This document shows positions 1 through 64,000 of a DNA stretch of 64,000 bases, one piece after another. The notes under the pieces are model-generated. The model made no database searches. It saw nothing but the letters and a program-made list of their open reading frames with translations, and was not told the origin of the DNA. Each line of letters begins with the position of its first letter. The stretch's first letter is position 1. Position numbers and translations under genes: made by a program. The DNA is taken from the NCBI GenBank assembly GCA_965220085.1, contig CBDCOZ010000003.1, forward strand, positions 1,696,001 to 1,760,000, given 5' to 3'. Origin of the DNA: Candidatus Oxydemutatoraceae bacterium. Lineage in GTDB: Bacteria > Pseudomonadota > Gammaproteobacteria > Poriferisulfidales > Oxydemutatoraceae.

Positions 1-74
1 CGCTGATAGGCAACGGATGGGGGTCAGCTTCTTAAAATGTTAAGAGATAAGAGAAATATATCTCTTGATAGCCG

Positions 75-254
75 CTAGTCTTCGATAGTCAATGCGCCCG
101 AAGGGCACTCGGCTACCTGCTTGCGAATCGACTCTTCGCTCGCACCGCTTTGGTCAATCACGAATTTGCCGTCAACTACTTTGAATACTGTCGGCAAGCC
201 TTTCACACATTCGCCTGCGTGGGTGCAAACATCTCCATTCCATTTAACATTCAT
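75..254 (-). CDS. small divergent 4Fe-4S binding protein (YjdI/Fer4_19-like), 59 aa
   Basis: Manual translation, too short for the ORF track: MNVKWNGDVCTHAGECVKGLPTVFKVVDGKFVIDQSGASEESIRKQVAECPSGALTIED*. Has CxHxGxC...CPSGAL motif and a GGGGA RBS upstream. Confidence 0.8.
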   Translation of the reverse strand: MNVKWNGDVCTHAGECVKGLPTVFKVVDGKFVIDQSGASEESIRKQVAECPSGALTIED

Positions 255-419
255 TGTTATATCCCCCTAAATTAATAAGTAAACAATTTATTTTCTCAGC
301 TTCCGCCGAGAGCGTAGTACTTTATCATACTATCCTGTATGGCTTATAAATCGCCGACTCAGGCGCCGATAGCGGCGGATTTGGTCGTTTCATAAGCCCC
401 CATATGCGGGCAAAACAGC

Positions 420-2504
420 CTACTGTTGCTCTACCCCTTTCATACTCAAGCGGATACGCCCCTGGCGATCCACCTCGATCACTTTCACCTTGACGTTATC
501 GCCTTCGTTCATCCTATCGGTTACTTTTTCAACGCGCTCCTCGGCAATCTGAGAAATGTGCACCAAACCATCCTGCCCCGGCAAGATGGTTACAAAGGCG
601 CCGAAGTCAACGACTCGCGCGACTTTGCCGTCGTATATCTTGCCCACTTCGGCTTCGGCGGTCAGCTCTTCGATGCGCTTGCGAGCCGCATTTGCGGAGT
701 CCTCATCCGCCGATGCGATGGTCACCGCCCCGGAGTCGTCCACATCGATAACCGCGCCGGTCTCTTCGGTCAACGCCCGAATAGTGGCGCCGCCTTTGCC
801 AATGATGTCCCGAATTTTCTCTTGGCGCACGTTTAATACCAACAGACGCGGCGCGTACTTGGACATTTCCGCCCGCGGCACGGACAACACCTTGTTCATC
901 TCGGACAGAATATGCATTCTCCCTTCGGAGGCCTGCTTGAGCGCCGCCATCATAATCTCCGAGGTCACGCCCTCAACCTTGATATCCATCTGCAAAGCCG
1001 TAACGCCATTCTCGGTGCCCGCGACTTTGAAGTCCATGTCGCCAAAATGATCCTCATCGCCCATGATGTCGCTGAGAACCGCAAAACGGCTATCCTCCAG
1101 AATCAAGCCCATCGCAATGCCCGCAACCGGCGCCTTGAGAGGCACTCCGGCATCCATCAGCGCCAGACTGGCGCCGCAAACCGATGCCATGGAACTGGAA
1201 CCGTTTGATTCGGTGACTTCGGATACGAGACGAATCACATACGGGAATTTCTCCGCAGCGGGCATCACTGCGAGAAGACCTCGCTTCGCTAATCGCCCGT
1301 GTCCGATCTCACGGCGCTTGGGAGAGCCCATAAAACCCACTTCGCCGACACAATAAGGCGGGAAGTTATAGTGAAACATAAAGCGCTCTCTGGACTCGCC
1401 CTCAATCGCATCGATGATCTGGGCATCGCGTTCTGTCCCCAGAGTTGCCACCGCCATCACCTGCGTCTCCCCTCTGGTAAACACGGCGCTGCCGTGGGTG
1501 CGAGGCAATGAGCCCGTTTCCACATAAATCGGGCGCACAGCCCTCGTATCGCGACCGTCTATGCGCGGCTCGCCGTTCATGATACGTGTGCGCATAATCT
1601 CTTTTTCCAGTTTGGCAAAAGCGGTGATTAGCTGTATCTCGTTATCTTCTTGGTCCTCGGCCAACTCATCGATGACCTGCTGGCGCAACTCCTTGAGTCG
1701 CTTTTGCCGCTCGACCTTCTCTCTGATCTGATACGCATCGGCAATGGCCGAACGGAAGCGGCTATCGCACTCTGCTTCCAACGCCTCGTCCGCAAGCGGC
1801 AGCGAGTCGTCCTCCCGCATCGGTTTTCCGACTTCGTCAGCAAGCTCCGTAATCGCCCGAATCGCAGTCTGCATCTGTTCGTGTCCGAACGTAACCGCGC
1901 CGAGCATCTGCGCTTCGCTTAGCTCCTTAGCCTCCGACTCAACCATCAGCACCGCTTTGTCGGTACCCGCAACAACCAAGTCAAGCTGAGATTCTTCCAA
2001 CTGACTCAAGCTCGGGTTGAGAATATAATGCCCGTCGCGAAAGCCCACGCGCGCCGCGCCGATGGGACCGTTAAAAGGAATGCCGGAAATAGCCAAGGCC
2101 GCCGAAGCGCCAAGCAATGCCGCGACATCGGCCTCGACATCGGGATTGAGCGACATCACCGTCGCAATCACTTGAATATCGTGATAAAAGCCCTTGGGAA
2201 ACAACGGGCGTATCGGTCGGTCGATCAGACGGGAGAACAGAGTCTCGCGCTCGCTCGGCCTGCCCTCTCGCTTGAAAAAGCCGCCGGGTATCTTGCCGGC
2301 GGAATAAGTCCGTTCCTGATAATTGACGGTCAGCGGAAGGAAGTCACGCGCCGTGTCATCGCTCGCTTTGCATACTGCGGTCACCAACACTCTGGTATCC
2401 GCCATGTCGACCATAACGGCGCCGTCTGCCTGACGCGCCAACTTGCCTGTTTCAAGGGTCACTTCGTGAGTTCCGTAGCGGAAGCTCTGTTTAATTGTTT
2501 TCAT
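420..2504 (-). CDS. pnp: polyribonucleotide nucleotidyltransferase (PNPase)
   Basis: Two RNase PH domains ([16 protein letters not shown]), then KH and S1 domains; downstream of rpsO. Confidence 0.99.
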
Positions 2505-2552
2505 TTGTATCTGCTTTCTCTTTTGTTAAAAAATTAATCGTTAAAAAGCGGC

Positions 2553-2819
2553 TTACCGCCGCAACCCCAAAGATGAGATGAGGCCTTGATAACGATCATT
2601 ATCTTTTGACTTCAGATAATCAAGCAGTTTGCGTCTGGTGTTCACCATCCTTAACAAACCCTGACGGGAGTGATGGTCGTGTTTATGCACTGTGAAATGA
2701 CTCTGTAAATGCCGAATACGTTGTGTCAGCAACGCAACCTGAACCTCCGGGGACCCCGTATCGTTCTCAGACTGCGCATACTTAGAGATTGTCTCGGCTT
2801 TGTTTGCGTCGATTGACAT
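2553..2819 (-). CDS. rpsO: 30S ribosomal protein S15
   Basis: [13 protein letters not shown]...[15 protein letters not shown]. Confidence 0.99.
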
Positions 2820-3077
2820 TGATTTGATTTCTAAAATTTCCTAACTTATCTTTAGAGTTTGGCAAGTATTATACATCATCGCTTATTTGCTTACAAAATG
2901 CCTTTGCTACCGTGATATATCGGACATATGGGGCGCATATTATGCGGGTCATGGGCGCTTGAAGATTCAGTCCGCAGGGTAATCCGTTCGCGGCGGTGTG
3001 AAACCATAACAGATAGTCTGTCCGACGATTATTGAATGTCCCCATGTCGGTCAGCAACAAACCCGCTTCAAATCCCG

Positions 3078-3335
3078 CAAACAGTTTGCAAACAGTTTAT
3101 GGAACACAAACAACTTAAGAAGCCACAAACAGTTTATGGAACACAAACAATATAATTGTTTGTGCCTCTTATTTTTGTGCTCTTATTACTGTGCCTCATT
3201 AAACAATCCACAAACAATTGAGTATTGTTTGTGCCTCATTAAACAATCCACAAACAATTGAGTATTGTTTGTGCCTCATTAAACGTTGTTTGTGCACATT
3301 AAGCAATCCGCAAACAACTGAGTTGTTTGTGTACA
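3078..3335. repeat. AT-rich ACAAACA/TGTTTGT palindromic repeat element, copy 1
   Basis: Several inverted pairs (cacaaacaa-tata-attgtttgtg; caaacaactgagttgtttg) and a 40-bp tandem at 3192-3283; related copies at 4582-4745 and 5680-5730. Confidence 0.8.
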
Positions 3336-3405
3336 TACTCCGCATCCTGTCCCATCCTCTTGTGCGCCTCATAACACTCTCCTTCTCCGCCGCCGGTCAC
3401 TCGCG

Positions 3406-4524
3406 CTACCGCAACGGGCCTTCAAGGAAGAGCCGCAACCGCAAGCGCACGGGGCGCATCGGGTCTATGGCGAAGGTCAGCGTATCGGTCTCTCCGTCCA
3501 CATCGGTGGCGGCATAGGCGTATCGGATTATGGCGGATGCCGTCGTAGGTGTGCCGCTGATGGTGCGGGTGTCGGCATCAAAGGCGAGGCCGTCGGGCAG
3601 GGCCGGGCTTATGCTGTAGGCGGTGTTATTGCCGCCGGCGGCTGCGGGCAATACCAGAGGTGTGGTCGTGCCGGGCGGCCAAATCCGGGTGCCCACCGTT
3701 GCATCGCCAAAGTCGGGCGCGCTGTTTGCCACCAGATTGATGGTTATCGTGGCGGCAGGGCCAACGCCATAAGGCCCATCCGCTCCTGCCAGGAAATCAA
3801 ATCTGGCGTAATCACTGCCGACAGTGGCATCGGCGGGCGGCGCGTATGTGACTCCCTCGCTTGAAATGAATTCGTGTCCGAACACAGCGATAGGCAACGA
3901 GGAGTAAGTATCTCCGCTGATTCTAAGAATGCCATCGGCGGGAAGACTTTCAAGGAAAAGGCTGACTTGTCCATAATCAGCGCCCTCTTCGTCCTCATGG
4001 CGAAAGTCGCTGAGGCGAAATCGCGATGTGCGGCCAACCGGGAAGTCGACGCTGCTGGGCAGGGCATTGATATCATTGAGGTTGACCACCGCCGCAGCGG
4101 AAGTCCAGCAACGGGTCTCGCGGTTGCCGGCATCATCGTCAAAGGTAGCACATACACGCAGAAACTTGCCCACATGCTCCTGCAGGGGCGTGAAAGTCGC
4201 GGCGGTGGCGCTTGCTATGTCCGCGAAGGAACCGCCGGCTGTTTCGCCCTGTTGCCACTGCCAGGCGGGGCTGAAGTTGGCTATGCCATCGGTGGTGTCG
4301 GCTATGCTGCCTCGGGCCGCGGTCAAGTGGATGTCCTCATTGGGGCCGCCGCTCACGGCGCTGCCGTCCGCCGTGACCGTGACCGCCGGTGTGCCGGTGG
4401 CGTTCTGCGCCTGCGTCGGTGCGCAGACAACAAACAGCGCCGACAGAATCAGCGCCCGGAGGCTAAGCCGGGTGAGCGCTGTCCGCCAGCGCCGAGGGGC
4501 GGTATTAGAAATTTGTCGCTTCAT
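3406..4524 (-). CDS. secreted Ig-like/cadherin-like protein, LEGPLR C-terminal family, paralog 1
   Basis: Start MKRQISNTAPRR after GGGAGA RBS; Sec-type signal ending TQA-Q; WQWQQ module, cadherin-like module, He_PIG-like domain (LPDGLAFDADTRTISGTPT); ends RLRLRLFLEGPLR. Confidence 0.85.
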   Translation of the reverse strand: MKRQISNTAPRRWRTALTRLSLRALILSALFVVCAPTQAQNATGTPAVTVTADGSAVSGGPNEDIHLTAARGSIADTTDGIANFSPAWQWQQGETAGGSFADIASATAATFTPLQEHVGKFLRVCATFDDDAGNRETRCWTSAAAVVNLNDINALPSSVDFPVGRTSRFRLSDFRHEDEEGADYGQVSLFLESLPADGILRISGDTYSSLPIAVFGHEFISSEGVTYAPPADATVGSDYARFDFLAGADGPYGVGPAATITINLVANSAPDFGDATVGTRIWPPGTTTPLVLPAAAGGNNTAYSISPALPDGLAFDADTRTISGTPTTASAIIRYAYAATDVDGETDTLTFAIDPMRPVRLRLRLFLEGPLR

Positions 4525-4581
4525 AGTATTTCTCCCAATAGTTTGTGTTTCGCGAATGCGGTTGCGCAATGCGTTGCACTG

Positions 4582-4745
4582 TAAACAATCTGCAAACAGT
4601 TAATGGAGCACAAACAACTTAAGAAGCCACAAACAGTTTATGGAACACAAACAATATAATTGTTTGTGCCTCTTATTTTTGTGCCTCATTAAATGTTGTT
4701 TGTGTACATTAAGCAATCCGCAAACAACTGAGTTGTTTGTGTACA
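4582..4745. repeat. ACAAACA palindromic repeat element, copy 2
   Basis: Near-identical to 3085-3335 apart from an internal deletion. Confidence 0.8.
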
Positions 4746-4815
4746 TACTCCGCATCCTGTCCCATCCTCTTGTGCGCCTCATAACACTCTCCTTCTCCGC
4801 CGCCGGTCACTCGCG

Positions 4816-5622
4816 CTACCGCAACGGGCCTTCAAGGAAGAGCCGCAACCGCAAACGCACGGGGCGCATCGGGTCTATGCCGAAGGTCAGCGTATCGGTC
4901 TCCCCATCCGCATCGGTGGCGGTGAGGGTGTGTCGGATCATGGCGGATGCCGTCGTGGGCGCGCCGCTGATGGTGCGGGTGTCGGCATCAAAGGCGAGGC
5001 CGTCGGGCAGATCCGGGGTGATTGCGTAGGTGATGGCGCCATTGCCGCCGGTGGTTGCGGGCAATACCAGAGGTACGGTCGTGCCGGGCGGCCAAATCCG
5101 GGTGCCCACCATTGCATCGCCAAAGTCGGGCGCGCTATTGGCCACCAAGTTGATGGTCATGGTGGCAGTAGTACCTAATCTTGTGCCCTGAGCCTCCGCA
5201 CCGAAGACAAATCTGGCGTAATCACTGCCGACAGTGGCATCGGCGGGCGGTGTGTATGTTATTCCCTCGCTTGAAGCGAATTCGACCCTGAACAGAGAGA
5301 CGAATGTGTTTTGGCCTCCTTGGGCAATAGCTCCCTTGATTCTAAGAGTGCCATCGGCAGGAAGATTTGGAAGGATAAAGTCGGGTTGCGGATAATCAGA
5401 GCCATCTTCGGCTTCATGACGAAAGTCGCTGAGACGGAAACGCGATGTGCGACCAACCGCGAAGTCGACACTGCTGGGCAGGCTGTTAATCACAGTGACG
5501 TTCTGCGCCTGCCCCGGTTCGCAGACAACAAACAGGACCGGCAGAGCCAGTGTCCAGAGGCTAAGCCGGGTGAGCGCTGTCCGCAAGCGCCGGGGGGTAG
5601 TATTAGAAATTTGTCGTTTCAT
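4816..5622 (-). CDS. LEGPLR-family secreted protein, paralog 2
   Basis: MKRQISNTTPRR signal peptide, cadherin-like module plus He_PIG-like domain, same C-terminus. Confidence 0.85.
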   Translation of the reverse strand: MKRQISNTTPRRLRTALTRLSLWTLALPVLFVVCEPGQAQNVTVINSLPSSVDFAVGRTSRFRLSDFRHEAEDGSDYPQPDFILPNLPADGTLRIKGAIAQGGQNTFVSLFRVEFASSEGITYTPPADATVGSDYARFVFGAEAQGTRLGTTATMTINLVANSAPDFGDAMVGTRIWPPGTTVPLVLPATTGGNGAITYAITPDLPDGLAFDADTRTISGAPTTASAMIRHTLTATDADGETDTLTFGIDPMRPVRLRLRLFLEGPLR

Positions 5623-5798
5623 AGTATTTCTCCTAATAGTTTGTGTTTCGCGAATGCGGTTGCGCAATGCGTTGCACTGTAAACAATCTGCAAACAGTTA
5701 ATGGAGCACAAACAACTGAGTTGTTTGCGCACACATCTGGTATCCTGTCCCATCCTCGTGTGCGCCTCATAACTCTCCTCCGCCGCCGGTCACTCGCA

Positions 5799-6750
5799 TT
5801 ACCGCAACGGGCCTTCAAGGAAGAGCCGCAACCGCAAACGCACGGGGCGCATCGGGTCTATGCCGAAGGTCAGCGTATCGGTCTCCCTATCCGCATCGGT
5901 GGCGGTGAGGGTGTATTCGGCGGCAGCGGATTCCGCCATGGGTGTGCCGCTGATGGTGCGGGTGTCGGCATCAAAGGTCAGGCCGTCGGGCAGAGCCGGG
6001 GCGACTGTATAGGTGATGGGGCCATTGCCGCCGGTGACTGCGGGCAATATCAGAGGCGCGGTCGTGCCGGGCGGCCAAATACGGGTGCCCGCCGTTGCAT
6101 CGCCAAAATCGGGCGCGCTGTTTGCCACCAGATTGACGGTCACGGTGCCCGTGGTATGGCTGCCACCGACATGTAACTCAAAGATGAAGCTGTCATAACC
6201 GTTGACGACAGAGATGGCAGTAATCGGGGGCCTGTATTCGACGGGTCCGACTCCGGCGGAGAAGTCACTCGCGACATATGTGCTTAGCTGACCGCCACCT
6301 CCGCTTGAAAGCGACACGTCTCGCTGAGGTATGGTATCAAACAACCTGCCATGAGCGGGTCGGGTTTGGAACAACAGTGTTTGGGAGACAAAACCGCCGA
6401 TATCTGTTTTCCTGAGCGCATATCCGCTGCTTCCAATAGCGACATCAATGCTGGTGTCCGAGGCTTGAGCGTTGGCCTGTGTCGCGCCCAATGCCAAGCA
6501 CAGGGCCGGCAGGCAGCGCATGAGCGAACCCGACCGCAACCCGGCGACCGGGCGCACCGCAACAGACCGCAGCCACAGCAACAAACCGCGCACAACCGGG
6601 CGGCGCGACCGCTTTGCGGATGGCGGGTTGCTATGCGCGGGTGATAAAGAACGGGTGAAAAGGCGATACGGCGAAACGCCGGCAATCCCCTTACTTACAA
6701 AGCTGCGGGGGGGGGGGGGGGGGGGTCAGTATTAAATTTTTTCTGTTCAT
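5799..6750 (-). CDS. LEGPLR-family secreted protein, paralog 3, frameshifted at C19 tract (putative phase OFF)
   Basis: ATG at 6750 gives MNRKNLILTPPPPPP then a stop at 6691. The frame of ORF 5799..6593 is open back to the tract and would be joined at C18. An internal start (MRCLPALCLALGATQANA) is also possible. Confidence 0.75.
6707..6725 (-). repeat. poly-C (C19 on coding strand) homopolymer in leader-coding region
   Basis: 19 G counted on + strand. Confidence 0.9.
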
Positions 6751-6960
6751 GGTATTACTCTTAAATGGCAATCTGCATCTCGCGAATGCAGTTGCGTAAT
6801 CAATGCCGGTACTCTGCCACACAGCGCGAGTCATGTGCAAGCGCCTGTTTGATGCCATGAATCCGGAATGTTTCCGGCATGATTCAAACGCCTTGCCTGA
6901 GAGAAACAAGATGACTTCGCTATGACCCGCCGCCCGCTGTGAATGCCCATTCGTTCCGAC

Positions 6961-7902
6961 TCAGTAGTACTTGCTCAAATCCATGCCGGCATACATTGCG
7001 CCGACTTCTTCGGCATAACCGTTGAACATCAGCGTTTTGCGTTTCGCAAATTCGCCGATACGGCGCTCTCTTTTTTGCGACCACCGCGGGTGATTGACTT
7101 GCGGATTGACGTTAGAGTAAAAACCATACTCCGACGGCGCCGAACGCCCCCACGATGTGGGCGGCTGCTCCGCGGTAAATTTGATCTCAACAATGGACTT
7201 GATGCTTTTGAAGCCGTATTTCCACGGCACGACCAAACGCAACGGCGCGCCATTCTGATTGGGCAACACTTCGCCATACAAACCCACCGCCAAAATCGTC
7301 AGCGGATTCATCGCCTCATCCATGCGCAGGCCTTCGCGGTACGGCCAGTCCAGCACCCGCCGCGCTTGTCCCGGCAGGTTCTTGTCAACAATGGTGGTCA
7401 TCGCAACATACTTGGCGCCGGACAAAGGCTGGCTGCGCTTGATTATTTCGGCCAACTCAAAACCGACCCACGGGATGACCATAGACCACGCTTCCACACA
7501 ACGCAGGCGGTAAATCCTGTCTTCCAACTTATGCGGTTTGACGAAATCCTCAATCGCATATTGTCCCGGCTTCTCACACAGACCCGATACCCGCACAGTC
7601 CACGGATCTGTCTTCAGATGATGGGCGTTCTTGTGCGGATCCGCTTTGCCGGTGCCGAGCTCATAAAAATTGTTATACGTTGTGACGCTATCGTATGGCG
7701 TCAATTCTTCATCGGTGTTGAAACGGCTATCCGGCAAGTCGCCGAACTTCTTTGGCAAAGCGGCGGGCGCCGCGCTTGCAAACGCCATACCGGCAAATGC
7801 TCCGACCCCGTTCTTGATAAACGCGCGCCGCTCGGCATAAACCGATTGCGGCGTAATCTCAGACGATTGTATTGATAGTTTTGTACGACTTTTTATTAGC
7901 AT
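6961..7902 (-). CDS. msrP: protein-methionine-sulfoxide reductase catalytic subunit MsrP
   Basis: Tat motif RRAFIK; [32 protein letters not shown]. Confidence 0.96.
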
Positions 7903-8070
7903 GGCGCCTCCCTCAATTGATTTATAACATTCTGAAAATAACCCTTGTTGAAATTGTCAAATCATAAGAATGCATTGATTATATACTAGCGGAACAGCAT
8001 GCCCTCAAAGACCGGCATATATCCGCGCCGGGGCTATTCTCGCGCGGCGGGCGGCGCCGACCGAAAGCCG

Positions 8071-8499
8071 CTAACTGCGCTCGCATATCTCCTCATCCTT
8101 AAAGAAAAACCCAATCTCAGCACGGGCGGTATCCGCCCCGTCGGAACCGTGTACCGCATTGGCCTCGATGCTGCGGGCGAAATCGGCGCGGATGGTGCCC
8201 GCCGCCGCCTTGGCCGGGTCCGTATCCCCCATCAATTCGCGATTCTTCATGATCGCATTCTCCCCTTCAAGCGCCTGTGCCATGATCGGCCCCGAAGTCA
8301 TGAACTTGACCAGTTCTTCATAGAAGGGGCGATCTTTGTGCACCGCATAAAACTTCCCCGCTTGCTCTTCGGTCAAATGCAACATCTTCGCCGCAACGAT
8401 ATGCAACCCGGCCTGTTCAAACCGCGCGTAAATTTTCCCGATCAGGTCTTTTTCAACCGCATCGGGTTTGATAATGGATAATGTTCGTTCGCTTGCCAT
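8071..8499 (-). CDS. ndk: nucleoside diphosphate kinase
   Basis: [12 protein letters not shown]...NAVHGSD. Confidence 0.99.
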
Positions 8500-8526
8500 T
8501 TTTTCCTCCGCTTCTGTATAGCATGT

Positions 8527-8727
8527 TCAATCTTTTTCATCCAACCAAGCCATCTGGATTGCCTCCAGTATCTTTTCATTGGATTTCTGCGGCTCATCGT
8601 CAAAGTCATCCAAGCCGCAAATCCAGCCGTGCAAATCGGTAAACCGCACATATTGCGGGTCCGTATCCGGATATTTCTCGTCAAGCGCCAGCGCAATATC
8701 CAGACTGTCAGTCCACTTCAATCCCAT
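8527..8727 (-). CDS. iscX: Fe-S assembly protein IscX
   Basis: LKWTDS...RFTDL...[10 protein letters not shown]; end of the isc operon. Confidence 0.97.
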
Positions 8728-8751
8728 TTTTCCCTCCTCTTATAGTATCGC

Positions 8752-9090
8752 CTAGTGTGCCTCGGACACCAAGTTAATTGTATATTTTGGAATCTCAACC
8801 ACGAGATCCTCGTTGCCGACTCTGGCCTGACAACTCAGACGCGAATCGGGCTCCAACCCCCACGCTTTGTCCAGGTAATCCTCTTCGCCCTCGGTCGGCT
8901 CCGCAAGCGAATCAAAACCTTCGCGGACATACACATGACAAGTCGTGCAAGCGCAAGCCTTCTCGCATGCGTGTTCCAGCTCTATGCCGTTGTCCAGCGC
9001 GACATCACAAATGCTAACGCCCGACTCGACATCCGCTTCCTTGCCGCTCGGGCACAACTCTTCGTGAGGGAGAAACGTTATCTTCGGCAT
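8752..9090 (-). CDS. fdx: ISC 2Fe-2S ferredoxin
   Basis: HACEKACACTTCH...SRLSCQ. Confidence 0.98.
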   Translation of the reverse strand: MPKITFLPHEELCPSGKEADVESGVSICDVALDNGIELEHACEKACACTTCHVYVREGFDSLAEPTEGEEDYLDKAWGLEPDSRLSCQARVGNEDLVVEIPKYTINLVSEAH

Positions 9091-9099
9091 CGCGCGCTC

Positions 9100-10992
9100 C
9101 TACCCTCGGCCGATCTCTTCCGCGCTCTGTCCGCGCAAGGCGCGGCGGATACTCCGATTCATGCGCCGCTCGACATAGAACTCGCTGCGCGATTCGAGCT
9201 CGGTCATCGCGCGCCCTATCGCATCGCTATCGCCCGTATCAACTTGCTCGCGCAAGGCATCTCTTGCCGCACAAATCGTGTCGTATTCCTCCGCGCTGAG
9301 CAACGCATCGCCGTCTTCGGCCAATGCCGACTCGATGGAATCGAGCAAGCGCTTCGCATCGACCAGCTTTTCGGCGCGCGCGCGCGCGTCCATATCGTCC
9401 GCCGCATGCGCGACCGAGTCTTGAATCATGGCCGTAACTTCTTTTTCCGACAGACCGTATGTCGGCTTGACCTCGACCGAAGCGGCCGCATTCGTTTCCG
9501 TCTCTTGCGCTTCCACGGTCAGCAAGCCGTCGGCATCGATGCGAAAGGTCACCTTCACACGCGCCGCGCCCGCAACCCGCGGCGGTATGTCTTTCAGTTC
9601 AAAGTGCGCCAAAGACCGGCAATCGGCCGCTAAGTCGCGTTCGCCTTGCACGACATGAAAAGAAATGGCGGTCTGCCCGTCACACGCGGTCGTAAACTCT
9701 TGCGATTTTGCAAAAGGAATGACGCTATTGCGCGGAATAATCTTCTCCGTCAAGCCGCCCATTGTTTCCACTCCGAGAGACAGCGACGCCACATCCAATA
9801 ACAGCAGATCATCGCATATGCTGCGGTTGCCGGACAGCGTATCCGCCTGTATCGCGGCGCCGATGGCGACGACTTGATACGGATCGACGCCCTCCAGCGG
9901 CTGACGCTCAAATATCTCGGACACCCGCTGTCTTATGGCCGGAATGCGGGTGGAACCGCCGACCAGAACCACATCGTCGATGTCCGACGGTTTGAGATCG
10001 AGATCCGCGAACACATCGGCGCCGACTTTGGCGACTTTATCGACCAACGGAGCGATCAGCCGATTAAACTCGGCGCAAGATATTTTAAGCTCCCAATCAT
10101 CGCCGCCGGTCACCGCCAAACAGGCAGCGTATGTTTCGCGCCCGTCGCAAATCGCTTCCTTTGCGCGGCGGGCAATGCCCAACAAGCGCCTTTGTTCCGT
10201 ATCGCCGAGGCGGCGGTCGTGCGCGGCATTGTCCGTCCAGTAATCCGCCACCGCGCGATCAAAATCATCGCCGCCGAGCAACGTATCGCCGCCGGTCGCA
10301 ATCACCCGCAACACGCCTTTCTCAAGTTTCAACACCGATACGTCAAATGTCCCGCCGCCAAGATCAAACACCGCTATCGTCTCCCCTTCGCTGCCGCGTT
10401 CAAGCCCGTAAGCCACCGCCGCCGCAGTCGGTTCGTTGATCAGACGGTATACATGAATGCCCGCCAGCCGCGCCGCATCGCGCGTCGCCTGCCGTTGCAC
10501 ATCGTCAAAATACGCCGGTACCGTAATGACCGCCCCGTCGATGGATTCCGCCCGCAACGCGTCTTCGGCGCGTTTTTTGCAGACGCGCAGGATCTCCGCG
10601 GATACCTCCGCCGCGGTCTTTTTGCCGGCGCGAGTTTGCAATCTGGGAACGCCGGATTCGTCATCGGCCAAACGGCACCCGAACAAATCGGCGAAGGAAG
10701 CGACCTCTTCGCGACCGCGCCCCATGATGCGTTTGACCGATGCGATGACACTCGAAGAATCATCGGCCGGCATCTCTGTGGCATCGTAACCGACCGCAAC
10801 GGGAGCGCTATCGCGATAGCAAACAACGGACGGTATGGCGCCGCGCCCTTGCGCATCAAGCAGAACCTCCGGCTTGGCATCGCGCACGGTCGCCACAAGC
10901 GTGTTCGTCGTGCCGAGATCTATGCCGACAACCGCTTTGAGGCCGTCGGTCGGTTGCGGCTCTCCCGGCTCAACCAGTTGCAACAAGCTCAT
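9100..10992 (-). CDS. hscA: Fe-S chaperone HscA
   Basis: Hsp70 motifs GIDLGTTN and [10 protein letters not shown]; isc context. Confidence 0.97.
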
Positions 10993-11518
10993 CTTTTGCT
11001 CCCATCCGCTTGGCCAGTCCGGCGGCTTTGGCCCGCGCCTTATCCAGAAACTTCATCTTCAACATCGCTTCGCGCGCCGCCTCCAAATCACGCGCTTGCC
11101 ATGCCAGCTCAAAGCAATCCCGCATGTCGGTCAGGCGTTGCGAAATATCGTCCAGCAGTTTCGCGGCATCCGCGACAGAGCCCTTGTCAGCGGCCGCTTC
11201 AATCGCCTCCTCCAACTCCATCTGCCGCAAAAGAAATTCCCCGTCAGCGGTCGTGTCTTTCTCCGAATCAAGCGCCAGGCCCGCGGTCTGCAACAGATAA
11301 GCCGCCCTGCTGCACGCATCGCTGAGCACGCGATAGGCTTCGTTCACAGCGGCCGATTTGACAGCCATCAAACGTTGCTCGCGTTCGCCGGCATTGATAT
11401 GACGGTCCGGGTGTAGCAACGCTTGCAAACCCAAATACCTGCTCTCGAGCAGGCTTTCGTCAATACGAAACGCGACCGGCAACTCAAACAATTCAAAGTG
11501 ATTTTGCGCAACCGTCAT
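10970..11518 (-). CDS. hscB: co-chaperone HscB
   Basis: J domain with HPD; isc context. Confidence 0.96.
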
Positions 11519-11522
11519 CGCA

Positions 11523-11548
11523 CATCCGCCGAAATGAAGCGGCGGATG
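11523..11548. other. GC-rich hairpin between iscA and hscB (attenuator or RNA stability element)
   Basis: Perfect 9-bp stem catccgccg-N8-cggcggatg; no U-tract. Confidence 0.5.
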
Positions 11549-11554
11549 CGACTG

Positions 11555-11881
11555 TCAAACAGAGAAGCTCTCACCGCAACCGCAACGAGCCTTTTCGTTG
11601 GGATTGATAAACTTAAACCCTTCATTCAGGCCTTCCTTAGCGAAATCAAGTCGCGTATCCTCGGATAAATACGCCAATGTTTTCGCATCGATGACAAGCG
11701 TGACTCCTTTGTCTTCAAACACCTTGTCATCGACACGCACCTCATCGGCGTATTCAATCGTATACGCAAGCCCGGAACAGCCGGTCGTTTTGACGCCGAG
11801 GCGCACCCCGATGCCCTTGCCGCGCGACTCGATATGCCGCTTAAAACGATCAGCCGCGCTGTCAGTCAGAGTAATGGACAC
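11555..11881 (-). CDS. iscA: Fe-S assembly protein IscA
   Basis: TTGCSGLAY...CGCGESF. Confidence 0.97.
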
Positions 11882-11892
11882 AATGCGCGCGC

Positions 11893-12288
11893 TTACTCGC
11901 TTTCAACAACCGCCTGCTTGTCGCGATAGTCTTTGACCGCGGCTTTGATTGCGTCTTCGGCCAGTATCGAGCAATGAATCTTCGCCGGCGGCAAAGAAAG
12001 CTCATTGGCTATGTCCGCATTCTTGATCTCTCCCGCCTCGCTCAAGGTCCTGCCGCGCACCCACTCTGTCAACAAGCTGGATGAAGCGATTGCCGAACCG
12101 CAACCATAGGTTTTGAACTTGGCATCTTCTATCACCCCTTCGTCATTGACTTTGATTTGCAGCTTCATGACATCGCCGCACGCCGGAGCGCCGACCATGC
12201 CGGTGCCGACGCTGGTGTCGTCTTTGGCAAAAGAGCCCACATTTCTCGGATTTTCATAGTGATCCAACACTTTTTTTCCATATGACAT
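11893..12288 (-). CDS. iscU: Fe-S scaffold IscU
   Basis: Start [18 protein letters not shown]; [16 protein letters not shown]. Confidence 0.98.
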
Positions 12289-12310
12289 TTTTCTCCCCCT
12301 GTTTGTAAAT

Positions 12311-13534
12311 TTAATGCGCCGCCCACTCGATTGAAGCGAGGTCAACGCCGTCTTTGTACATCTCCCACAACGGCGAGAGATCCCGTAATCTGGCAACCGA
12401 TGATTTTACCAAATCAATCGTATAATCAATTTCTTCGGCAGTCGTATAGCGTCCGACAGAAAAGCGGATGGAACTATGCGCCAACTCATCGTCGCGGCCC
12501 AAGGCGCGCAACACATAACTCGGTTCGAGTGACGCCGAAGTGCACGCCGAACCGCTGGAAACCGCAATCGTCTTCAGCGCCATGATCAGCGACTCGCCTT
12601 CGACATAGTTGAAGCTGACATTCAAATTGCCGGCAACCCGTTGCGTCAAACTGCCGTTACAATACACTTCCTCAATGCCTTTGAGACCGTCCCACAAGCG
12701 GTTTCTCAACTTCAAAAGACGCGCGCTCTCCGCAGCCATCTCCTGCCCGGCAAGCATAAACGCTTCGCCCATGCCGACAATCTGGTGCGTCGCAAGCGTC
12801 CCCGAGCGCATGCCGCGCTCGTGTCCGCCGCCGTGCATCTGCGCTTCCACCCGCACCCGCGGCTTGCGTCTCACATACAATGCGCCGATTCCCTTGGGGC
12901 CGTATGCCTTATGCGCCGAGAAACTCATCAAATCGACTTTCAGCTCTTGCAAATCTATCGCTATCTTGCCGGCGCTCTGCGCGGCATCAACATGGAACAA
13001 AATGCCTTTGCTGCGCGCAATCTCCCCGATCGCCGCAATATCTTGTATGACGCCTATCTCATTATTAACGTGCATGACAGATATCAGAACGGTGTCCTCG
13101 CGCAAACTGTCTTTGAGAACATCCAAGTCCAACAGGCCGTCGGCTAAGGGCTCCAGATAGGTCACCTCGTATCCTTCCTTCTCAAGCTGGCGGCAGGTAT
13201 CCAGCACCGCCTTATGCTCGGTCTTGACCGTGATGACATGCTTGCCTTTTTTATGGTAGAAATGCGCCGCGCCTTTGATTGCCAAATTATTGGATTCGGT
13301 CGCGCCGCTGGTGAAAACGATTTCACGCGCATCCGCATGAACCAGCTTGGCAACTTGCGCGCGCGCGGTGTCGACCGCCTTTTCCGATTCCCACCCGAAG
13401 GTATGGCTGCGCGACGCCGGATTGCCAAATAGTCCGCCGATGGTCATGTAGCGCTTCATCTTTTCGGCGACCCGCTCATCCGTGGGCGTGGTCGCGCTAT
13501 AATCAAGGTAAATAGGTAATTGAACTTCGGACAT
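12311..13534 (-). CDS. iscS: cysteine desulfurase IscS
   Basis: Start [15 protein letters not shown] after GAGGAGG; [12 protein letters not shown], ends EWAAH. Confidence 0.99.
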
Positions 13535-13553
13535 GGTGTAACCTCCTCGCAGA

Positions 13554-14024
13554 CTATGCCGTGTTTGCCGAACCGGCGTTGATTTCCAGCAGGCGATCCT
13601 GCCTTTTGGCAACGGAACGAACGCGACTTTGCGAAATAATATCAAATAAGCGAATGCCGTTAAACACACTGTCAAAACGATCATTCAAATCCTCCCATAA
13701 CGCGTGCGTAAGACACACTTCGTTGTTCTGACAATTTTGTTGCCCGCCGCAACGCGTGTTGTCAACCTTCTCTTCCACCGCATTAATGATATCCGCCAGC
13801 GATATCTGATCATGGCTCCTGCCGAGACGATAGCCGCCGCCGGGTCCTCTTTGGCTGCTGACCAAACCGCATTTGGACATCTGCGCAAGCAAATGCCCGA
13901 GATAAGAAAGCGGAATATTCTGGCGCGTCGCGATAGCGGATAGCGAGACCGCTCCCTGACCCTCGTGCAAAGCCACATCGGCCAAGGCGGTTATGGCATA
14001 TCTCCCTCTGGTTGTTAGGTGCAT
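13554..14024 (-). CDS. iscR: Rrf2-family regulator IscR
   Basis: [10 protein letters not shown]; three Cys (RC...NC...CLTH). Confidence 0.96.
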
Positions 14025-14043
14025 ACTTTTTAACTCCCAAGTA

Positions 14044-14068
14044 ATAATTGACCATTTTACACAAGATT
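14044..14068. promoter_or_regulatory. possible IscR type-1 operator upstream of iscR
   Basis: ataattgaccattttacacaagatt partly matches the IscR type-1 consensus at the expected autoregulatory position. Confidence 0.4.
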
Positions 14069-14312
14069 TAGATATTGTCACTCCCGAGTGCCGAAACCGT
14101 TGTAATAGCAGGGATATTCATTGCTTTGCGGCATCCGCAAAGCGGCGTAAAAAGCATCTCCGACAGGCGGACATGCCCCGATACCGCCCGCACAACGAAC
14201 CCCGCCGAGCATAAACCGGCGCATGCGATAGGCCGATGCGTCACATGCTGTATCGGTAACAAACTGTTGTTATAATACAGCCCTATGTTCCAAGCTTTAG
14301 TCACCGCAACAA

Positions 14313-15290
14313 ATGGATAACTCTGCCAAAATCGCTGTCATCATACCGAACTTCAATCGCAAAAGCATCATTATCAAAACACTCGATTGCGTGAAAGCGC
14401 AAACATTGCCGCCGCATCGCCTCATCATCATTGATGACGCATCTACCGACGGCAGCGAACAAACCATCGACACCTGGATCAAAGAGAGCGACATATCGTT
14501 TGAGACGCAACTGCTGATCAACGAAAAGAATATGGGCGCGCCCGCATCAAGAAACCGGGGATTACAACACATCGGAGATTGCGAATTCGTCTACTTTCTT
14601 GACTCAGACGACTATCCGCCGGACTCGTTTCTGGAAAAAGTAACGGAGAAAATGGCCTCAGACCCCGAATTGGTAGCGGTCAGCAGCGATAGAACTATGT
14701 ACTATGAAGACTCTCAAGAAACCATCTGTCAGTCGGCGATAAGCGATAACCCTTGGGAGTGGTTTTTGTGCAACGGAGCGGGCATCGCCTCGTGCACTTT
14801 GTTTCGGGCGCATGCCATCAAAGAGCTCAACGGCTTCAACCCTACTCTGCCGACGGGACACGACACCGAACTTTTTACCCGCCTCGCCGGCATGGGCAAG
14901 TGGGGTTATATGCCCGACTGTCCGGTGTCATTCCTGTACAGAAAGCAAGGACATCTGCGCTCCAAATATCATGATTACCTGCGCAGATGGGCGCTGATTT
15001 ACGAAGACTGCATCAACAACTTTGGCGGCAGAGAGCATATATCAAAAGACACCTATGGCGCGTTATTATCGTGGCGCTGGTTTGTGGCGGGAGCACAACT
15101 CCTGCGACACGGAAAAATCGCCGAAGCGAATGATTGTTTTCGCAGATCCTTGGCTTGGAAATTCAAAAGGAACTGGTCGCTCGTTTTCCTCCTCATCGTA
15201 TCTCCGGTCATCAGAGCGCTGCCTTCCGCCGCCATTATGCGCATGATGGATTCTTCGTCATGGATTAAATCCATCTTCGCAAAGTTATAG
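14313..15290 (+). CDS. glycosyltransferase family 2
   Basis: IIPNFNR, IIDDASTD, FLDSDD. Confidence 0.92.
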   Translation: MDNSAKIAVIIPNFNRKSIIIKTLDCVKAQTLPPHRLIIIDDASTDGSEQTIDTWIKESDISFETQLLINEKNMGAPASRNRGLQHIGDCEFVYFLDSDDYPPDSFLEKVTEKMASDPELVAVSSDRTMYYEDSQETICQSAISDNPWEWFLCNGAGIASCTLFRAHAIKELNGFNPTLPTGHDTELFTRLAGMGKWGYMPDCPVSFLYRKQGHLRSKYHDYLRRWALIYEDCINNFGGREHISKDTYGALLSWRWFVAGAQLLRHGKIAEANDCFRRSLAWKFKRNWSLVFLLIVSPVIRALPSAAIMRMMDSSSWIKSIFAKL

Positions 15291-15319
15291 CCCCGCAGAC
15301 AACCGAAAAGCGACATCTC

Positions 15320-16156
15320 ATGCAAGCCTCGCCATATCCGATTTTCGTCATCAACCTGCCGCGCTCGCGGGAGCGCAGAGAGTATATTGACAAACAGCTG
15401 CGGCAACTCGGCATGAACTACGAGTTGGCGGAAGCGGTGGACGGTCAGCGACTGACAGAGCCCGAGATGCGCGAACGATATGGCGAACAGCTTTTTAATG
15501 TGAACCCCTATAACCAACAGATCATGACGCCCGGCGCCGTCGGTTGTCTGCTCAGCCATCTCAAGCTCTATGATGTGATCATTGAACGGGATATTGAAAT
15601 CGCTTGTATTCTGGAAGACGATGCCAAAATATTGCCCGGCTTCGCTCAAATTATGGAATCGTCGGCTCTGCGCAACAGCGCCTGGGAAGTGTTGTTGCTG
15701 GGGCATTACTCCATGCGCCATCGGTCGCTTGAGCGCGGCGCCGAGACCGGGTTCTGGAAAAGCAAGGTCTGCGCAGACCACTACATCGCCAAACCCGCCG
15801 AATTTCCTTTCCTGACCCTCGGCTATATGATCAAGAAATCGGCGGCGGAGAAACTGAGACGGTTTGCCTACCCTTTGCGCATGCCCGCCGACTGGGTGAC
15901 CGCCAATGCGGAATTAGCCGGAGCGCGTTTGCGCCTGATCACGCCGCCGTGCCTGCTGTGCGAAGACAGATACAGGGATAACTCTCTGGTTGGCAGCAAA
16001 CATGGCGACAAGGCGAAGCCGCCTTGCCGAAAAAAACTCCCGTTCATCGTTCTGCTGCTGAGAAGATTGGCCGGGAAAGCATACTATGAGATACAAAAAA
16101 TACTGGTAAAGACAAACATCACCCCGAAATCATACACCCGGAGAATTAAGCCATGA
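15320..16156 (+). CDS. glycosyltransferase family 25 (LPS biosynthesis type)
   Basis: IFVINL..S.ERR, AVDG, GCLLSH, ILEDD. Confidence 0.92.
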   Translation: MQASPYPIFVINLPRSRERREYIDKQLRQLGMNYELAEAVDGQRLTEPEMRERYGEQLFNVNPYNQQIMTPGAVGCLLSHLKLYDVIIERDIEIACILEDDAKILPGFAQIMESSALRNSAWEVLLLGHYSMRHRSLERGAETGFWKSKVCADHYIAKPAEFPFLTLGYMIKKSAAEKLRRFAYPLRMPADWVTANAELAGARLRLITPPCLLCEDRYRDNSLVGSKHGDKAKPPCRKKLPFIVLLLRRLAGKAYYEIQKILVKTNITPKSYTRRIKP

Positions 16157-17112
16157 GTACCGAACCCTCCAATATAAGCATCGTCACCCCGATACTAAAC
16201 CGGGCGCCTTTTATACCGCCTTTGCTATCCGCTATGGCAAACCAGACTCTGTTACCGGACCGAGTGATTATCATCGACGACGGTTCCGACGACGCGCCCG
16301 ATGCCGCCATCCGCGAGTGGCAAAACGCCAACCCGAAGTCATTTGACATCGAGTATGTTCGCCATCCCCGAACGCTCGGCGTATCGCAAGCTCGCAACAG
16401 CGGCATCCAAGCGCTCGAAGGAAAGAATTGCGAGTTCGTATACTTCCTTGATTCGGACGATATGCCCCCTCCGAAGTTCCTCGAAGCAACCCGCGCCGCC
16501 CTCGCGGCGGATGCGAGCGCGGTCGCCGCGACCACCGACCGGATTATCATCTCGGATACCGATGAGACCTATCTCGATCAGTCGGAAATCATGCAAAACC
16601 CCTGGCGATGGTTTTTGATTCGCGGTGCGGGAGTCGCATCATGCACCTTGTTGCGTATGGCAACGGTACGCGAAGTCGGAGGCTTCAATACCACTTTGGA
16701 AACAGCCGAAGACACCGAATTCTTCTGCCAAATTGCAAACCACGGCAAATGGGCGTATGCCATCGGCGCCCCGGTGAAGTACCTGCAAAAGAGCAACTTA
16801 GTCCACCTGCGCAACCTGCACAACGATTATCTCAGACGGTGGGCGCTGGTTTTTGAAAATTGCATTGAGAATTTCGGCATGAGAGAAAACATAGAACTCC
16901 GGCTCATACGCAGAGAAATGGCCAAAAGGTGGCGCCACGCGGGAGAGCAACTCTTTACCCAAGGGCGGTACGACGAATCGGAAGAATGCATCCGCCGGGC
17001 GCTGGCATGGAGCATCGTTGCGCGCAGGAATCTCGCATGGATGGCGGTACACATCTTACTGAGACGGCTGGTAAAAAACTGGGTCTTAACGGTCAGGAAA
17101 AGCGGCTATTAA
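16153..17112 (+). CDS. glycosyltransferase family 2 (paralog of 14313)
   Basis: IIDDGSDD, EFVYFLDSDD; DYLRRWAL shared with 14313. Confidence 0.92.
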   Translation: MSTEPSNISIVTPILNRAPFIPPLLSAMANQTLLPDRVIIIDDGSDDAPDAAIREWQNANPKSFDIEYVRHPRTLGVSQARNSGIQALEGKNCEFVYFLDSDDMPPPKFLEATRAALAADASAVAATTDRIIISDTDETYLDQSEIMQNPWRWFLIRGAGVASCTLLRMATVREVGGFNTTLETAEDTEFFCQIANHGKWAYAIGAPVKYLQKSNLVHLRNLHNDYLRRWALVFENCIENFGMRENIELRLIRREMAKRWRHAGEQLFTQGRYDESEECIRRALAWSIVARRNLAWMAVHILLRRLVKNWVLTVRKSGY

Positions 17113-17161
17113 CCGACCGAGGTTCTCCGCCCGCAACGCATCAACTCAGGAAAACGCTGCC

Positions 17162-17962
17162 ATGTCCCCCTATCTCAGAATCGCCCAAGAAACCGCCCTT
17201 GCCGCCGGCCGCATATTGCGCCATAGCGCCAGACAAGGACACAAAATCCGCGTCTGGGAAAAAAACAAAAATGATCCCGTCAGCGAAACGGATTTGGAAT
17301 GCGAAAAAGAAATCGTCGACAGACTGACCCGCGCCTATCCCGATCACGGCATCCTGTCGGAAGAAGACACGACCGCCAACCGACAAGCCGACATGCGCTG
17401 GGTGATAGACCCCATAGACGGCACCAGAAACTTTGCCAGCGGCATTGCGCATTTCGCCATATCGCTGGCCCTGACGAACAAACAAGACATTCTGGTCGGC
17501 GTCGTATACGACCCGATCAAAGAAGAAATGTTCTGTGCCGAGCAAGGCGGCGGCGCGCACCTGAACCAAAAAAGAATTCGGGTCGGCGCCTATAAAACCA
17601 TCGCCGGATCGATGCTGGCAACAGGCATCCCGTATTGCGAAAGTCACGATATAGATGCCTACATGAAAACGCTGAACACCGTCGTACGACAAGGCGTCAA
17701 TATCCGCCGCATGGGAGCGGCGTCTTTGGACTTGGCATATGTGGCATGCGCAAGGTTTGACGCCTTCTGGGAATTCGGGCTTCAGCCGTGGGACATCGCA
17801 GCCGGCATCCTGCTCGTGCGCGAAGCCGGCGGCCTAGTCAAAGAAGCGAGCAAAGCCGGCAAAGGGGCGCTTGACTCCGGAGACATACTCGCGGGCAACC
17901 CCGACATGGTGGAAAAAATGTCGGCCGCGCTGGCACAGACACCGCGACCGGCGCGGATATAA
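17162..17962 (+). CDS. suhB: inositol monophosphatase SuhB
   Basis: WVIDPIDGTRNF, WDIAAG. Confidence 0.93.
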   Translation: MSPYLRIAQETALAAGRILRHSARQGHKIRVWEKNKNDPVSETDLECEKEIVDRLTRAYPDHGILSEEDTTANRQADMRWVIDPIDGTRNFASGIAHFAISLALTNKQDILVGVVYDPIKEEMFCAEQGGGAHLNQKRIRVGAYKTIAGSMLATGIPYCESHDIDAYMKTLNTVVRQGVNIRRMGAASLDLAYVACARFDAFWEFGLQPWDIAAGILLVREAGGLVKEASKAGKGALDSGDILAGNPDMVEKMSAALAQTPRPARI

Positions 17963-17992
17963 TGACTGCTTCCGTCATCAAAACTTTGTAAC

Positions 17993-19159
17993 ATGGCAAA
18001 CATCATGGCAAACATCATGGCAACAGCGAAACAAAACACCGTCATGCGCGACTGCATCCAAAAGGTCGCGACCGGCCCCGAATACAGCAAAGACCTCAGT
18101 TTTGACGAAGCCCGCGCAGCGATGAGAGAAATCCTAAAGCCCGGCAGCGACCCGGTACAAGCCGCCGTCTTGCTCATCGGCTTGAGAATGAAACGCGAAA
18201 CACAGCCGGAAAACAGAGGCGCCCTGAAAGCAATCTGCGAAGTCATCGACTGCCTGACCGCCGATGCCGACCAAGTGATAGACATCGCCGACCCCTATGA
18301 CGGCTTTGCGCGCGGCTTGCCGGTCTCCCCCTTCCTGCCGGCGCTGCTTGCGAGCTTGGGTCTCGCAGCGTTCGCCCACGGGGTGGACAGCGTTGGCCCG
18401 AAATACGGGGCGACGCACCCCAAAGTTCTGCGCGCAGCCGGCGTCGCTGTCGACCTGTCGCCGCAACAGGCGTTGGCACAGTTGAATGACATTGGCTGGA
18501 CCTACATTGACCAGAGCGCGTTCTGCCCGCCGCTGTACGCGCTCATCTCATTGCGCGCGCGCATCGTCAAACGCCCCCTTTTAACCACGCTTGAAGTCCT
18601 GACCGGCCCGATCAAAGGCCGCCGCAGCACGCGCCTAATCACCGGTTATGTCCACAAAGCCTATCCGCCAATCTACCTTGATCTGGCAAAATGCGCCGGC
18701 TTCAAATCCGCCGCCGTAATACGCGGGTGCGAAGGAGGAATCATTCCTTCGCTACAACAGCGATCAAGACTGTTTGAATACACCGCCGAGAGCGCCGTAA
18801 GCGATGACGATATCGAGGAACAGATGCAAAAACGGGAGTTGGACCCGACCGCGCTTGCTATCCGGCAAGACAGCAGAGCGGTGCCGATTCCGGACACGCT
18901 GACCCCGCGACAGGCCGTCGGCGACAAGATAGAATCCAAGATAGATGCCGACAGCCTCGCACAGTGCGCGGCGCAAGCGGGGCTCGAAGCATTGCAAGGC
19001 AAAGCCGGCCCCGCGCGCGATAGTCTGCTCTACGCCGCCGCCATCGTGCTGACGCATATCGGCCGTTGCGACTCCCTGCCGGAAGCGTATCGGGAGGCCG
19101 AAAAGAAGGTAGACAAAGGGGAAGCCTTGGCCTGCTTTCAAAAAGCCCTCGCATCCTGA
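17993..19159 (+). CDS. glycosyltransferase family 3 / anthranilate phosphoribosyltransferase-like protein (YbiB-like)
   Basis: IQKVATGPEYSKDL, LIGLRMKRE, TrpD-like motifs; start ambiguous because of a 12-bp tandem (MANIMANIMAT). Confidence 0.8.
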   Translation: MANIMANIMATAKQNTVMRDCIQKVATGPEYSKDLSFDEARAAMREILKPGSDPVQAAVLLIGLRMKRETQPENRGALKAICEVIDCLTADADQVIDIADPYDGFARGLPVSPFLPALLASLGLAAFAHGVDSVGPKYGATHPKVLRAAGVAVDLSPQQALAQLNDIGWTYIDQSAFCPPLYALISLRARIVKRPLLTTLEVLTGPIKGRRSTRLITGYVHKAYPPIYLDLAKCAGFKSAAVIRGCEGGIIPSLQQRSRLFEYTAESAVSDDDIEEQMQKRELDPTALAIRQDSRAVPIPDTLTPRQAVGDKIESKIDADSLAQCAAQAGLEALQGKAGPARDSLLYAAAIVLTHIGRCDSLPEAYREAEKKVDKGEALACFQKALAS

Positions 19160-19201
19160 TATAATGAGACTTATGCAAACAACCAACTTACAAACTTAAT
19201 A

Positions 19202-19402
19202 ATGGACGATTTATACAGAAACACTACGACCGCGATGGAAGAAGCCGGAGCGGACTCGGATTACATAATCGGATGGCAAGGAGGCTACCTCGGTCATCCC
19301 GCCCGTGAAAAACAGCGCGCATCGGAAGCCTATCTTGCGGGATATGCCGACGGACAGGAAAAGAACACTGCCAACTACGAGAAATGGGCTGACAACAAAT
19401 GA
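19202..19402 (+). CDS. Alvin_2107-like sulfur-globule oxidation protein
   Basis: GADSDYIIGWQGGYLGHPAREKQR...AYLAGYADG resembles the family as recalled; no database check. Confidence 0.7.
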   Translation: MDDLYRNTTTAMEEAGADSDYIIGWQGGYLGHPAREKQRASEAYLAGYADGQEKNTANYEKWADNK

Positions 19403-19517
19403 ACCCGCCCGCTTCAAACAGACCTCCGGATTGCCATTGCGATGACAACAGCGCGAGTACCGCGCGGCGGAGAAAGAAAGTGTCAGAGGGAACGCAAGAG
19501 GTGCGACAGGATACGAA

Positions 19518-19562
19518 GTCACTTGCAAGTGACGCGCACTGTGTGGCAGGCTACGGCACTAA
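19518..19562 (+). promoter_or_regulatory. LEGPLR-family promoter module with perfect 16-bp palindrome
   Basis: gtcacttgcaagtgac palindrome then gcgcactgtgtggcaggctacggcactaa; aligns with the TGgTATAGT region upstream of paralog 6; identical copy at 22031. Confidence 0.55.
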
Positions 19563-19620
19563 GAGTAGCAACACGCATTGCATAAGTATTCGCTAAACAC
19601 AAACCATGAGGAGAGATACC

Positions 19621-21547
19621 ATGAAACGAGAGTCTTTTAATACCCCCCCCCCCCCCCCCCCTGAACGGGCGGGCAACACTAACCCGGTTTAGCCTCCGGT
19701 CGCTCATTCTGCCGACCCTGTTTGTTATCTGCGCTCAGGCACAGAGCGCGCCTGTGGCTCAGGACAAAACCATCGATGTTCAGGTGGGCGATACGTTTTA
19801 CACCTTCACGGCGGATGACTTCCCGATAACCGATGCAGACGGTGATGATGGTCTGGCAGTTGGCAGTCGCATATACGTGGAGAGCTTGCCTGTTTCCGGC
19901 AGTAACGCACGAGGTAACTTGGTCACTGCGCCTCTTGGCGCCCGCGTAGTTTTAAGCACGGGAGATTTCGCCACCGAATCCCGCCTCCGGGCAGGCGAGT
20001 TCAGGTACGAGTTGTCCCCCGGTGCCACGAATGTTGTCAGCGGTTATGCCACTTTCACCTATAGCTACTCGGCCGATGAGGGCGCTACCCGTAGCAACAC
20101 CGCCACCATCACCATCAACCTGGCGAGGATGCAGACGCAGATGCCGGCAACCGGCGCGCCCACTGTGACGGCGCCGATGGGCAACACAGTCTGGGACGAG
20201 GATGCGCTCCACACCGCCACTGCTCGCGGTATCAGAGACCCCAATGGCTTTAGCGTCACAGAAGTCACCTGGCAGTGGCAACAGGCCGTCGTCGCCGACG
20301 GGGCAACCCCGGCGGACAGCGACTACGCCAATATTGCCGCGGACACCGCCACCTTTCTCTCCACCACATTCACACCGCTACAGGCACATGTGGGGAACTA
20401 CATACGGGTGTGCGCATCCTTCCCGGACAGCATCGTACCGGCCGTCCGCGAGCGACGTTGCACCGCAGGCAATGTCATCGCCAATGTCAACGATGCCCCG
20501 GTTGCGCAGAACAACACCATCTTTGTGCCGGTAGGCAGCAGTTATGCCTTCTCGGCGGGCGACTTCCCGTTCACAGATGAAGACGACGATGCGTTGGACG
20601 GAGTTGTCCTACAGACCATACCCGCCAACGGCGCCCTGAGCAGGGGTAGCACGGCTTTGACTGGCAGTCAGGTTCCCAGAACTGTAGCGCTGGATGATAT
20701 AGGCGCCATCAGCTACACAGCGACCGGTCAGAACCCGAGCGCAGGCTACGCCACTTTCACATTCAATGTGGTTGACGCCGGCAACGATGGTGTCAGCAAC
20801 AAGAACAGCACCAACACCGCCGCCATGACCATAGACCTGGTGCCGTCCGCGCCATCGGCGGCAACCGGCGCACCGACGGTGACGGCGGCATCGGGCGCCG
20901 CCTACAACGAAGGCGCGGAACTGACCGCAGCTATTGGCGACGTAGCCGATGCCAACGGCATCCCTGCCCACGGTCAGATGACGTGGCAATGGCAACAGTC
21001 CGCCACCACGGCCACCGACACATACGAAAACATAGCCGGAGCCACCGGCGCCGCCTTCGTGCCCGGGCGGGAACATGTCGGCCAATACATCCGCGCCTGC
21101 CTCGGTTTCACCGACGGCATAGGCGCCGCCGAGATGCGCTGCTCCGCCGGCAACATCATTGTCAGAGTCAATTCGGTGAGTGTGCCGATTACCGCCGACG
21201 CAAACGCGCCCTATACTTTCAAGCTATCCGACTTTATATTTCCGGGCGATGACATTGACAATCTGGTCAGCATCACCATAGTCACCACGATAGCATCGGG
21301 CAAGGGCATATTTCGCAACGACGGCGCCGCAGTAACCGCCAACACCACAGTGACCGCTGCCGGCCTGCGCAACGGCGACCTCACTTTCTATCCCCCGGCC
21401 AACACCGCCGCCGCCGATAGCTTTGCCAGTTTCACCTATACCGTGAACTATGGAGGCGCCAACACCGCCACCCGCACGATGAACATCAATCTGGCGGAGC
21501 GCCTGCGCTTGCGGCTGCGCCTGTTCCTCGAAGGGCCGTTGCGATAG
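19621..21547 (+). CDS. LEGPLR-family secreted protein, paralog 4, frameshifted at C19 tract (putative phase OFF)
   Basis: ATG at 19621 after GAGGAG gives MKRESFNTPPP...; the +1 frame continues LNGRATLTRFSLRSLILPTLFVICAQAQ into ORF 19754; ends RLRLRLRLFLEGPLR. Confidence 0.85.
19643..19661 (+). repeat. poly-C (C19) in signal-peptide coding region
   Basis: 19 C counted. Confidence 0.9.
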
Positions 21548-21714
21548 CGCGAGCGCCGCCTCGCAGGATTTGCGCCTAGCACGCTCCCTCGCGGGAAGCG
21601 TATCGGGAGGCCGAAAAGCAGATAGACAAAGGGGAAGCCCTGGCCTGCTTTCAAAAAGCCCTCGCATCCTGATATAATGAGACTTATGCAAACAACCAAC
21701 TTACAAACTTAATA

Positions 21715-21915
21715 ATGGACGATTTATACAGAAACACTACGACCGCGATGGAAGAAGCCGGAGCGGACTCGGATTACATAATCGGATGGCAAGGAGGTTA
21801 CCTCGGTCATCCCGCCCGTGAAAAACAGCGCGCATCGGAAGCCTATCTTGCGGGATATGCCGACGGACAGGAAAAGAACACTGCCAACTACGAGAAATGG
21901 GCTGACAACAAATGA
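21715..21915 (+). CDS. Alvin_2107-like protein, duplicate
   Basis: Protein identical to 19202..19402. Confidence 0.7.
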   Translation: MDDLYRNTTTAMEEAGADSDYIIGWQGGYLGHPAREKQRASEAYLAGYADGQEKNTANYEKWADNK

Positions 21916-22133
21916 ACCCGCCCGCTTCAAACAGACCTCCGGATTGCCATTGCGATGACAACAGCGCGAGTACCGCGCGGCGGAGAAAGAAAGTGTCAGA
22001 GGGAACGCAAGAGGTGCGACAGGATACGAAGTCACTTGCAAGTGACGCGCACTGTGTGGCAGGCTACGGCACTAAGAGTAGCAACACGCATTGCATAAAC
22101 ATTCGCTAAACACGAACCATGAGGAGAGAGACT

Positions 22134-23460
22134 ATGAAACGAGAGCCTTTTAATACCCCCCCCCCCCCGGCGCAGGAGCCTGCACCACTTATGGTCGCTG
22201 GCACTGCTCGCCCTTTTCATCTTATCCACCCAGGCCCAACCGCACAGCAACCACGCTCCCGACAGCCCGGTTGTTCTGGGTCTGATTAAGCCGAACGCCA
22301 GCAATAAAAATGTATGGGTGTTGCCCACTGCCACCGCCGACAGCCCGTACACTTTCAAGACGAACGACTTTCCTTTTTTTGACCGTGACGGCGATACCCT
22401 GACCAGGGTCACCATAAAGAGCCTGCCATCCGCCGGAACCATGCTGGTGGACGGTTCCGCCGCCACTCAGGGGCAGAATGTGGCAACCGCCGACATCGGC
22501 ACCATCAAATACTATCCGGCACCGGGACAGTCCGCACAGGCCAACTACGCCAGCTTCACATTCAGCGTCACGGCTGGCGGTCAGGAATCCGGCAATGGCA
22601 CAATCACCATCAATCTTATCGCAACCGAGCAAGTCCCAGCCACCGGCTCGCTCGCACTATTTCTACTGCACGGCAGCGATACAAGCGCATTAGATGAGGA
22701 TACGCCATTAGAGGAGGATATACCATTAGGCATATCAGGTTTTTTCAGCATTGTCGACCTCAACACCATACCTAGCGGCGCACTGACAAGCCTCAAATTT
22801 AAATGGCAACAATCCGCCACCCGGGGCGGCCAATTCACAGACATCACTGATACCAGTCTCGGAAACCCCAATTTCACCCCTCTGCAAATCCATGTGGGCA
22901 CATACATACGCGGCTGTGTCGTCTTTCTGGACGGACATGCCACCCCCAACCTTGAGACGGTGTGCTCCGCAGCTGGTCAGGTAACGAATAGAGGCGACCA
23001 GCCCGTGGGCGGCCCCAGCACTGTTAAGGTGCCAACTAATGCCATACCCACTAAGCCGCACCGCTTTGCGCGGACGGACTTTCCCTTTTCCGATGAGGAT
23101 GGCGACACCATCAATGGCATTCGCATAACCGCCCCGCCCACCAGAGGCACCCTGGTGGTGCGGGCGGGCGATTCCAGCACCGCCATAGCCATAGGCGCCG
23201 AGCTGACCCTGGCCCAGATGAATGCCCTGGCATACTATCCGGAACCCAATGCCCCCGCTGGTGCGGGCTATGCGACATTCACATACAGAGTGCGGGATAC
23301 TGGCACTGTAAGCACCCAGGTCTTAAGATGCATAGGGACTGATTGCAGTCAATATGCTGGCAGCACCAACGAGGCCGACACCGATTCCACCCTCACCATA
23401 GACCTGATAAACACAATCCGCCTGCGGTTGCGCGTTTTCCTTGAGGGGCCGTTGCGGTAG
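22134..23460 (+). CDS. LEGPLR-family secreted protein, paralog 5, frameshifted at C13 tract (putative phase OFF)
   Basis: ATG at 22134 gives MKREPFNTPPP; the +1 frame RRRSLHHLWSLALLALFILSTQAQ leads into ORF 22318; ends IRLRLRVFLEGPLR. Confidence 0.85.
22156..22168 (+). repeat. poly-C (C13) in signal-peptide coding region
   Basis: 13 C counted. Confidence 0.9.
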
Positions 23461-23640
23461 CGCGAGCAATTCTCGCGAGGCGGGTGCCTAGCACATTCCC
23501 CTCGCCGCGAGAGTCGGCAGGAATAGGGCGAAGCCGCCGCCATTACCATGCGTGAAACGGCAATGTTTGAGCGCGATGAAACAAGCGATGAAACAGCGCC
23601 GTTTCACAACACCCTCCGTCGCCGGTCAGGCGGAGTCAAG

Positions 23641-24062
23641 CATAGAATCCCCAAGCTGCTCGCCGCCCTTTACAGACTTAGATAGAATCACCCAGCCGCT
23701 TACGCATAGAATCCCCAAGCTGCTCGCCGCCCTTTAACAGACTTAGATAGAATCACCCAGCCGCTTACGCATAGAATCCCCAAGCCGCTCGCCGCCCTTT
23801 ACAGACTTAGATAGAATCACCCAGCCGCTTACGCATAGAATCCCCAAGCTGCTCGCCGCCCTTTACAGACTTAGATAGAATCACCCAGCCGCTTACGCAT
23901 AGAATCCCCAAGCCGCTCGCCGCCCTTTACAGACTTAGATAGAATCACCCAGCCGCTTACGCATAGAATCCCCAAGCTGCTCGCCGCCCTTTACAGACTT
24001 AGATAGAATCATCCAGCCGCTTACGCATAGAATCCCCAAGCTGTTCGCCGCCCTTTACAGAC
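23641..24062. repeat. 64-bp tandem repeat, ~6.5 copies
   Basis: Unit catagaatccccaagctgctcgccgccctttacagacttagatagaatcacccagccgcttacg starting at 23641, 23705, 23770, 23834, 23898, 23962, 24026. Confidence 0.95.
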
Positions 24063-24108
24063 AGGGAAAAATCAGGATACTAATAGGCTTGAACGAACGT
24101 TTCGCACC

Positions 24109-24684
24109 ATGCAACATCTTGAGCAAAAAATTCTGCGCGTTGATATTGGCGGCATGCCGATCGATTGGATCGGCTATCAGGATGCGGTTAAATTCCACTG
24201 CGCCGGACACGCGGCCTACAGTCTGGGGCGGCGCCTGTTCAACATTCGCGGCGGCATCAATGCGATTACCGGTCGCCGCAGTGTGATAGAAATTAATTCT
24301 ATCCTCGCGACCCGCGGCAAAAATCCGCACATTGAAAAATCGTATGTGCCGCCGCTCAACAACCTCGCTCTTTTTCGCCGCGACTCTTTCATCTGCATGT
24401 ACTGTGGCGAGCACATGCCCCGTTGCAAACTGTCGCGCGACCACATTATCCCGCTGCGCCAAGGCGGCACGGACGAATGGAGCAATGTCATCACCGCATG
24501 CAAACGCTGCAACAACCAAAAAGCCGGTCGCACGCCGGAACAAGCGGAGATGAAATTGCTGGCCATCCCGTTTGTGCCGACCCACGCCGAATACATCTAC
24601 TTGCAAGCGCGCAATGTCCTTGCCGACCAAATGGATTTTTTGAAAGCGCACTTTCCGAGAACCAGCCGTCTGCGTAACAGCTGA
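24109..24684 (+). CDS. HNH endonuclease (McrA-like)
   Basis: RD.F.CMYCG...DHIIP...GG..W.NVITACKRCNNQK. Confidence 0.93.
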   Translation: MQHLEQKILRVDIGGMPIDWIGYQDAVKFHCAGHAAYSLGRRLFNIRGGINAITGRRSVIEINSILATRGKNPHIEKSYVPPLNNLALFRRDSFICMYCGEHMPRCKLSRDHIIPLRQGGTDEWSNVITACKRCNNQKAGRTPEQAEMKLLAIPFVPTHAEYIYLQARNVLADQMDFLKAHFPRTSRLRNS

Positions 24685-24701
24685 GGCAAGTCCGGCGGCA
24701 A

Positions 24702-25784
24702 GTGACTTACATCAACGACAAATACTACAACCACTTATCGCCGTTGCGCACCGGAGCGCTCCTAGTCAACCTCGGCACGCCGCAAGCCCCGACGACATCC
24801 GAGGTCGGGCGTTACCTCAAAGAATTCCTGTCCGACCGACGGGTGATTGAGGTTCCCCGCATGGTGTGGTGGCTGATTCTGCGCCTTGCGATACTGCCGT
24901 TTCGTTCCGGCAAAAGCGCGCGGGCATATGCAAAGATTTGGACTCCGGAAGGGTCTCCGTTGCTGGCGCACACGCGCAACATCGCCCGCGCACTCGAACA
25001 AAAGCTCAAACAAACGCGCCCCGACATCATCGTCTCTGTCGCCATGACCTACGGCTCTCCCGACATCGCCGGGGCGCTGGACGCATTGCGCGAAGCCAAT
25101 GTCCGCAAGTTGCTCGTATTGCCGCTCTTCCCGCAATACTCCGCGACCACGACAGGCGCGGTGTTTGACGCCGTGACCCGCGCCCTGCGCAAACAACGTT
25201 GGCTGCCGGAACTGCGCTTCATCAACAGCTATCACGACCACCCGCAATACATCGCCGCGTGCGCAAAACAGATTGCGGCGCAGCGCAACAACAAGCACAA
25301 CGACAAGCTGATCCTGTCCTTTCACGGCTTGCCCAAGCGCAACCTGCTCAACGGCGACCCGTATCACTGCCAATGCCACAAGAGCGCGCGCCTGATCGCC
25401 GAAACATTACAACTCGCGGATGACGACTGGACTGTCACTTTTCAATCGCGCTTCGGTGCGGCCGAATGGCTCAAACCCTATACCGACCACACGCTGATTG
25501 AGTTGGGCAAAAAATCCAAGCGGTCGGTTTCTGTTTTCTGCCCCGGATTTGCCGCCGACTGTCTGGAAACACTCGAAGAGATTGCCATCCAAAACCGCGA
25601 TGTCTTTGCCGATGCGGGCGGCAAGGAGTTTCAATACATCCCGGCCCTAAACGACTGCGAGGAACACATCGCCGCGCTGGACGCGCTCGTTCGCGCGCAT
25701 CTACAGGGCTGGGAAACCCCCGACAACGACAGCGCCATGCGCGCTATGCAGCTGGAACGCGCACAAGCGCTCGGCGCCGACTGA
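24702..25784 (+). CDS. hemH: ferrochelatase
   Basis: [35 protein letters not shown]. Confidence 0.98.
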   Translation: MTYINDKYYNHLSPLRTGALLVNLGTPQAPTTSEVGRYLKEFLSDRRVIEVPRMVWWLILRLAILPFRSGKSARAYAKIWTPEGSPLLAHTRNIARALEQKLKQTRPDIIVSVAMTYGSPDIAGALDALREANVRKLLVLPLFPQYSATTTGAVFDAVTRALRKQRWLPELRFINSYHDHPQYIAACAKQIAAQRNNKHNDKLILSFHGLPKRNLLNGDPYHCQCHKSARLIAETLQLADDDWTVTFQSRFGAAEWLKPYTDHTLIELGKKSKRSVSVFCPGFAADCLETLEEIAIQNRDVFADAGGKEFQYIPALNDCEEHIAALDALVRAHLQGWETPDNDSAMRAMQLERAQALGAD

Positions 25785-26108
25785 CTCAATCTCCGCTCAA
25801 GGTCCGCGCCAACCCTCGGCACTGACGCCGCCGACTGCCTGGAAACACTCGAAGAGATCGCCATCCAAAACCGTGATGTCTTTGCCGATGCGGGCGGCAA
25901 GGAGTTTCAATACATCCCGGCCCTAAACGGTTGCGAAGAACACATCGCCGCGCTGGACGCACTCGTTCGCGCGCATTTGCAGGGCTGGGAAAACCCCGAC
26001 AACGACAGCGAAACGCGCGCCATGCAACTGGAACGCGCACAAGCGCTCGGCGCTGATTGACTCAATCTCCGCTCAAGGTCCGCGCCAACCCTCGGCACTG
26101 ACGCCGCC
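25551..26108. repeat. 276-bp tandem duplication of the hemH 3' end / exonuclease 3' end junction
   Basis: Copies at 25551 and 25827; gccgcc microhomology at the joint. Confidence 0.93.
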
Positions 26109-26976
26109 GCCAATCGCCAAAAGCGAGGCGGTCTAAGAACCGCTCCAGACGCTCGCCATCAACCGCCCCCACGGCGGTTGCGCAATCGGCGGGGATATCC
26201 ACATCGCAATATATCTCGGTCAAACGGCGCGCCAAGCGCACCGTCTCGCTATATTCCCGCAGCGATGCCTCGATGCGCTTTGCGCCGCGTATCTTGAGCG
26301 TGCCGACCTCGTCCGGATTCTCAAAGATTTTGCTCAGAGAGCCGAAATGTCGCAACAAACGGACAGCGGTCACCGTACCGATACCCGGCACACCGGGGAT
26401 ATTGTCCACCGGGTCGCCGGCCAAGGCGAGCATATCCGCAATCTGTTCGGGATAGACGCCAAACTTTTCGCAGATGCCGTCATAGTCCAACAATACCCGC
26501 TGTGCGTAATTCCAGAAGTAATCGCCTTCGCCCACCACCTGCGCGAGGTCTTTGTCGCCGCTAACCACCACGATGGAATGCCCCTTCGCCTTCTCGCGCG
26601 CCGACAAGGTGCCTATCAAGTCATCGGCTTCATAAAGCGGGTCGGATATCTCGCTGATACCGAGCGCCGCGACGAATTCCCGGCACATTTGAAACTGCGC
26701 TTTGAGTTCGGCCGGCGCGGGTTCGCGGTTCGCCTTATACGGCGGATATATCTGATTGCGAAAAGACGTTTCAAAGCTTTCGTCAAAAGCAAAAACGATG
26801 GGACACGGGGCTTTCTCGCGCAGCAGGCGGGTTACGAATTCGCAAAAGCCATAGACCGCATTGGCCGGATTGCCGTCGCAGTCGGTAACAGTATCCGACA
26901 CCGAGAACCACGAGCGAAAGACATAGATGCTCGCATCAACAAGATAAACAGGCTGCTTGTCGGTGTGCATCGTCAT
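26062..26976 (-). CDS. 5'-3' exonuclease / flap endonuclease (ExoIX/PolI N-terminal-like)
   Basis: LVDAS.YVFR, YKANR, EADD, SGDKD, GDPVDNIPGVPGIG. Confidence 0.93.
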   Translation of the reverse strand: MTMHTDKQPVYLVDASIYVFRSWFSVSDTVTDCDGNPANAVYGFCEFVTRLLREKAPCPIVFAFDESFETSFRNQIYPPYKANREPAPAELKAQFQMCREFVAALGISEISDPLYEADDLIGTLSAREKAKGHSIVVVSGDKDLAQVVGEGDYFWNYAQRVLLDYDGICEKFGVYPEQIADMLALAGDPVDNIPGVPGIGTVTAVRLLRHFGSLSKIFENPDEVGTLKIRGAKRIEASLREYSETVRLARRLTEIYCDVDIPADCATAVGAVDGERLERFLDRLAFGDWRRRQCRGLARTLSGD

Positions 26977-27066
26977 GAATTCGGAATCGTTCTGGCCGGC
27001 GCTTCCCGAACGAAGTGTCAGCCCATGCGGCCTCGCTCGAACGAGAGCGGCGCAAGCGACGACAAC

Positions 27067-27282
27067 TTATGCCTTCGCTTTCTTGCCGTAGCGCTTGCGG
27101 AATTTGTCTACCTGACCTACGCTCTCCAAAATCTTCTGTTGCCCGGTATAGAACGGATGGCAGGCGGAACAGATCTCAACTGCGAGCGTATCCTCGGCAT
27201 AGGTGGAATGGATAGTCATACTATTGCCACAAGTACAAGTCACCTTGACCTCGTGATATTTCGGGTGGATATCGGTTTTCAT
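27067..27282 (-). CDS. rpmE: 50S ribosomal protein L31 (zinc-binding type)
   Basis: MKTDIHPKY...CTCG...CSACHPFYTG. Confidence 0.98.
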   Translation of the reverse strand: MKTDIHPKYHEVKVTCTCGNSMTIHSTYAEDTLAVEICSACHPFYTGQQKILESVGQVDKFRKRYGKKAKA

Positions 27283-27548
27283 CGGATTTGCAAACTTTCA
27301 AATATAACTCTGTCAGGTGGCGCATGATAATAGAAAGCCCCTCGCCATGCAAGAACATCGCCATTTCCGCGCCGCCTCGGGTTGCCGACAAAGGGCTTGT
27401 GGACAATTCTGTTAGTAACTCCGCATCTGCGGGCAAAATTTGCGATTATCAATAACATATAAAATAATGTCGGTATTATGCGAGTTTAGCCGTAAGGTCA
27501 TGATATACCTGTGGAAACAATAGCCCCCCCGATGATTATCCGGCTTGC

Positions 27549-28793
27549 CTAACCGCCATCGGGCCCAAATGCGCCAACCTGTGAATAGACTATCTCGGTT
27601 GCCTCCATATTTTGTGACAGGGCAGCGCCCTGAGGCAGACATTCCTCTAACAGTTGGTCGAGAAACCAATACGAATATTGGGTCGTCCGAAGACGCCCCG
27701 CATCGTATCGCAATTTGCCCTGCTCCGCCAAGAGGGAAACCTTCCGCTTGAGAGACTCGGCGGGCAGACCCGTATGCCGCTCAAATGTGGCGAGCTCCGC
27801 GCCGTCACGCAAGCGCAACGCATTCATCAGGAACTCAAAGACCATGCTATCGCGATCGACGACCCATTCCTGCGCACAGCAATCACCAGCGCGCGCGCGC
27901 TCCATATACGCTTCGGGCATGCGTGTCTTACGCCGACGGATAACCTTATCGGGCAAGGAAATACTCAATTTGCCATGCGCCCCGGCGCCTATGCCGAGGT
28001 AATCTCCAAAGCGCCAATAATTCAGATTATGCCGACATGGCTTGCCGAACGCCGACACTTCGTAACGCGAATATCCGCCGCTTTGCAACAAAGACATCGC
28101 GGCTTCCTGAAACCGAAACACGTCATCGTCGGCGGGAAGCGACGGCGGAAACTTGTAAAACACCGTATTCGGCTCAAGCGTCAGTTGATAGTAAGAAATG
28201 TGAGAAGGCTTGAGACGTATCGCACAACGCACATCGGCCAAAGCTTCTTGCGCTGTCTGTTGCGGCAAACCAAACATCAGGTCGAGATTCAGGTTATCAA
28301 ACCCCGCCTGCTGCGCCAGCGCCGCCGCCCGCCGCGCCTCGGCGCCATCGTGAGCGCGGGAAAGCCGCCGCAAAGCGGCGCTGTCAAAACTCTGAACACC
28401 GATGGACAACCGGTTGATTCCGGCGGCGCGAAAGCCCTTGAAGCGCTCCGCATCGGCGCTATCCGGATTCGCCTCCAGCGTGATCTCGCAATCCCCCGCC
28501 AACGGAACAAGGCGGCGGATTCCCGATAGCAACCCGCGTATGGCATCGGCGCCAAACAAACTCGGCGTGCCGCCGCCGATAAAAATACTCGCCAAAGAAC
28601 GCCCGCCGACATAGGCGAGTTCCGATTCCAAATCCGCAAGCAACGCTTTGACATACGCCTCTTCGGGCAACGCGCCGGCGGCGGCGTGCGAATTGAAATC
28701 GCAATACGGGCATTTTGATACGCACCACGGCAGATGCGCATACAGAGCAAGCGGCGGCAAATTGCTTGCGGACTGCGCTTGCAAATCGCTCAT
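27549..28793 (-). CDS. hemW: radical SAM heme chaperone HemW
   Basis: LYAHLPWCVSKCPYCDFNSH, HNLNYWRFGDYLGIG; ATGA overlap with rdgB. Confidence 0.95.
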   Translation of the reverse strand: MSDLQAQSASNLPPLALYAHLPWCVSKCPYCDFNSHAAAGALPEEAYVKALLADLESELAYVGGRSLASIFIGGGTPSLFGADAIRGLLSGIRRLVPLAGDCEITLEANPDSADAERFKGFRAAGINRLSIGVQSFDSAALRRLSRAHDGAEARRAAALAQQAGFDNLNLDLMFGLPQQTAQEALADVRCAIRLKPSHISYYQLTLEPNTVFYKFPPSLPADDDVFRFQEAAMSLLQSGGYSRYEVSAFGKPCRHNLNYWRFGDYLGIGAGAHGKLSISLPDKVIRRRKTRMPEAYMERARAGDCCAQEWVVDRDSMVFEFLMNALRLRDGAELATFERHTGLPAESLKRKVSLLAEQGKLRYDAGRLRTTQYSYWFLDQLLEECLPQGAALSQNMEATEIVYSQVGAFGPDGG

Positions 28794-29377
28794 GACAAAC
28801 AACGCTTATACAAGCCGGAAAATGCCTGTGCCCGATGGCTGCGGCGGTTCTTCTCTTGCGCCGACAACTCTGCGGCGGTACAACCGCACTCGGGCAAATA
28901 AAAAACGGGATCATAACCAAACCCGCCCGCGCCCGCAGGAGCGGCAGCGATCCTGCCCTCCCAAGATGCGCTGACATGCGCCGGCGCGCTGTCTTCGCCG
29001 CCGCGAAGGCACACCGCAACGCAACAAAACCTCGCCCCGCGCCGCTCATCCGGCACTCCCCGCAGGGCAAGCAACAACTTGTTTACATTGTCGGAATCGG
29101 CGGCATGCTCCCCCGCATAGCGCGCCGAATATATCCCCGGCGCGCCGTCAAGCGCGGCCACTTCCAAACCCGAATCCTCGGCAATCACTGGCAAACCCGT
29201 CGCCGCCGCCGCATGCCGCGCCTTGATCAGCGCGTTTTCCAAAAAAGTCGTGCCGGTCTCGGGCGGAGACACCAGATCAAAGTCCGATTGCGGTCGCAAA
29301 TCGGCGGCCAACTCGGGCAATATATCGCGAATCTCATCCAACTTGTGTCGATTACCGCTTGCAAGCACCAACCTCAC
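28790..29377 (-). CDS. rdgB: dITP/XTP pyrophosphatase RdgB
   Basis: GTG start (MRLVLASGN) after GGGAGG; EDSGL, GFGYDP, SHRA. Confidence 0.96.
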   Translation of the reverse strand: MRLVLASGNRHKLDEIRDILPELAADLRPQSDFDLVSPPETGTTFLENALIKARHAAAATGLPVIAEDSGLEVAALDGAPGIYSARYAGEHAADSDNVNKLLLALRGVPDERRGARFCCVAVCLRGGEDSAPAHVSASWEGRIAAAPAGAGGFGYDPVFYLPECGCTAAELSAQEKNRRSHRAQAFSGLYKRCLS

Positions 29378-29566
29378 CGCCGTCCTCCCGCCAGAGCGCG
29401 TTCGTGCGACGCTCCGGAGCCGCTTGCGAGCGCCAACTTCACCGCCGTCCTCCCGCCTACGACCCGAGGCAATTCTTTTGCAATGCTTGCAAGCACCAAC
29501 CTCACCGCCGTCCTCCCGCCCACAACCGCCCACAACCGCCTACAACCCGAGGCAATTCTTTTGCAA
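29357..29566. repeat. imperfect triplication of the rph stop / rdgB RBS-start junction
   Basis: gcttgc.agc.ccaac.tcaccgccgtcctcccgcc three times; acccgaggcaattcttttgcaa twice. Confidence 0.85.
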
Positions 29567-30265
29567 AGCGACGATCTCCGCCGTCCCCCGCCGCGCGAGT
29601 TTCAGCATCGCTTCCAACTCATCTTGCCGAAAAGCATGCCCCTCGGCGGTACCCTGCACTTCGATGTAATGCCCGGCATCGTTCATGATGACATTGAGGT
29701 CGGTCTCGGCATGGCTGTCCTCTTCGTAGTCAAGGTCCACCACCGCCGCCCCCTTGTATATCCCCGCAGACACCGCCGCCACCATCCCGTGCACGGGATT
29801 GCGCGCCGCCACATCCGGCGGCAAGCTGTCGATCGCGCCGCGCAGGGCGATATACCCGCCGCTGACAGCAGCGGTGCGCGTGCCGCCATCGGCCTGCAGC
29901 ACATCGCAATCCACCGTAATCGTGCGCTCGCCGATAGCGGCGAAATCCAGACACGCCCGCAAGCACCGCCCGATCAAGCGCTGAATCTCCTGACTGCGCC
30001 CGGTCTGCTTGCCGCGCGCGCTCTCGCGGCTCATGCGCGACAGGGTGGAACACGGCAACATCCCGTACTCGGCCGTCAGCCAGCCGCGCCCTCGCCCCTT
30101 GAGAAACTGGGGCACGCGTTCTTCTATCGTCGCGGCGCACACAACCCGGGTATCCCCGTAACCGACCAAGACCGAGCTCGTCGCGTTCTTGATATAGTCG
30201 AGTTCAAAAGAAATCGGGCGCAACTCGTCAAAAGCGCGACCGCTGGGTCTGGTTATTACATCCAT
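29540..30265 (-). CDS. rph: ribonuclease PH
   Basis: Start [10 protein letters not shown]; [20 protein letters not shown]. Confidence 0.97.
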
Positions 30266-30334
30266 GAGCGTATTATCGGAAAATATTCTGGTATTATAAA
30301 CAATTCCCGCGCCCCGTGACGCGGCCATCAAAGA

Positions 30335-30838
30335 ATGCCCGATAAAACCACAACCGCATTGCCGCAACCATCCGAGGAGAACGCCTTTTTGGCCGGCCAC
30401 ATCGCCCTCCTCTGCGACAGCTACCAGCGCCACACCGGACGCACATTGATCGCGCCCGGCAACGACGGCTATGAGACCGCAAAAGCGATATGGCACGCGC
30501 CGTTTGTCGTCGCATCACACAACACCGATGCGAACCCGCTGTTCGCGTATGCCAACCGCATCGCGCTGGAACTGTTTGCGATGGACTGGCGGCAACTCGT
30601 GCGCACCCCCTCCGCGCAATCGGCCGAAGCGGCACACCAGACCGAACGCGCGCGCCTGCTCGAGCAAGTCAGCGAGAAAGGCTATATGGACAATTACAGC
30701 GGCATCCGCATCTCGGCGCGCGGCAGGAGGTTTCGCGTCAAAAACGCGATTATCTGGAACCTAAAAGACGACAGCGGGCGGTATGCGGGGCAAGCGGCGA
30801 GCTTTTCGGATTGGGAATTTCTTGACGCGGCGCGCTGA
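30335..30838 (+). CDS. MEKHLA domain (PAS-like) protein
   Basis: APFVVASH...PLFAYAN..AL.LF...PS..SAE...ER..LL..V...GY...YSGIRIS..GRRF. Confidence 0.88.
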
Positions 30839-30904
30839 GAGCAGGAGTTGCTATAATGGCGGAACATACGCCCCGTGACGAAGCGGGCGACTGAGGCAAA
30901 CATA

Positions 30905-31105
30905 ATGACGAAACAGGAAAAAATCAAAAAACTGATTGCGATGCAAAAAAACTTCCTTGAAAAGGAGAAGCGCGAAGGGGTTTCCATGCGCGAATACTTT
31001 CTGCCCGAAGAAGGGTCGGAGTTGCACAGCTACCGCGAAGAGTACATCAACACCGCGATGGACGTGGTCGCAGACGCGCACAAAGAAATCGGCTCAAAAG
31101 GCTGA
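30905..31105 (+). CDS. small hypothetical protein
   Basis: MTKQEKIKKLIAMQK...; GAGG RBS; protein-like composition. Confidence 0.7.
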   Translation: MTKQEKIKKLIAMQKNFLEKEKREGVSMREYFLPEEGSELHSYREEYINTAMDVVADAHKEIGSKG

Positions 31106-31114
31106 GCGAAACGC

Positions 31115-31468
31115 ATGCTGTTGAAGCTGGCGGTCGGCGAACAAATCTACGCGGTTGAAGTCCCAGACTCCCTCATCGCCGAAGCCGAAGACATCTTCAA
31201 AAAAATAGACGCCGACATGGATCGCGGCTGGCAGATGAGCCGCACTTGGGCGGACAATCCCGACACGTTGCAACGCTGTCAGATTCTCGCCGACAAGGCC
31301 CTCACCGCATTACACAAACAGAACCGACAGATGGTGCAAATATCGGCGGCGTACATATTGTCGCGCCTGCCGGGCGTGACCCGCGTAGATATCGCAACAG
31401 ACGGCGACATGACGCAAACCCACTTTGAAATGAGCGAACACCGAGACCAAACGCGGCGCGGCCCTTGA
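31115..31468 (+). CDS. hypothetical protein
   Basis: FKKIDADMDRGWQMSR.W...P...RCQI.ADK; its C-terminus is supplied by the repeat array. Confidence 0.75.
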   Translation: MLLKLAVGEQIYAVEVPDSLIAEAEDIFKKIDADMDRGWQMSRTWADNPDTLQRCQILADKALTALHKQNRQMVQISAAYILSRLPGVTRVDIATDGDMTQTHFEMSEHRDQTRRGP

Positions 31469-32312
31469 CGCTCAGGCACCGCAAACCCGCTTTGAAATGA
31501 GCGAACACCGAGACCAAACGCGGCGCGGCCCTTGACGCTCAGGCACCGCAAACCCGCTTTGAAATGAGCGAACACCGAGACCAAACGCGGCGCGGCCCTT
31601 GACGCTCAGGCACGCAAACCCACTTTGAAATGAGCGAACACCGAGACCAAACGTAGCGCGGCCCTTGACGCTCAGGCACCGCAAACCCGCTTTGAAACAA
31701 GCGAACACCGAGACCAAACGCGGCGCGGCCCTTGACGCTCAGGCGCCGCAAACCCGCTTTGAAATGAGCGAACACCGAGACCAAACGCGGCGCGGCCCTT
31801 GACGCTCAGGCACCGCAAACCCGCTTTGAAATAAACGAACACCGAGACCAAGCGCGGCGCGGCCCTTGACGCTCAGGCACCGCAAACCCGCTTTGAAATG
31901 AGCGAACACCGAGACCAAACGCGGCGCGGCCCTTGACGCTCAGGCACCGCAAACCCGCTTTGAAATGAGCGAACACCGAGACCAAACGCGGCGCGGCCCT
32001 TGACGCTCAGGCACCGCAAACCCGCTTTGAAATAAACGAACACCGAGACCAAGCGCGGCGCGGCCCTTGACGCTCAGGCACCGCAAACCCGCTTTGAAAC
32101 AAGCGAACACCGAGACCAAACGCGGCGCGGCCCTTGACGCTCAGGCACCGCAAACCCGCTTTGAAACAAGCGAACACCGAGACCAAACGCGGCGCGGCCC
32201 TTGACGCTCAGGCACCGCAAACCCGCTTTGAAATAAGCGAACACCGAGACCAAACGCGGCACGGCCCTTGACGCTCAGGCACCGCAAACCCGCTTTGAAA
32301 TGAGCGAACACC
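31414..32312. repeat. 67-bp tandem repeat, 13 full copies plus a partial
   Basis: Unit gcaaacccgctttgaaatgagcgaacaccgagaccaaacgcggcgcggcccttgacgctcaggcacc with a few SNP variants. Confidence 0.97.
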
Positions 32313-32339
32313 CTCCGAACGGCTAATACGCCCGCGCCG

Positions 32340-32966
32340 TTAATAGACGACCGGCTCAGGGTCTATGCTGCGCCACAGATACCAGGTCGCAACCGTCCGC
32401 CACGGTTGCCAGCCGCGGGCAATCTCCTCAATCTCATCGCGCGTCGGCAACTCATCGTATCCGTACTGCTTGGCAATCGCCTTAATCAGACCAAGATCGG
32501 TCAACGGCAGCACATCCGGCGATCGCAGATAAAAGATGGCAAACATTTCAAAAGTCCACTTCCCCACCCCCTTGATTGCGGTCAAAGCCGCAAAAGCATC
32601 GGCGGGTTCCATCCTCTGCCAATAACGCGAGCGCGGCGTGATGTTCTCGCGGAGAAAAAACCCCGCGACCTCCTTCACACACGCCGCCTTTTGTTTTGAC
32701 AAGCCGCAGGCGGTCAAGGTCGTCGCGCGTTTTCTGCGCAGGGTCTGCGGAGCCATCGGAACACAGCGCGCGCTGAGTTTGTCCCAGATGGAATCGGCCG
32801 CCTGCACACTGATCTGCTGGCCGACAATCGCGCGACACAGCGTCACGAAGGCATCGCTCTTGCCGCGCAAGTAACTGCCGCGATGCCGTCTGATCAACCG
32901 CGCCATCACCTCATCGCCGGCGGCCAGTTCTCGGCACGCCTGCGACCAATAGCGCGGCTTTTGCAT
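32340..32966 (-). CDS. DNA-3-methyladenine glycosylase II family (AlkA-like, HhH-GPD)
   Basis: IVGQQIS, IKGVGKWT, DVLP.TDLGL, W.PWRTVA.WYLW. Confidence 0.92.
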   Translation of the reverse strand: MQKPRYWSQACRELAAGDEVMARLIRRHRGSYLRGKSDAFVTLCRAIVGQQISVQAADSIWDKLSARCVPMAPQTLRRKRATTLTACGLSKQKAACVKEVAGFFLRENITPRSRYWQRMEPADAFAALTAIKGVGKWTFEMFAIFYLRSPDVLPLTDLGLIKAIAKQYGYDELPTRDEIEEIARGWQPWRTVATWYLWRSIDPEPVVY

Positions 32967-32974
32967 AACCCGCC

Positions 32975-33931
32975 TCAATGATCGCGCTCAATAGCGAGCG
33001 GCAGCAACTCTTCGAGCGCCCGCCGATACCGAGACGGCGGCAACCGCGCGAGCCTTCGCGCGGCAAGCGACATATACGCGCGCGCCTTCTCGCGCACATA
33101 ATCAAACGAACCGGCGGCCTCAAGCAACGCCGCCGCTTCCCGCGCCTTGTCGCTGCCGAGCGCCTCGACAAGAAAGCGCCGCTCTTCGGCGTCGCAATGC
33201 CGCAAAGCATGCACAAAAGGCAAGGTCGGCTTGCCCTCCAGTAAGTCCTGCCCGATGCGCTTGCCGGAGCCCTCGGCGTAATCGAGCAAATCGTCTGTCA
33301 ATTGAAATGCCAGACCGAAGTTGAGACCGAAAGCCGCCATATCATCGCGCAGCGCGGCATCGCCGCCAGCGAGTATCGCCGCGCCGCGACAAGCCGCCTC
33401 AAACAACTTTGCGGTCTTCTTCTCCGCAACCCGCAGACATTCGCTTTCGTCAATCGTGCCGCAACCGATGTTTGACAACTGCCGCACCTCGCCTTCGGCA
33501 ATCACATTGGTCGCATCCGACATGACACCGACCAGTTCAAAATTGCCGATCTCACACAGAATCTGAAACGATCTCGAATACAAGAAGTCGCCGGCCAAGA
33601 CACTCATGTTATTGCCCCATACCGCCTGGGCCGACTCTTTGCCGCGGCGCTTGGCCGCCCCGTCGATCACATCATCGTGCAACAACGTGGCGGTATGGAT
33701 AAACTCAATTGCGGCGGCGAACTTGATATGCGCATCCCCCTTGTACGAACACGCCAACATCGACAGCAACGTCAGGGCGGGACGAAAACGTTTGCCGCCG
33801 TCGGTGACATGATTGCCAATATCCGTGATGACACTCAAGTCCGACTTCAGATACGTCGCAATCGTCGCATCCACCCGCTCCATCTCGCGCCGTACCGAAG
33901 AGAATATATGTGCCATATCAGTCATAATCAT
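32975..33931 (-). CDS. ispB: octaprenyl diphosphate synthase
   Basis: GGKRFRP, LLHDDVID, FQLTDD; divergent from rplU. Confidence 0.93.
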   Translation of the reverse strand: MIMTDMAHIFSSVRREMERVDATIATYLKSDLSVITDIGNHVTDGGKRFRPALTLLSMLACSYKGDAHIKFAAAIEFIHTATLLHDDVIDGAAKRRGKESAQAVWGNNMSVLAGDFLYSRSFQILCEIGNFELVGVMSDATNVIAEGEVRQLSNIGCGTIDESECLRVAEKKTAKLFEAACRGAAILAGGDAALRDDMAAFGLNFGLAFQLTDDLLDYAEGSGKRIGQDLLEGKPTLPFVHALRHCDAEERRFLVEALGSDKAREAAALLEAAGSFDYVREKARAYMSLAARRLARLPPSRYRRALEELLPLAIERDH

Positions 33932-34305
33932 TAAACACGCCGGTTCAGCCGCAACCGGCGCCGTTCATGCCGACCATTTTACCGAATCACCGCCGCCACA
34001 AGCCCGCGACCGCCGAATCATGCCAGAAACATTGCGGATTGTCGGCATCAACACGGTGTGCCGCAATAGCAATACATCGGCTGCGGCATCAACGGTTTCT
34101 ATGAAATAGCCGCTTCCGACTGACAGGCATCCGCGAGTCCTGCGACCAAAACTTGAAGCCTTGCATTATCGGAGAAACCCGGCACAAAAGCCACTATGAA
34201 CGCTTGCCACTCAGGTGTGCGGAGAGTGTGCGGTAGTTGCCGTCGGGCTACGCGCTCGTCAGCGCCCAAAGAGCGTGTCGGTGCAAGCACCGAGGATGGC
34301 TCGCG

Positions 34306-36528
34306 CTATCGCAGCGGGCCTTCCAGAAAGAGACGCAACCGCAAGCGCAAGCTACTGACCGCCAGATTGATAACCATGGTGCGGGTGGCGTTGCCATCGT
34401 TCACGGTGAAGGTGAAACTGGCGAAGTTGGAAGCGGCGGCGGAGTTGCCCGGGGGATAGTAAGTGAGGTCTCCGTTGCGTAACTCGGCGGCGGTCACTTC
34501 GGTGTTGGCGGTCACTGCGGTACTGCCCTTGCGCAATGTGCCCTTGTCGGATGCTATGGGGGTGACTATGGTGATGCTGGTCAGCGTGCCATCGCCCGTG
34601 AGCATGAAGTCGGATGCCTCAAAAGCGTAGGGCATATCTTCGCTGGCGGTACCCGGCACATTCACCGAATTGCCCTCGGCGATGAGGGCGCCGGCGGAGC
34701 AACGCGTCTCGGTGGCGCCAATGCCATCGGCGAAACTGAGGCAAGCGCGGATGTATTGGCCCACATGTTCATTCAGGGGTGTGAAGGCGGCGGCGGTGGC
34801 CCCGTCGATGTTTTCGTATGTGTTGGTAGCCGTAGTGGCGGACTGTTGCCATTGCCACATAAGGCGGCTACGGGTGGGTATGCCGTTGTCATCGGCCACG
34901 GTGCCTGTGCTGGCAGTCAGTTCCACACCCTCGGTGTAGGGGCGGCCCGATGCGGATGGCACAGTCGGCGCGCCGGTTGCCGGTATATTTGTGGCCGACA
35001 CCAGATCAATGGTGATGGTGGAGATGTCGCTATCCCGTGCCGCTGTGAAACGACCGGTGGTGACACTGTAGGTAAAACTGGCATAACCGGCGGCGGCAAC
35101 AGTGGCGGTGTTCGGAGGCGTATACATCACCTCACCGATTTGAGCGCCCGGTCCCGGCACATTGGATCGACCAAAAGAGTGGGGCGGATTAAGGTTCCTG
35201 AGGTCATCAGTCTCGGAAGACAATTCGCCGGTACCGGCGGTGGTCAGACTGAGAATATTGATGCCCATCAAAATGTCGCGATCTTCATCAGTAAAGGGGA
35301 AGTCGCCGGTCTGGAAGGTATAACTGCCGCCCACCGGCACAAAGACGGTGTTGTTCTGTGTCACCGGGGCATCATGGGTATTGGCGATGCGATTGCCGGC
35401 GGTGCAACGCATCTCTTCGGCGGGCGGCGTGAAATGGTCCCTGAAGGATGCGCACACCCGCACATACCTGCCCACATGTGCCTGCAGGGGCGTGAAAGTG
35501 GCGGTACCGGCGCCGGCAATATCGGCGTAGTCGCCGCCGGGGGCAGCGGCCTGCTGCCATTGCCATGCTATGGTGCCGCTGTTTATGCCGTTGGGTTCCA
35601 TGACACCGGCAATGGCGGCGGTGTGGACCACATCCTCGTTCCAGACTATGTCGTTGTTCGTGGGCACCGTCACAGTGGGCGCGCCGGTTGCCGCCTCCTG
35701 CGTCTGTGCCCCCACCAGATCTATGGTGATGGTGAGATCATCCGAGTTTGCAGGCGCGAAATTACGGGTGGAGACGATAAAAGTGATGGTGTCGTAACCC
35801 GTAGCAGGCGTAGCATCAGAGGCGGGTCTGTATGTGATTCTGTTTCTACCACCGACAGCGAAGTCTGAGCCATAGAAAAAAACTGTGTTCAAAGCAGGAG
35901 GAGTGCCATTGGGAAAAGTCAGGGTTCCGGCGGTTGGCAAGGTCTTAATACGGACGCCGATGATGGTGTCTTTATCCTCATCGGTGGCTGGGAAGTCCGC
36001 AATTTCAAAGAGATAACTGCCGCCCAGTGTGACCTCAATGGTGCGGTCCGTCGCAACCGGGGCATCATCCACATTCACTACTGCGCGGCCTATTTGCAGG
36101 CATCGCTCCTCGTCATTTTCGGCATCATCTTTGAAAGATGCGCAGACGCGCAGGAATTTGCCGACATGAGCCTGCAACGGTGTGAAGGTGGCGGCGGTCG
36201 CCGTGGTGTCGGTTATGTCGGTGTAGGTGTCGGTACTGCTGTCGGCGGCGCTCCATTGCCAAGTCGGCGTGAACACGGCGAGGCCATCGGGGTCGTCGTC
36301 TATCGTGCCTTGGGTTGCGGTCAGTGCGTTGTCCTCGTTGGGCCCGACCATCGTCAGGTCGGTGCCGTCCGCCGCCGTGACCGCCGGTTCGCCAGTGGCA
36401 TCGCCTTGAGCGGCCCAGGCTTGAGCGCAGACAACAAACAGCGCCGGCAACATCAGCGCCCAAAGACTCCAGCGGATTCGTGTCGCCCGCTGTTGCGCGA
36501 CGGTCGTATCGGAAATTTGACAGTTCAT
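34306..36528 (-). CDS. LEGPLR-family secreted protein, paralog 6 (740 aa)
   Basis: Signal MNCQISDTT...LPALFVVCAQAWA; three WQW modules alternating with three cadherin-like modules; ends LRLRLRLFLEGPLR. Confidence 0.88.
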   Translation of the reverse strand: MNCQISDTTVAQQRATRIRWSLWALMLPALFVVCAQAWAAQGDATGEPAVTAADGTDLTMVGPNEDNALTATQGTIDDDPDGLAVFTPTWQWSAADSSTDTYTDITDTTATAATFTPLQAHVGKFLRVCASFKDDAENDEERCLQIGRAVVNVDDAPVATDRTIEVTLGGSYLFEIADFPATDEDKDTIIGVRIKTLPTAGTLTFPNGTPPALNTVFFYGSDFAVGGRNRITYRPASDATPATGYDTITFIVSTRNFAPANSDDLTITIDLVGAQTQEAATGAPTVTVPTNNDIVWNEDVVHTAAIAGVMEPNGINSGTIAWQWQQAAAPGGDYADIAGAGTATFTPLQAHVGRYVRVCASFRDHFTPPAEEMRCTAGNRIANTHDAPVTQNNTVFVPVGGSYTFQTGDFPFTDEDRDILMGINILSLTTAGTGELSSETDDLRNLNPPHSFGRSNVPGPGAQIGEVMYTPPNTATVAAAGYASFTYSVTTGRFTAARDSDISTITIDLVSATNIPATGAPTVPSASGRPYTEGVELTASTGTVADDNGIPTRSRLMWQWQQSATTATNTYENIDGATAAAFTPLNEHVGQYIRACLSFADGIGATETRCSAGALIAEGNSVNVPGTASEDMPYAFEASDFMLTGDGTLTSITIVTPIASDKGTLRKGSTAVTANTEVTAAELRNGDLTYYPPGNSAAASNFASFTFTVNDGNATRTMVINLAVSSLRLRLRLFLEGPLR

Positions 36529-36539
36529 ACTCTTGCTTT

Positions 36540-36631
36540 AATCAGGGCGAGCAACATCAGCGACCAAAGACTCCCGCGGATTCGTGTTGCCCGCCATTGC
36601 GCGGAGTCATATCAGAAATTTGACAATTCAT
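36540..36631 (-). pseudogene. frameshifted duplicate of the paralog 6 signal-peptide coding region
   Basis: atgaattgtcaaatttctgat...ctttggtcgctgatgttgctcgccctg aligns with the 5' end of 36528 with a 1-nt deletion near codon 10. Confidence 0.7.
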
Positions 36632-36671
36632 ATCTACGGCTTTCATAACGACATGTTTCATGCATGTACGA

Positions 36672-36705
36672 TTAGTGCCGTACTATACCATAAAACGCGC
36701 GTCAC
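36672..36705 (-). promoter_or_regulatory. extended -10 promoter (TGgTATAGT) of paralog 6
   Basis: gtgacgcgcgttttatggtatagtacggcactaa on the minus strand; homologous to the 19530-19562 segment. Confidence 0.6.
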
Positions 36706-36710
36706 CCGCT

Positions 36711-36981
36711 CATGCCTTTGCATTTTGCCGCATCCCGTGCGCACCCCCTGACGCTCGCCCTCTCCTGCGGCGGCATAGCCTGCCCCGTCCGCAATGCCTT
36801 TGTATCTTGCCGCATATCCCTTGTGCCCCCATAAGCAGCATCCGTATCCGGCTAATGTCTTTGTATCTTGCCGCATCCCTTGTGCCCCCATAAGCAGCAT
36901 CCGTATCCGGCTAATGCCTTTGTATCTTGCCGCATCCCGTGTGCGCCCCCTGACGCTCGCCCTCGCCCTGCGCCGCATAGC
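36711..36981. repeat. four imperfect copies of the LEGPLR-family upstream element
   Basis: atg.ctttg.at.ttgccgcat at about 36712, 36794, 36855 and 36914. Confidence 0.8.
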
Positions 36982-37324
36982 ACACCGCAACGCAAGCCCC
37001 GTCTTGGCAAGGTTTCAAGGCAACGCATCCCGTTCTATGGATAATGAATCGAACCTCCGCAACCCTTGTACCCCCTGACATTCCTTCTCCCCGGTGCCCC
37101 GCCTTGGCACGGTTCAAGACCGCGCATCCCGCGTTATGAATAATGAACCAAGCCTCCGCAACCCTTGCGCCGATAGAGGTTTCAAGGCAACGCATCCCGC
37201 GCATGGCTATGGATGCCGCGCAAACGCCCATGCCACAGCACAGCATTTGCCCCAAGCGCCCGCCATGTCCTGTGCATCCCACAACCGCTTGCCACCGGGT
37301 ATCCTCTGTGGCACAATCCCCCCC

Positions 37325-38473
37325 ATGCACACGCACCCATCGCCTCGCAACTTAGCCGCGGTTGACCTCTTTTGCGGGGTCGGCGGGCTGACCTGCGGCT
37401 TGCGGCAAGCCGGCATAGATGTTCGGGCAGGTTTTGATCTGGATGCATCTTGCGAATTTGCCTTCGCGGCCAACAACGACGGGGCGCGCTTCGTCAGGGC
37501 TGACATTCAAGATATCACGGCGGAGACCATCCGCTCGCACCTTGCGGATGCCGAAGTCAGCGCGATGGTCGGTTGCGCGCCCTGCCAGCCGTTTTCGGCC
37601 CTGCGCAGACGACAGCGGAAGGGCAACAACGCCGATGCCCGCTGGGGCCTGCTGCAAGATTTCGGAAACCTCGTGTGTGATGTGCTCCCGGATGTGGTCA
37701 GCATGGAGAATGTCCCGGACCTTCGCAAGCAACCGGTCTATCAAGACTTCCTCGGGCAACTCAAACAGGCCGGCTACCATATCGGCTTCAGCGATATCGT
37801 CAACTGCGCGGACTACGGCGTGCCCCAGACACGCCGCCGTCTGGTGGCGCTCGCATCGCGCCACGGGGAGATTCGTCTGACCCCGCCCAAGCAGAGCGGG
37901 CGACGCCAAACCGTGCGCGAGGCGCTGTCGCCTCCGATGGCTGCGCAAGACCCCGCCGACATCCATGTCCCCCTGAGCAAGAAGAATCTGGAGCGCATCC
38001 GGCAATCCGGCCCCGGGGGCAGCTGGCGCGATTGGGATCCCGACCTCGTCCTGCCATGTCACGGCGAGCGCGGGCATGCGTACCCCGCCTCGTACGGCCG
38101 GATGCGCTGGGATGCCCCCGCTCCCACGATTACCACGCAGTTCTGCTACTACGGCTGCGGGCGCTTCGGACACCCCGAGGAAGACCGCACCATCACTGTC
38201 CGCGAGGCCGCCCTGTTGCAGACCTTTCCGCCGGACTATGCCTTTCTGGACGCAGGCGAAGACCCGAGCGTCACGGCCATGGCCAGACACATCGGCAATG
38301 CGGTGCCGCCGGCATTGGGCCGCGCCATCGGCGAATCCATCGTCCGCCATGTCCTGGCATCATACAACCGCTTGACCTTCAAGCCGCCAAGCCGTAGAAT
38401 AGGTCGCCTGTCGGGGCTTGCGCGCGATGCGGCGGGCTCGGACAAGCCGGAATATCAAATGAACGGAGTATAA
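37325..38473 (+). CDS. DNA (cytosine-5) methyltransferase, apparently orphan
   Basis: DLFCGVGG, GCAPCQPFS, MENV, PQTRRR, IGNAV; likely start MHTHPSPR. Confidence 0.93.
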   Translation: MHTHPSPRNLAAVDLFCGVGGLTCGLRQAGIDVRAGFDLDASCEFAFAANNDGARFVRADIQDITAETIRSHLADAEVSAMVGCAPCQPFSALRRRQRKGNNADARWGLLQDFGNLVCDVLPDVVSMENVPDLRKQPVYQDFLGQLKQAGYHIGFSDIVNCADYGVPQTRRRLVALASRHGEIRLTPPKQSGRRQTVREALSPPMAAQDPADIHVPLSKKNLERIRQSGPGGSWRDWDPDLVLPCHGERGHAYPASYGRMRWDAPAPTITTQFCYYGCGRFGHPEEDRTITVREAALLQTFPPDYAFLDAGEDPSVTAMARHIGNAVPPALGRAIGESIVRHVLASYNRLTFKPPSRRIGRLSGLARDAAGSDKPEYQMNGV

Positions 38474-38477
38474 AACA

Positions 38478-38786
38478 GTGTACGCAATCATCGCCTCCGG
38501 AGGCAAACAATACCGGGTGACTCCCGGAGATACCATCAGGGTGGAAAAACTTGACGGCGCAGAAGGCGATACCGTCACCTTTGACAAAGTGTTGCTGATC
38601 AATAACGACGGCAAACTCAGCGTCGGCGCTCCTTATCTGGATTCTTCCGCCGTCGAAGGAAAGGTAGTTCGCCAAGAGCGCGATAAAAAGATCGATGTCA
38701 TCAAGTTCATCCGGCGCAAGCGCCACACGCGCAAGGCGGGACACCGCCAGTTATTGACCAAGATTGAAATTACCGGCATATCGTAA
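38478..38786 (+). CDS. rplU: 50S ribosomal protein L21
   Basis: MYAIIASGGKQYRV...GHRQ. Confidence 0.99.
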   Translation: MYAIIASGGKQYRVTPGDTIRVEKLDGAEGDTVTFDKVLLINNDGKLSVGAPYLDSSAVEGKVVRQERDKKIDVIKFIRRKRHTRKAGHRQLLTKIEITGIS

Positions 38787-38798
38787 GGGAGAGATACC

Positions 38799-39056
38799 AT
38801 GGCACATAAGAAAGCCGGCGGCAGCACACGAAACGGACGCGATTCGGAATCCAAACGACTGGGTGTGAAGAAATACGGCGGTGAGGTTGTCAAACCCGGC
38901 AACATCATCATCAGACAGCGCGGCACCCACTTTCATCCGGGCAACAATGTCGGTTGCGGGCGGGATCATACCTTGTTCGCTATCGCCGCCGGGCGTGTCG
39001 TGTTTGAGCAAAAGACCCGCCACAAAAGACGTTACGTAAGCGTCGTCCCCGTATAA
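38799..39056 (+). CDS. rpmA: 50S ribosomal protein L27
   Basis: [16 protein letters not shown]. Confidence 0.99.
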
Positions 39057-39119
39057 ATCCGGCCGGGCCGGTAACCATACCCGCTCGCGCTTGGGCGGGT
39101 GTGACATCATGACAAGCAC

Positions 39120-40166
39120 ATGAAATTTGTTGATGAGGCCAAAATAAACATCGCAGCCGGCAGCGGCGGCGCCGGTTGCGTCAGCTTTTTGCGCGCGCGT
39201 TTTATTCCCCGCGGCGGCCCCGACGGCGGCGACGGCGGCGACGGCGGTTCGGTCTGGCTGCAAGGACACGCGTCGATGAATACTTTGGCCGACTTTCGCA
39301 ACCGCCAAACATTCAGAGCCGAGAACGGCGCCCGCGGCGAAGGCAAAAACCGCAACGGACGCAAGGGGAAAGATTTGATCATAGCGGTTCCCGTCGGCAC
39401 CGTCGCATACAACGACGAGACCGGCGAGGTGATCGGCGATATAGATTCCTGCGAGCGCGCGCTTCTGGTCGCCAAAGGCGGACAGCGCGGGGTCGGCAAC
39501 ACCCGCTTCAAATCGGCCGCCAACAAAGCGCCGCGCCGCGCGACTCCCGGAGACGAAGGCGAGCGGCGCGCGCTCAAATTGGAATTGAAACTGCTCGCCG
39601 ATGTCGGCCTGCTCGGCAAACCCAACGCCGGCAAATCCACTCTGCTGGCGGCGGTCAGCGGCGCGCGCCCGAAGATAGCGGACTACCCTTTCACGACCCT
39701 GCATCCGATACTCGGCGTGGCAGAGTCGGACAATTACCGCAGTTTTGTCCTCGCCGATATTCCCGGTTTGATCGAAGGCGCTGCCGGCGGCAGCGGCCTC
39801 GGTATCCGCTTCCTGCGCCATCTGCAGAGAACCAATCTGTTGCTGCACTTGCTGGACCTCAATGATTGTGAAACGGCGCAACACGGCAAAGACGCTTATG
39901 AGGCGGTGGCGAGGGAGTTGGCGCTGTTTGACAAAGACCTGGCCGCCAAGGAGTGCTGGCTCGTATTTACCAAAAGCGATACGCTGGATGCGGCGACGGC
40001 ACAACGGCGCTGCGCCGATATCATCAAAGCGATACAATGGGGGCAACCGTGGTTTCTCATATCGTCGGTCGCGCGCAAGGGGCTGGATGATATGAAGCGG
40101 GCGATTATGGACAAACTGGAAGATGACAAACAAAGAACTCGCCAAAGCGCGACGCTGGATTGTTAA
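39120..40166 (+). CDS. obgE: GTPase ObgE/CgtA
   Basis: MKFVDEA, GGPDGGDGG, GKPNAGKST, YPFTTL. Confidence 0.98.
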   Translation: MKFVDEAKINIAAGSGGAGCVSFLRARFIPRGGPDGGDGGDGGSVWLQGHASMNTLADFRNRQTFRAENGARGEGKNRNGRKGKDLIIAVPVGTVAYNDETGEVIGDIDSCERALLVAKGGQRGVGNTRFKSAANKAPRRATPGDEGERRALKLELKLLADVGLLGKPNAGKSTLLAAVSGARPKIADYPFTTLHPILGVAESDNYRSFVLADIPGLIEGAAGGSGLGIRFLRHLQRTNLLLHLLDLNDCETAQHGKDAYEAVARELALFDKDLAAKECWLVFTKSDTLDAATAQRRCADIIKAIQWGQPWFLISSVARKGLDDMKRAIMDKLEDDKQRTRQSATLDC

Positions 40167-41244
40167 AGTCGGCAGCGCGCTGGTAACCGATGACGGGCGC
40201 AGCCTCAACCGCGACGCTATCCGCTCGTGGGCGGCGCAGATTTCCGAGTTGTTGCGAGACGGCAAGCAGGTCGCATTGGTCACATCCGGCGCTATCGCCG
40301 ATGGCATCAACAAACTCGGTTGGGACAGACGCCCGCAAGATTTGCACCACCTGCAGGCGGCGGCGGCGATCGGGCAGATGGGCTTGATGGAAACCTATAA
40401 CGAAGCCTTTTCCGCCCACGGGATACATACCGCGCAGGTGTTGCTGACCCATGAAGATTTCAAAAACCACCGGCGTTATCTCAACGCGCGCGCGACCCTG
40501 ACGACATTGCTGAAATTGCATGTCGTGCCTGTCATCAATGAAAACGATCCCATAGCGACCGAGGAAATACAGATCGGCGACAACGATACGATGGCGGCGC
40601 ATGTGGCCAACCTGATCGACGCCGATGTGTTGTTGATTCTGACCGACCGGGAAGGGCTGTTTGATCGCGACCCGCGGGCGGGCGCCGACGCCCGACTGAT
40701 AGAGCGGATCGGTCACGATGACCCGATGCTGGATGCTGTCGCCGGCCCCAGCGCGAACGAGTTGGGACGCGGCGGGATGATTACCAAGGTGCAAGCGGCC
40801 AGACGCGCGCGCTTGTCGGGCGCCTCAACGATTATTGCCAAAGGCGACGAGGACAACATCATCGCGCGCATTGCCGCTGGCGAACGGCACGGCACGTACC
40901 TCAAGACCGATGCCGAACCGCAGGCGTTGCGCAAGCGGTGGATTATGAACCTCAAGCCGCAGGGGAGCGTGACCTTGGATGACGGCGCCTGTCGCGCCCT
41001 GCAAAGCGACGGCAGCAGCCTGCTGCCCGTCGGCGTCACCGACCTCAGCGGTCATTTTGAAAAGGGCGATATGGTCGTCTGCCAAAACGCGGCGGGAGAC
41101 CCCATCGCCTATGGCTTGAGTAACTACGCGGATGCCGATGCGCGCCGCATCATCGGGAAAAGCGGCGATGCGGTCAAGGAGTTGATGGGCGAGGCTTACG
41201 AGCCGGAACTGATTCGCCGCGATAACCTCGCGCGCATCATCTAA
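40123..41244 (+). CDS. proB: glutamate 5-kinase
   Basis: VKVGSA, NEND, GDND, GGMITK; PUA domain. Confidence 0.98.
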   Translation: MTNKELAKARRWIVKVGSALVTDDGRSLNRDAIRSWAAQISELLRDGKQVALVTSGAIADGINKLGWDRRPQDLHHLQAAAAIGQMGLMETYNEAFSAHGIHTAQVLLTHEDFKNHRRYLNARATLTTLLKLHVVPVINENDPIATEEIQIGDNDTMAAHVANLIDADVLLILTDREGLFDRDPRAGADARLIERIGHDDPMLDAVAGPSANELGRGGMITKVQAARRARLSGASTIIAKGDEDNIIARIAAGERHGTYLKTDAEPQALRKRWIMNLKPQGSVTLDDGACRALQSDGSSLLPVGVTDLSGHFEKGDMVVCQNAAGDPIAYGLSNYADADARRIIGKSGDAVKELMGEAYEPELIRRDNLARII

Positions 41245-41829
41245 CGCGCCGCCATGCTTGGGCGCCGAAGCGATGCGCGGGGGTATCGTCAGATTTTGCG
41301 AATGAGGCGGTTAAGGCGCGACTTGTGTCTGGCCGCCTTGTTCCTGTGCGGCAGGTTTTTGTTCACGGATGCGCGCCGCATCATCGGGAAAAGCGGCGAT
41401 GCGGTCAAGGAGTTGATGGGCGAGGCTTGCGAGCCGGAACTGATTCGCCGCGATAACCTCGCGCGCATCATCTAACGCGCCGCCATGCTTGGGCGCCGAA
41501 GCGATGCGCGGGGGTATCGTCAGATTTTGCGAATGAGGCGGTTAAGGCGCGACTTGTGTCTGGCCGCCTTGTTCCTGTGCGGCAGGTTTTTGTTCACGGA
41601 TGCGCGCCGCATCATCGGGAAAAGCGGCGATGCGGTCAAGGAGTTGATGGGCGAGGCTTGCGAGCCGGAACTGATTCGCCGCGATAACCTCGCGCGCATC
41701 ATCTAACGCGCCGCCATGCTTGGGCGCCGAAGCGATGCGCGGGGGTATCGTCAGATTTTGCGAATGAGGCGGTTAAGGCGCGACTTGTGTCTGGCCGCCT
41801 TGTTCCTGTGCAGCAGGTTTTTGTTCACG
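41137..41829. repeat. 231-bp triplication of the convergent proB/rpsT junction
   Basis: Copies start at 41137, 41368 and 41599. Confidence 0.96.
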
Positions 41830-42011
41830 CTTGAATCGAGCAACGGCGTCATCTCCTTGTAGGCTGCCACAGCCTGCTCTTTGTTTTCTTCCGCAACCGC
41901 TTTGATCACTTTCTTGATGTGCGTGCGCAGGCGCGCGCGCAGACGCATATTGTGCTCTCTGTTTCTGTTCGCCTGACGGGCGCGTTTTCGTGCCGAAGCT
42001 ATATTTGCCAT
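41751..42011 (-). CDS. rpsT: 30S ribosomal protein S20
   Basis: MANIASARKRARQ...HRNKAARHKSRL. Confidence 0.98.
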   Translation of the reverse strand: MANIASARKRARQANRNREHNMRLRARLRTHIKKVIKAVAEENKEQAVAAYKEMTPLLDSSVNKNLLHRNKAARHKSRLNRLIRKI

Positions 42012-42095
42012 TGTCGTATCCAAATGTAACGGGGCTCATGCCCCGAGCGACCGCCAGTATACGGGTTTGCCACAGGCGAGTCAATCACGGCGGGC

Positions 42096-43190
42096 TTATG
42101 TATTGAAACGAAAGCAGACAACATCGCCCTCCCGCACCAGATAATCCTTGCCTTCAAGATGCCATTTGCCCGCTTCGCGCGCCTGTTGCTCGCCGCCACA
42201 GGCGATATAGTCTTCGTAGGCGATGACCTCGGCGCGAATGAAACCTTTCTCAAAGTCGGTGTGAATCCGCCCCGCCGCTTGCGGTGCGGTGGCGCCTTGG
42301 GCAATGGTCCAGGCACGCGACTCTTTCGGGCCGGAAGTGAAAAAGGTCAGCAGGTCTAACAGGCGGTAACCTTCGCGAGTGATGACGCTCAGGCCGGATT
42401 CTTCAAGCCCGGCTTCGCGCAGAAATTCATCGCGTTCGGCGCTTTCCAAGCCGACCAATTCCGACTCAAAATGCGCGCAGACTTCGACCGCTACGATGCC
42501 GCGCTCGGCGGCATAGGCGCGCACGTTGACGCAGTGCGGATTGTCGTCGCCGTGACTGACTTCGTCGGTATTGGCGATGATCATCAGCGGCTTGGCGGTG
42601 ATCAAGCGCAACTCGCGCGCGCATTGGCGCATCGCATCGCTCGTTTCAATGTGCCGCGCCGCATCGCCCCGCGCGATGTGATCATGCAACGCTTCCAACA
42701 CCCCTTGCTTGACAATCTCTTCTTTGTTCCCCGACTTGGCGACTTTTTTGACCCGCTCCAGCGCGCGCTCTGTCGTTTCCAAATCGGCGAGCAGTAACTC
42801 CGTATCTATCGTTTCAATATCCGCCAACGGGTCGACCCGTCCGGCGACATGCGTTACGTCCTCGTTCTCAAAGCAACGCACGACGTGGGCTATCGCGTCG
42901 GTCTCGCGAATATGCGACAGAAACCTGTTGCCCAGACCTTCGCCTTTTGCGGCGCCGGCGACCAGTCCCGCGATATCAAAAAACTCAAGCGTTGTCGGAA
43001 TCACTTTTTTTGACGCGTTGATTGCGGCCAGTTTTGCAAGCCGATCATCGGGCACCGGCACGATGCCGACATTGGGATCGATCGTGCAGAAGGGATAGTT
43101 TTCAGCCGGAATGTCGGCATCCGTCAACGCGTTGAACAATGTGGACTTGCCGACATTCGGCAAGCCGATGACACCGCACTTAAACCCCAT
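42096..43190 (-). CDS. ychF: ribosome-binding ATPase YchF
   Basis: MGFKCGVIGLPNVGKST, GEGLGNRFL. Confidence 0.98.
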   Translation of the reverse strand: MGFKCGVIGLPNVGKSTLFNALTDADIPAENYPFCTIDPNVGIVPVPDDRLAKLAAINASKKVIPTTLEFFDIAGLVAGAAKGEGLGNRFLSHIRETDAIAHVVRCFENEDVTHVAGRVDPLADIETIDTELLLADLETTERALERVKKVAKSGNKEEIVKQGVLEALHDHIARGDAARHIETSDAMRQCARELRLITAKPLMIIANTDEVSHGDDNPHCVNVRAYAAERGIVAVEVCAHFESELVGLESAERDEFLREAGLEESGLSVITREGYRLLDLLTFFTSGPKESRAWTIAQGATAPQAAGRIHTDFEKGFIRAEVIAYEDYIACGGEQQAREAGKWHLEGKDYLVREGDVVCFRFNT

Positions 43191-43776
43191 CTTCGCCCCC
43201 CTCTCTGTGCAAATCATTCATCGCCGCTTGAAATTCTCCGGCGCAGAGATAATCCAATTTTTCAATAGCGCGAAAGATCGCGCCGTTGATCAACTCGGCT
43301 TCTTGCGCGGGCGGGTCGGACAAGACATAGCCGACTACTCTGCTGCGCGCGCCCGGATGGCCGACACCGATACGCAAACGCCAGAAATCCGCGCCCAGAC
43401 ACCGCACGATGTCGGTCAAACCGTTGTGGCCGCCGGCGCCGCCGCCTTTTTTCAAACGTATTTTGGCCACTGCAAAATCGATCTCATCGTGTGCGACCAG
43501 CGCCCGCTGCGGCGGAATTTTGTAGTAATGGGCAAACTTTGCCAGCGGTTGCCCGCTTCTGTTCATGAACAAACCGGGCTTGAACAACCACAGCAAACCG
43601 GCCGCGGTCTCAATCCGGCAAGCATCGCCGTGAAATTTGCTTTGTGGCGCGAAGGCAACATTGTGTTGCCGCGCGAGATGATCGACTAACCGAAAGCCGA
43701 CATTGTGCCGGTTGTTGTCGTATTTTGCGCCGGGATTGCCGAGCCCCGCAATCAAACAAATACCGGTTTCAGACAT
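43180..43776 (-). CDS. pth: peptidyl-tRNA hydrolase
   Basis: GLGNPG..Y..NRHNVG, GGHNGL, RLRIGVG. Confidence 0.98.
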   Translation of the reverse strand: MSETGICLIAGLGNPGAKYDNNRHNVGFRLVDHLARQHNVAFAPQSKFHGDACRIETAAGLLWLFKPGLFMNRSGQPLAKFAHYYKIPPQRALVAHDEIDFAVAKIRLKKGGGAGGHNGLTDIVRCLGADFWRLRIGVGHPGARSRVVGYVLSDPPAQEAELINGAIFRAIEKLDYLCAGEFQAAMNDLHREGGEDGV

Positions 43777-43797
43777 CCCGACCTTTGAGACAGGCAA

Positions 43798-44502
43798 TCA
43801 GGATTTTTTGCCGTCCTCAGACTCCGCTTTGGCCGCCTCATCGCCCGCTCCTTCGGCGCCCTCGCCTTCGCCTTCGCCTTCGCCGGCTTCGGCCTCGGCC
43901 TCATCTTCCCGCAACGCCACCTTCGGTTTGATGACGGCGACGATAGCGTGGTCGGACGCTCCGCCGTGCGTCAAAGCGACGATGGTCAGACCTTCGGGCA
44001 ACACGACATCGGACAGGTGCAGGGAATGGCCGAGCTCCAACCCGCTGATATCTATCTCAAGATACTCCGGCAGGTGTTTGGGCAGGCAGGAAATTTCCAC
44101 ATCTTTCTGCAGGTGGCTGACGATGCCGCCTTGCTGTTTGACGCCGATACACGTCTCTTCGTTGAGGAAGTGCAGCGGCACATTCACCGTGATCTCCCGA
44201 TCGGCGGTGACGCGGAAAAAATCCATATGCAGAATCTGCGGCTTGCTCGGGTGTCTTTGCAGGTCGCGCAGGATGACCATTTCCTCCTTGCCATCCACAT
44301 CCATCGTCAGGATGTGCGAATAAAAAGCCTCGTTCTCAAGGTGGTGCGATACCTCGTTGTGATCAAGAGACAGCGACACCGCTTCGCCGTTGCCGCCGTA
44401 AATAACCGCCGGCACCCGGCCCGACCGACGCATACGGCGGTTCTCGCCCTTGCCGGCTGCGGAGCGCAACTGCGCATTGATTGAAAATTCCTGCATAGTC
44501 AT
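43798..44502 (-). CDS. rplY: 50S ribosomal protein L25 / Ctc
   Basis: RRMRRSGRVPAVIYG, QRHP, HMDF; acidic tail. Confidence 0.97.
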   Translation of the reverse strand: MTMQEFSINAQLRSAAGKGENRRMRRSGRVPAVIYGGNGEAVSLSLDHNEVSHHLENEAFYSHILTMDVDGKEEMVILRDLQRHPSKPQILHMDFFRVTADREITVNVPLHFLNEETCIGVKQQGGIVSHLQKDVEISCLPKHLPEYLEIDISGLELGHSLHLSDVVLPEGLTIVALTHGGASDHAIVAVIKPKVALREDEAEAEAGEGEGEGEGAEGAGDEAAKAESEDGKKS

Positions 44503-44675
44503 GTATACCCGAATTGAAGCGCGTAATGATACCCTATTGCGCGGATAATGTCATCATCGGCATACGGCGAGGACTCCGCTTGCGACCGCTTTCGGGCGCG
44601 CGAACTTGCCGGATATTCCGCGCGGATGCGCGCCGAATGCGGCGGGCAACGGACACCGCTGCCCGATTATCTGGG

Positions 44676-44764
44676 GCAAACCCCGCATAGGCGCGGGCAA
44701 AAGCCGGGTCGCAGTTGAAAACATAGCGCGGGTCGCGCAAACCCCGCATAGGCGCGGGCAAAAG
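44676..44764. repeat. 28-bp direct repeat, two copies
   Basis: gcaaaccccgcataggcgcgggcaaaag at 44676 and 44737. Confidence 0.8.
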
Positions 44765-44850
44765 ACAGGCGGGCTTGGAGCGCTCGGGTGTGCGATTGGG
44801 TGTGCGATCGGGGCAAATAAAGGCTATAATTCGGGCTCACTGGTAACTGG

Positions 44851-44925
44851 TGGGCCGTCGCCAAGTGGTAAGGCACCGGGTTTTGATCCCGACATTCGCA
44901 GGTTCGAATCCTGCCGGCCCAGCCA
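44851..44925 (+). tRNA. tRNA-Gln (TTG)
   Basis: tgggccg acceptor stem, anticodon loop ttttgat, T-loop ggttcgaatcc, 3' CCA; TATAAT at 44825. Confidence 0.96.
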
Positions 44926-44931
44926 ACAGAC

Positions 44932-45901
44932 AATGAAATCGGAACAACCTGAAAACACATCACTGGCTGTCTTTACCGGCAACGCGAATCGGACGCTTGC
45001 GCAAAAGGTCAGCGACGCGATGGGTGTCCCTCTCGGCAACGCAACGGTCGATCAATTCAGCGACGGCGAAGCGCGCGTTGAGATTCTTGAAAACGTACGC
45101 GGCAAAGATGTCTTTATCATCCAACCGACATGTATGCCGGTGAATGACCACCTGATGGAGTTAATCGTCATGATTGACGCCCTGCACCGCTCCTCCGCCG
45201 GACGTCTCACCGCGGTCATTCCGTACTTCGGCTACGCCCGTCAAGACCGCCGCGCCTACTACGCGCGGGTGCCCATATCGGCAAAAGTGGTCGCCAATGT
45301 GTTGCGTAGCGCACAGACCGACAGGATACTGACGGTGGATCTGCACGCCGACCAGATTCAGGGCTTCTTTGATCTGCCGGTCGACAACATCTATGCCTCG
45401 CCGGCGTTGCTTGAGGACATCAAAGAACAGGCCCACCCGAATATGATCATCGTCTCGCCGGATGTCGGCGGCGTGGTCAGGGCGCGAGCGATTGCCCGCC
45501 GCCTGGACAATGCCGACTTGGCGATCATAGACAAACGCCGTCCGCAACCGAATAAGAACGAGGTGATGAATATCATCGGCGATGTGGATAACAAATCCTG
45601 CGTCATCATCGACGACATCGTCGATACCGCCGGCACCTTGTGCGAAGCGGCGCGCGCGCTCAAACAGCGCAATGCCACGAAAGTCATCGCCTATGCGACC
45701 CATCCGGTGCTGTCCGGCGAAGCCATCGCGCGCATAAACGATTCGCAACTGGACGAACTGGTCGTAAGCGATACGATTCCGCTGTCGGCGGCGGGCGAAG
45801 GATGCGAACGCATACGGGTTGTCAGCATCGCAACGATGCTCGCGCGCACCATCCGACATATCAATCGAGAACAGTCCATCAGCGGGCTGTTCAATATATA
45901 G
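44932..45901 (+). CDS. prs: ribose-phosphate pyrophosphokinase
   Basis: Start MKSEQPEN (ATG at about 44932-44933); [23 protein letters not shown]. Confidence 0.97.
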
Positions 45902-45928
45902 ACGGCTCTTCGCCGGCGGCGGGGGGCG

Positions 45929-46384
45929 CGGTCAGAGCGACCTGTAACGGAGACGCTCGCAAGCCTTTGGCGACAAAGCCATGCAGATTATCCGGCGCTT
46001 GGGCAAGTGCCTGACGCGCCTGCTGCGCGTCATCAAACCAAGCAAAAAATGCGCCGCCGGTACCGCTCAGGCGGGGAGCGCGGCCAGAGCGAGATGTAAC
46101 GGAGACGCTCGCAAGCCTTTGGCGACAAAGCCATGCAGATTAGCCGGCGCTTGGGCAAGCGCCTGACGCGCCTGTTGCGCGTCATCAAACCAAGCAAAAA
46201 ATGCGCCGCCGGTACCGCTCAGGCGGGGAGCGCGGCCAGAGCGAGATGTAACGGAGACGCTCGCAAGCCTTTGGCGACAAAGCCATGCAGATTAGCCGGC
46301 GCTTGGGCAAGCGCCTGACGCGCCTGCCGTGCGTCATCAAACCAAGCAAAAAATGCGCCGCCGGTACCGCTCAGGCGGGGAGCG
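45929..46384. repeat. 152-bp triplication of the ispE 3' end
   Basis: Copies end at 46080, 46232 and 46384. Confidence 0.95.
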
Positions 46385-47109
46385 GCGTAACCGGCAAGCC
46401 ACGCCATGCCGGCGGCGATTTCCGCGCAACGCGCGCTTGCAAGCGCTTGAAAAGCATTCGCGCCGTCGCCGATACGATAGTCGGCGGGGGTCATGCGCGG
46501 ATAATCGCGGCGCAACTCCGGAGCGCCGAACATGGCCGATGTCGATAGCGATATCGGAGGCACAAAAACCGCAAAATACCGCGGCGGCAAATCCATCGCG
46601 ACCAAGCGCTCGCCGATACCTTCCGCCCACGCGCTGCGGCCTTTGACGAAGACCGGCACATCGGCGCCGAGCCCGGCGCCAAGCCGCAGCAAATCGGCCT
46701 CGCTGCAACCCGTCCGCCACAGGCGATTGAGACCGTGCAATACCGTCGCCGCATCTGAGCTGCCGCCGCCCAAGCCGGCGCCGACCGGTATCCGTTTGCG
46801 CAATGTAATATCGGCGCCGCAAGCGCTGTCGCCATGGCGCTCGCGCAATGACAAGGCCGCGCGTAACGCGATATTGTCCGCAATGTCTTCGTTGCAACGA
46901 AGGTTGAGCTCTCCGTCGTCGCGAGCGCAGAGCGCTACCTCATCGCCATAGTCCAGCAACTGGAAGACGGTCTGCAACTCGTGCATGCCATCGGCGCGAC
47001 GGCCGGTAATGTGGAGGAATAAATTGACCTTCGCGGGGGCGGGCAAAACCAATAGCTCTCCGCTAAACGGACGGCGGGCGGAGGTTTTAACAGCATCATC
47101 CATATCCAA
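46219..47109 (-). CDS. ispE: 4-diphosphocytidyl-2-C-methyl-D-erythritol kinase
   Basis: PAPAKVNLFL, GAGLGGGSSDAA, LSGTG. Confidence 0.97.
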   Translation of the reverse strand: MDMDDAVKTSARRPFSGELLVLPAPAKVNLFLHITGRRADGMHELQTVFQLLDYGDEVALCARDDGELNLRCNEDIADNIALRAALSLRERHGDSACGADITLRKRIPVGAGLGGGSSDAATVLHGLNRLWRTGCSEADLLRLGAGLGADVPVFVKGRSAWAEGIGERLVAMDLPPRYFAVFVPPISLSTSAMFGAPELRRDYPRMTPADYRIGDGANAFQALASARCAEIAAGMAWLAGYAAPRLSGTGGAFFAWFDDARQARQALAQAPANLHGFVAKGLRASPLHLALAALPA

Positions 47110-47111
47110 TG

Positions 47112-47765
47112 CTACAGAACTTGGCGATTGCGAGCCACCCGCGGTTGCAGATTGACCGTCGCGCGCATATCGCCGGATGTCATCTCAAGCCGCTTGACAT
47201 AGGGCGGGCTTGCGCTGTCCGCCTCGTCGGCGCGATACCGCACCTGCCACCCTTGTTGCCGAAAAGACACCAATCTGTCGCCTTCCCGACGGGCGGCGCG
47301 ATAGGCGCTGTGCGGCGACGGGACGCCGAGAACCCAATATCTCAGGTGTTCAACGGGCAACTCAAACCCCAGCAACTGTTCGACCATCTGCCGCGCCGTC
47401 GCGGTACGATAACGGTTGCCGCGCGCATCCATAGCGGTCGTCTCGCCGTCCGCTTGGGTATCGATGACCGCCAGAGTCATACCGCTAACGCTCGCTATGC
47501 GCAGTTGATAGCGATCCGGCCGCTGGCGCCAGACAAATTTGATGCGCGCTTCGTGCTGTCGGTAATGCGCGATCACTTCGCCGCGGAGGTTCCAGTCGCG
47601 GGCCAGTTCGGCGCGCATTTGCAAAGCGGAAACAAAAGGCTCCGATGCGATCTGTGACGACTCATCCGGCAGCGGCAATGTGGCGCAACCGGAGCACACA
47701 AAACAGGCAAAACAACTTAGCGCGACTGGCCGGCAAACATGCATTGCAAAAGGTCGCAAAGTCAT
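47112..47765 (-). CDS. lolB: outer membrane lipoprotein insertion protein LolB
   Basis: Lipobox CSGC; LLGFELPVEHLRYWVLG; between TPR gene and ispE. Confidence 0.85.
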   Translation of the reverse strand: MTLRPFAMHVCRPVALSCFACFVCSGCATLPLPDESSQIASEPFVSALQMRAELARDWNLRGEVIAHYRQHEARIKFVWRQRPDRYQLRIASVSGMTLAVIDTQADGETTAMDARGNRYRTATARQMVEQLLGFELPVEHLRYWVLGVPSPHSAYRAARREGDRLVSFRQQGWQVRYRADEADSASPPYVKRLEMTSGDMRATVNLQPRVARNRQVL

Positions 47766-49465
47766 TTGACCTTGAGTTCGTACAACTTTTGCAAGTATTC
47801 GTTATCGGGAAACTTGTCCAGACCGCGCCTGATGACGGCAAACGCTTCGGCTTCTCTTTGTTGCGACCAAAATACTTCGGCGAGGTGCCCCAGTATCTCG
47901 GGTTGCAGGCGCATATCGGCGGCTTGCCGGATGTACTTCTCGGCCGCCGGCAGATTATGCAACCGGAATTCCACCCAACCGACACTGTCCAGTATCGCCG
48001 AACTGTCGGGCTGCAATTCGTAAGCCCGCAAAATATATTCTTTGGCCTCCTGTAGTTTGATATTGGTGTCCGCCAGCAAGTAGCCCAAGGCATTGAGTGC
48101 GCGCCAATTGGAGGGATCGCTCTTGATCAGTTGTTTGAGGTCTCTTTCCGCCAGATCGATACGCCCCGCATCGTGGGCAAACAACGCTCTTGAATACAGC
48201 AAGTTGGGGTCGTTCGGATATTCCCGCAACGCCCGCGCATACACATTGAAAACCATGCTCTGCGCGGCAAAGTCTTTCAGTATCCCCGCTTGCGCGATAA
48301 ACAAAGCGACGCGTTCGCGCTCGGTGCGCAGTTGCGCGCGCGCGCTGTCAAACTCCAAATCGACCAGATCCGACCGCCCCATCTTGCCATGCACGCGCGC
48401 AATTCCCGTCCGCGCCTCGCCGAACATCGCGCCCTGACCGATGCTCTGATAACGCGCCTGCGCCCGCGCATAATGCCCCTCATCCTCATCGACACGACCG
48501 AGGTAATAGGTCGCGCGCTCGGACTCGGCAACATCGCCCCTTGCTTGGGCCATCCGCAACAGGCGATCAAAAAAGGAACGCGCGGTATCAAATTCCTCCC
48601 GCCGCAAGTTCAATACTCCCAATGCGTAAATACTCTCCGGCTCCGTATCATCCATGGCGTGCGCCTTGCGATACAACTCCAGCGCCAACTGCGCGCGGTC
48701 ATAAAGAAAATAAGCGCGCGCAGTTTTCAGAAGCAGTTCGTAGTGGCCGGGGTTCAGCGCCGATTGCGCATGCAACGTACTCAAACCCGCTTCGACCCGA
48801 TCCAGACCGAACAAGGCATCGGCCATCGCCGCATAGGCCTTGGCGAAGGAGGGGTCGCGCGATATGGCATATTGCGCCGCTTCCAACGCAAGCCGGTATT
48901 CGCCGGCGTGAAAAGCCACCATGGAGCGAACCAGATGCAGGCGCGTATTGTCCGGCTCTGTCTCAAGCAACTTGTCAAGGGCTGTCGCGCCGTTCGGCGC
49001 GATGCCGAAATGCGCCGCTTCCGACGGTCGCGCCTCGCTCTGGCGGAAAATATTGTCATTGTTGTCGACCGAGAACTCAATATGCGGAATCAGTTTTTCG
49101 TGCTCGGCGAGCTCCAGATAGATGACGATCATCATCTGATGCAATGTCGTGTTATCGGGATCGACGCGGTGCCATTGCTCGCCGACCGCCGCGGCTTGCG
49201 GGTAATCGCCGTTGTGCAACGCGAGTGTGATCGCGGCGGCGAACACCTCCGAGTCGCCGGAGAGCTCGGCGGCTTTTTGATAGTGCTTAAAAGCGCTTTC
49301 AAAATCCGCTTCCTTGAAAGCCAACTCGCCGGCCAGAATCTCATAGATCTGCCCGGACAATGCGCGCGTCTCGGGCGCTGCGCTGTGCGAGCGCATCGCG
49401 GCGCAACCGCCGAGCAAAACCGATACCAATATCGGCAATAAAATTCTGTTCAAATGACTGTTCAT
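47762..49465 (-). CDS. TPR-repeat lipoprotein
   Basis: Lipobox LGGC; ALNALGY.LAD, ILDSVGW; usual position between hemA and lolB. Confidence 0.9.
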   Translation of the reverse strand: MNSHLNRILLPILVSVLLGGCAAMRSHSAAPETRALSGQIYEILAGELAFKEADFESAFKHYQKAAELSGDSEVFAAAITLALHNGDYPQAAAVGEQWHRVDPDNTTLHQMMIVIYLELAEHEKLIPHIEFSVDNNDNIFRQSEARPSEAAHFGIAPNGATALDKLLETEPDNTRLHLVRSMVAFHAGEYRLALEAAQYAISRDPSFAKAYAAMADALFGLDRVEAGLSTLHAQSALNPGHYELLLKTARAYFLYDRAQLALELYRKAHAMDDTEPESIYALGVLNLRREEFDTARSFFDRLLRMAQARGDVAESERATYYLGRVDEDEGHYARAQARYQSIGQGAMFGEARTGIARVHGKMGRSDLVDLEFDSARAQLRTERERVALFIAQAGILKDFAAQSMVFNVYARALREYPNDPNLLYSRALFAHDAGRIDLAERDLKQLIKSDPSNWRALNALGYLLADTNIKLQEAKEYILRAYELQPDSSAILDSVGWVEFRLHNLPAAEKYIRQAADMRLQPEILGHLAEVFWSQQREAEAFAVIRRGLDKFPDNEYLQKLYELKVK

Positions 49466-49672
49466 CTTTCTGTCTATCAACAACCGATAATCCGCAACAA
49501 ACTGCGCCCTAGTCTATTATATTACGCTTATCTGTTAGACTATCCGCCTACATTTGTTTGAGATGATGCTTTTTTCCACATATTAGCTATCCGCAAAACA
49601 ACGGTGTCGGCGATACAACGACACAGACGTCCCGCCCGCAGGCGGATTTCTTATCTTACATGACTCAAAACT

Positions 49673-50935
49673 ATGGAACCCATCAGTGTCGGATTAAGTC
49701 ACCATACTTCCCCGCTGGAAGTGCGTGAGAAAACAGCAGTGGAAGCGAGCGCTCTGCATGACGCGCTCACGGATCTGCGCGCCCGCGCCGGGCTTGACGA
49801 AGCGGTAATCCTATCCACCTGTAACCGCTTTGAGATATTTTCCTTCGGCGCCGGCGATAAGCGACAGGCGATCAAAGAATGGGTGCGGCGGCGATTCAAA
49901 ATCACAAACGACGAAGCGGACAAATACTGGCGCGAGTCGCGCGGCGACAGCGTGACCCATCGCCTGACGCGCATCGCGTGCGGTCTGGACTCGGTTATCA
50001 TCGGCGAACCGCAAATTCTGGGGCAGATCAAATCGGCTTACCGGATTGCGCGCGACAATCAGCACACGCAGACCGTCATCAACCGTCTGTTTGAGCACGC
50101 CATCTCCGTCGCCAAAGAAGTGCGCTCGACCACCGCGCTCGGCAAGCATCCGATATCGTATGCGTCCATCACGCTGGACATTTCAAAGAGATTGTTTGAA
50201 AACCTCGCCGAAAAGCAGGCGCTGATCATCGGGGTCGGCGAAATGACCGAACTGGCGGCGCGCTACTGCAAGGAACACGATGTCGGAGCCCTGACCATCG
50301 CGAACCGGACGCCGAAGAATGCCGCAGACCTCGCCGCCGAAGTCGGCGCCGAGATCGCCGATCTTGCAAACATTGAGGATATCCTGCACCGTTACGACAT
50401 CATCATCAGTTGCACCGCAAGTCCCGCGCATATACTCGATCATTCGATGGTCGCAAGCGCGCTAAAAAAGCGCAAGGGAAGGCCCGTTCACATTTCCGAT
50501 CTCGCGCTGCCGCGCGACATTGATCCGCGGGTGGCCGAACTGGAAGGCGTCTATCTGTATACTCTGGATAACCTCGCAAAAATGATCAGCGACAATCAGA
50601 AAAAGAGGATGACGGCAGGCAAAGAAGCCGAAGTCATCATCGACCGTCGCGTTGCGGAATTCGTCAAATGGCTCAACGCCCGCGATGCGATACCGCTGAT
50701 AACACACTACCGCAGTAGCGCCGAACAGCAGTGTCAGCAGGCCTTGCTACGGGCCCTGACAAAACTGCGGCAGGGGCAGGATGCGGAAACCGTCATGCGC
50801 GAACTGACGCGCGGCATCGGCAAGCGCTTGATGCACCCTGCTACCGAGATCATAGCGGCGGCCGGGGCGACGGGCAACCGCGAACTGCTCAAGGAAATAG
50901 AAGCCGCCCTCGCACAAAACGATGCGCAACCATGA
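49673..50935 (+). CDS. hemA: glutamyl-tRNA reductase
   Basis: [28 protein letters not shown]. Confidence 0.98.
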
Positions 50936-52026
50936 AACATTCCGTCATTGAAAAATTGTCCGCCTTGCAGAATCGCCACGCCGAAGTATCCGCGCTCTTG
51001 TCGCAGCCCGGGGTGACCGATGATCTGGAGAACTACCGCAAACTGAGCCGCGAACACGCGCACTTGTATCCGATAGCGCGCTGCCTTGAGAAATATCTGC
51101 AAGCGGCATCGAGCCTTGAGCAGGCAAAAGAGATAGCGGCGGGCGATGACAAGGAACTCAAACCGATTGCGCAAGAAGAAATCCCGATGTTGAACGAACA
51201 GATTGCGGCGCTGGAAGCGGAATTGAGAGAGTTGATGATACCCAAAGACCGCCACGACCACAGCAGTGTGTTTCTGGAAATACGCGCCGGTACCGGCGGC
51301 GACGAAGCGGCGCTCTTCGCCGGCGACTTGCTCAGGATGTACTGCCGCTATGCCGAAGAAAACCAATCGTGGAAAACGGAGGTCATCAGCTCAAAAGAAG
51401 GCGAGCACGGCGGGTTCAAAGAGATCATCATCAAGATCAGCGGAGAAAATGTCTGGGCGCGGCTTAAATTTGAATCGGGCGGGCACCGGGTACAGCGGGT
51501 GCCGGAAACCGAGTCACAAGGACGGGTTCACACCTCCGCCGCCACCGTCGCCGTGCTGCCCGAGGCCGATGAAATAAATCACGTAGAGACAGACCCGAAC
51601 GATTTGCGCATCGATACCTTCCGCGCATCGGGAGCCGGCGGGCAGCACGTCAACAAAACCGACTCCGCGATTCGCATCACGCATATTCCGAGCGGTCTCG
51701 TCGTCGAGTGCCAAGACGAACGTTCCCAGCACCGCAATAAGAACCGCGCGATGGCATTATTATCCGCGCGCCTGCTCGACATAGAGCGCAGGCGGCAAGA
51801 GCGCGAGCAATCCGAGAACCGGCGCAACCTGATCGGCAGCGGCGACCGTTCGCAGAAAATCCGCACCTACAATTTCTCACAGGGGCGGGTGACAGACCAC
51901 CGTATCAACTTAACGCTATACAAATTGCCGCAGATACTGGAAGGCGATCTGGACCCCTTGATAGACAATCTGATCAACGAGCATCGCGCCGACCTGCTGG
52001 CGGCGGTCGAAGCCGAAGGCATATGA
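50932..52026 (+). CDS. prfA: peptide chain release factor 1
   Basis: [22 protein letters not shown]. Confidence 0.98.
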
Positions 52027-52865
52027 CCGCCGTGGCCAAAAAAGTTCGTTTGCAAGCGCGTACGATCGCCGCCGTGCGCCGGGAGATACGCGCATTAGCG
52101 CAAGCGGATGATGGCGACTGCCTGTTGTGCCACGCGCTCAGCAAAAGCCGCGCCTGGCTTTACACCCGCCCCGAAAGGCGCTTGAGCGATACCGAAAAAA
52201 GCAGGATTGAACGCGCGCTGGAATCGTCTCTTGCCGGCATGCCGATCGCATATTTGCGCGGACGCAAAGAATTCTTCTCGCTGGACTTGAAAGTCACCGC
52301 CGACACACTGATTCCCCGCCCCGAGACCGAGTTGTTGGTCGAGCGCGCGTTGCGCTGTCACAAACCCGGCTTGCGGGCGCTTGACCTGGGCACCGGTTGC
52401 GGCAACATCGCGCTGGCGCTCCGATCGCAGCGACCCGATTGGGCGATCACCGCGACCGACGTTTCGCAAGCCGCGCTCCGCATCGCGCAAGACAACGCGC
52501 AACGCCATCGCCTCGGCGACATCCGCTTCATCCAAAGCGATTGGTTCGCAGCGCTGAGCGGAACGTTTGACTTGATAGTCAGCAATCCGCCTTACATCGC
52601 CAAGGATGACCCGGATGTGGCGCCGCAAGTAGCGCAATACGAGCCCGCAACGGCGCTGTTTGCAAAAGACGACGGCCTGGCCTGCCTGCGCGAAATAATC
52701 GCTGCGGGGATCGGCTTCATGAAAGCCGATGCGCGACTGATAGTTGAGCACGGTCACCGCCAAGCAAGCGCGGTTCGCGCCATGATTGTCGCAGCCGGGT
52801 ATAAAGACTGCGAGCAACTCAGCGATGGCGCCGGGCATCCGCGCGTCGCGGTGGCCTGCGCCTGA
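52023..52865 (+). CDS. prmC: release factor glutamine methyltransferase
   Basis: [20 protein letters not shown]. Confidence 0.97.
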
Positions 52866-54317
<1,452 letters not shown>

Positions 54318-54375
54318 AATGCTTTTGCTCCCTCCATAGTTTCCTGATAACCGCCGCGACCAAGCGCCGCCGGCA

Positions 54376-54395
54376 AGCCGCCCGAGCGGGCGGCT
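54376..54395. other. GC hairpin between gatA and gatB
   Basis: agccgccc-gagc-gggcggct. Confidence 0.45.
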
Positions 54396-54450
54396 ATGAT
54401 GGTTGCGATGGCAAGGGCGGCGACCGCCGCGGCTTGGAATACGAGCGCCG

Positions 54451-55920
54451 TCATTGCCAATCCCGCGGGTGTCGGCGATGCCAATTCGTCGCCTGTTGAT
54501 AGCTATGCGCGAGGCGCAATAGACGTTGCTCTTCAAAGTGCGGCGCGATCAACTGCATGCCAATCGGCAAGCCGTCGCTGAAACCGCTCGGAACCGACAT
54601 CGCCGGCAAACCCGCCATATTGACCGCCACCGTATAGATATCCGACATATACATCGCCACCGGGTCGGGCTTTTCGCCCAGTTGAAACGCCGTAGTCGGG
54701 GCGACCGGAGCGAGCAACACATCCGCCTTTTCAAACGCGGCGCTAAAGTCATCGCGTATCAAGCGCCGCGCCTTTTGCGCTTGCAGGTAATACGCATCGT
54801 AATAGCCCGAAGACAAGACATAGGTTCCGATCAGGATGCGGCGCTTGGCTTCGGCGCCGAACCCTTCGCCGCGGCTGCGCATATAGAGGTCTTCCAGATC
54901 GCGCGGGTTCTCGCAACGGTGGCCGTAACGCACGCCGTCGTAGCGCGCCAGGTTTGACGAGCACTCCGCCGATGCAATGATGTAATAGGCCGCGATTGCA
55001 AGCGATGTCGTTTCCAAGTCCGCTTCGATCACCTCACAGCCGCAATCTTCAAGCGCTTTGCGCGCATCTTTGAGCGCGCTGTCGATACCCTCATCGAGCT
55101 TGTCGTCAAAATGCTGATGCAAAATGCCGATGCGCAAACCTTTCGCATCGGCATCGATCTGCGCGGCATAGTCGGGCACCGCCCGCTCAACGCTCGTCGA
55201 ATCGCGCGCGTCAAAGCCGGCAATCTCACGCAACAGCAATGCGCAATCCAAAGCGCTGTGCCCGAACACACCGCCTTGATCAAGGCTGGAAGCATAGGCG
55301 ACCATCCCGTAGCGGGACACCCTGCCGTAAGTCGGCTTGATGCCGGTAACCCCGCAAAACGCCGCCGGCAGGCGGATCGAGCCGCCGGTGTCGGTGCCGG
55401 TCGCACAAGGCGCCAAACCGGCCGCTACCGCCGCCGCCGAACCGCCCGATGAGCCGCCGGCGACACAATCCGCCCGCCACGGGTTGCGCGCCGCGCCGTA
55501 AAAGCTGTTCTCGTTTGACGAGCCCATCGCAAATTCGTCCATATTGGTCTTCCCCAGCATCACCATTCCGCAAGCGTTCAGTTTTTCGGTCACCGTCGCA
55601 TCATAAGGAGAAACAAAATTGCGCAACATCCCGGAACCGCAACTCGTCAGAACCCCTTTGGCGCAGAACAAATCTTTGTGCGCATACGGAATTCCGGTCA
55701 AGGCTTTTGCGCCGCCGTCACGAAGCATTTTGTCGCAACGCCGCGCTTGCTCCAGCGCGCGCTCTTCGGCAACGGTGATAAAAGCGTTCAGCTCCCCGTT
55801 GCGGGAGGAAATACGATCCAAAAAGAAACGCGTCAGGTCGGCGCTGGATATCTCGCCGCTGTGCAAAGCGGACGATAATCCGGCCACGGAATGATTCAAA
55901 ATGTCGTCTGTTTCAATCAA
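54451..55920 (-). CDS. gatA: Asp/Glu-tRNA amidotransferase subunit A
   Basis: Amidase signature GGSSGGS, DTGGSIR. Confidence 0.98.
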
Positions 55921-56194
55921 TTACTTTCGGCACCAGATAATAACCGTCGCGGCTGTCCGGAGCGGTTTGTTGAAAAGATTCGCGCTGATCATCCTCGGTG
56001 ACGACATCGGCGCGCAGACGCTGACAGATATCCAACGGGTGGGCCAGCGGCTCCGTCCCGCGCAAATCCGCCGCCGACAAGCGTTCGATGAAATGCAGGA
56101 TCTCCCCCAAATCCGCGCCGAGTTCGTCAAGCTCTTTGTCGCTGATATCAAGCCGCGCAAGCCGCGCCAGTTTTTTTACTTCCTCACGATTCAT
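55913..56194 (-). CDS. gatC: Asp/Glu-tRNA amidotransferase subunit C
   Basis: [10 protein letters not shown]...YYLVPKVI. Confidence 0.96.
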
Positions 56195-56279
56195 TTATCT
56201 TGTTATAATAGAGATATTGATAAGAGTAGTATGCCATAAACCGGTATCATACTCGGATTGCTTTTTTGAGGCTTGATAA

Positions 56280-57329
<1,050 letters not shown>

Positions 57330-57347
57330 CACGCAAGGAGAGCGGCC

Positions 57348-58190
57348 ATTAAAAAACTGTTCACTTTACACAGCCTGATACCGAAGCTGTTTTTGTTCTC
57401 ATCGCTCTCCGCAGGGTTGCTGATCCTTGACTACCGCTATCAATATCTGGAAGACACCCGCCGCTATCTGGCCAGCTTCGTCCAGCCGCTGCACTACCTC
57501 ATAAAATTGCCCAACGAAGGCGCGCACTTTCTCTATAACCACATCAGGAGCAACAACGAATTGATAGCCGAAAATGAGCGCTTGCGGCAGCAAAACCTCA
57601 GGATCGGGGCAAAACTCATGCAGACCCTTACATTGGAACATGAGAATTCGGTGTTGCGCGATCTGCTGCAATCGCCGCGCAAAAAGATAGAGCGCAGGGT
57701 GCTGGTCGCCGAATTGATAGGGGTCAGCCCGACCATGCTGGAACAAAAGATCATCATCAATAAGGGCGAAAGAGATCGGGTCTATCGCGATCAGCCGGTA
57801 CTCGATGCCAACGGCATCATCGGTCAGGTCACATCGGTTACGTATCTCAATGCGACTGTCACCCTGATATCCAATCCCGGCCATTCGCTGCTCGGTCAGA
57901 TCAATCGCTCGGGGGTCAGAGTTCTGGTCAGCGGCACCGGTAGCTCGGAGCGCCTTGAGTTAAATTACGTGCCGGTAGCCGCCAATGTTCGTGTCGGAGA
58001 CGAAGTCTTCGCATCGGGTCTGGGAGACCGCTTCCCGGCGGGCTATCCGGTAGCGACCATTACCGACATCAAAAAAGAAGACGGCGATATATTTTCAACC
58101 GTCTATGCAAAACCGACCGCAAACCTGGGCTACAGCTACCAAATGTTGCTCGTGTGGCCCGATGAAAATGATATAGGACAACTGCCATGA
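57348..58190 (+). CDS. mreC: rod shape-determining protein MreC (probable ATT start; ORF track start 57393)
   Basis: ENERLR, SGLGDRFPAGYPVA; AAGGAG 7 nt before an in-frame ATT. Confidence 0.92.
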   Translation: MKKLFTLHSLIPKLFLFSSLSAGLLILDYRYQYLEDTRRYLASFVQPLHYLIKLPNEGAHFLYNHIRSNNELIAENERLRQQNLRIGAKLMQTLTLEHENSVLRDLLQSPRKKIERRVLVAELIGVSPTMLEQKIIINKGERDRVYRDQPVLDANGIIGQVTSVTYLNATVTLISNPGHSLLGQINRSGVRVLVSGTGSSERLELNYVPVAANVRVGDEVFASGLGDRFPAGYPVATITDIKKEDGDIFSTVYAKPTANLGYSYQMLLVWPDENDIGQLP

Positions 58191-58693
58191 GAGCCAAATC
58201 AAGCTATGAAAAAAGAATCTTTTCTCTGGTGGTGACCACCACGCTCTTTGCCATCCTGCTCAGTATCCTGCCGTCCCGCTGGGCGCACATCTACTGGCCG
58301 GACTGGACGCTGCTGACCGTCATCTACTGGTGTCTTGCGATACCGTCAAAAGTCAATATCAGGTACGCTTGGGCGACCGGCATCTTGGCGGATTTATTAC
58401 AGTCGTCGCTGCTCGGCTACCACGCCTTGTTCTATACCGCAGCCGCTTATATCGCGAGTTCTTTCCACCAACGCATCCGCCTTTACCCGCCGCACCAGCA
58501 AGTCATTCCGATATTTCTTATGCTGCTGTTGTGCAAGATTATCGAGATATGGATTAACGGCATGGTCTATTCTTTCATGACCCCCCGCTGGGAAGACATG
58601 ATTCCGGTACTGACCGGCATGCTGGCTTGGCCGTGGATTTTTGCGATGCTGCGCCACCTGCGTCAGAAAATCTATTTGACCGAACAGGGGTAA
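58187..58693 (+). CDS. mreD: rod shape-determining protein MreD
   Basis: PDW.LL..IYW, G.L.DLL..S.LG, WPW. Confidence 0.95.
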   Translation: MRAKSSYEKRIFSLVVTTTLFAILLSILPSRWAHIYWPDWTLLTVIYWCLAIPSKVNIRYAWATGILADLLQSSLLGYHALFYTAAAYIASSFHQRIRLYPPHQQVIPIFLMLLLCKIIEIWINGMVYSFMTPRWEDMIPVLTGMLAWPWIFAMLRHLRQKIYLTEQG

Positions 58694-59064
58694 GCGACAG
58701 GCGCGCCGCAAGAAGCGGCGAGCGTCAGAAAATCTGCTTGACCGAACAGGGGCAAGCGACAGGCGCGCCGCAAGAAGCGGCGAGCGTCAGAAAATCTGCT
58801 TGACCGAACAAGGGTAAGCGACAAGCACACCGCAAGAAGCGGCGAGCGTCAGAAAATCTGCTTGACCGAACAGGGGCAAGCGACAGGCACACCGCAAGAA
58901 GCGGCGAGCGTCAGAAAATCTATTTGACCGAACAGGGGCAAGCGACAGGCACACCGCAAGAAGCGATGAGCGTCAGAGAACCTATTTGACCGAACAAGGG
59001 CAAGCGACAGGCACACCGCAAGAAGCGGCGAGCGTCAGAGAACCTATTTGACCGAACAGGGGTA
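58661..59064. repeat. 62-bp tandem repeat (6 copies plus partial) joining the mreD and pheA 3' ends
   Basis: Units start at 58661, 58723, 58785, 58847, 58909, 58971 and 59033. Confidence 0.95.
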
Positions 59065-60129
59065 GGAGCCGAGTAACTTATAAAAACTCGCCTTCTGCGC
59101 CAACTCATCCAGACCGCGCGCAACCTTCCCATCGTCACAATGTCCCGCAATATCAAGGAAGAACAAGTATTCCCAGTTCGCCGTGTGCGCGGGCCTTGAC
59201 TCAATCCGGGTCAGGCTGAGGCCTTGCTCGGACAGGGTCCGTAGCAACTCCGCCAACACCCCCGGGCGGTTATGCGCCGAGACGATAACACTGGTTTTAT
59301 CGCAACCGCTGGCCGCCACGCCCTGTTTTCCGATAACCAGAAAGCGGGTGGTATTATTCGGGTGATCCTCAATGTTTTCTGCGATCACAGGCAGCGCTTC
59401 GGATTCGGCGACCACCTTGCCGGCTATCGCAACCGCCCCGCTTTCCTGCGCCGCCTTTTGCGCCGCCAGCCCGTTGCTCTCCACACCGACTCTGTCGCAA
59501 TGCGCGAGATGTGCGGCCAGCCAACCGCGACACTGTGCCAGAGATTGCTGGTGCGCATAGACCGTTTTTACCGCCTGCAAATCCCGCTCCTTGCCGAGCA
59601 GGCAGTGGCTTATTCGCAGCTCCACCTCGCCGACAATACGCAGCGGGGAAGACACAAAACAATCCAGTGTGCCCGTGACCGCGCCCTCGCTGGAGTTCTC
59701 AATCGGCACCACGCCATAATCGGATTCCCCGACTTCCACCGAGCGAAACACTTCCTCTATCGCAGACTGCCCCCGGCATGCAATGGAATGACCGAACTGA
59801 TGAAATACCGCCTCCATCGTAAAGGTCCCCCGCGGCCCCAAGAAAGACACGGTGGTCTTGCGCTCCAAGGCGCGACACGCGGACATAATCTCCCGGAACA
59901 CAGCAACGATCGAAGCATCCTGTAACAGACCTTTGTCCCGCTTCAACAACTCGCGCAAATGGCTCGTCTCGCGCGCCGGGCAATACACTTCGCCGGCGGG
60001 GTTGTCGGCTTCCTTCAGCCGACCGATATGGCGCGCAAGATCCGCCCGCTGCTTGAGAAGCTCGAGCAAGCGCAAATCAACCGCGTCTATCTGTGCGCGC
60101 ACATTTTTAATGTCATCCTTATCGCTCAT
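59044..60129 (-). CDS. pheA: chorismate mutase / prephenate dehydratase
   Basis: CM domain, FLGP.GT, PIENSSEG, NTTRF, IESRP, LGSYP. Confidence 0.97.
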   Translation of the reverse strand: MSDKDDIKNVRAQIDAVDLRLLELLKQRADLARHIGRLKEADNPAGEVYCPARETSHLRELLKRDKGLLQDASIVAVFREIMSACRALERKTTVSFLGPRGTFTMEAVFHQFGHSIACRGQSAIEEVFRSVEVGESDYGVVPIENSSEGAVTGTLDCFVSSPLRIVGEVELRISHCLLGKERDLQAVKTVYAHQQSLAQCRGWLAAHLAHCDRVGVESNGLAAQKAAQESGAVAIAGKVVAESEALPVIAENIEDHPNNTTRFLVIGKQGVAASGCDKTSVIVSAHNRPGVLAELLRTLSEQGLSLTRIESRPAHTANWEYLFFLDIAGHCDDGKVARGLDELAQKASFYKLLGSYPCSVK

Positions 60130-61199
60130 CCTATCGTCCTTTCAAATTCTCGCATAAACATTTCCAGCGCTCTGGCGCCCTCCGCCGGCATACCATTGTA
60201 TAAGCTCGCGCGAATACCGCCGGTCGCGCTATGTCCGCGCAAGCCCAGCAAGCCCTGTTCCTCGGCGCGGTCAAGAAACATCGTTTCCAGTTCACGCGGC
60301 TTGATGCGAAAAAATATATTAACCCGAGAACGACAATCCGTATGCACGGGACTCTCATACAGGTCCGACTCGTCTATACATGCATAAATCAGCCGGCTTC
60401 TGTCTGCGCTCCGCCGATACATCTCTTCCACACCGCCCTCCTCTTTGATCCACTCCAGTACCAAACCGCACACATACCACGACAAGACCGCCGGCGTACC
60501 GTAGCGGGAACCGGCATCGGCCTGAACCGCATAATCATAAATCAAAGGCGTTTCGGGCTGCGCCCGTCCGATTCTATCACGCGCCGCGATAACGATAGTC
60601 ACCCCGGCGATGCCGGCATTCTTCTGCGCCGCCGCATAGATCAAGCTGTGGCGCCGGATATCCGTCGGTTGCGTGAGCAAACTTGAGGTCATATCGCCGA
60701 CCAGACTGCCGTCGGCAATCGCGGCGGGGGAAAACTCAACTCCGGTCAGGGTCTCGTTGGACACGTAGTGGGTATAAGCGGCATCGCCGGCAAGCTGCCA
60801 CTGCGTCTGCGGGGGCAAGGACCACAGCCGGCTTGCATCGGCGCGCGCCGCAACCGTCACCGGAATATAGCTGCGCGCCTGTTTGATAGCGCACGACGAC
60901 CAATAACCGGTATCAAAGTAATTGGCGCCGCGGCGCTCGCCGTCCAGATTCATCGGCACCGCAAAATACTGCGCGCGCGCCCCCCCCGGCATGAACAAGA
61001 CCGCATACTCGGGCGGAATGTCCAGCAACTCCCGCAAATTGCGTTCGCAATCCTCTGCAATCACATCAAACTCGGGCGTACGGTGCCCCAGTTCCGGCAA
61101 GGGGATCTTGCGGCTCGCGTTCAATTCGCGGTTGAGGCGTTCGCGCACCGCCGACGGCAGCGCCGCGGGGCCTGCGGAATAGTTATAGGCGCCGGCCAT
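60126..61199 (-). CDS. serC: phosphoserine aminotransferase
   Basis: NYSAGPA, AQKNAG, GGIRASLYN. Confidence 0.96.
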   Translation of the reverse strand: MAGAYNYSAGPAALPSAVRERLNRELNASRKIPLPELGHRTPEFDVIAEDCERNLRELLDIPPEYAVLFMPGGARAQYFAVPMNLDGERRGANYFDTGYWSSCAIKQARSYIPVTVAARADASRLWSLPPQTQWQLAGDAAYTHYVSNETLTGVEFSPAAIADGSLVGDMTSSLLTQPTDIRRHSLIYAAAQKNAGIAGVTIVIAARDRIGRAQPETPLIYDYAVQADAGSRYGTPAVLSWYVCGLVLEWIKEEGGVEEMYRRSADRSRLIYACIDESDLYESPVHTDCRSRVNIFFRIKPRELETMFLDRAEEQGLLGLRGHSATGGIRASLYNGMPAEGARALEMFMREFERTIG

Positions 61200-61233
61200 A
61201 CCCGTATTTTCTTACGCGTCCGACGCGCGCCAA

Positions 61234-63813
61234 TTAATCGTCGGCCGGCTCGCCACCTTCGGCATCCTCTTCGTCTTTGCCTTTCGCGATGCGAACAAAC
61301 TTTGACAGTTTTTCCCCGTCGCGCAGCCGGATCAAGCGCACCCCTTTGGTGCGGCGGCCGACAATGGGAACGCTATCCGCCGGCGCGCGCACCAAGGTGC
61401 CGCCGTCGGTAATCAACATCACCTCATCGTCATCGTCCGCCGGTTGCGCGCCGATAACATCCCCGTTGCGCTCTTCGGTGCGAATCCCGATGACACCCAA
61501 ACTGCCCCGCTTGCGCGCCGGAAACTCATCCGCTTGGGTGCGTTTGCCATAGCCATTGACTGTCGCCAGCATGATCGTTTTATCCGACTGATCGGGCGCA
61601 AGACATATCAAAGAAATGGCCCGCTGTCCCTCTTGCAGACGTATGCCCCGGACACCGGCGGCGGCGCGTCCGAGCGAACGCAACTCGCTCTCCGCAAAGC
61701 GATTGACCCGCCCCGTGTCGTTGCACAGAAAAATATCATAGTTGCCGTCGGTAATCGCCGCGCCTATCAGCTGATCGCCGTCGCGCAATGTCAGCGCGCG
61801 AATGCCGTTACTGCGCGGCTTTGAAAACCCGCTCAAAGCGGTGCGCTTAATCGTGCCGTCTTTGGTCGCGAGGATAACCGACAGATCTTCGGCAAACTCG
61901 CGGATCGGCAACACCGTCGTAATCCGCTCATTGTCATCCAGCCTGAGAAGATTGACCAACGGACGGCCTCTGGCGGTGCGCCCGGCGCGCGGCACACGGT
62001 ACACCTTGAGCCAATGTACCTTGCCCAGCGACGAGAAGCACAACAGCATGTCGTGCGTCTTGGCGACAAACAGCGTATCGACAAAATCTTCGTCTTTGAC
62101 GGTCGTGGCGACCTTGCCTTTGCCGCCGCGCTTCTGTACGCGGTAGGTATCCAACTCCTGCGACTTGATATAACCGGCGTGGGACACGGTGACCACCACT
62201 TCCTCATCCGCGATGAAATCCTCGTCGGTCATCTCGACGGCCTCGTCAGATATCTCGGTGCGGCGCGGGTCGGCATACTGTTCCTTGATTTCCGCCAACT
62301 CGGCGCATATCACCGCCATCAAACGGTCGGGGTTTGACAGTATTTCAATATACTCAAGAATTTTGGCGGTCAGATCCTTATAGCCATCGACGATCTTGTC
62401 CTGCTCGAGCGAAGTCAGGCGGTGTAAGCGCAGATCGAGTATCGCCTGCGCCTGCATCGGCGACAGACGATACGCGCCGTCGCGCAAACCCAAATCCGCC
62501 GCCGCATCGTCGGGACGGGTCATATCGCTATCGGCTCGCTCGAGCAACTTCTCAACGATGCCGGGCTGCCACGGCTTGGCGATCAAAGCGACCTTGGCCT
62601 CGGCCGGATTCTTGGAGGCTTTGATCAGCGCGATCACTTCATCGATGTTCGCGAGCGCGACCGCTTGCCCCTCAAGGATATGCGCCTTCTCCTTGGTCTT
62701 GCGCAAATCAAACAGCGTTCGCCGCGTGACCACGCTGCGGCGATGACGAACGAACGCGTTGATGGCCTCGCGCAGGTTGATCAGCTTGGGCTGCCTCGCG
62801 TCCAACGCAACCATATTGATGCTGAACGAAGTCTGCAACTGGGTCTGGTGATACAGATTATTCAGCGCCACATCGCTCGGCTCGTCGCGCTTTAAGGCAA
62901 TGACCATCCGCATCCCGTCCTTGTCCGATTCGTCGCGCAACTCGGCGATACCTTCGATCTTCTTGGTCTTCACCAACTCGGCGACCCTCTCTACTAAGCG
63001 CGCCTTATTGACCATATACGGCAGCTCGGTAACGATAATCATCTCGCGCCCGCTCCGCTTCTCGGTCTCGACATGCGCGCGCGCCCGCACCACCACCCGT
63101 CCGCGCCCGCTCTCATACGCATCGTATATGCCGCGCCGTCCTTTGATGATGGCGGCGGTCGGGAAGTCCGGTCCGGGCAGGTGTTCGATCAGTTCGGCGG
63201 TCGTGATATCGGGGTTCTTGATCAAGGCGAGCGTCGCATCGATGACCTCGCCAAGATTATGCGGCGGAATATTGGTCGCCATCCCGACCGCGATGCCCGA
63301 CGAACCATTGACCAAAAGATTCGGCACTCTGGTCGGCAGCAACTCCGGTTCGTGCTCGGAATTATCATAATTCGGAATGAAATCGACCGTCTCCTTATCC
63401 AGATCGGCGAGCAATTCGTGCGTGATCTTTGCCATCCGCACCTCGGTATAGCGCATGGCCGCCGGCGCGTCGCCGTCAACCGAGCCGAAGTTGCCCTGCC
63501 CGTCAACCAGCATATAGCGCAGAGAGAACGGTTGCGCCATCCGCACAATCGTGTCATACACCGCCGTATCCCCGTGCGGGTGATACTTGCCGATAACATC
63601 GCCGACAACCCGCGCGGACTTTTTATACGGTTTGTTCCAATCGTTATTAAGGACATTCATCGCGTAGAGAACGCGCCGATGCACCGGCTTGAGACCGTCG
63701 CAAATATCCGGCAATGCGCGGCCGATGATGACGCTCATCGCATAGTCCAGATAGGACTTGCGCATCTCGTCTTCTATATTGATTAAGAGGATCTCTTTCG
63801 CATGCTCTGCCAT
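61234..63813 (-). CDS. gyrA: DNA gyrase subunit A
   Basis: [15 protein letters not shown], GyrA box QKRGGKG. Confidence 0.99.
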
Positions 63814-64000
63814 TTCGCAGACCTTAATTTATGAGGGGTTACAAACAGAATTTAACAGTAAAATAATGTCTTGTATTTTACCACGCTATGCCCCCTTTTT
63901 GCGCAAAAAAAGAGAGGTATTTTGCTTCCGTTCGTCGCCCTTTTCAGACCCTTCGGCCCCCTGCCCCGCCAAGCGGATGACAGCGGCGCAAATCAGGGTC

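Follow-up and report, generated by a model that had tools for sequence, protein, structure and literature searches.

A peptide of 12 to 14 residues ending in FLEGPLR closes 214 open reading frames (ORFs) of a single bacterial genome, and in one family of exported modular proteins it has taken the place of an autotransporter barrel. On balance, we favor reading it as a sorting or processing tag of subtilase origin that is recognized in trans, a reading to which the genome-wide distribution of the peptide, its codon usage, and its homologues all contribute.

Distribution of the tag

Six-frame translation of the 2.49-Mb genome contains 219 sites matching FLEG[PA]LR, and a stop codon follows directly at 214 of them (TAG at 135, TAA at 51, and TGA at 28). 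The tagged stop-to-stop ORFs total 163,591 amino acids (aa), equivalent to 19.7% of the DNA; 185 of them are at least 150 aa in length, and the longest reaches 15,193 aa. Searching the genome with a degenerate DNA version of the tail gave 212 matches, versus none for the reversed control, and the recurrence of the tail is not due to chance. The consensus of the last 12 to 14 residues is [LI][RN]LRLR[LIV]FLEGPLR, with no transmembrane segment. An earlier note on this DNA had described six paralogs at three loci (P1 to P6) and proposed searching the whole genome for their tail; the search places them as 6 of 214 ORFs that share the same 12 terminal residues, in a family that fills about a fifth of the genome and is not limited to a few recent duplicates. 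The tag also extends beyond the Ig-like proteins to which that note had tied it, since its bearers include two S8 subtilases, giants of 4,000 to 15,000 aa (true cadherin or GLUG), PPC proteins, and many others that match nothing in Pfam. The absence of a named domain did hold: Pfam and NCBIfam scans of the six proteins returned no family for the motif, and a literature search found no publication matching it.

Most tagged ORFs carry a Sec-type leader, and a crude heuristic flagged a Sec signal peptide in 114 of the 172 tagged genes of the gene-call set. Many tagged genes without a flagged signal peptide are out of frame at a poly-C tract. In three proteins (two with PPC repeats and one weakly trypsin-like), the tag is N-terminal, lying about 20 residues past the signal peptide and followed by a GGSSS linker.

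The six genes in the window

The window is the whole stretch of DNA analyzed, 64,000 nucleotides (nt) at positions 1,696,001 to 1,760,000 of contig CBDCOZ010000003.1, and the gene coordinates of P1 to P6 count from its start.

P1, ORF 3406-4569, minus strand (leader-to-tag part 3406..4524): leader MKRQISNT..., modules A-B-C, tag
P1 tag codons, 3409..3444, minus strand: LRLRLFLEGPLR, then TAG at 3406-3408
P2, ORF 4816-5667, minus strand (leader-to-tag part 4816..5622): modules B-C, tag 4819-4854
P3, ORF 5799-6593, leader to 6750 (5799..6750), minus strand: ATG 6748-6750, poly-C, modules (B)-C, tag 5802-5837
P3 poly-C, 6707..6725, minus strand: 19 nt, 25 nt past the ATG; G on the plus strand, C in the gene
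P4, ORF 19754-21547, ATG 19621 (19621..21547), plus strand: poly-C, modules B-A-B-A-B, tag 21509-21544
P4 poly-C, 19643..19661, plus strand: 19 nt, 22 nt past the ATG
P5, ORF 22318-23460, ATG 22134 (22134..23460), plus strand: poly-C, modules B-A-B
P5 tag, 23422-23457, plus strand: RLRVFLEGPLR
P5 poly-C, 22156..22168, plus strand: 13 nt
P6, 34306..36528, minus strand: leader MNCQISDT..., modules A-B-A-B-A-B, tag 34309-34344; intact, without poly-C

These positions, and the ending ...RLR[LV]FLEGPLR-stop of every ORF, agree with the earlier description, as does a common leader of the MKR/MNC..ISNT...LFVVCAQAQ type in P1, P2, P4, P5, and P6; the leader of P3 is long and divergent from the other five, the exception already pointed out. 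Regular expressions gave the architectures ABC, BC, (B)C, (B)ABA(B), (B)AB, and ABABA(B) for P1 to P6, where a bracketed B stands for divergent copies that the expression missed and that are recognizable in the translations, and taken with those translations they fit the module orders first proposed. Module C is He_PIG (33 to 43 bits against a Pfam cut-off of 24 in P1 to P3) and is similar to 4m03, the cadherin-like module of SraP (E 5.7e-7). Module B has Big_9 or cadherin-like matches that rise above the cut-off in P5 only (Big_9, 28.5 versus 23.6), module A has a sub-threshold SCAB-Ig match only, and P4 and P6 have sub-threshold Pfam matches only; membership of the He_PIG and bacterial Ig-like families, defined as a match above the curated cut-off, is thus found in P1 to P3 (He_PIG) and P5 (Big_9). 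Among the housekeeping neighbors named for the three loci, rpsO/pnp and the suhB-like, GT3-like, and ispB genes are in place, but a dcm-type methylase stands beside P6 where rplU had been reported.

Selection on the peptide

The tag is written in 181 DNA spellings versus only 13 peptide spellings. Per site, its copies differ pairwise by a mean of 0.18, 0.006, and 0.35 at codon positions 1, 2, and 3, respectively; for the 12 codons preceding it, the value is about 0.64 whatever the position. A loose regular expression recovered four one-residue variants versus 216 canonical copies. This codon-position pattern shows that the tag is under protein-level selection and bears out the invariant common terminus described earlier.

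Replacement of the autotransporter barrel

Among 90 homologues of P6, the tag closes all 28 from its own genome (in one, as FLEDPLR) and none of the 62 from elsewhere. The foreign homologues have the same modules, several with the same leader type; the autotransporter barrel PF03797 is present in 14 of the 62 (E 1e-26 to 1e-115 versus P6), and 11 of the 62 end in ...[LA]R[LV].W. A Pfam scan for PF03797 gave no match in the whole genome and none in the six window proteins, and tblastn searches with the foreign barrels recovered two truncated C-terminal relics only, one of them about 12 nt behind a tag stop codon, so that the two approaches found no intact barrel of the classical autotransporter type in the genome. 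Collectively, these comparisons show that the tag took the place of the linker and beta-barrel in the A/B-module family. Searches of the 18 other genomes of the family and of four genomes of the barrel-rich genus turned up none of the barrel-bearing homologues. We claim the replacement for the A/B-module family and not for all tagged proteins, because none of the top 120 homologues listed for the tagged subtilase has an autotransporter barrel.

The likeness to type Va autotransporters (PF03797) extends to the Sec leader type, the homologous A/B passenger modules, the barrel relics left in the genome, and a poly-Pro leader that some homologues also have. The difference lies at the C terminus, where the linker and the 12-stranded beta-barrel are missing and about 420 residues have given way to 12 to 14. 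Export and anchoring must therefore come in trans.

Subtilase ancestry of the motif

Among foreign homologues of the tagged subtilase, the closest have the C-terminal endings ...RLRLRVFLEGALQ, ...RLRLRTYLEGALQ, or ...MRLRVFLEGAV followed by 14 further aa. Copies of the core RLRxFLEGA number one each in genomes G003 and G018, two in G006, seven in G010, and four in G014, with none in the other 35 relatives searched, and wherever the ORF is visible the bearer in these related genera is an S8 subtilase paralogue. The full tag, ending in PLQ or PLR, occurs in four foreign proteins. Conservation across genera is centered on the F-L bond (R-L-R-x-F|L-E-G-[AP]), and the sole change at the Phe is F to Y. 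Both subtilases of the genome itself retain the D/H/S motifs (Peptidase_S8, E 3e-39 and 8e-39), and a genome-wide homopolymer scan found no poly-C tract near either. At the level of homology, these comparisons show a subtilase ancestry of the motif. The signal would have begun as a conserved near-C-terminal RLRxFLEGA... motif of the S8 subtilases of this bacterial family, from which, in this lineage, more than 200 further exported proteins would have acquired it by copying.

Poly-C tracts and phase variation

The genome contains 90 G/C homopolymers of at least 9 nt, and 83 tagged ORFs have such a tract at the 5' end, 9 to 28 nt long, always C on the coding strand, and a few codons past the ATG. 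Reading frames are in register in 26 of these genes, out of register in 53, and without an ATG found in 4, on/off calls that are provisional because assembled homopolymer lengths can be wrong. The three frameshifting tracts first seen in the window are present, in P3, P4, and P5, and with mixed frames across 83 genes the poly-C switch is a trait of the family. In all three window genes, the ATG is out of frame with the long ORF in the present assembly (tract lengths as assembled); a comparison that covered assembled contigs and a single raw read found the P4 tract unchanged in the run X1 contig. P1 has no poly-C, and its tract position reads ACCGCCCCTCGG.

Slippage in the poly-C would turn each gene on or off, independently of the tag, and so would create a very large variable wardrobe. 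We infer stochastic switching of the genes and display of the tagged proteins on the cell surface. Homopolymeric tracts in the 5' part of coding regions are familiar from contingency loci of Neisseria, Haemophilus, Campylobacter, and Helicobacter. The placement of the tract just past the ATG and the occurrence of paralogues in all three frames are shared with these loci, but the scale (83 tracts in 2.5 Mb) and the setting are different, this organism being uncultured and its nearest tag-bearing relative being labelled a member of a sponge-symbiont family. A literature search on homopolymeric phase variation in sponge symbionts found nothing related.

Candidate functions of the tag

We consider it likely, judging from its conservation and distribution, that the tag is a sorting or processing signal. 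It would be a short signal read in trans by some shared factor. After Sec export, the genome's own tagged S8 subtilases would recognize it as an extended peptide, with a candidate cut at F|L that would put a tag Leu at P4 and the Phe (Tyr in one relative) at P1. Subtilisins favor an aromatic or large hydrophobic residue at P1 and a hydrophobic residue at P4, and the tag fits a protease site because of this preference and the centering of its conservation on the F-L bond. Cleavage would either simply mature the protein or pass its acyl end to an envelope acceptor, in the manner of a sortase or PatG, and in this way keep the passenger on the cell. The N-terminal copies, few in number, would be propeptide cleavage sites. 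That the tagged subtilases are the readers is a tentative assignment, possible but with the chances somewhat against it. The 12 invariant residues exceed what a typical subtilisin site needs, and the subtilases may be only the tag's original cargo and not its reader. The boldest version would make this a barrel-free system descended from type V secretion, in which more than 200 Sec-exported passengers, ranging from Ig-like binders of 200 aa to cadherin giants of 15,000 aa, would be cut at F|L and fixed covalently to the envelope by an S8 subtilase acting as a Gram-negative sortase, with about 80 of the genes drawn at random by poly-C slippage; it is speculative and, taken whole, fairly unlikely.

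No outer-membrane route for the passengers emerged from the envelope inventory of the genome, which comprises a single BamA, a single TolC, two secretins, and the whole T2SS operon but nothing specific to the tag. Phylogenetic profiling, which the earlier note had proposed, covered four envelope candidates, and each of them also occurs in relatives lacking the expanded tag. The tag might instead be bound, not cut, by a conserved envelope machine (e.g., the T2SS or a lipoprotein- or pilotin-like carrier) that uses it to secrete or retain proteins, the subtilase having been the first cargo. Retention of the complete gsp operon in a 2.5-Mb genome and the occurrence of the tag at either protein end are compatible with such a machine, and since related genera carry the motif on exported subtilases, some machine that dealt with it must have existed beforehand. 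However, GspC has no PDZ domain in Pfam, no link joins the tag to any particular machine, 15,000-aa giants are unusual T2SS cargo, and we know of no linear T2SS signal, all of which make this explanation unlikely.

A structural alternative treats the tag as a membrane or beta-augmentation strand, akin to the last strand of the barrel, that would pair with BamA or with some other barrel shared by all passengers. The stretch LRLRLRLFL strictly alternates Leu with Arg or Phe and places five hydrophobic positions on one face, the barrels of homologues end in ...YRLRARLRW with the same R-x-R-x-R face, and the order passenger, strand, and short periplasmic end would be a consistent topology. This is nevertheless improbable: the motif predates its use on A/B passengers, and its subtilases have no barrel history among the best 120 listed homologues; N-terminal copies would require the reverse orientation; tblastn found no stand-alone partial barrel, and there is only one Omp85; and beta-signals are, as a rule, degenerate with an aromatic residue at the end. 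It is more doubtful still, indeed very improbable, that the tag is self-complementary (antiparallel register R-E, R-F, L-L) and zips the proteins into a coat or mesh with no partner gene, for although the pattern fits by inspection and would account for identical copies and placement at either end, the argument is made on paper only and leaves both export and the relatives' single-copy subtilase motif unexplained. Least credible, to the point of being nearly negligible given the codon-position pattern, is that the 3' end owes its conservation to the DNA itself (as a recombination site, terminator, or repeat element) or was spread by gene conversion as a neutral remnant, with no peptide role in either case: about 6 nt past the stop (CGCGAG) are moderately conserved and the after-stop sequence of P1 to P3 resembles that upstream of P4 to P6, but third positions and the first positions of Leu and Arg codons vary freely while second positions are nearly fixed, all three stop codons are in use, similarity is lost within about 10 nt on either side of the tag, and the peptide is kept inside three ORFs and across genera with different codons.

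Relation to known sorting systems

The preferred reading, a sorting or processing tag read in trans, has partial parallels elsewhere. In Bacteroidota, the T9SS CTD, which is paired with the PorU sortase, folds into a domain of about 80 aa, and this signal is removed and replaced by an anchor. Like it, the tag is a C-terminal signal common to very many secreted or surface proteins; unlike it, the tag has 12 to 14 aa and belongs to a gammaproteobacterium, and Pfam and NCBIfam scans of the six proteins found no folded domain of the T9SS CTD type. The tripartite signals form a panel (bioRxiv 10.1101/2023.06.07.544157) of LPXTG/sortase, PEP-CTERM/exosortase, GlyGly-CTERM/rhombosortase, and MYXO-CTERM/myxosortase. 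The tag shares with them one invariant motif near the C terminus of a large, diverse, exported set (214 ORFs) in one genome and a restriction to one lineage, but it has no hydrophobic helix and no basic tail or cluster, the protein stops six residues past the Phe, and the tag can also be N-terminal.

PatG is a subtilisin-like macrocyclase that reads a short C-terminal tail (PMC10043927) and removes it while passing the acyl end on. The combination of an S8-fold enzyme with a short tail past a candidate scissile bond makes PatG a model for an S8 enzyme acting as a sortase, and here, too, an S8 enzyme with intact catalytic triad motifs is encoded alongside the tagged proteins. PatG works on small cytoplasmic peptides and produces rings, whereas the candidate substrates here are exported and reach 15,000 aa, and cleavage is a proposal only.

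Biological significance

If the tag is what it seems, a 36-nt signal has replaced hundreds of 1.2-kb membrane-barrel modules in one bacterium. This would imply a shared way to export or anchor autotransporter-type passengers, and it would make arrival and retention at the surface without a barrel testable. The subtilase ancestry offers a specific candidate enzyme together with a defined peptide, and an S8 sortase, if real, would be a useful protein-ligation tool. The genome itself is small and symbiont-like (2.49 Mb). A fifth of it is spent on tagged proteins, and about 80 of these carry slippery switches, which suggests that variable surfaces matter greatly for life with a presumed animal host. 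The boldest version above, if true, would join a novel way of sorting proteins to a phase-variable repertoire among the largest known, in an uncultured bacterium associated with a host.

Genome-wide distribution of the tagged genes

The C-terminal peptide shared by the six genes of the window, [LI][RN]LRLR[LIV]FLEGPLR (the tag), recurs throughout the genome, whose 3 contigs sum to 2,492,841 bp at 55.8% GC. Six-frame translation of the whole genome identified 219 FLEG[PA]LR sites, 214 of them directly followed by a stop codon, and the 214 stop-to-stop ORFs total 163,591 aa, representing 19.7% of the DNA. Tagged ORFs of at least 150 aa number 185; eight of them are longer than 4,000 aa, with a maximum of 15,193 aa. 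A looser regular expression added just four one-residue variants (FLKGPLR twice, FLEDPLR, and FLECPLR). The earlier note had allowed that the family might be limited to a few recent duplicates, which this C-terminal search does not bear out.

Single linkage united 182 of the 185 longer ORFs, while 33 clusters were formed at 60% coverage and 30% identity, the largest of which (107 members) is the family built from modules A (WQWQQ type), B (cadherin-like), and C (He_PIG-like). Pfam searches on 18 representatives found He_PIG, PPC, true Cadherin, GLUG, RGI_lyase, and an InlB-type repeat, and ten had no match. S8 subtilases with Calx-beta domains are encoded by two of the tagged ORFs, at C1:155805-159887 and C1:160373-166492. 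In the list of the 40 longest tagged ORFs, giants among them, the majority have a Sec-type leader. Judged by these similarities, the tagged set is a mosaic.

Two further features accompany the tagged genes. Short tandem copies of gene ends form strings of mini-ORFs of 16 to 45 aa, each terminated by the tag. In addition, there is a coiled-coil protein family of 13 members whose repeats are of the ATKEDL type. The N-terminus is conserved (MKKPKNLKVEDTAGVAYDPVDNLT...), and most copies have a membrane helix at the C-terminus. Every member has a tagged gene no more than 3 kb away, compared with 516 of 1840 untagged genes in the background.

Examples of mini-ORF strings and coiled-coil family members (contig C3 of the same genome)
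C3:908957-909461 (-), mini-ORF string
C3:513743-514211 (-), mini-ORF string
C3:1303686-1303926 (+), mini-ORF string
C3:2019667-2020767 (-), coiled-coil family
C3:496566-498538 (-), coiled-coil family
C3:1342026-1342886 (-), coiled-coil family

Conservation of the tag at the peptide level

The 214 copies of the tag have 181 DNA spellings and just 13 peptide spellings, with an identical peptide in 143 copies. Per-site pairwise divergence is 0.18 at the first codon position, 0.006 at the second, and 0.35 at the third, compared with approximately 0.64 at each position in the 12 codons upstream. All three stop codons are used after the tag, and past the stop some conservation extends over about 6 nt only. 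The same 14 residues also occur near the N-terminus of three further proteins (two PPC-repeat proteins and one weak trypsin-like protein), about 20 residues past the signal peptide and followed by GGSSS, so a free C-terminus is not needed. The substitution pattern identifies the tag as a peptide signal and not a DNA repeat, and weighs against the rival explanation of a DNA-level element, for which the short conserved stretch past the stop might otherwise speak.

The six genes of the window

All six ORFs lie where the earlier note had placed them and terminate in ...RLR[LV]FLEGPLR-stop. The common leader (MKRQISNT...LFVVCAQAQ type) was recovered in five of them, and that of P3 is longer, as had been described. 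Simple motif scans returned the proposed module orders, with bracketed B copies being divergent ones seen by eye and not caught by the scan.

Tagged genes of the window and their module orders
3406-4569 (-), P1, A-B-C
4816-5667 (-), P2, B-C
up to 6750 (-), P3, (B)-C
from 19621 (+), P4, (B)-A-B-A-(B)
from 22134 (+), P5, (B)-A-B
34306-36528 (-), P6, A-B-A-B-A-(B)

Module C is He_PIG above the Pfam cut-off and resembles the SraP cadherin-like module 4m03 (E 5.7e-7), module B has Big_9 and cadherin-like matches, and module A has a sub-threshold SCAB-Ig match only. The neighbors claimed for these loci (rpsO/pnp, msrP, suhB-like, GT3/TrpD-like, hemH, and ispB) were found as claimed or nearly so, with the exception of rplU, which was not seen beside P6; the expected place is taken by another gene:
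window 37094-38473 (+), Dcm-type cytosine-5 DNA methyltransferase, adjoining P6

The neighboring Pnp is approximately 70% identical to proteins of the Ectothiorhodospira/Thioalkalivibrio type, and its top matches (90, 86, and 79%) are on short contigs, which places the organism only in broad terms. Between P5 and hemH, a 191-aa ORF (window 24109-24684, +) matches the HNH region of IscB and Cas9d models over residues 86 to 146 (E 5e-12 to 7e-13), although it scores far under the model cut-offs. This ORF probably encodes an HNH fragment that stands alone.

About 70 nt directly 3′ of the P1 to P3 stops (AGCGCGAGTGACCGGCGGCGGAG...) resemble sequence that precedes the P4, P5, and P6 start codons by about 200 nt, so gene units seem to start where the preceding unit ends. 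The words CAAACAAC and GTTGTTTG are repeated in the P1-P2 spacer.

Stretches compared
window 3156-3405 and 4570-4815, 3′ sequence
window 19400-19620, 21900-22133, and 36529-36800, upstream sequence

Poly-C tracts in the leaders

The three poly-C tracts reported for the window are present, measuring 19, 19, and 13 nt in P3, P4, and P5 and lying 22 to 25 nt past the ATG, and each of these genes is out of frame in this assembly. Genome-wide, there are 90 G/C homopolymers of at least 9 nt, the longest of 28 nt. A 5′ homopolymer is found in 83 tagged ORFs, always C on the coding strand and typically 3 to 30 nt past the ATG; the typical leader matches M[KN][RKQ]Q.FNT and continues into poly-Pro. Among these 83 genes, the tract leaves 26 in frame and 53 out of frame, and 4 have no ATG found; the in-frame share, one third of the 79 scored, matches the expectation for an unselected phase.

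A contig from sequencing run X1 is identical to the window over 19556-21393. In run X2, from a second sample of the same study, contigs covering window 19642-22173 fuse the P5 leader to the P4 tract with 1 or 5 extra letters. The X2 contigs are fragmentary, with breaks at poly-C tracts, and the junctions could result from assembly errors or from paralogues recombining at the strain level. A third run of the study, X3, contributed a single raw read.

Replacement of an autotransporter barrel by the tag

Ninety homologues of P6 were retrieved. All 28 from this genome end in the tag, one of them as FLEDPLR, and the 62 that come from other sources all lack it at their ends. Fourteen of the 62 instead carry the autotransporter beta-domain PF03797 (the barrel) and are about 400 residues longer. 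The A/B modules are shared by all 14, with a linker and then a barrel ending in ...YRLRARLRW behind them, and several also share the leader type. A short poly-Pro occurs in the leader of 2 of the 14, so the poly-C switch may be older than the exchange of barrel for tag.

PF03797 has no match in this genome, and a tblastn search with the homologues' barrels found just two C-terminal relics:
C3:835582-836031, barrel relic
C3:1518535-1518821, barrel relic comprising the barrel's last ~80 residues, starting ~12 nt past the stop codon of a tag

The second relic, directly behind a tag stop, shows in its arrangement a replacement of the 3′ end.

No barrel scored above the cut-off in the 15 other family genomes scanned, and a genus of a sister family has up to 32. 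The A/B passenger family was found in none of 18 other family genomes and none of the four searched in the barrel-rich genus g7, which rules out that genus as the source of the barrel-bearing homologues; the organisms that bear them may be close or distant relatives. A descent of the tag DNA from the barrel's final codons (GGCCCG..TTGCGATAG versus GGGCCCGCCTGCGATGG) was dropped, as the likeness is not separable from chance in Leu/Arg-rich, GC-rich codons, and has been superseded by the subtilase ancestry described below.

Candidate reader and export route

The first tagged protein that was not a subtilase could have gained from the tag only if the motif was already being read. The reader would then be the subtilase or, alternatively, a conserved machine of the envelope. 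We modestly favor the subtilase. Conservation across genera centers on one bond, F-L in R-L-R-x-F-L-E-G-[A/P], with a Leu four residues upstream of it, and the sole change at the Phe is to Tyr. This fits the pattern of subtilisin sites. Both subtilases of this genome keep the catalytic triad, and the homopolymer scan found no poly-C tract near either. A protease site would be usable at either end of a protein, and the three N-terminal copies would then fit as propeptide junctions. By analogy, the S8-fold macrocyclase PatG is described as reading a short C-terminal tail and passing on the acyl end (PMC10043927).

A subtilase reader would make most sense if it cut at the F-L bond, removing only six residues, and spent the bond energy on a sortase-like transfer; plain maturation by cleavage would also be possible. 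Against cleavage, twelve fixed residues are many for one site, and the cut itself is something we infer. The tag might instead be a secretion signal that is bound. Outer-membrane candidates in this genome include BamA, TolC, two secretins, and a complete T2SS operon, none of which could be tied to the tag; a search for ShlB (TpsB) was uninformative because its control had no match anywhere. Pairing of the tag as a beta-strand with a barrel and self-zipping are two other rivals.

A genome-specific partner was also sought among four candidates, namely a Wzy_C and TPR protein and a TPR and retropepsin protein (both by the T2SS operon) and two Pfam-less outer-membrane proteins. All four also occur in most or all family genomes, and the expectation was wrong because the motif predates the expansion. 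Other outer-membrane candidates with a C-terminal aromatic residue look ordinary (TonB receptors, FadL-like, CopB, and porins). The first pair, a membrane TPR protein with a retropepsin-like protease domain and an O-antigen-ligase-like Wzy_C protein with TPR, is encoded at C3:448561-452069, directly upstream of the T2SS operon, and both proteins are conserved across the family.

Comparison with known systems

The barrel defines type Va autotransporters, and tagged genes lacking it are not autotransporters. Tripartite sorting signals include a helix and a basic tail, neither of which is seen in the tag, nor is the tag a T9SS domain. The earlier note had named membership of a known domain or sorting family as a refutation; no Pfam or NCBIfam model covers the tag. 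A search of 8.4 million full texts (main texts) found no occurrence of 'FLEGPLR', and literature searches on sorting signals and on sponge-symbiont phase variation with homopolymeric tracts yielded nothing matching the tag and nothing related, respectively. The idea that many proteins share one terminal tag for sorting or processing is known in general; the present form, its scale, its subtilase origin, and its replacement of a barrel are not. There is a small but real chance that the mechanism of the tag is new in kind.

Subtilase origin and spread of the motif

The closest foreign homologues of the tagged subtilase end in ...LRLRLRVFLEGALQ, ...RLRLRTYLEGALQ, or ...MRLRVFLEGAV plus 14 residues, and the barrel is absent among the best 120 homologues listed. 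Searched as DNA in 40 relatives, the core RLRxFLEGA was found once each in two genomes of one genus (G003 and G018), in 2, 7, and 4 copies in three genomes of another (G006, G010, and G014), and in none of the remaining 35. The carrier is an S8 subtilase paralogue in every case with a visible ORF, and a Calx-beta-like '...RDDDGDSSTY' precedes the motif; in the second genus the protein continues past the motif with a tail of 12 to 15 residues ending in DP or NP.

Exact-tag DNA patterns, which are too strict to detect FLEGA variants, had no match in the 40 relatives or 400 genomes of the class, nor, strict or with the last codon relaxed, in genome-contig and metagenome-contig databases. A profile built from 68 tag ends gave 82 matches (E ≤ 0.001) among 1.84 billion representative proteins. 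Twelve are P6 homologues of this genome, and the 70 others comprise 63 from this genome, 3 spurious matches, and 4 foreign proteins with a full tag ending in PLQ or PLR. Two of these four belong to one metagenome-assembled genome in NCBI, which bears the label Candidatus Oxydemutatoraceae bacterium; the family is filed under Chromatiales and is named once in a sponge-holobiont paper. From its distribution among the sequences searched, the motif is an old feature of the subtilases of this family, and only in this lineage and its closest relatives did it spread to hundreds of other genes.

Follow-up and report, generated by a model that had tools for sequence, protein, structure and literature searches.

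The span from 3730 to 5480 of the window (the whole stretch of DNA analysed, 64,000 nucleotides in length) comprises module B of two tandem genes, P1 and P2, both on the minus strand, where all of the peptides quoted in the first-pass annotation were found. P1 (3406..4524; 372 aa), as given by its open reading frame and translation, is composed in order of a signal peptide, module A, module B, module C (He_PIG), a C-terminal tag and the stop codon. P2 (4816..5622; 268 aa), defined in the same way, has a signal peptide, module B, module C (He_PIG) and the tag, without module A. The leaders of both genes are signal-peptide-like. A third tandem paralog, P3 (5799..6593, minus strand; start codon uncertain), carries a far more divergent B module together with a C module and tag as in P1 and P2. 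In the spacer between P2 and P1 (4525..4815, minus strand), the roughly 125 bases past the P2 stop are identical to those past the P1 stop and are followed by hairpin repeats and then by the P1 leader. Rfam matches to mir-15 on 2500-7200 were below threshold, fell on these hairpin repeats and were taken as spurious.

Module C of P1, P2 and P3 scored 32.8, 40.6 and 43.3 bits, respectively, against He_PIG (PF05345; gathering score 24), with E-values of 9.5e-08 for P1 and 3.6e-10 for P2. Module A reached 22.6 bits with the NCBIfam model ZirU, for which the cut-off is 100, and was regarded as a non-member. The five-gene subfamily to which the tandem copies P1 and P2 belong lies in turn within a family of about 190 exported proteins of a 2.49-Mb genome; the nearest named relatives of this genome are 'Candidatus Porisulfidus' MAGs.

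Fold and family of module B

Module B occupies 3724..4065 in P1 and 5137..5484 in P2 (minus strand), and the P2 copy was used for folding. Its AlphaFold2 model (pLDDT 93.4) has seven main strands, at residues 4-9, 35-38, 46-49, 62-64, 75-78, 86-98 and 107-114. The best structural match of the model was the cadherin-like repeat of CSPG4 (Z 7.8 and rmsd 4.0-4.1 over 101-105 of the 115 residues), followed by dystroglycan (Z 5.5-5.7) and cadherins (Z 5.0-5.3), and the neighbours of the module in feature space were likewise cadherin-like/Big_9 clusters. Based on this model, module B is predicted to be a divergent bacterial cadherin-like seven-strand Greek-key beta-sandwich of the Big_9 / CSPG-repeat type. 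Foldseek matches to the FimH/FmlH lectin domains were weak (TM 0.36-0.49 on the query) and were not read as kinship.

An iterated genome HMM built from the B modules gave 197 hits, 189 of them full-length domains, in 116 ORFs. When 45 B-like members were scanned against Pfam, 19 were assigned to Big_9, 9 each to Cadherin_5 and Cadherin_3, and 5 to Cadherin_4. The P1/P2 subtype, represented by the module B of P2 itself, matched no Pfam family at E <= 0.1, and its link to the cadherin-like families is made through the iterated genome HMM. In a sequence search of the module B profile against the PDB nothing fell below E 0.28. No relatives were found outside the genome in a 5.8-billion-protein search, in which 7 outside hits covered only He_PIG, nor in 40 related genomes, nor among the 249 pattern matches from metagenome contigs.

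With the cadherin-like / Big_9 / CSPG-repeat adhesin domains (PF17963, PF17892, PF16184, PF17803), module B shares the beta-sandwich fold and the motifs F..sDF.F.DeDGD.L, LP..G.L, Y.P and F.F.v as well as the I.L ending. However, it occurs once per protein in P1 and P2, unlike the long tandem arrays of those adhesins, and close copies of the P1/P2 type were found only in this genome.

Framework and variable segments

An almost identical framework interrupted by three sharply divergent segments, as proposed in the first-pass annotation, was borne out by the alignment of P1 and P2, with amino acid identities of 89% in the framework (F1-F4) and 24% in the variable segments (V1-V3). Another pair of paralogs, C3:586299 and C3:425386, showed 87% and 48%, respectively. 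V1 of P1 (3946..3972; GQVSLFLES), which is equivalent to strand B, corresponds to 5365..5391 in P2 (PQPDFILPN). V2, which covers the C-D loop, strand D and a short helix, lies at 3865..3918 in P1 and at 5275..5337 in P2, the latter with a 3-codon insertion, and V3, made up of the distal part of strand F and the F-G hairpin, lies at 3754..3798 in P1 and 5167..5208 in P2 (all on the minus strand). Of the indels expected in all three segments, those in V2 (3-codon) and V3 (1-codon) were present, but V1 has none between P1 and P2 and shows an indel only in the paralog C3:59346. Within the V segments the alignment is uncertain, and many of the comparisons given below have saturated dS.

Variable columns are clustered along the sequence beyond chance: among the five close paralogs the lag-1 autocorrelation of column entropy was 0.25, a value reached in 31 of 10000 column permutations. 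High-entropy columns numbered 29 of 44 within the V segments and 13 of 71 outside them, a count that is circular because the segments were defined on that same alignment. The equivalent segments also differ in other B modules, as had been suggested (38% of pairs differing, against 26% elsewhere, in 62 independent paralog pairs), and the entropy of the five paralogs correlates with that of 183 other domains (Spearman 0.33, p 4e-4). The variable segments thus appear to follow a family-wide tolerance, i.e., variation and indels fall in these same parts throughout the domain family. The AT-richness ascribed to them holds weakly; mean GC rises from 0.50 in the V segments to 0.57 in the framework, and module C, at 0.67, is richer in GC than module B as a whole; within P1 and P2 themselves the values are 0.52-0.53 for V and 0.54-0.58 for the framework.

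The framework probably carries both the fold-defining residues and a subfamily-specific surface, each of which would be kept by strong purifying selection. It would comprise strand A/A' with the acidic DF..E.E.G.DY loop, the LP..G.L turn with strand C, a stretch in which strand E, bearing the TY.PP motif, is joined by the initial half of strand F, and strand G; between these parts would lie strand B (V1), the C-D loop plus strand D and the short helix (V2), and the F-G hairpin (V3). The acidic loop DFRHEDEEGDDY, a candidate calcium-binding site, is invariant in the five paralogs. F1 as a whole is invariant in these paralogs, yet variable in the wider family, and the framework therefore seems to reflect more than a requirement of the fold.

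Selection, recombination and the search for programmed variation

The signals of selection are mixed. Judging from the codon comparisons, both the framework and the C-terminal tag are under strong purifying selection. In all 10 pairs (p 0.0002-0.018) third positions of the framework differed more than positions 1+2, F1 gave dN/dS of 0.02-0.14 at dS of 0.45-1.16, and the tag had dN of 0 at dS of 0.09-1.17. By the same kind of count, the variable segments evolve at about the neutral rate. In V-equivalent columns of the 62 other pairs, positions 1+2 differed at 0.228 and position 3 at 0.231, as against 0.158 and 0.211 in columns elsewhere. The fast change is not confined to the three segments, because module C is also at dN/dS of about 1 (0.80-1.24).

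On the model of the first-pass annotation, the three segments form one ligand-binding surface, and diversifying selection keeps it different between paralogs; antibody CDRs and engineered monobodies would be the parallels. Module B does resemble antibody variable domains and fibronectin-type monobodies in being an Ig-like sandwich in which conserved stretches alternate with highly divergent ones. The excess of replacements between P1 and P2 in V1+V2 also speaks for this explanation: positions 1+2 differed at 32 of 54 sites (0.59) and position 3 at 7 of 27 (0.26; p=0.005, uncorrected for the 10 pairs and the several segment sets), pN was 0.52-0.55 and pS 0.17-0.33, and dN/dS was 2.3-4.5 on very small counts. 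In V1 alone the third positions are identical in 8 of 9 codons, and 11 of 18 first and second positions differ. Positive selection may therefore have acted on part of the surface. Moreover, the B-C turn, the D-E helix and the F-G hairpin would lie at the N-terminal pole according to the standard up-down topology, and this pole would be the distal tip in a C-terminally anchored protein.

However, the nominal excess was seen in 1 of the 10 pairs, with the other 9 lacking it and the 62 family pairs at parity, so that diversifying selection did not emerge as a general feature of the segments; in the other close pair dN/dS was 0.5-0.6 in all three. Nor do they look like loops of the CDR type. The segments are not pure loops, since half of their residues are in regular secondary structure: in the P2 model, the 44 V residues comprise 22 in loops, 17 in strands and 5 in helix, a mix similar to that of the 71 framework residues (37 loop, 31 strand, 3 helix). 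The divergent stretches include whole strands, unlike those of antibodies and monobodies, and the C-D loop should sit at the opposite pole. In addition, no somatic or programmed diversification was found here, only five germline copies, and module C evolves at a similarly fast rate. An antibody-like binding surface maintained by selection is accordingly considered unlikely, though it is the least unlikely of the alternatives.

Relaxed constraint could also produce near-neutral rates in the V columns and module C. The segments and much of the proteins would then be drifting in a bacterium that is restricted to a host and carries a bloated family of paralogs, here amounting to 19.6% of the genome, and the differences would have no functional meaning. 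Against this, open frames were kept in 6 of 6 compared copies, the core positions of the variable strands stay hydrophobic (SLFLE / DFILP / TVLMT / SMILT / TLILT), and the framework and tag of the same genes bear the strong purifying selection described above. Drift of this kind is thus an improbable explanation.

Segmental exchange, which had been offered as an alternative to selection, does occur. By framework (89%) and by module C (80%), P1 and P2 are each other's nearest paralogs, yet V2 and V3 of P1 are nearer to C3:59346 (44% and 47%) than to P2 (19% and 33%). Third positions are saturated between P1 and P2 in V3 (12 of 14 differ), and few differ in V1+V2. In a second sample (run X2), a single 231-base de Bruijn contig with a depth of 17.8 joined P2-type C/F4/V3 to P1-type F3/V2 with zero mismatch. 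Recombination is supported by these three lines of sequence evidence, i.e., the incongruent similarity, the opposite codon-position signals of V1+V2 and V3, and the mosaic contig. A 43-base tract in F3 (3798..3841, minus strand), which is identical in P1 and P2 (P2 copy at about 5208-5251) and is crossed by the mosaic contig, is likely to be the recombination point. Lower-depth joints in run X1 (3762 to 3972; 5167 to 5529), possibly from a second strain or from paralogs, were not counted because the paralog frameworks are 92-95% identical over 81-90 bases on one side.

Programmed hypervariation, whether through a diversity-generating retroelement (DGR) or, as in the antigenic variation of pilins, through gene conversion by silent donor cassettes, would account for conserved framework tracts flanking divergent, cassette-like segments, and the genome has two reverse transcriptase genes. 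These genes are >200 kb off or on another contig, one of them adjoins a helicase/restriction-like gene, and by our own reading of their motifs they would be retron- or Abi-like. No template/variable repeat pair was found within 8 kb of either. A DGR is further unlikely because the V segments differ by indels, which are incompatible with adenine-directed mutagenesis. Silent donor segments, which the first-pass annotation had proposed to look for, were absent when 15 V segments and 5 V1-V3 cores were searched against the whole genome with blastn-short; the matches were the queries themselves and the expected paralog framework, with the only exception being a mutual 27-base match between the two closest paralogs. 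Read-level variants were not detected either, with zero differences over V1-V3 of both genes in the main-depth X1 contigs, although contigs can hide rare variants. Families of the pilE/pilS type are paralogs diversified by gene conversion, and P1 and P2 resemble them in that conserved tracts flank variable ones and that a P1/P2 mosaic occurs in another sample. However, no silent partial cassettes are present here, all copies being full genes with their own leader and tag. Without donors, a DGR layout or main-contig variants, a dedicated variation-generating mechanism is so improbable as to be close to refuted.

The pattern looks like ordinary fast divergence and shuffling in a huge surface-protein family rather than an antibody-like diversity machine. 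The explanation that we somewhat favour is a conserved scaffold whose segments would have diverged at a roughly neutral rate, with a burst of amino acid replacements in one pair, and whose paralogs would have been reshuffled by homologous recombination via the conserved framework tracts, all without programmed machinery. Each paralog would then present a different putative binding surface on the common scaffold, and the C-terminal tag would hold the proteins at the cell surface.

The C-terminal tag and its predicted acceptor

The tag of P1, translated as RLRLRLFLEGPLR, lies at 3409..3447 and that of P2 at 4819..4857 (both on the minus strand). Altogether 190 ORFs, which make up 19.6% of the genome, end in ...LRLRLFLEGPLR; the tag is present in 111 of the 116 ORFs that contain a B-like domain. 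String searches of the literature with the peptides FLEGPL, FLEGPY, FLQGPY, FLEGAY and FLQGAY returned nothing relevant. The tag corresponds to strand 1 of an X-module-dockerin-like domain whose remainder is found as one separate secreted protein, the acceptor (G000:C3:469169-470137). In complex prediction the tag docked into the acceptor with a score of 0.82, compared with 0.02 for the best control, and the predicted interface in P2 comprises residues 90-106 of the chain formed by module C and the tag.

A natural fused homologue of the tag-accepting domain, P0158, folds at pLDDT 94.9 and retrieved ten XDoc chains in Foldseek (E 2.5e-5 to 3.2e-3; prob 1.00 at E 2.5e-5). The TM values were 0.52-0.58 on six isolated XDoc chains (153-157 residues; 0.54-0.58 on those of 156 residues, with 0.39-0.42 on the query) and 0.30-0.32 on four longer XDoc-containing chains (303-309 residues). 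The acceptor domain scored 15.8-18.8 bits with Dockerin_1, below the cut-off of 22.9, and a Pfam search of the genome for cohesin gave no match above cut-off, the one at E 0.056 having an internal stop. Beside the acceptor region lies a rhombosortase (TIGR03902; 96 bits, cut-off 84), and the 1369-aa neighbour of the acceptor is a GlyGly-CTERM protein ending in GGGGGGGGAIALNEVIGLLALLGLVAYGIRRQRRYE (glycine run, transmembrane helix and basic tail), so that the GlyGly-CTERM / rhombosortase arrangement is present beside the acceptor gene. The choice-of-anchor U domain of this neighbour reached 30.3 bits against a cut-off of 32. In one relative, the gene after the acceptor showed no similarity to the 1369-aa protein (best E 0.9).

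Based on these models, the tag could be the detached first strand of an X-module-dockerin-like domain, with cargo proteins docking by strand insertion and the B modules serving as interchangeable binding heads, a proposal which we regard as evenly poised between right and wrong. Each cargo would insert its tag strand into the incomplete sandwich of the acceptor, giving a display system based on donor strands and a naturally split domain. On one common docking platform, the variable B modules would form an arrangement comparable to a cellulosome-like surface assembly, for host interaction and not for enzymes. The fused tag-accepting domain has its Foldseek matches among the type II XDoc chains of cellulosome adaptors, but the X-module here is split between two polypeptides, the dockerin scores are below cut-off and cohesin was not found in the genome search. 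As in the donor-strand complementation of chaperone-usher pili, the incomplete sandwich of one protein is predicted to receive a strand from another, but no usher or chaperone is involved. In contrast to both systems, about 190 cargo proteins would use one acceptor. The expanded set of exported cadherin-like/Ig-like proteins is comparable to the cadherin-type eukaryotic-like proteins of sponge symbionts (PMC13747020, PMC10947273); the available portions of these two papers contain no mention of the B subfamily, of the tag or of a family on this scale (19.6% of the genome).

The two genes provide a worked example of how a framework-plus-hypervariable pattern can arise without special machinery, from a scaffold frozen by purifying selection, tolerant strands and loops changing at a neutral rate, and recombination through conserved tracts. 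The unusual element would be the frozen, subfamily-specific face (F1) and not the variable parts. The wider context is weightier, as about one fifth of a small genome consists of exported proteins with one 13-residue tail, for which a concrete and testable partner and mechanism are predicted. If confirmed, this would be a new mechanism by which bacteria fix a diverse set of surface proteins to a single adaptor, and it would offer a way into the presentation of cadherin-like proteins by host-associated bacteria.

Conserved framework and variable segments of module B

The framework and variable peptides quoted in the first-pass annotation were all found in the tandem genes P1 (3406-4524, minus strand, 372 aa) and P2 (4816-5622, minus strand, 268 aa; coordinates without a contig name are those of the window). 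In the P1-P2 codon alignment three divergent stretches break up near-identical DNA, and the annotated indels are present as well, with three codons in V2 and one codon in V3. The observation of a framework (F1-F4) interrupted by three variable segments (V1-V3) is confirmed. The window corresponds to C3:1696001-1760000, and the genome comprises 2.49 Mb on three contigs. P1 and P2 are 89% identical in the framework versus 24% in the variable segments, and the next closest pair 87% versus 48%; F3, the framework stretch between V2 and V3, includes a 43-base tract without any difference between P1 and P2. Column entropy was clustered, with a lag-1 autocorrelation of 0.25 that was reached in 31 of 10000 permutations. 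The close B modules in the genome are five only (P1, P2, C3:59346-60908, C3:586299-587471 and C3:425386-426630), that of the third tandem gene, P3, being far more divergent. The variable segments had also been described as more AT-rich. They do average a lower GC (0.50) than the framework (0.57) and module C (0.67), against a median GC3 of 0.65 for long ORFs genome-wide, but inside P1 and P2 the gap is only 0.02-0.05, and GC-poorness belongs to the entire module B, not to the variable parts alone.

An iterated HMM search of the genome recovered 189 full-length B-like domains (of 197 matches) in 116 ORFs. Pfam matches among 45 of them, picked for diversity (<60% identical) plus six close copies, were to Big_9 (19), Cadherin_5 (9), Cadherin_3 (9), Cadherin_4 (5) and Ig_SibA (3); no Pfam family matched the module B of P2 itself. 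The AlphaFold2 model of module B (alignment A1; pLDDT 93.4, pTM 0.85) has strands at residues 4-9, 35-38, 46-49, 62-64, 75-78, 86-98 and 107-114 and a helix at 66-70. Foldseek against the PDB gave weak matches to lectin domains and nothing else. A Foldseek-independent structure search ranked the cadherin-like repeat of CSPG4 (7ml7_B and 7n8x_B) at the top, with Z 7.8 and an rmsd of 4.0-4.1 over 101-105 aligned residues, a match that indicates fold class and not kinship, since Z values below 8 are common in this tool. Dystroglycan, Rib, SraP and cadherin domains came next (Z 5-6), and the neighbours of module B in a protein atlas were cadherin-like/Big_9 clusters.

On the model, V1 (residues 32-40) covers strand B and its flanks, V2 (50-70) strand D with the C-D loop before it and the short helix after it, and V3 (93-106) the F-G turn together with the start of G and the distal half of F, a long strand. 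With the usual up-down topology, the B-C turn, D-E helix and F-G hairpin would all be at the N-terminal pole, opposite the C-D loop. The proposed likeness to antibody CDRs works only as a picture. The variable segments are not enriched in loops, as 22 of their 44 residues are in loop (17 strand, 5 helix) versus 37 of the 71 framework residues (31 strand, 3 helix).

Selection and the origin of the variation

The identity of F1 is held by selection and not by recent copying, because dN/dS is low (0.02-0.14) at dS of 0.45-1.16. In each of the ten pairs, differences in the pooled framework were more frequent at third positions than at the first two. F1 is invariant in the five paralogs and variable in the wider B-like family, and the entropy profiles of the two sets were only moderately correlated (Spearman 0.33). 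In the variable segments, positions 1+2 and position 3 differed about equally in nine of ten pairs, and the diversifying selection suggested earlier is visible solely in V1+V2 of P1-P2, where replacements are in excess (32/54 vs 7/27, p 0.005 uncorrected). In V1 of this pair alone, third positions are identical at 8 of 9 codons and first and second positions different at 11 of 18. The opposite pattern was found in V3 of P1-P2 (positions 1+2 11/28 vs position 3 12/14), and F4 of the same pair has five synonymous differences and one replacement; the V3/F4 part is therefore of older or different ancestry. Among 62 independent B-like pairs, chosen greedily from 301 candidates at 55-93% identity with two pairs left out because they contained close copies from the set of five, V-equivalent columns differed at 0.38 versus 0.26 in the other columns. 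Positions 1+2 and position 3 were at parity in the V-equivalent columns (0.228 vs 0.231), with mild constraint elsewhere (0.158 vs 0.211).

Module C (3448-3723 and 4858-5136 in P1 and P2) showed dN/dS of 0.80-1.24 at dS of 0.10-0.29 in the six pairs computed. Its codon positions are at parity in all ten pairs, and its GC3 is high (0.73-0.80). These features would fit a module that is weakly constrained and often subject to gene conversion.

Silent donor segments, proposed as a source of variation, could not be substantiated, since no second copy of any V segment occurs in the genome. The two reverse transcriptase genes (C3:1925588-1926484, minus strand, 299 codons; C1:169854-170888, plus strand, 345 codons) are both distant from the locus and without template/variable repeats, and resemble defence genes of the retron or Abi type rather than a DGR. 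A large helicase/restriction-like gene adjoins one of them. Read-level variants were likewise not borne out in the public run X1 (91% of sampled words present), which may be the source sample: its main-depth contigs (about 47-50) showed zero differences over 3811-4408 and 5081-5636. In X2, a run from another sample (20% of sampled words present), a 231-base contig (record 12, depth 17.8) runs from 5096-5207 (C/F4/V3 of P2) into 3798-3916 (F3/V2 of P1) with zero mismatches. This contig is a P1/P2 mosaic across the identical F3 tract and, as one de Bruijn contig, a lead rather than proof; its joining of P2-type to P1-type sequence indicates that the locus differs between strains. Segmental exchange, as also suggested in the annotation, agrees with this mosaic and with the incongruent similarity pattern between segments of the paralogs, but the mosaic is a single contig, and further joints at depth 25-30 are possibly paralogs or a second strain.

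The C-terminal tag and its predicted acceptor

P1 is composed of modules A, B and C plus the tag, P2 of B, C and tag, and P3 (5799 to about 6593, minus strand) of leader, B, C and tag. All three have the leader pattern MKRQISNT..RR.RTALTRLSL...AQAQ, a He_PIG domain (PF05345) as module C (32.8-43.3 bits vs a cut-off of 24) and the tail ...RLRLRLFLEGPLR followed by the stop. Module A of P1 (4066-4404, minus strand, about 110 residues, N-terminal to B) has two cysteines and the motif W.W...G....I..AT...FTP, and was found in four of five subfamily members, P2 being without it; ZirU, its only family match, was too weak to be accepted (22.6 bits vs a cut-off of 100). After the stop, about 110-125 bases are nearly identical in P1, P2 and P3 (3150-3405, 4560-4815, 5560-5798), and beyond them lie hairpin repeats built as CACAAACAAC-TCA-GTTGTTTG, whose mir-15 matches, the only ones in Rfam, are spurious. 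Just downstream of P1 (420-2840, minus strand), translations read as polynucleotide phosphorylase (about 700 aa) and a ribosomal protein S15-like ORF.

The tag (...LRLRLFLEGPLR), at 3409-3447 in P1 and 4819-4857 in P2 (minus strand), ends 189 ORFs of at least 80 aa or 190 of at least 60 aa, the latter together encoding 162,772 residues and taking up 19.6% of the genome; 224 EGPLR-stop ends occur in the six frames, and 111 of the 116 ORFs bearing a B-like domain carry it. The tag is encoded by varying synonymous codons and followed by any of the three stop codons, so selection acts on the peptide and not on the DNA; dN of the tag is 0 at dS up to 1.17. Among 40 related genomes the strict tag DNA pattern was found only in three of the five genomes of one genus, one to two times each, where it closes giant proteins (...LLRVKLFLEGPFR) followed after about 30 bases by a gene for a secreted protein of 276-287 aa. 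In MAGs titled 'Candidatus Porisulfidus', the giant protein and, directly behind it, the acceptor gene lie at L087:3-5867 and 5842-6711 and at L096:1-5754 and 5788-6615. The sole homologue of this secreted protein in the present genome is the candidate acceptor (C3:469169-470137 = L163:270-1238; 322 aa, secreted).

Scanning 1.84 billion representatives in full with HMMER gave 1049 relatives of the acceptor. The nearest named homologues of the acceptor come from 'Candidatus Porisulfidus' MAGs. Among the best 150 of the 1049, of which 20 lacked the core motif under the regex used, close standalone homologues with the motif (P0029-P0064) begin M.T.L...P..DPYC directly after the signal peptide, and the tag-like strand is absent from all of them. 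Long forms (core at least 140 residues in) have such a strand (e.g., LDLKVFLEGP or AGLRLFLEGP) in 35 of 72 cases, 51-71 residues N-terminal to the VDWVLVEL motif, and shorter entries in 12 of 58. The tag matches the first strand of a domain fused in other phyla, and the 'Candidatus Porisulfidus' arrangement looks like the point where the ancestral fused domain split. In the natural fused form P0158 (pLDDT 94.9) the tag-like strand is ordered (first block pLDDT 98), and the model hits type II X-module-dockerin chains at E 2.5e-5 and prob 1.00, with TM 0.54-0.58 on target. The acceptor core matched no Pfam or NCBIfam family, with dockerin scores under cut-off. The acceptor is predicted to be a single-copy X-module-dockerin-like domain without its first strand that accepts the tag. 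No relevant literature was retrieved by string search with the tag and fused-strand motifs.

The complex predicted from our own alignments (A2, 36 acceptor rows; A3, C module with tag, 7 rows) scored 0.82 (runs 0.82, 0.83 and 0.82) versus 0.02 for the best of three controls. In the tool's calibration, 116 of 157 solved complexes and 2 of 215 mismatched pairs attained this mark, counts that hold only roughly here because own alignments were used. Contacts agreed by at least 92% among the three runs, with partner pLDDT of at least 83. The predicted interface comprises only residues 90-106 of the C-plus-tag chain, i.e., the tag and the four preceding residues, and on the acceptor the N-terminus (2-6) and core strands. 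The prediction supports acceptor-tag binding without demonstrating it, and its score may reflect likeness and not binding of these copies, since the chains resemble halves of a domain fused elsewhere. A gene for a 1369-aa protein (L163:1249-5358) with a glycine run, helix and basic tail (GlyGly-CTERM-like) starts 10 bases after the acceptor gene and is followed by a rhombosortase gene (L163:6031-6708; TIGR03902, 96 bits vs a cut-off of 84); both may form the anchoring tier of a display system. The adjacency of acceptor and 1369-aa genes did not recur in the single relative compared, and no cohesin was found in the genome.

Proposed reading of module B

Cadherin-type eukaryotic-like proteins of sponge symbionts have already been published (PMC13747020, PMC10947273). 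Module B is best read as a cadherin-like head in which selection keeps the scaffold frozen and three segments tolerate change. V1-V3 would evolve close to the neutral rate, apart from a single nominal episode of positive selection, and recombination would reshuffle them. The P1/P2-type proteins are probably displayed via the common docking tag.
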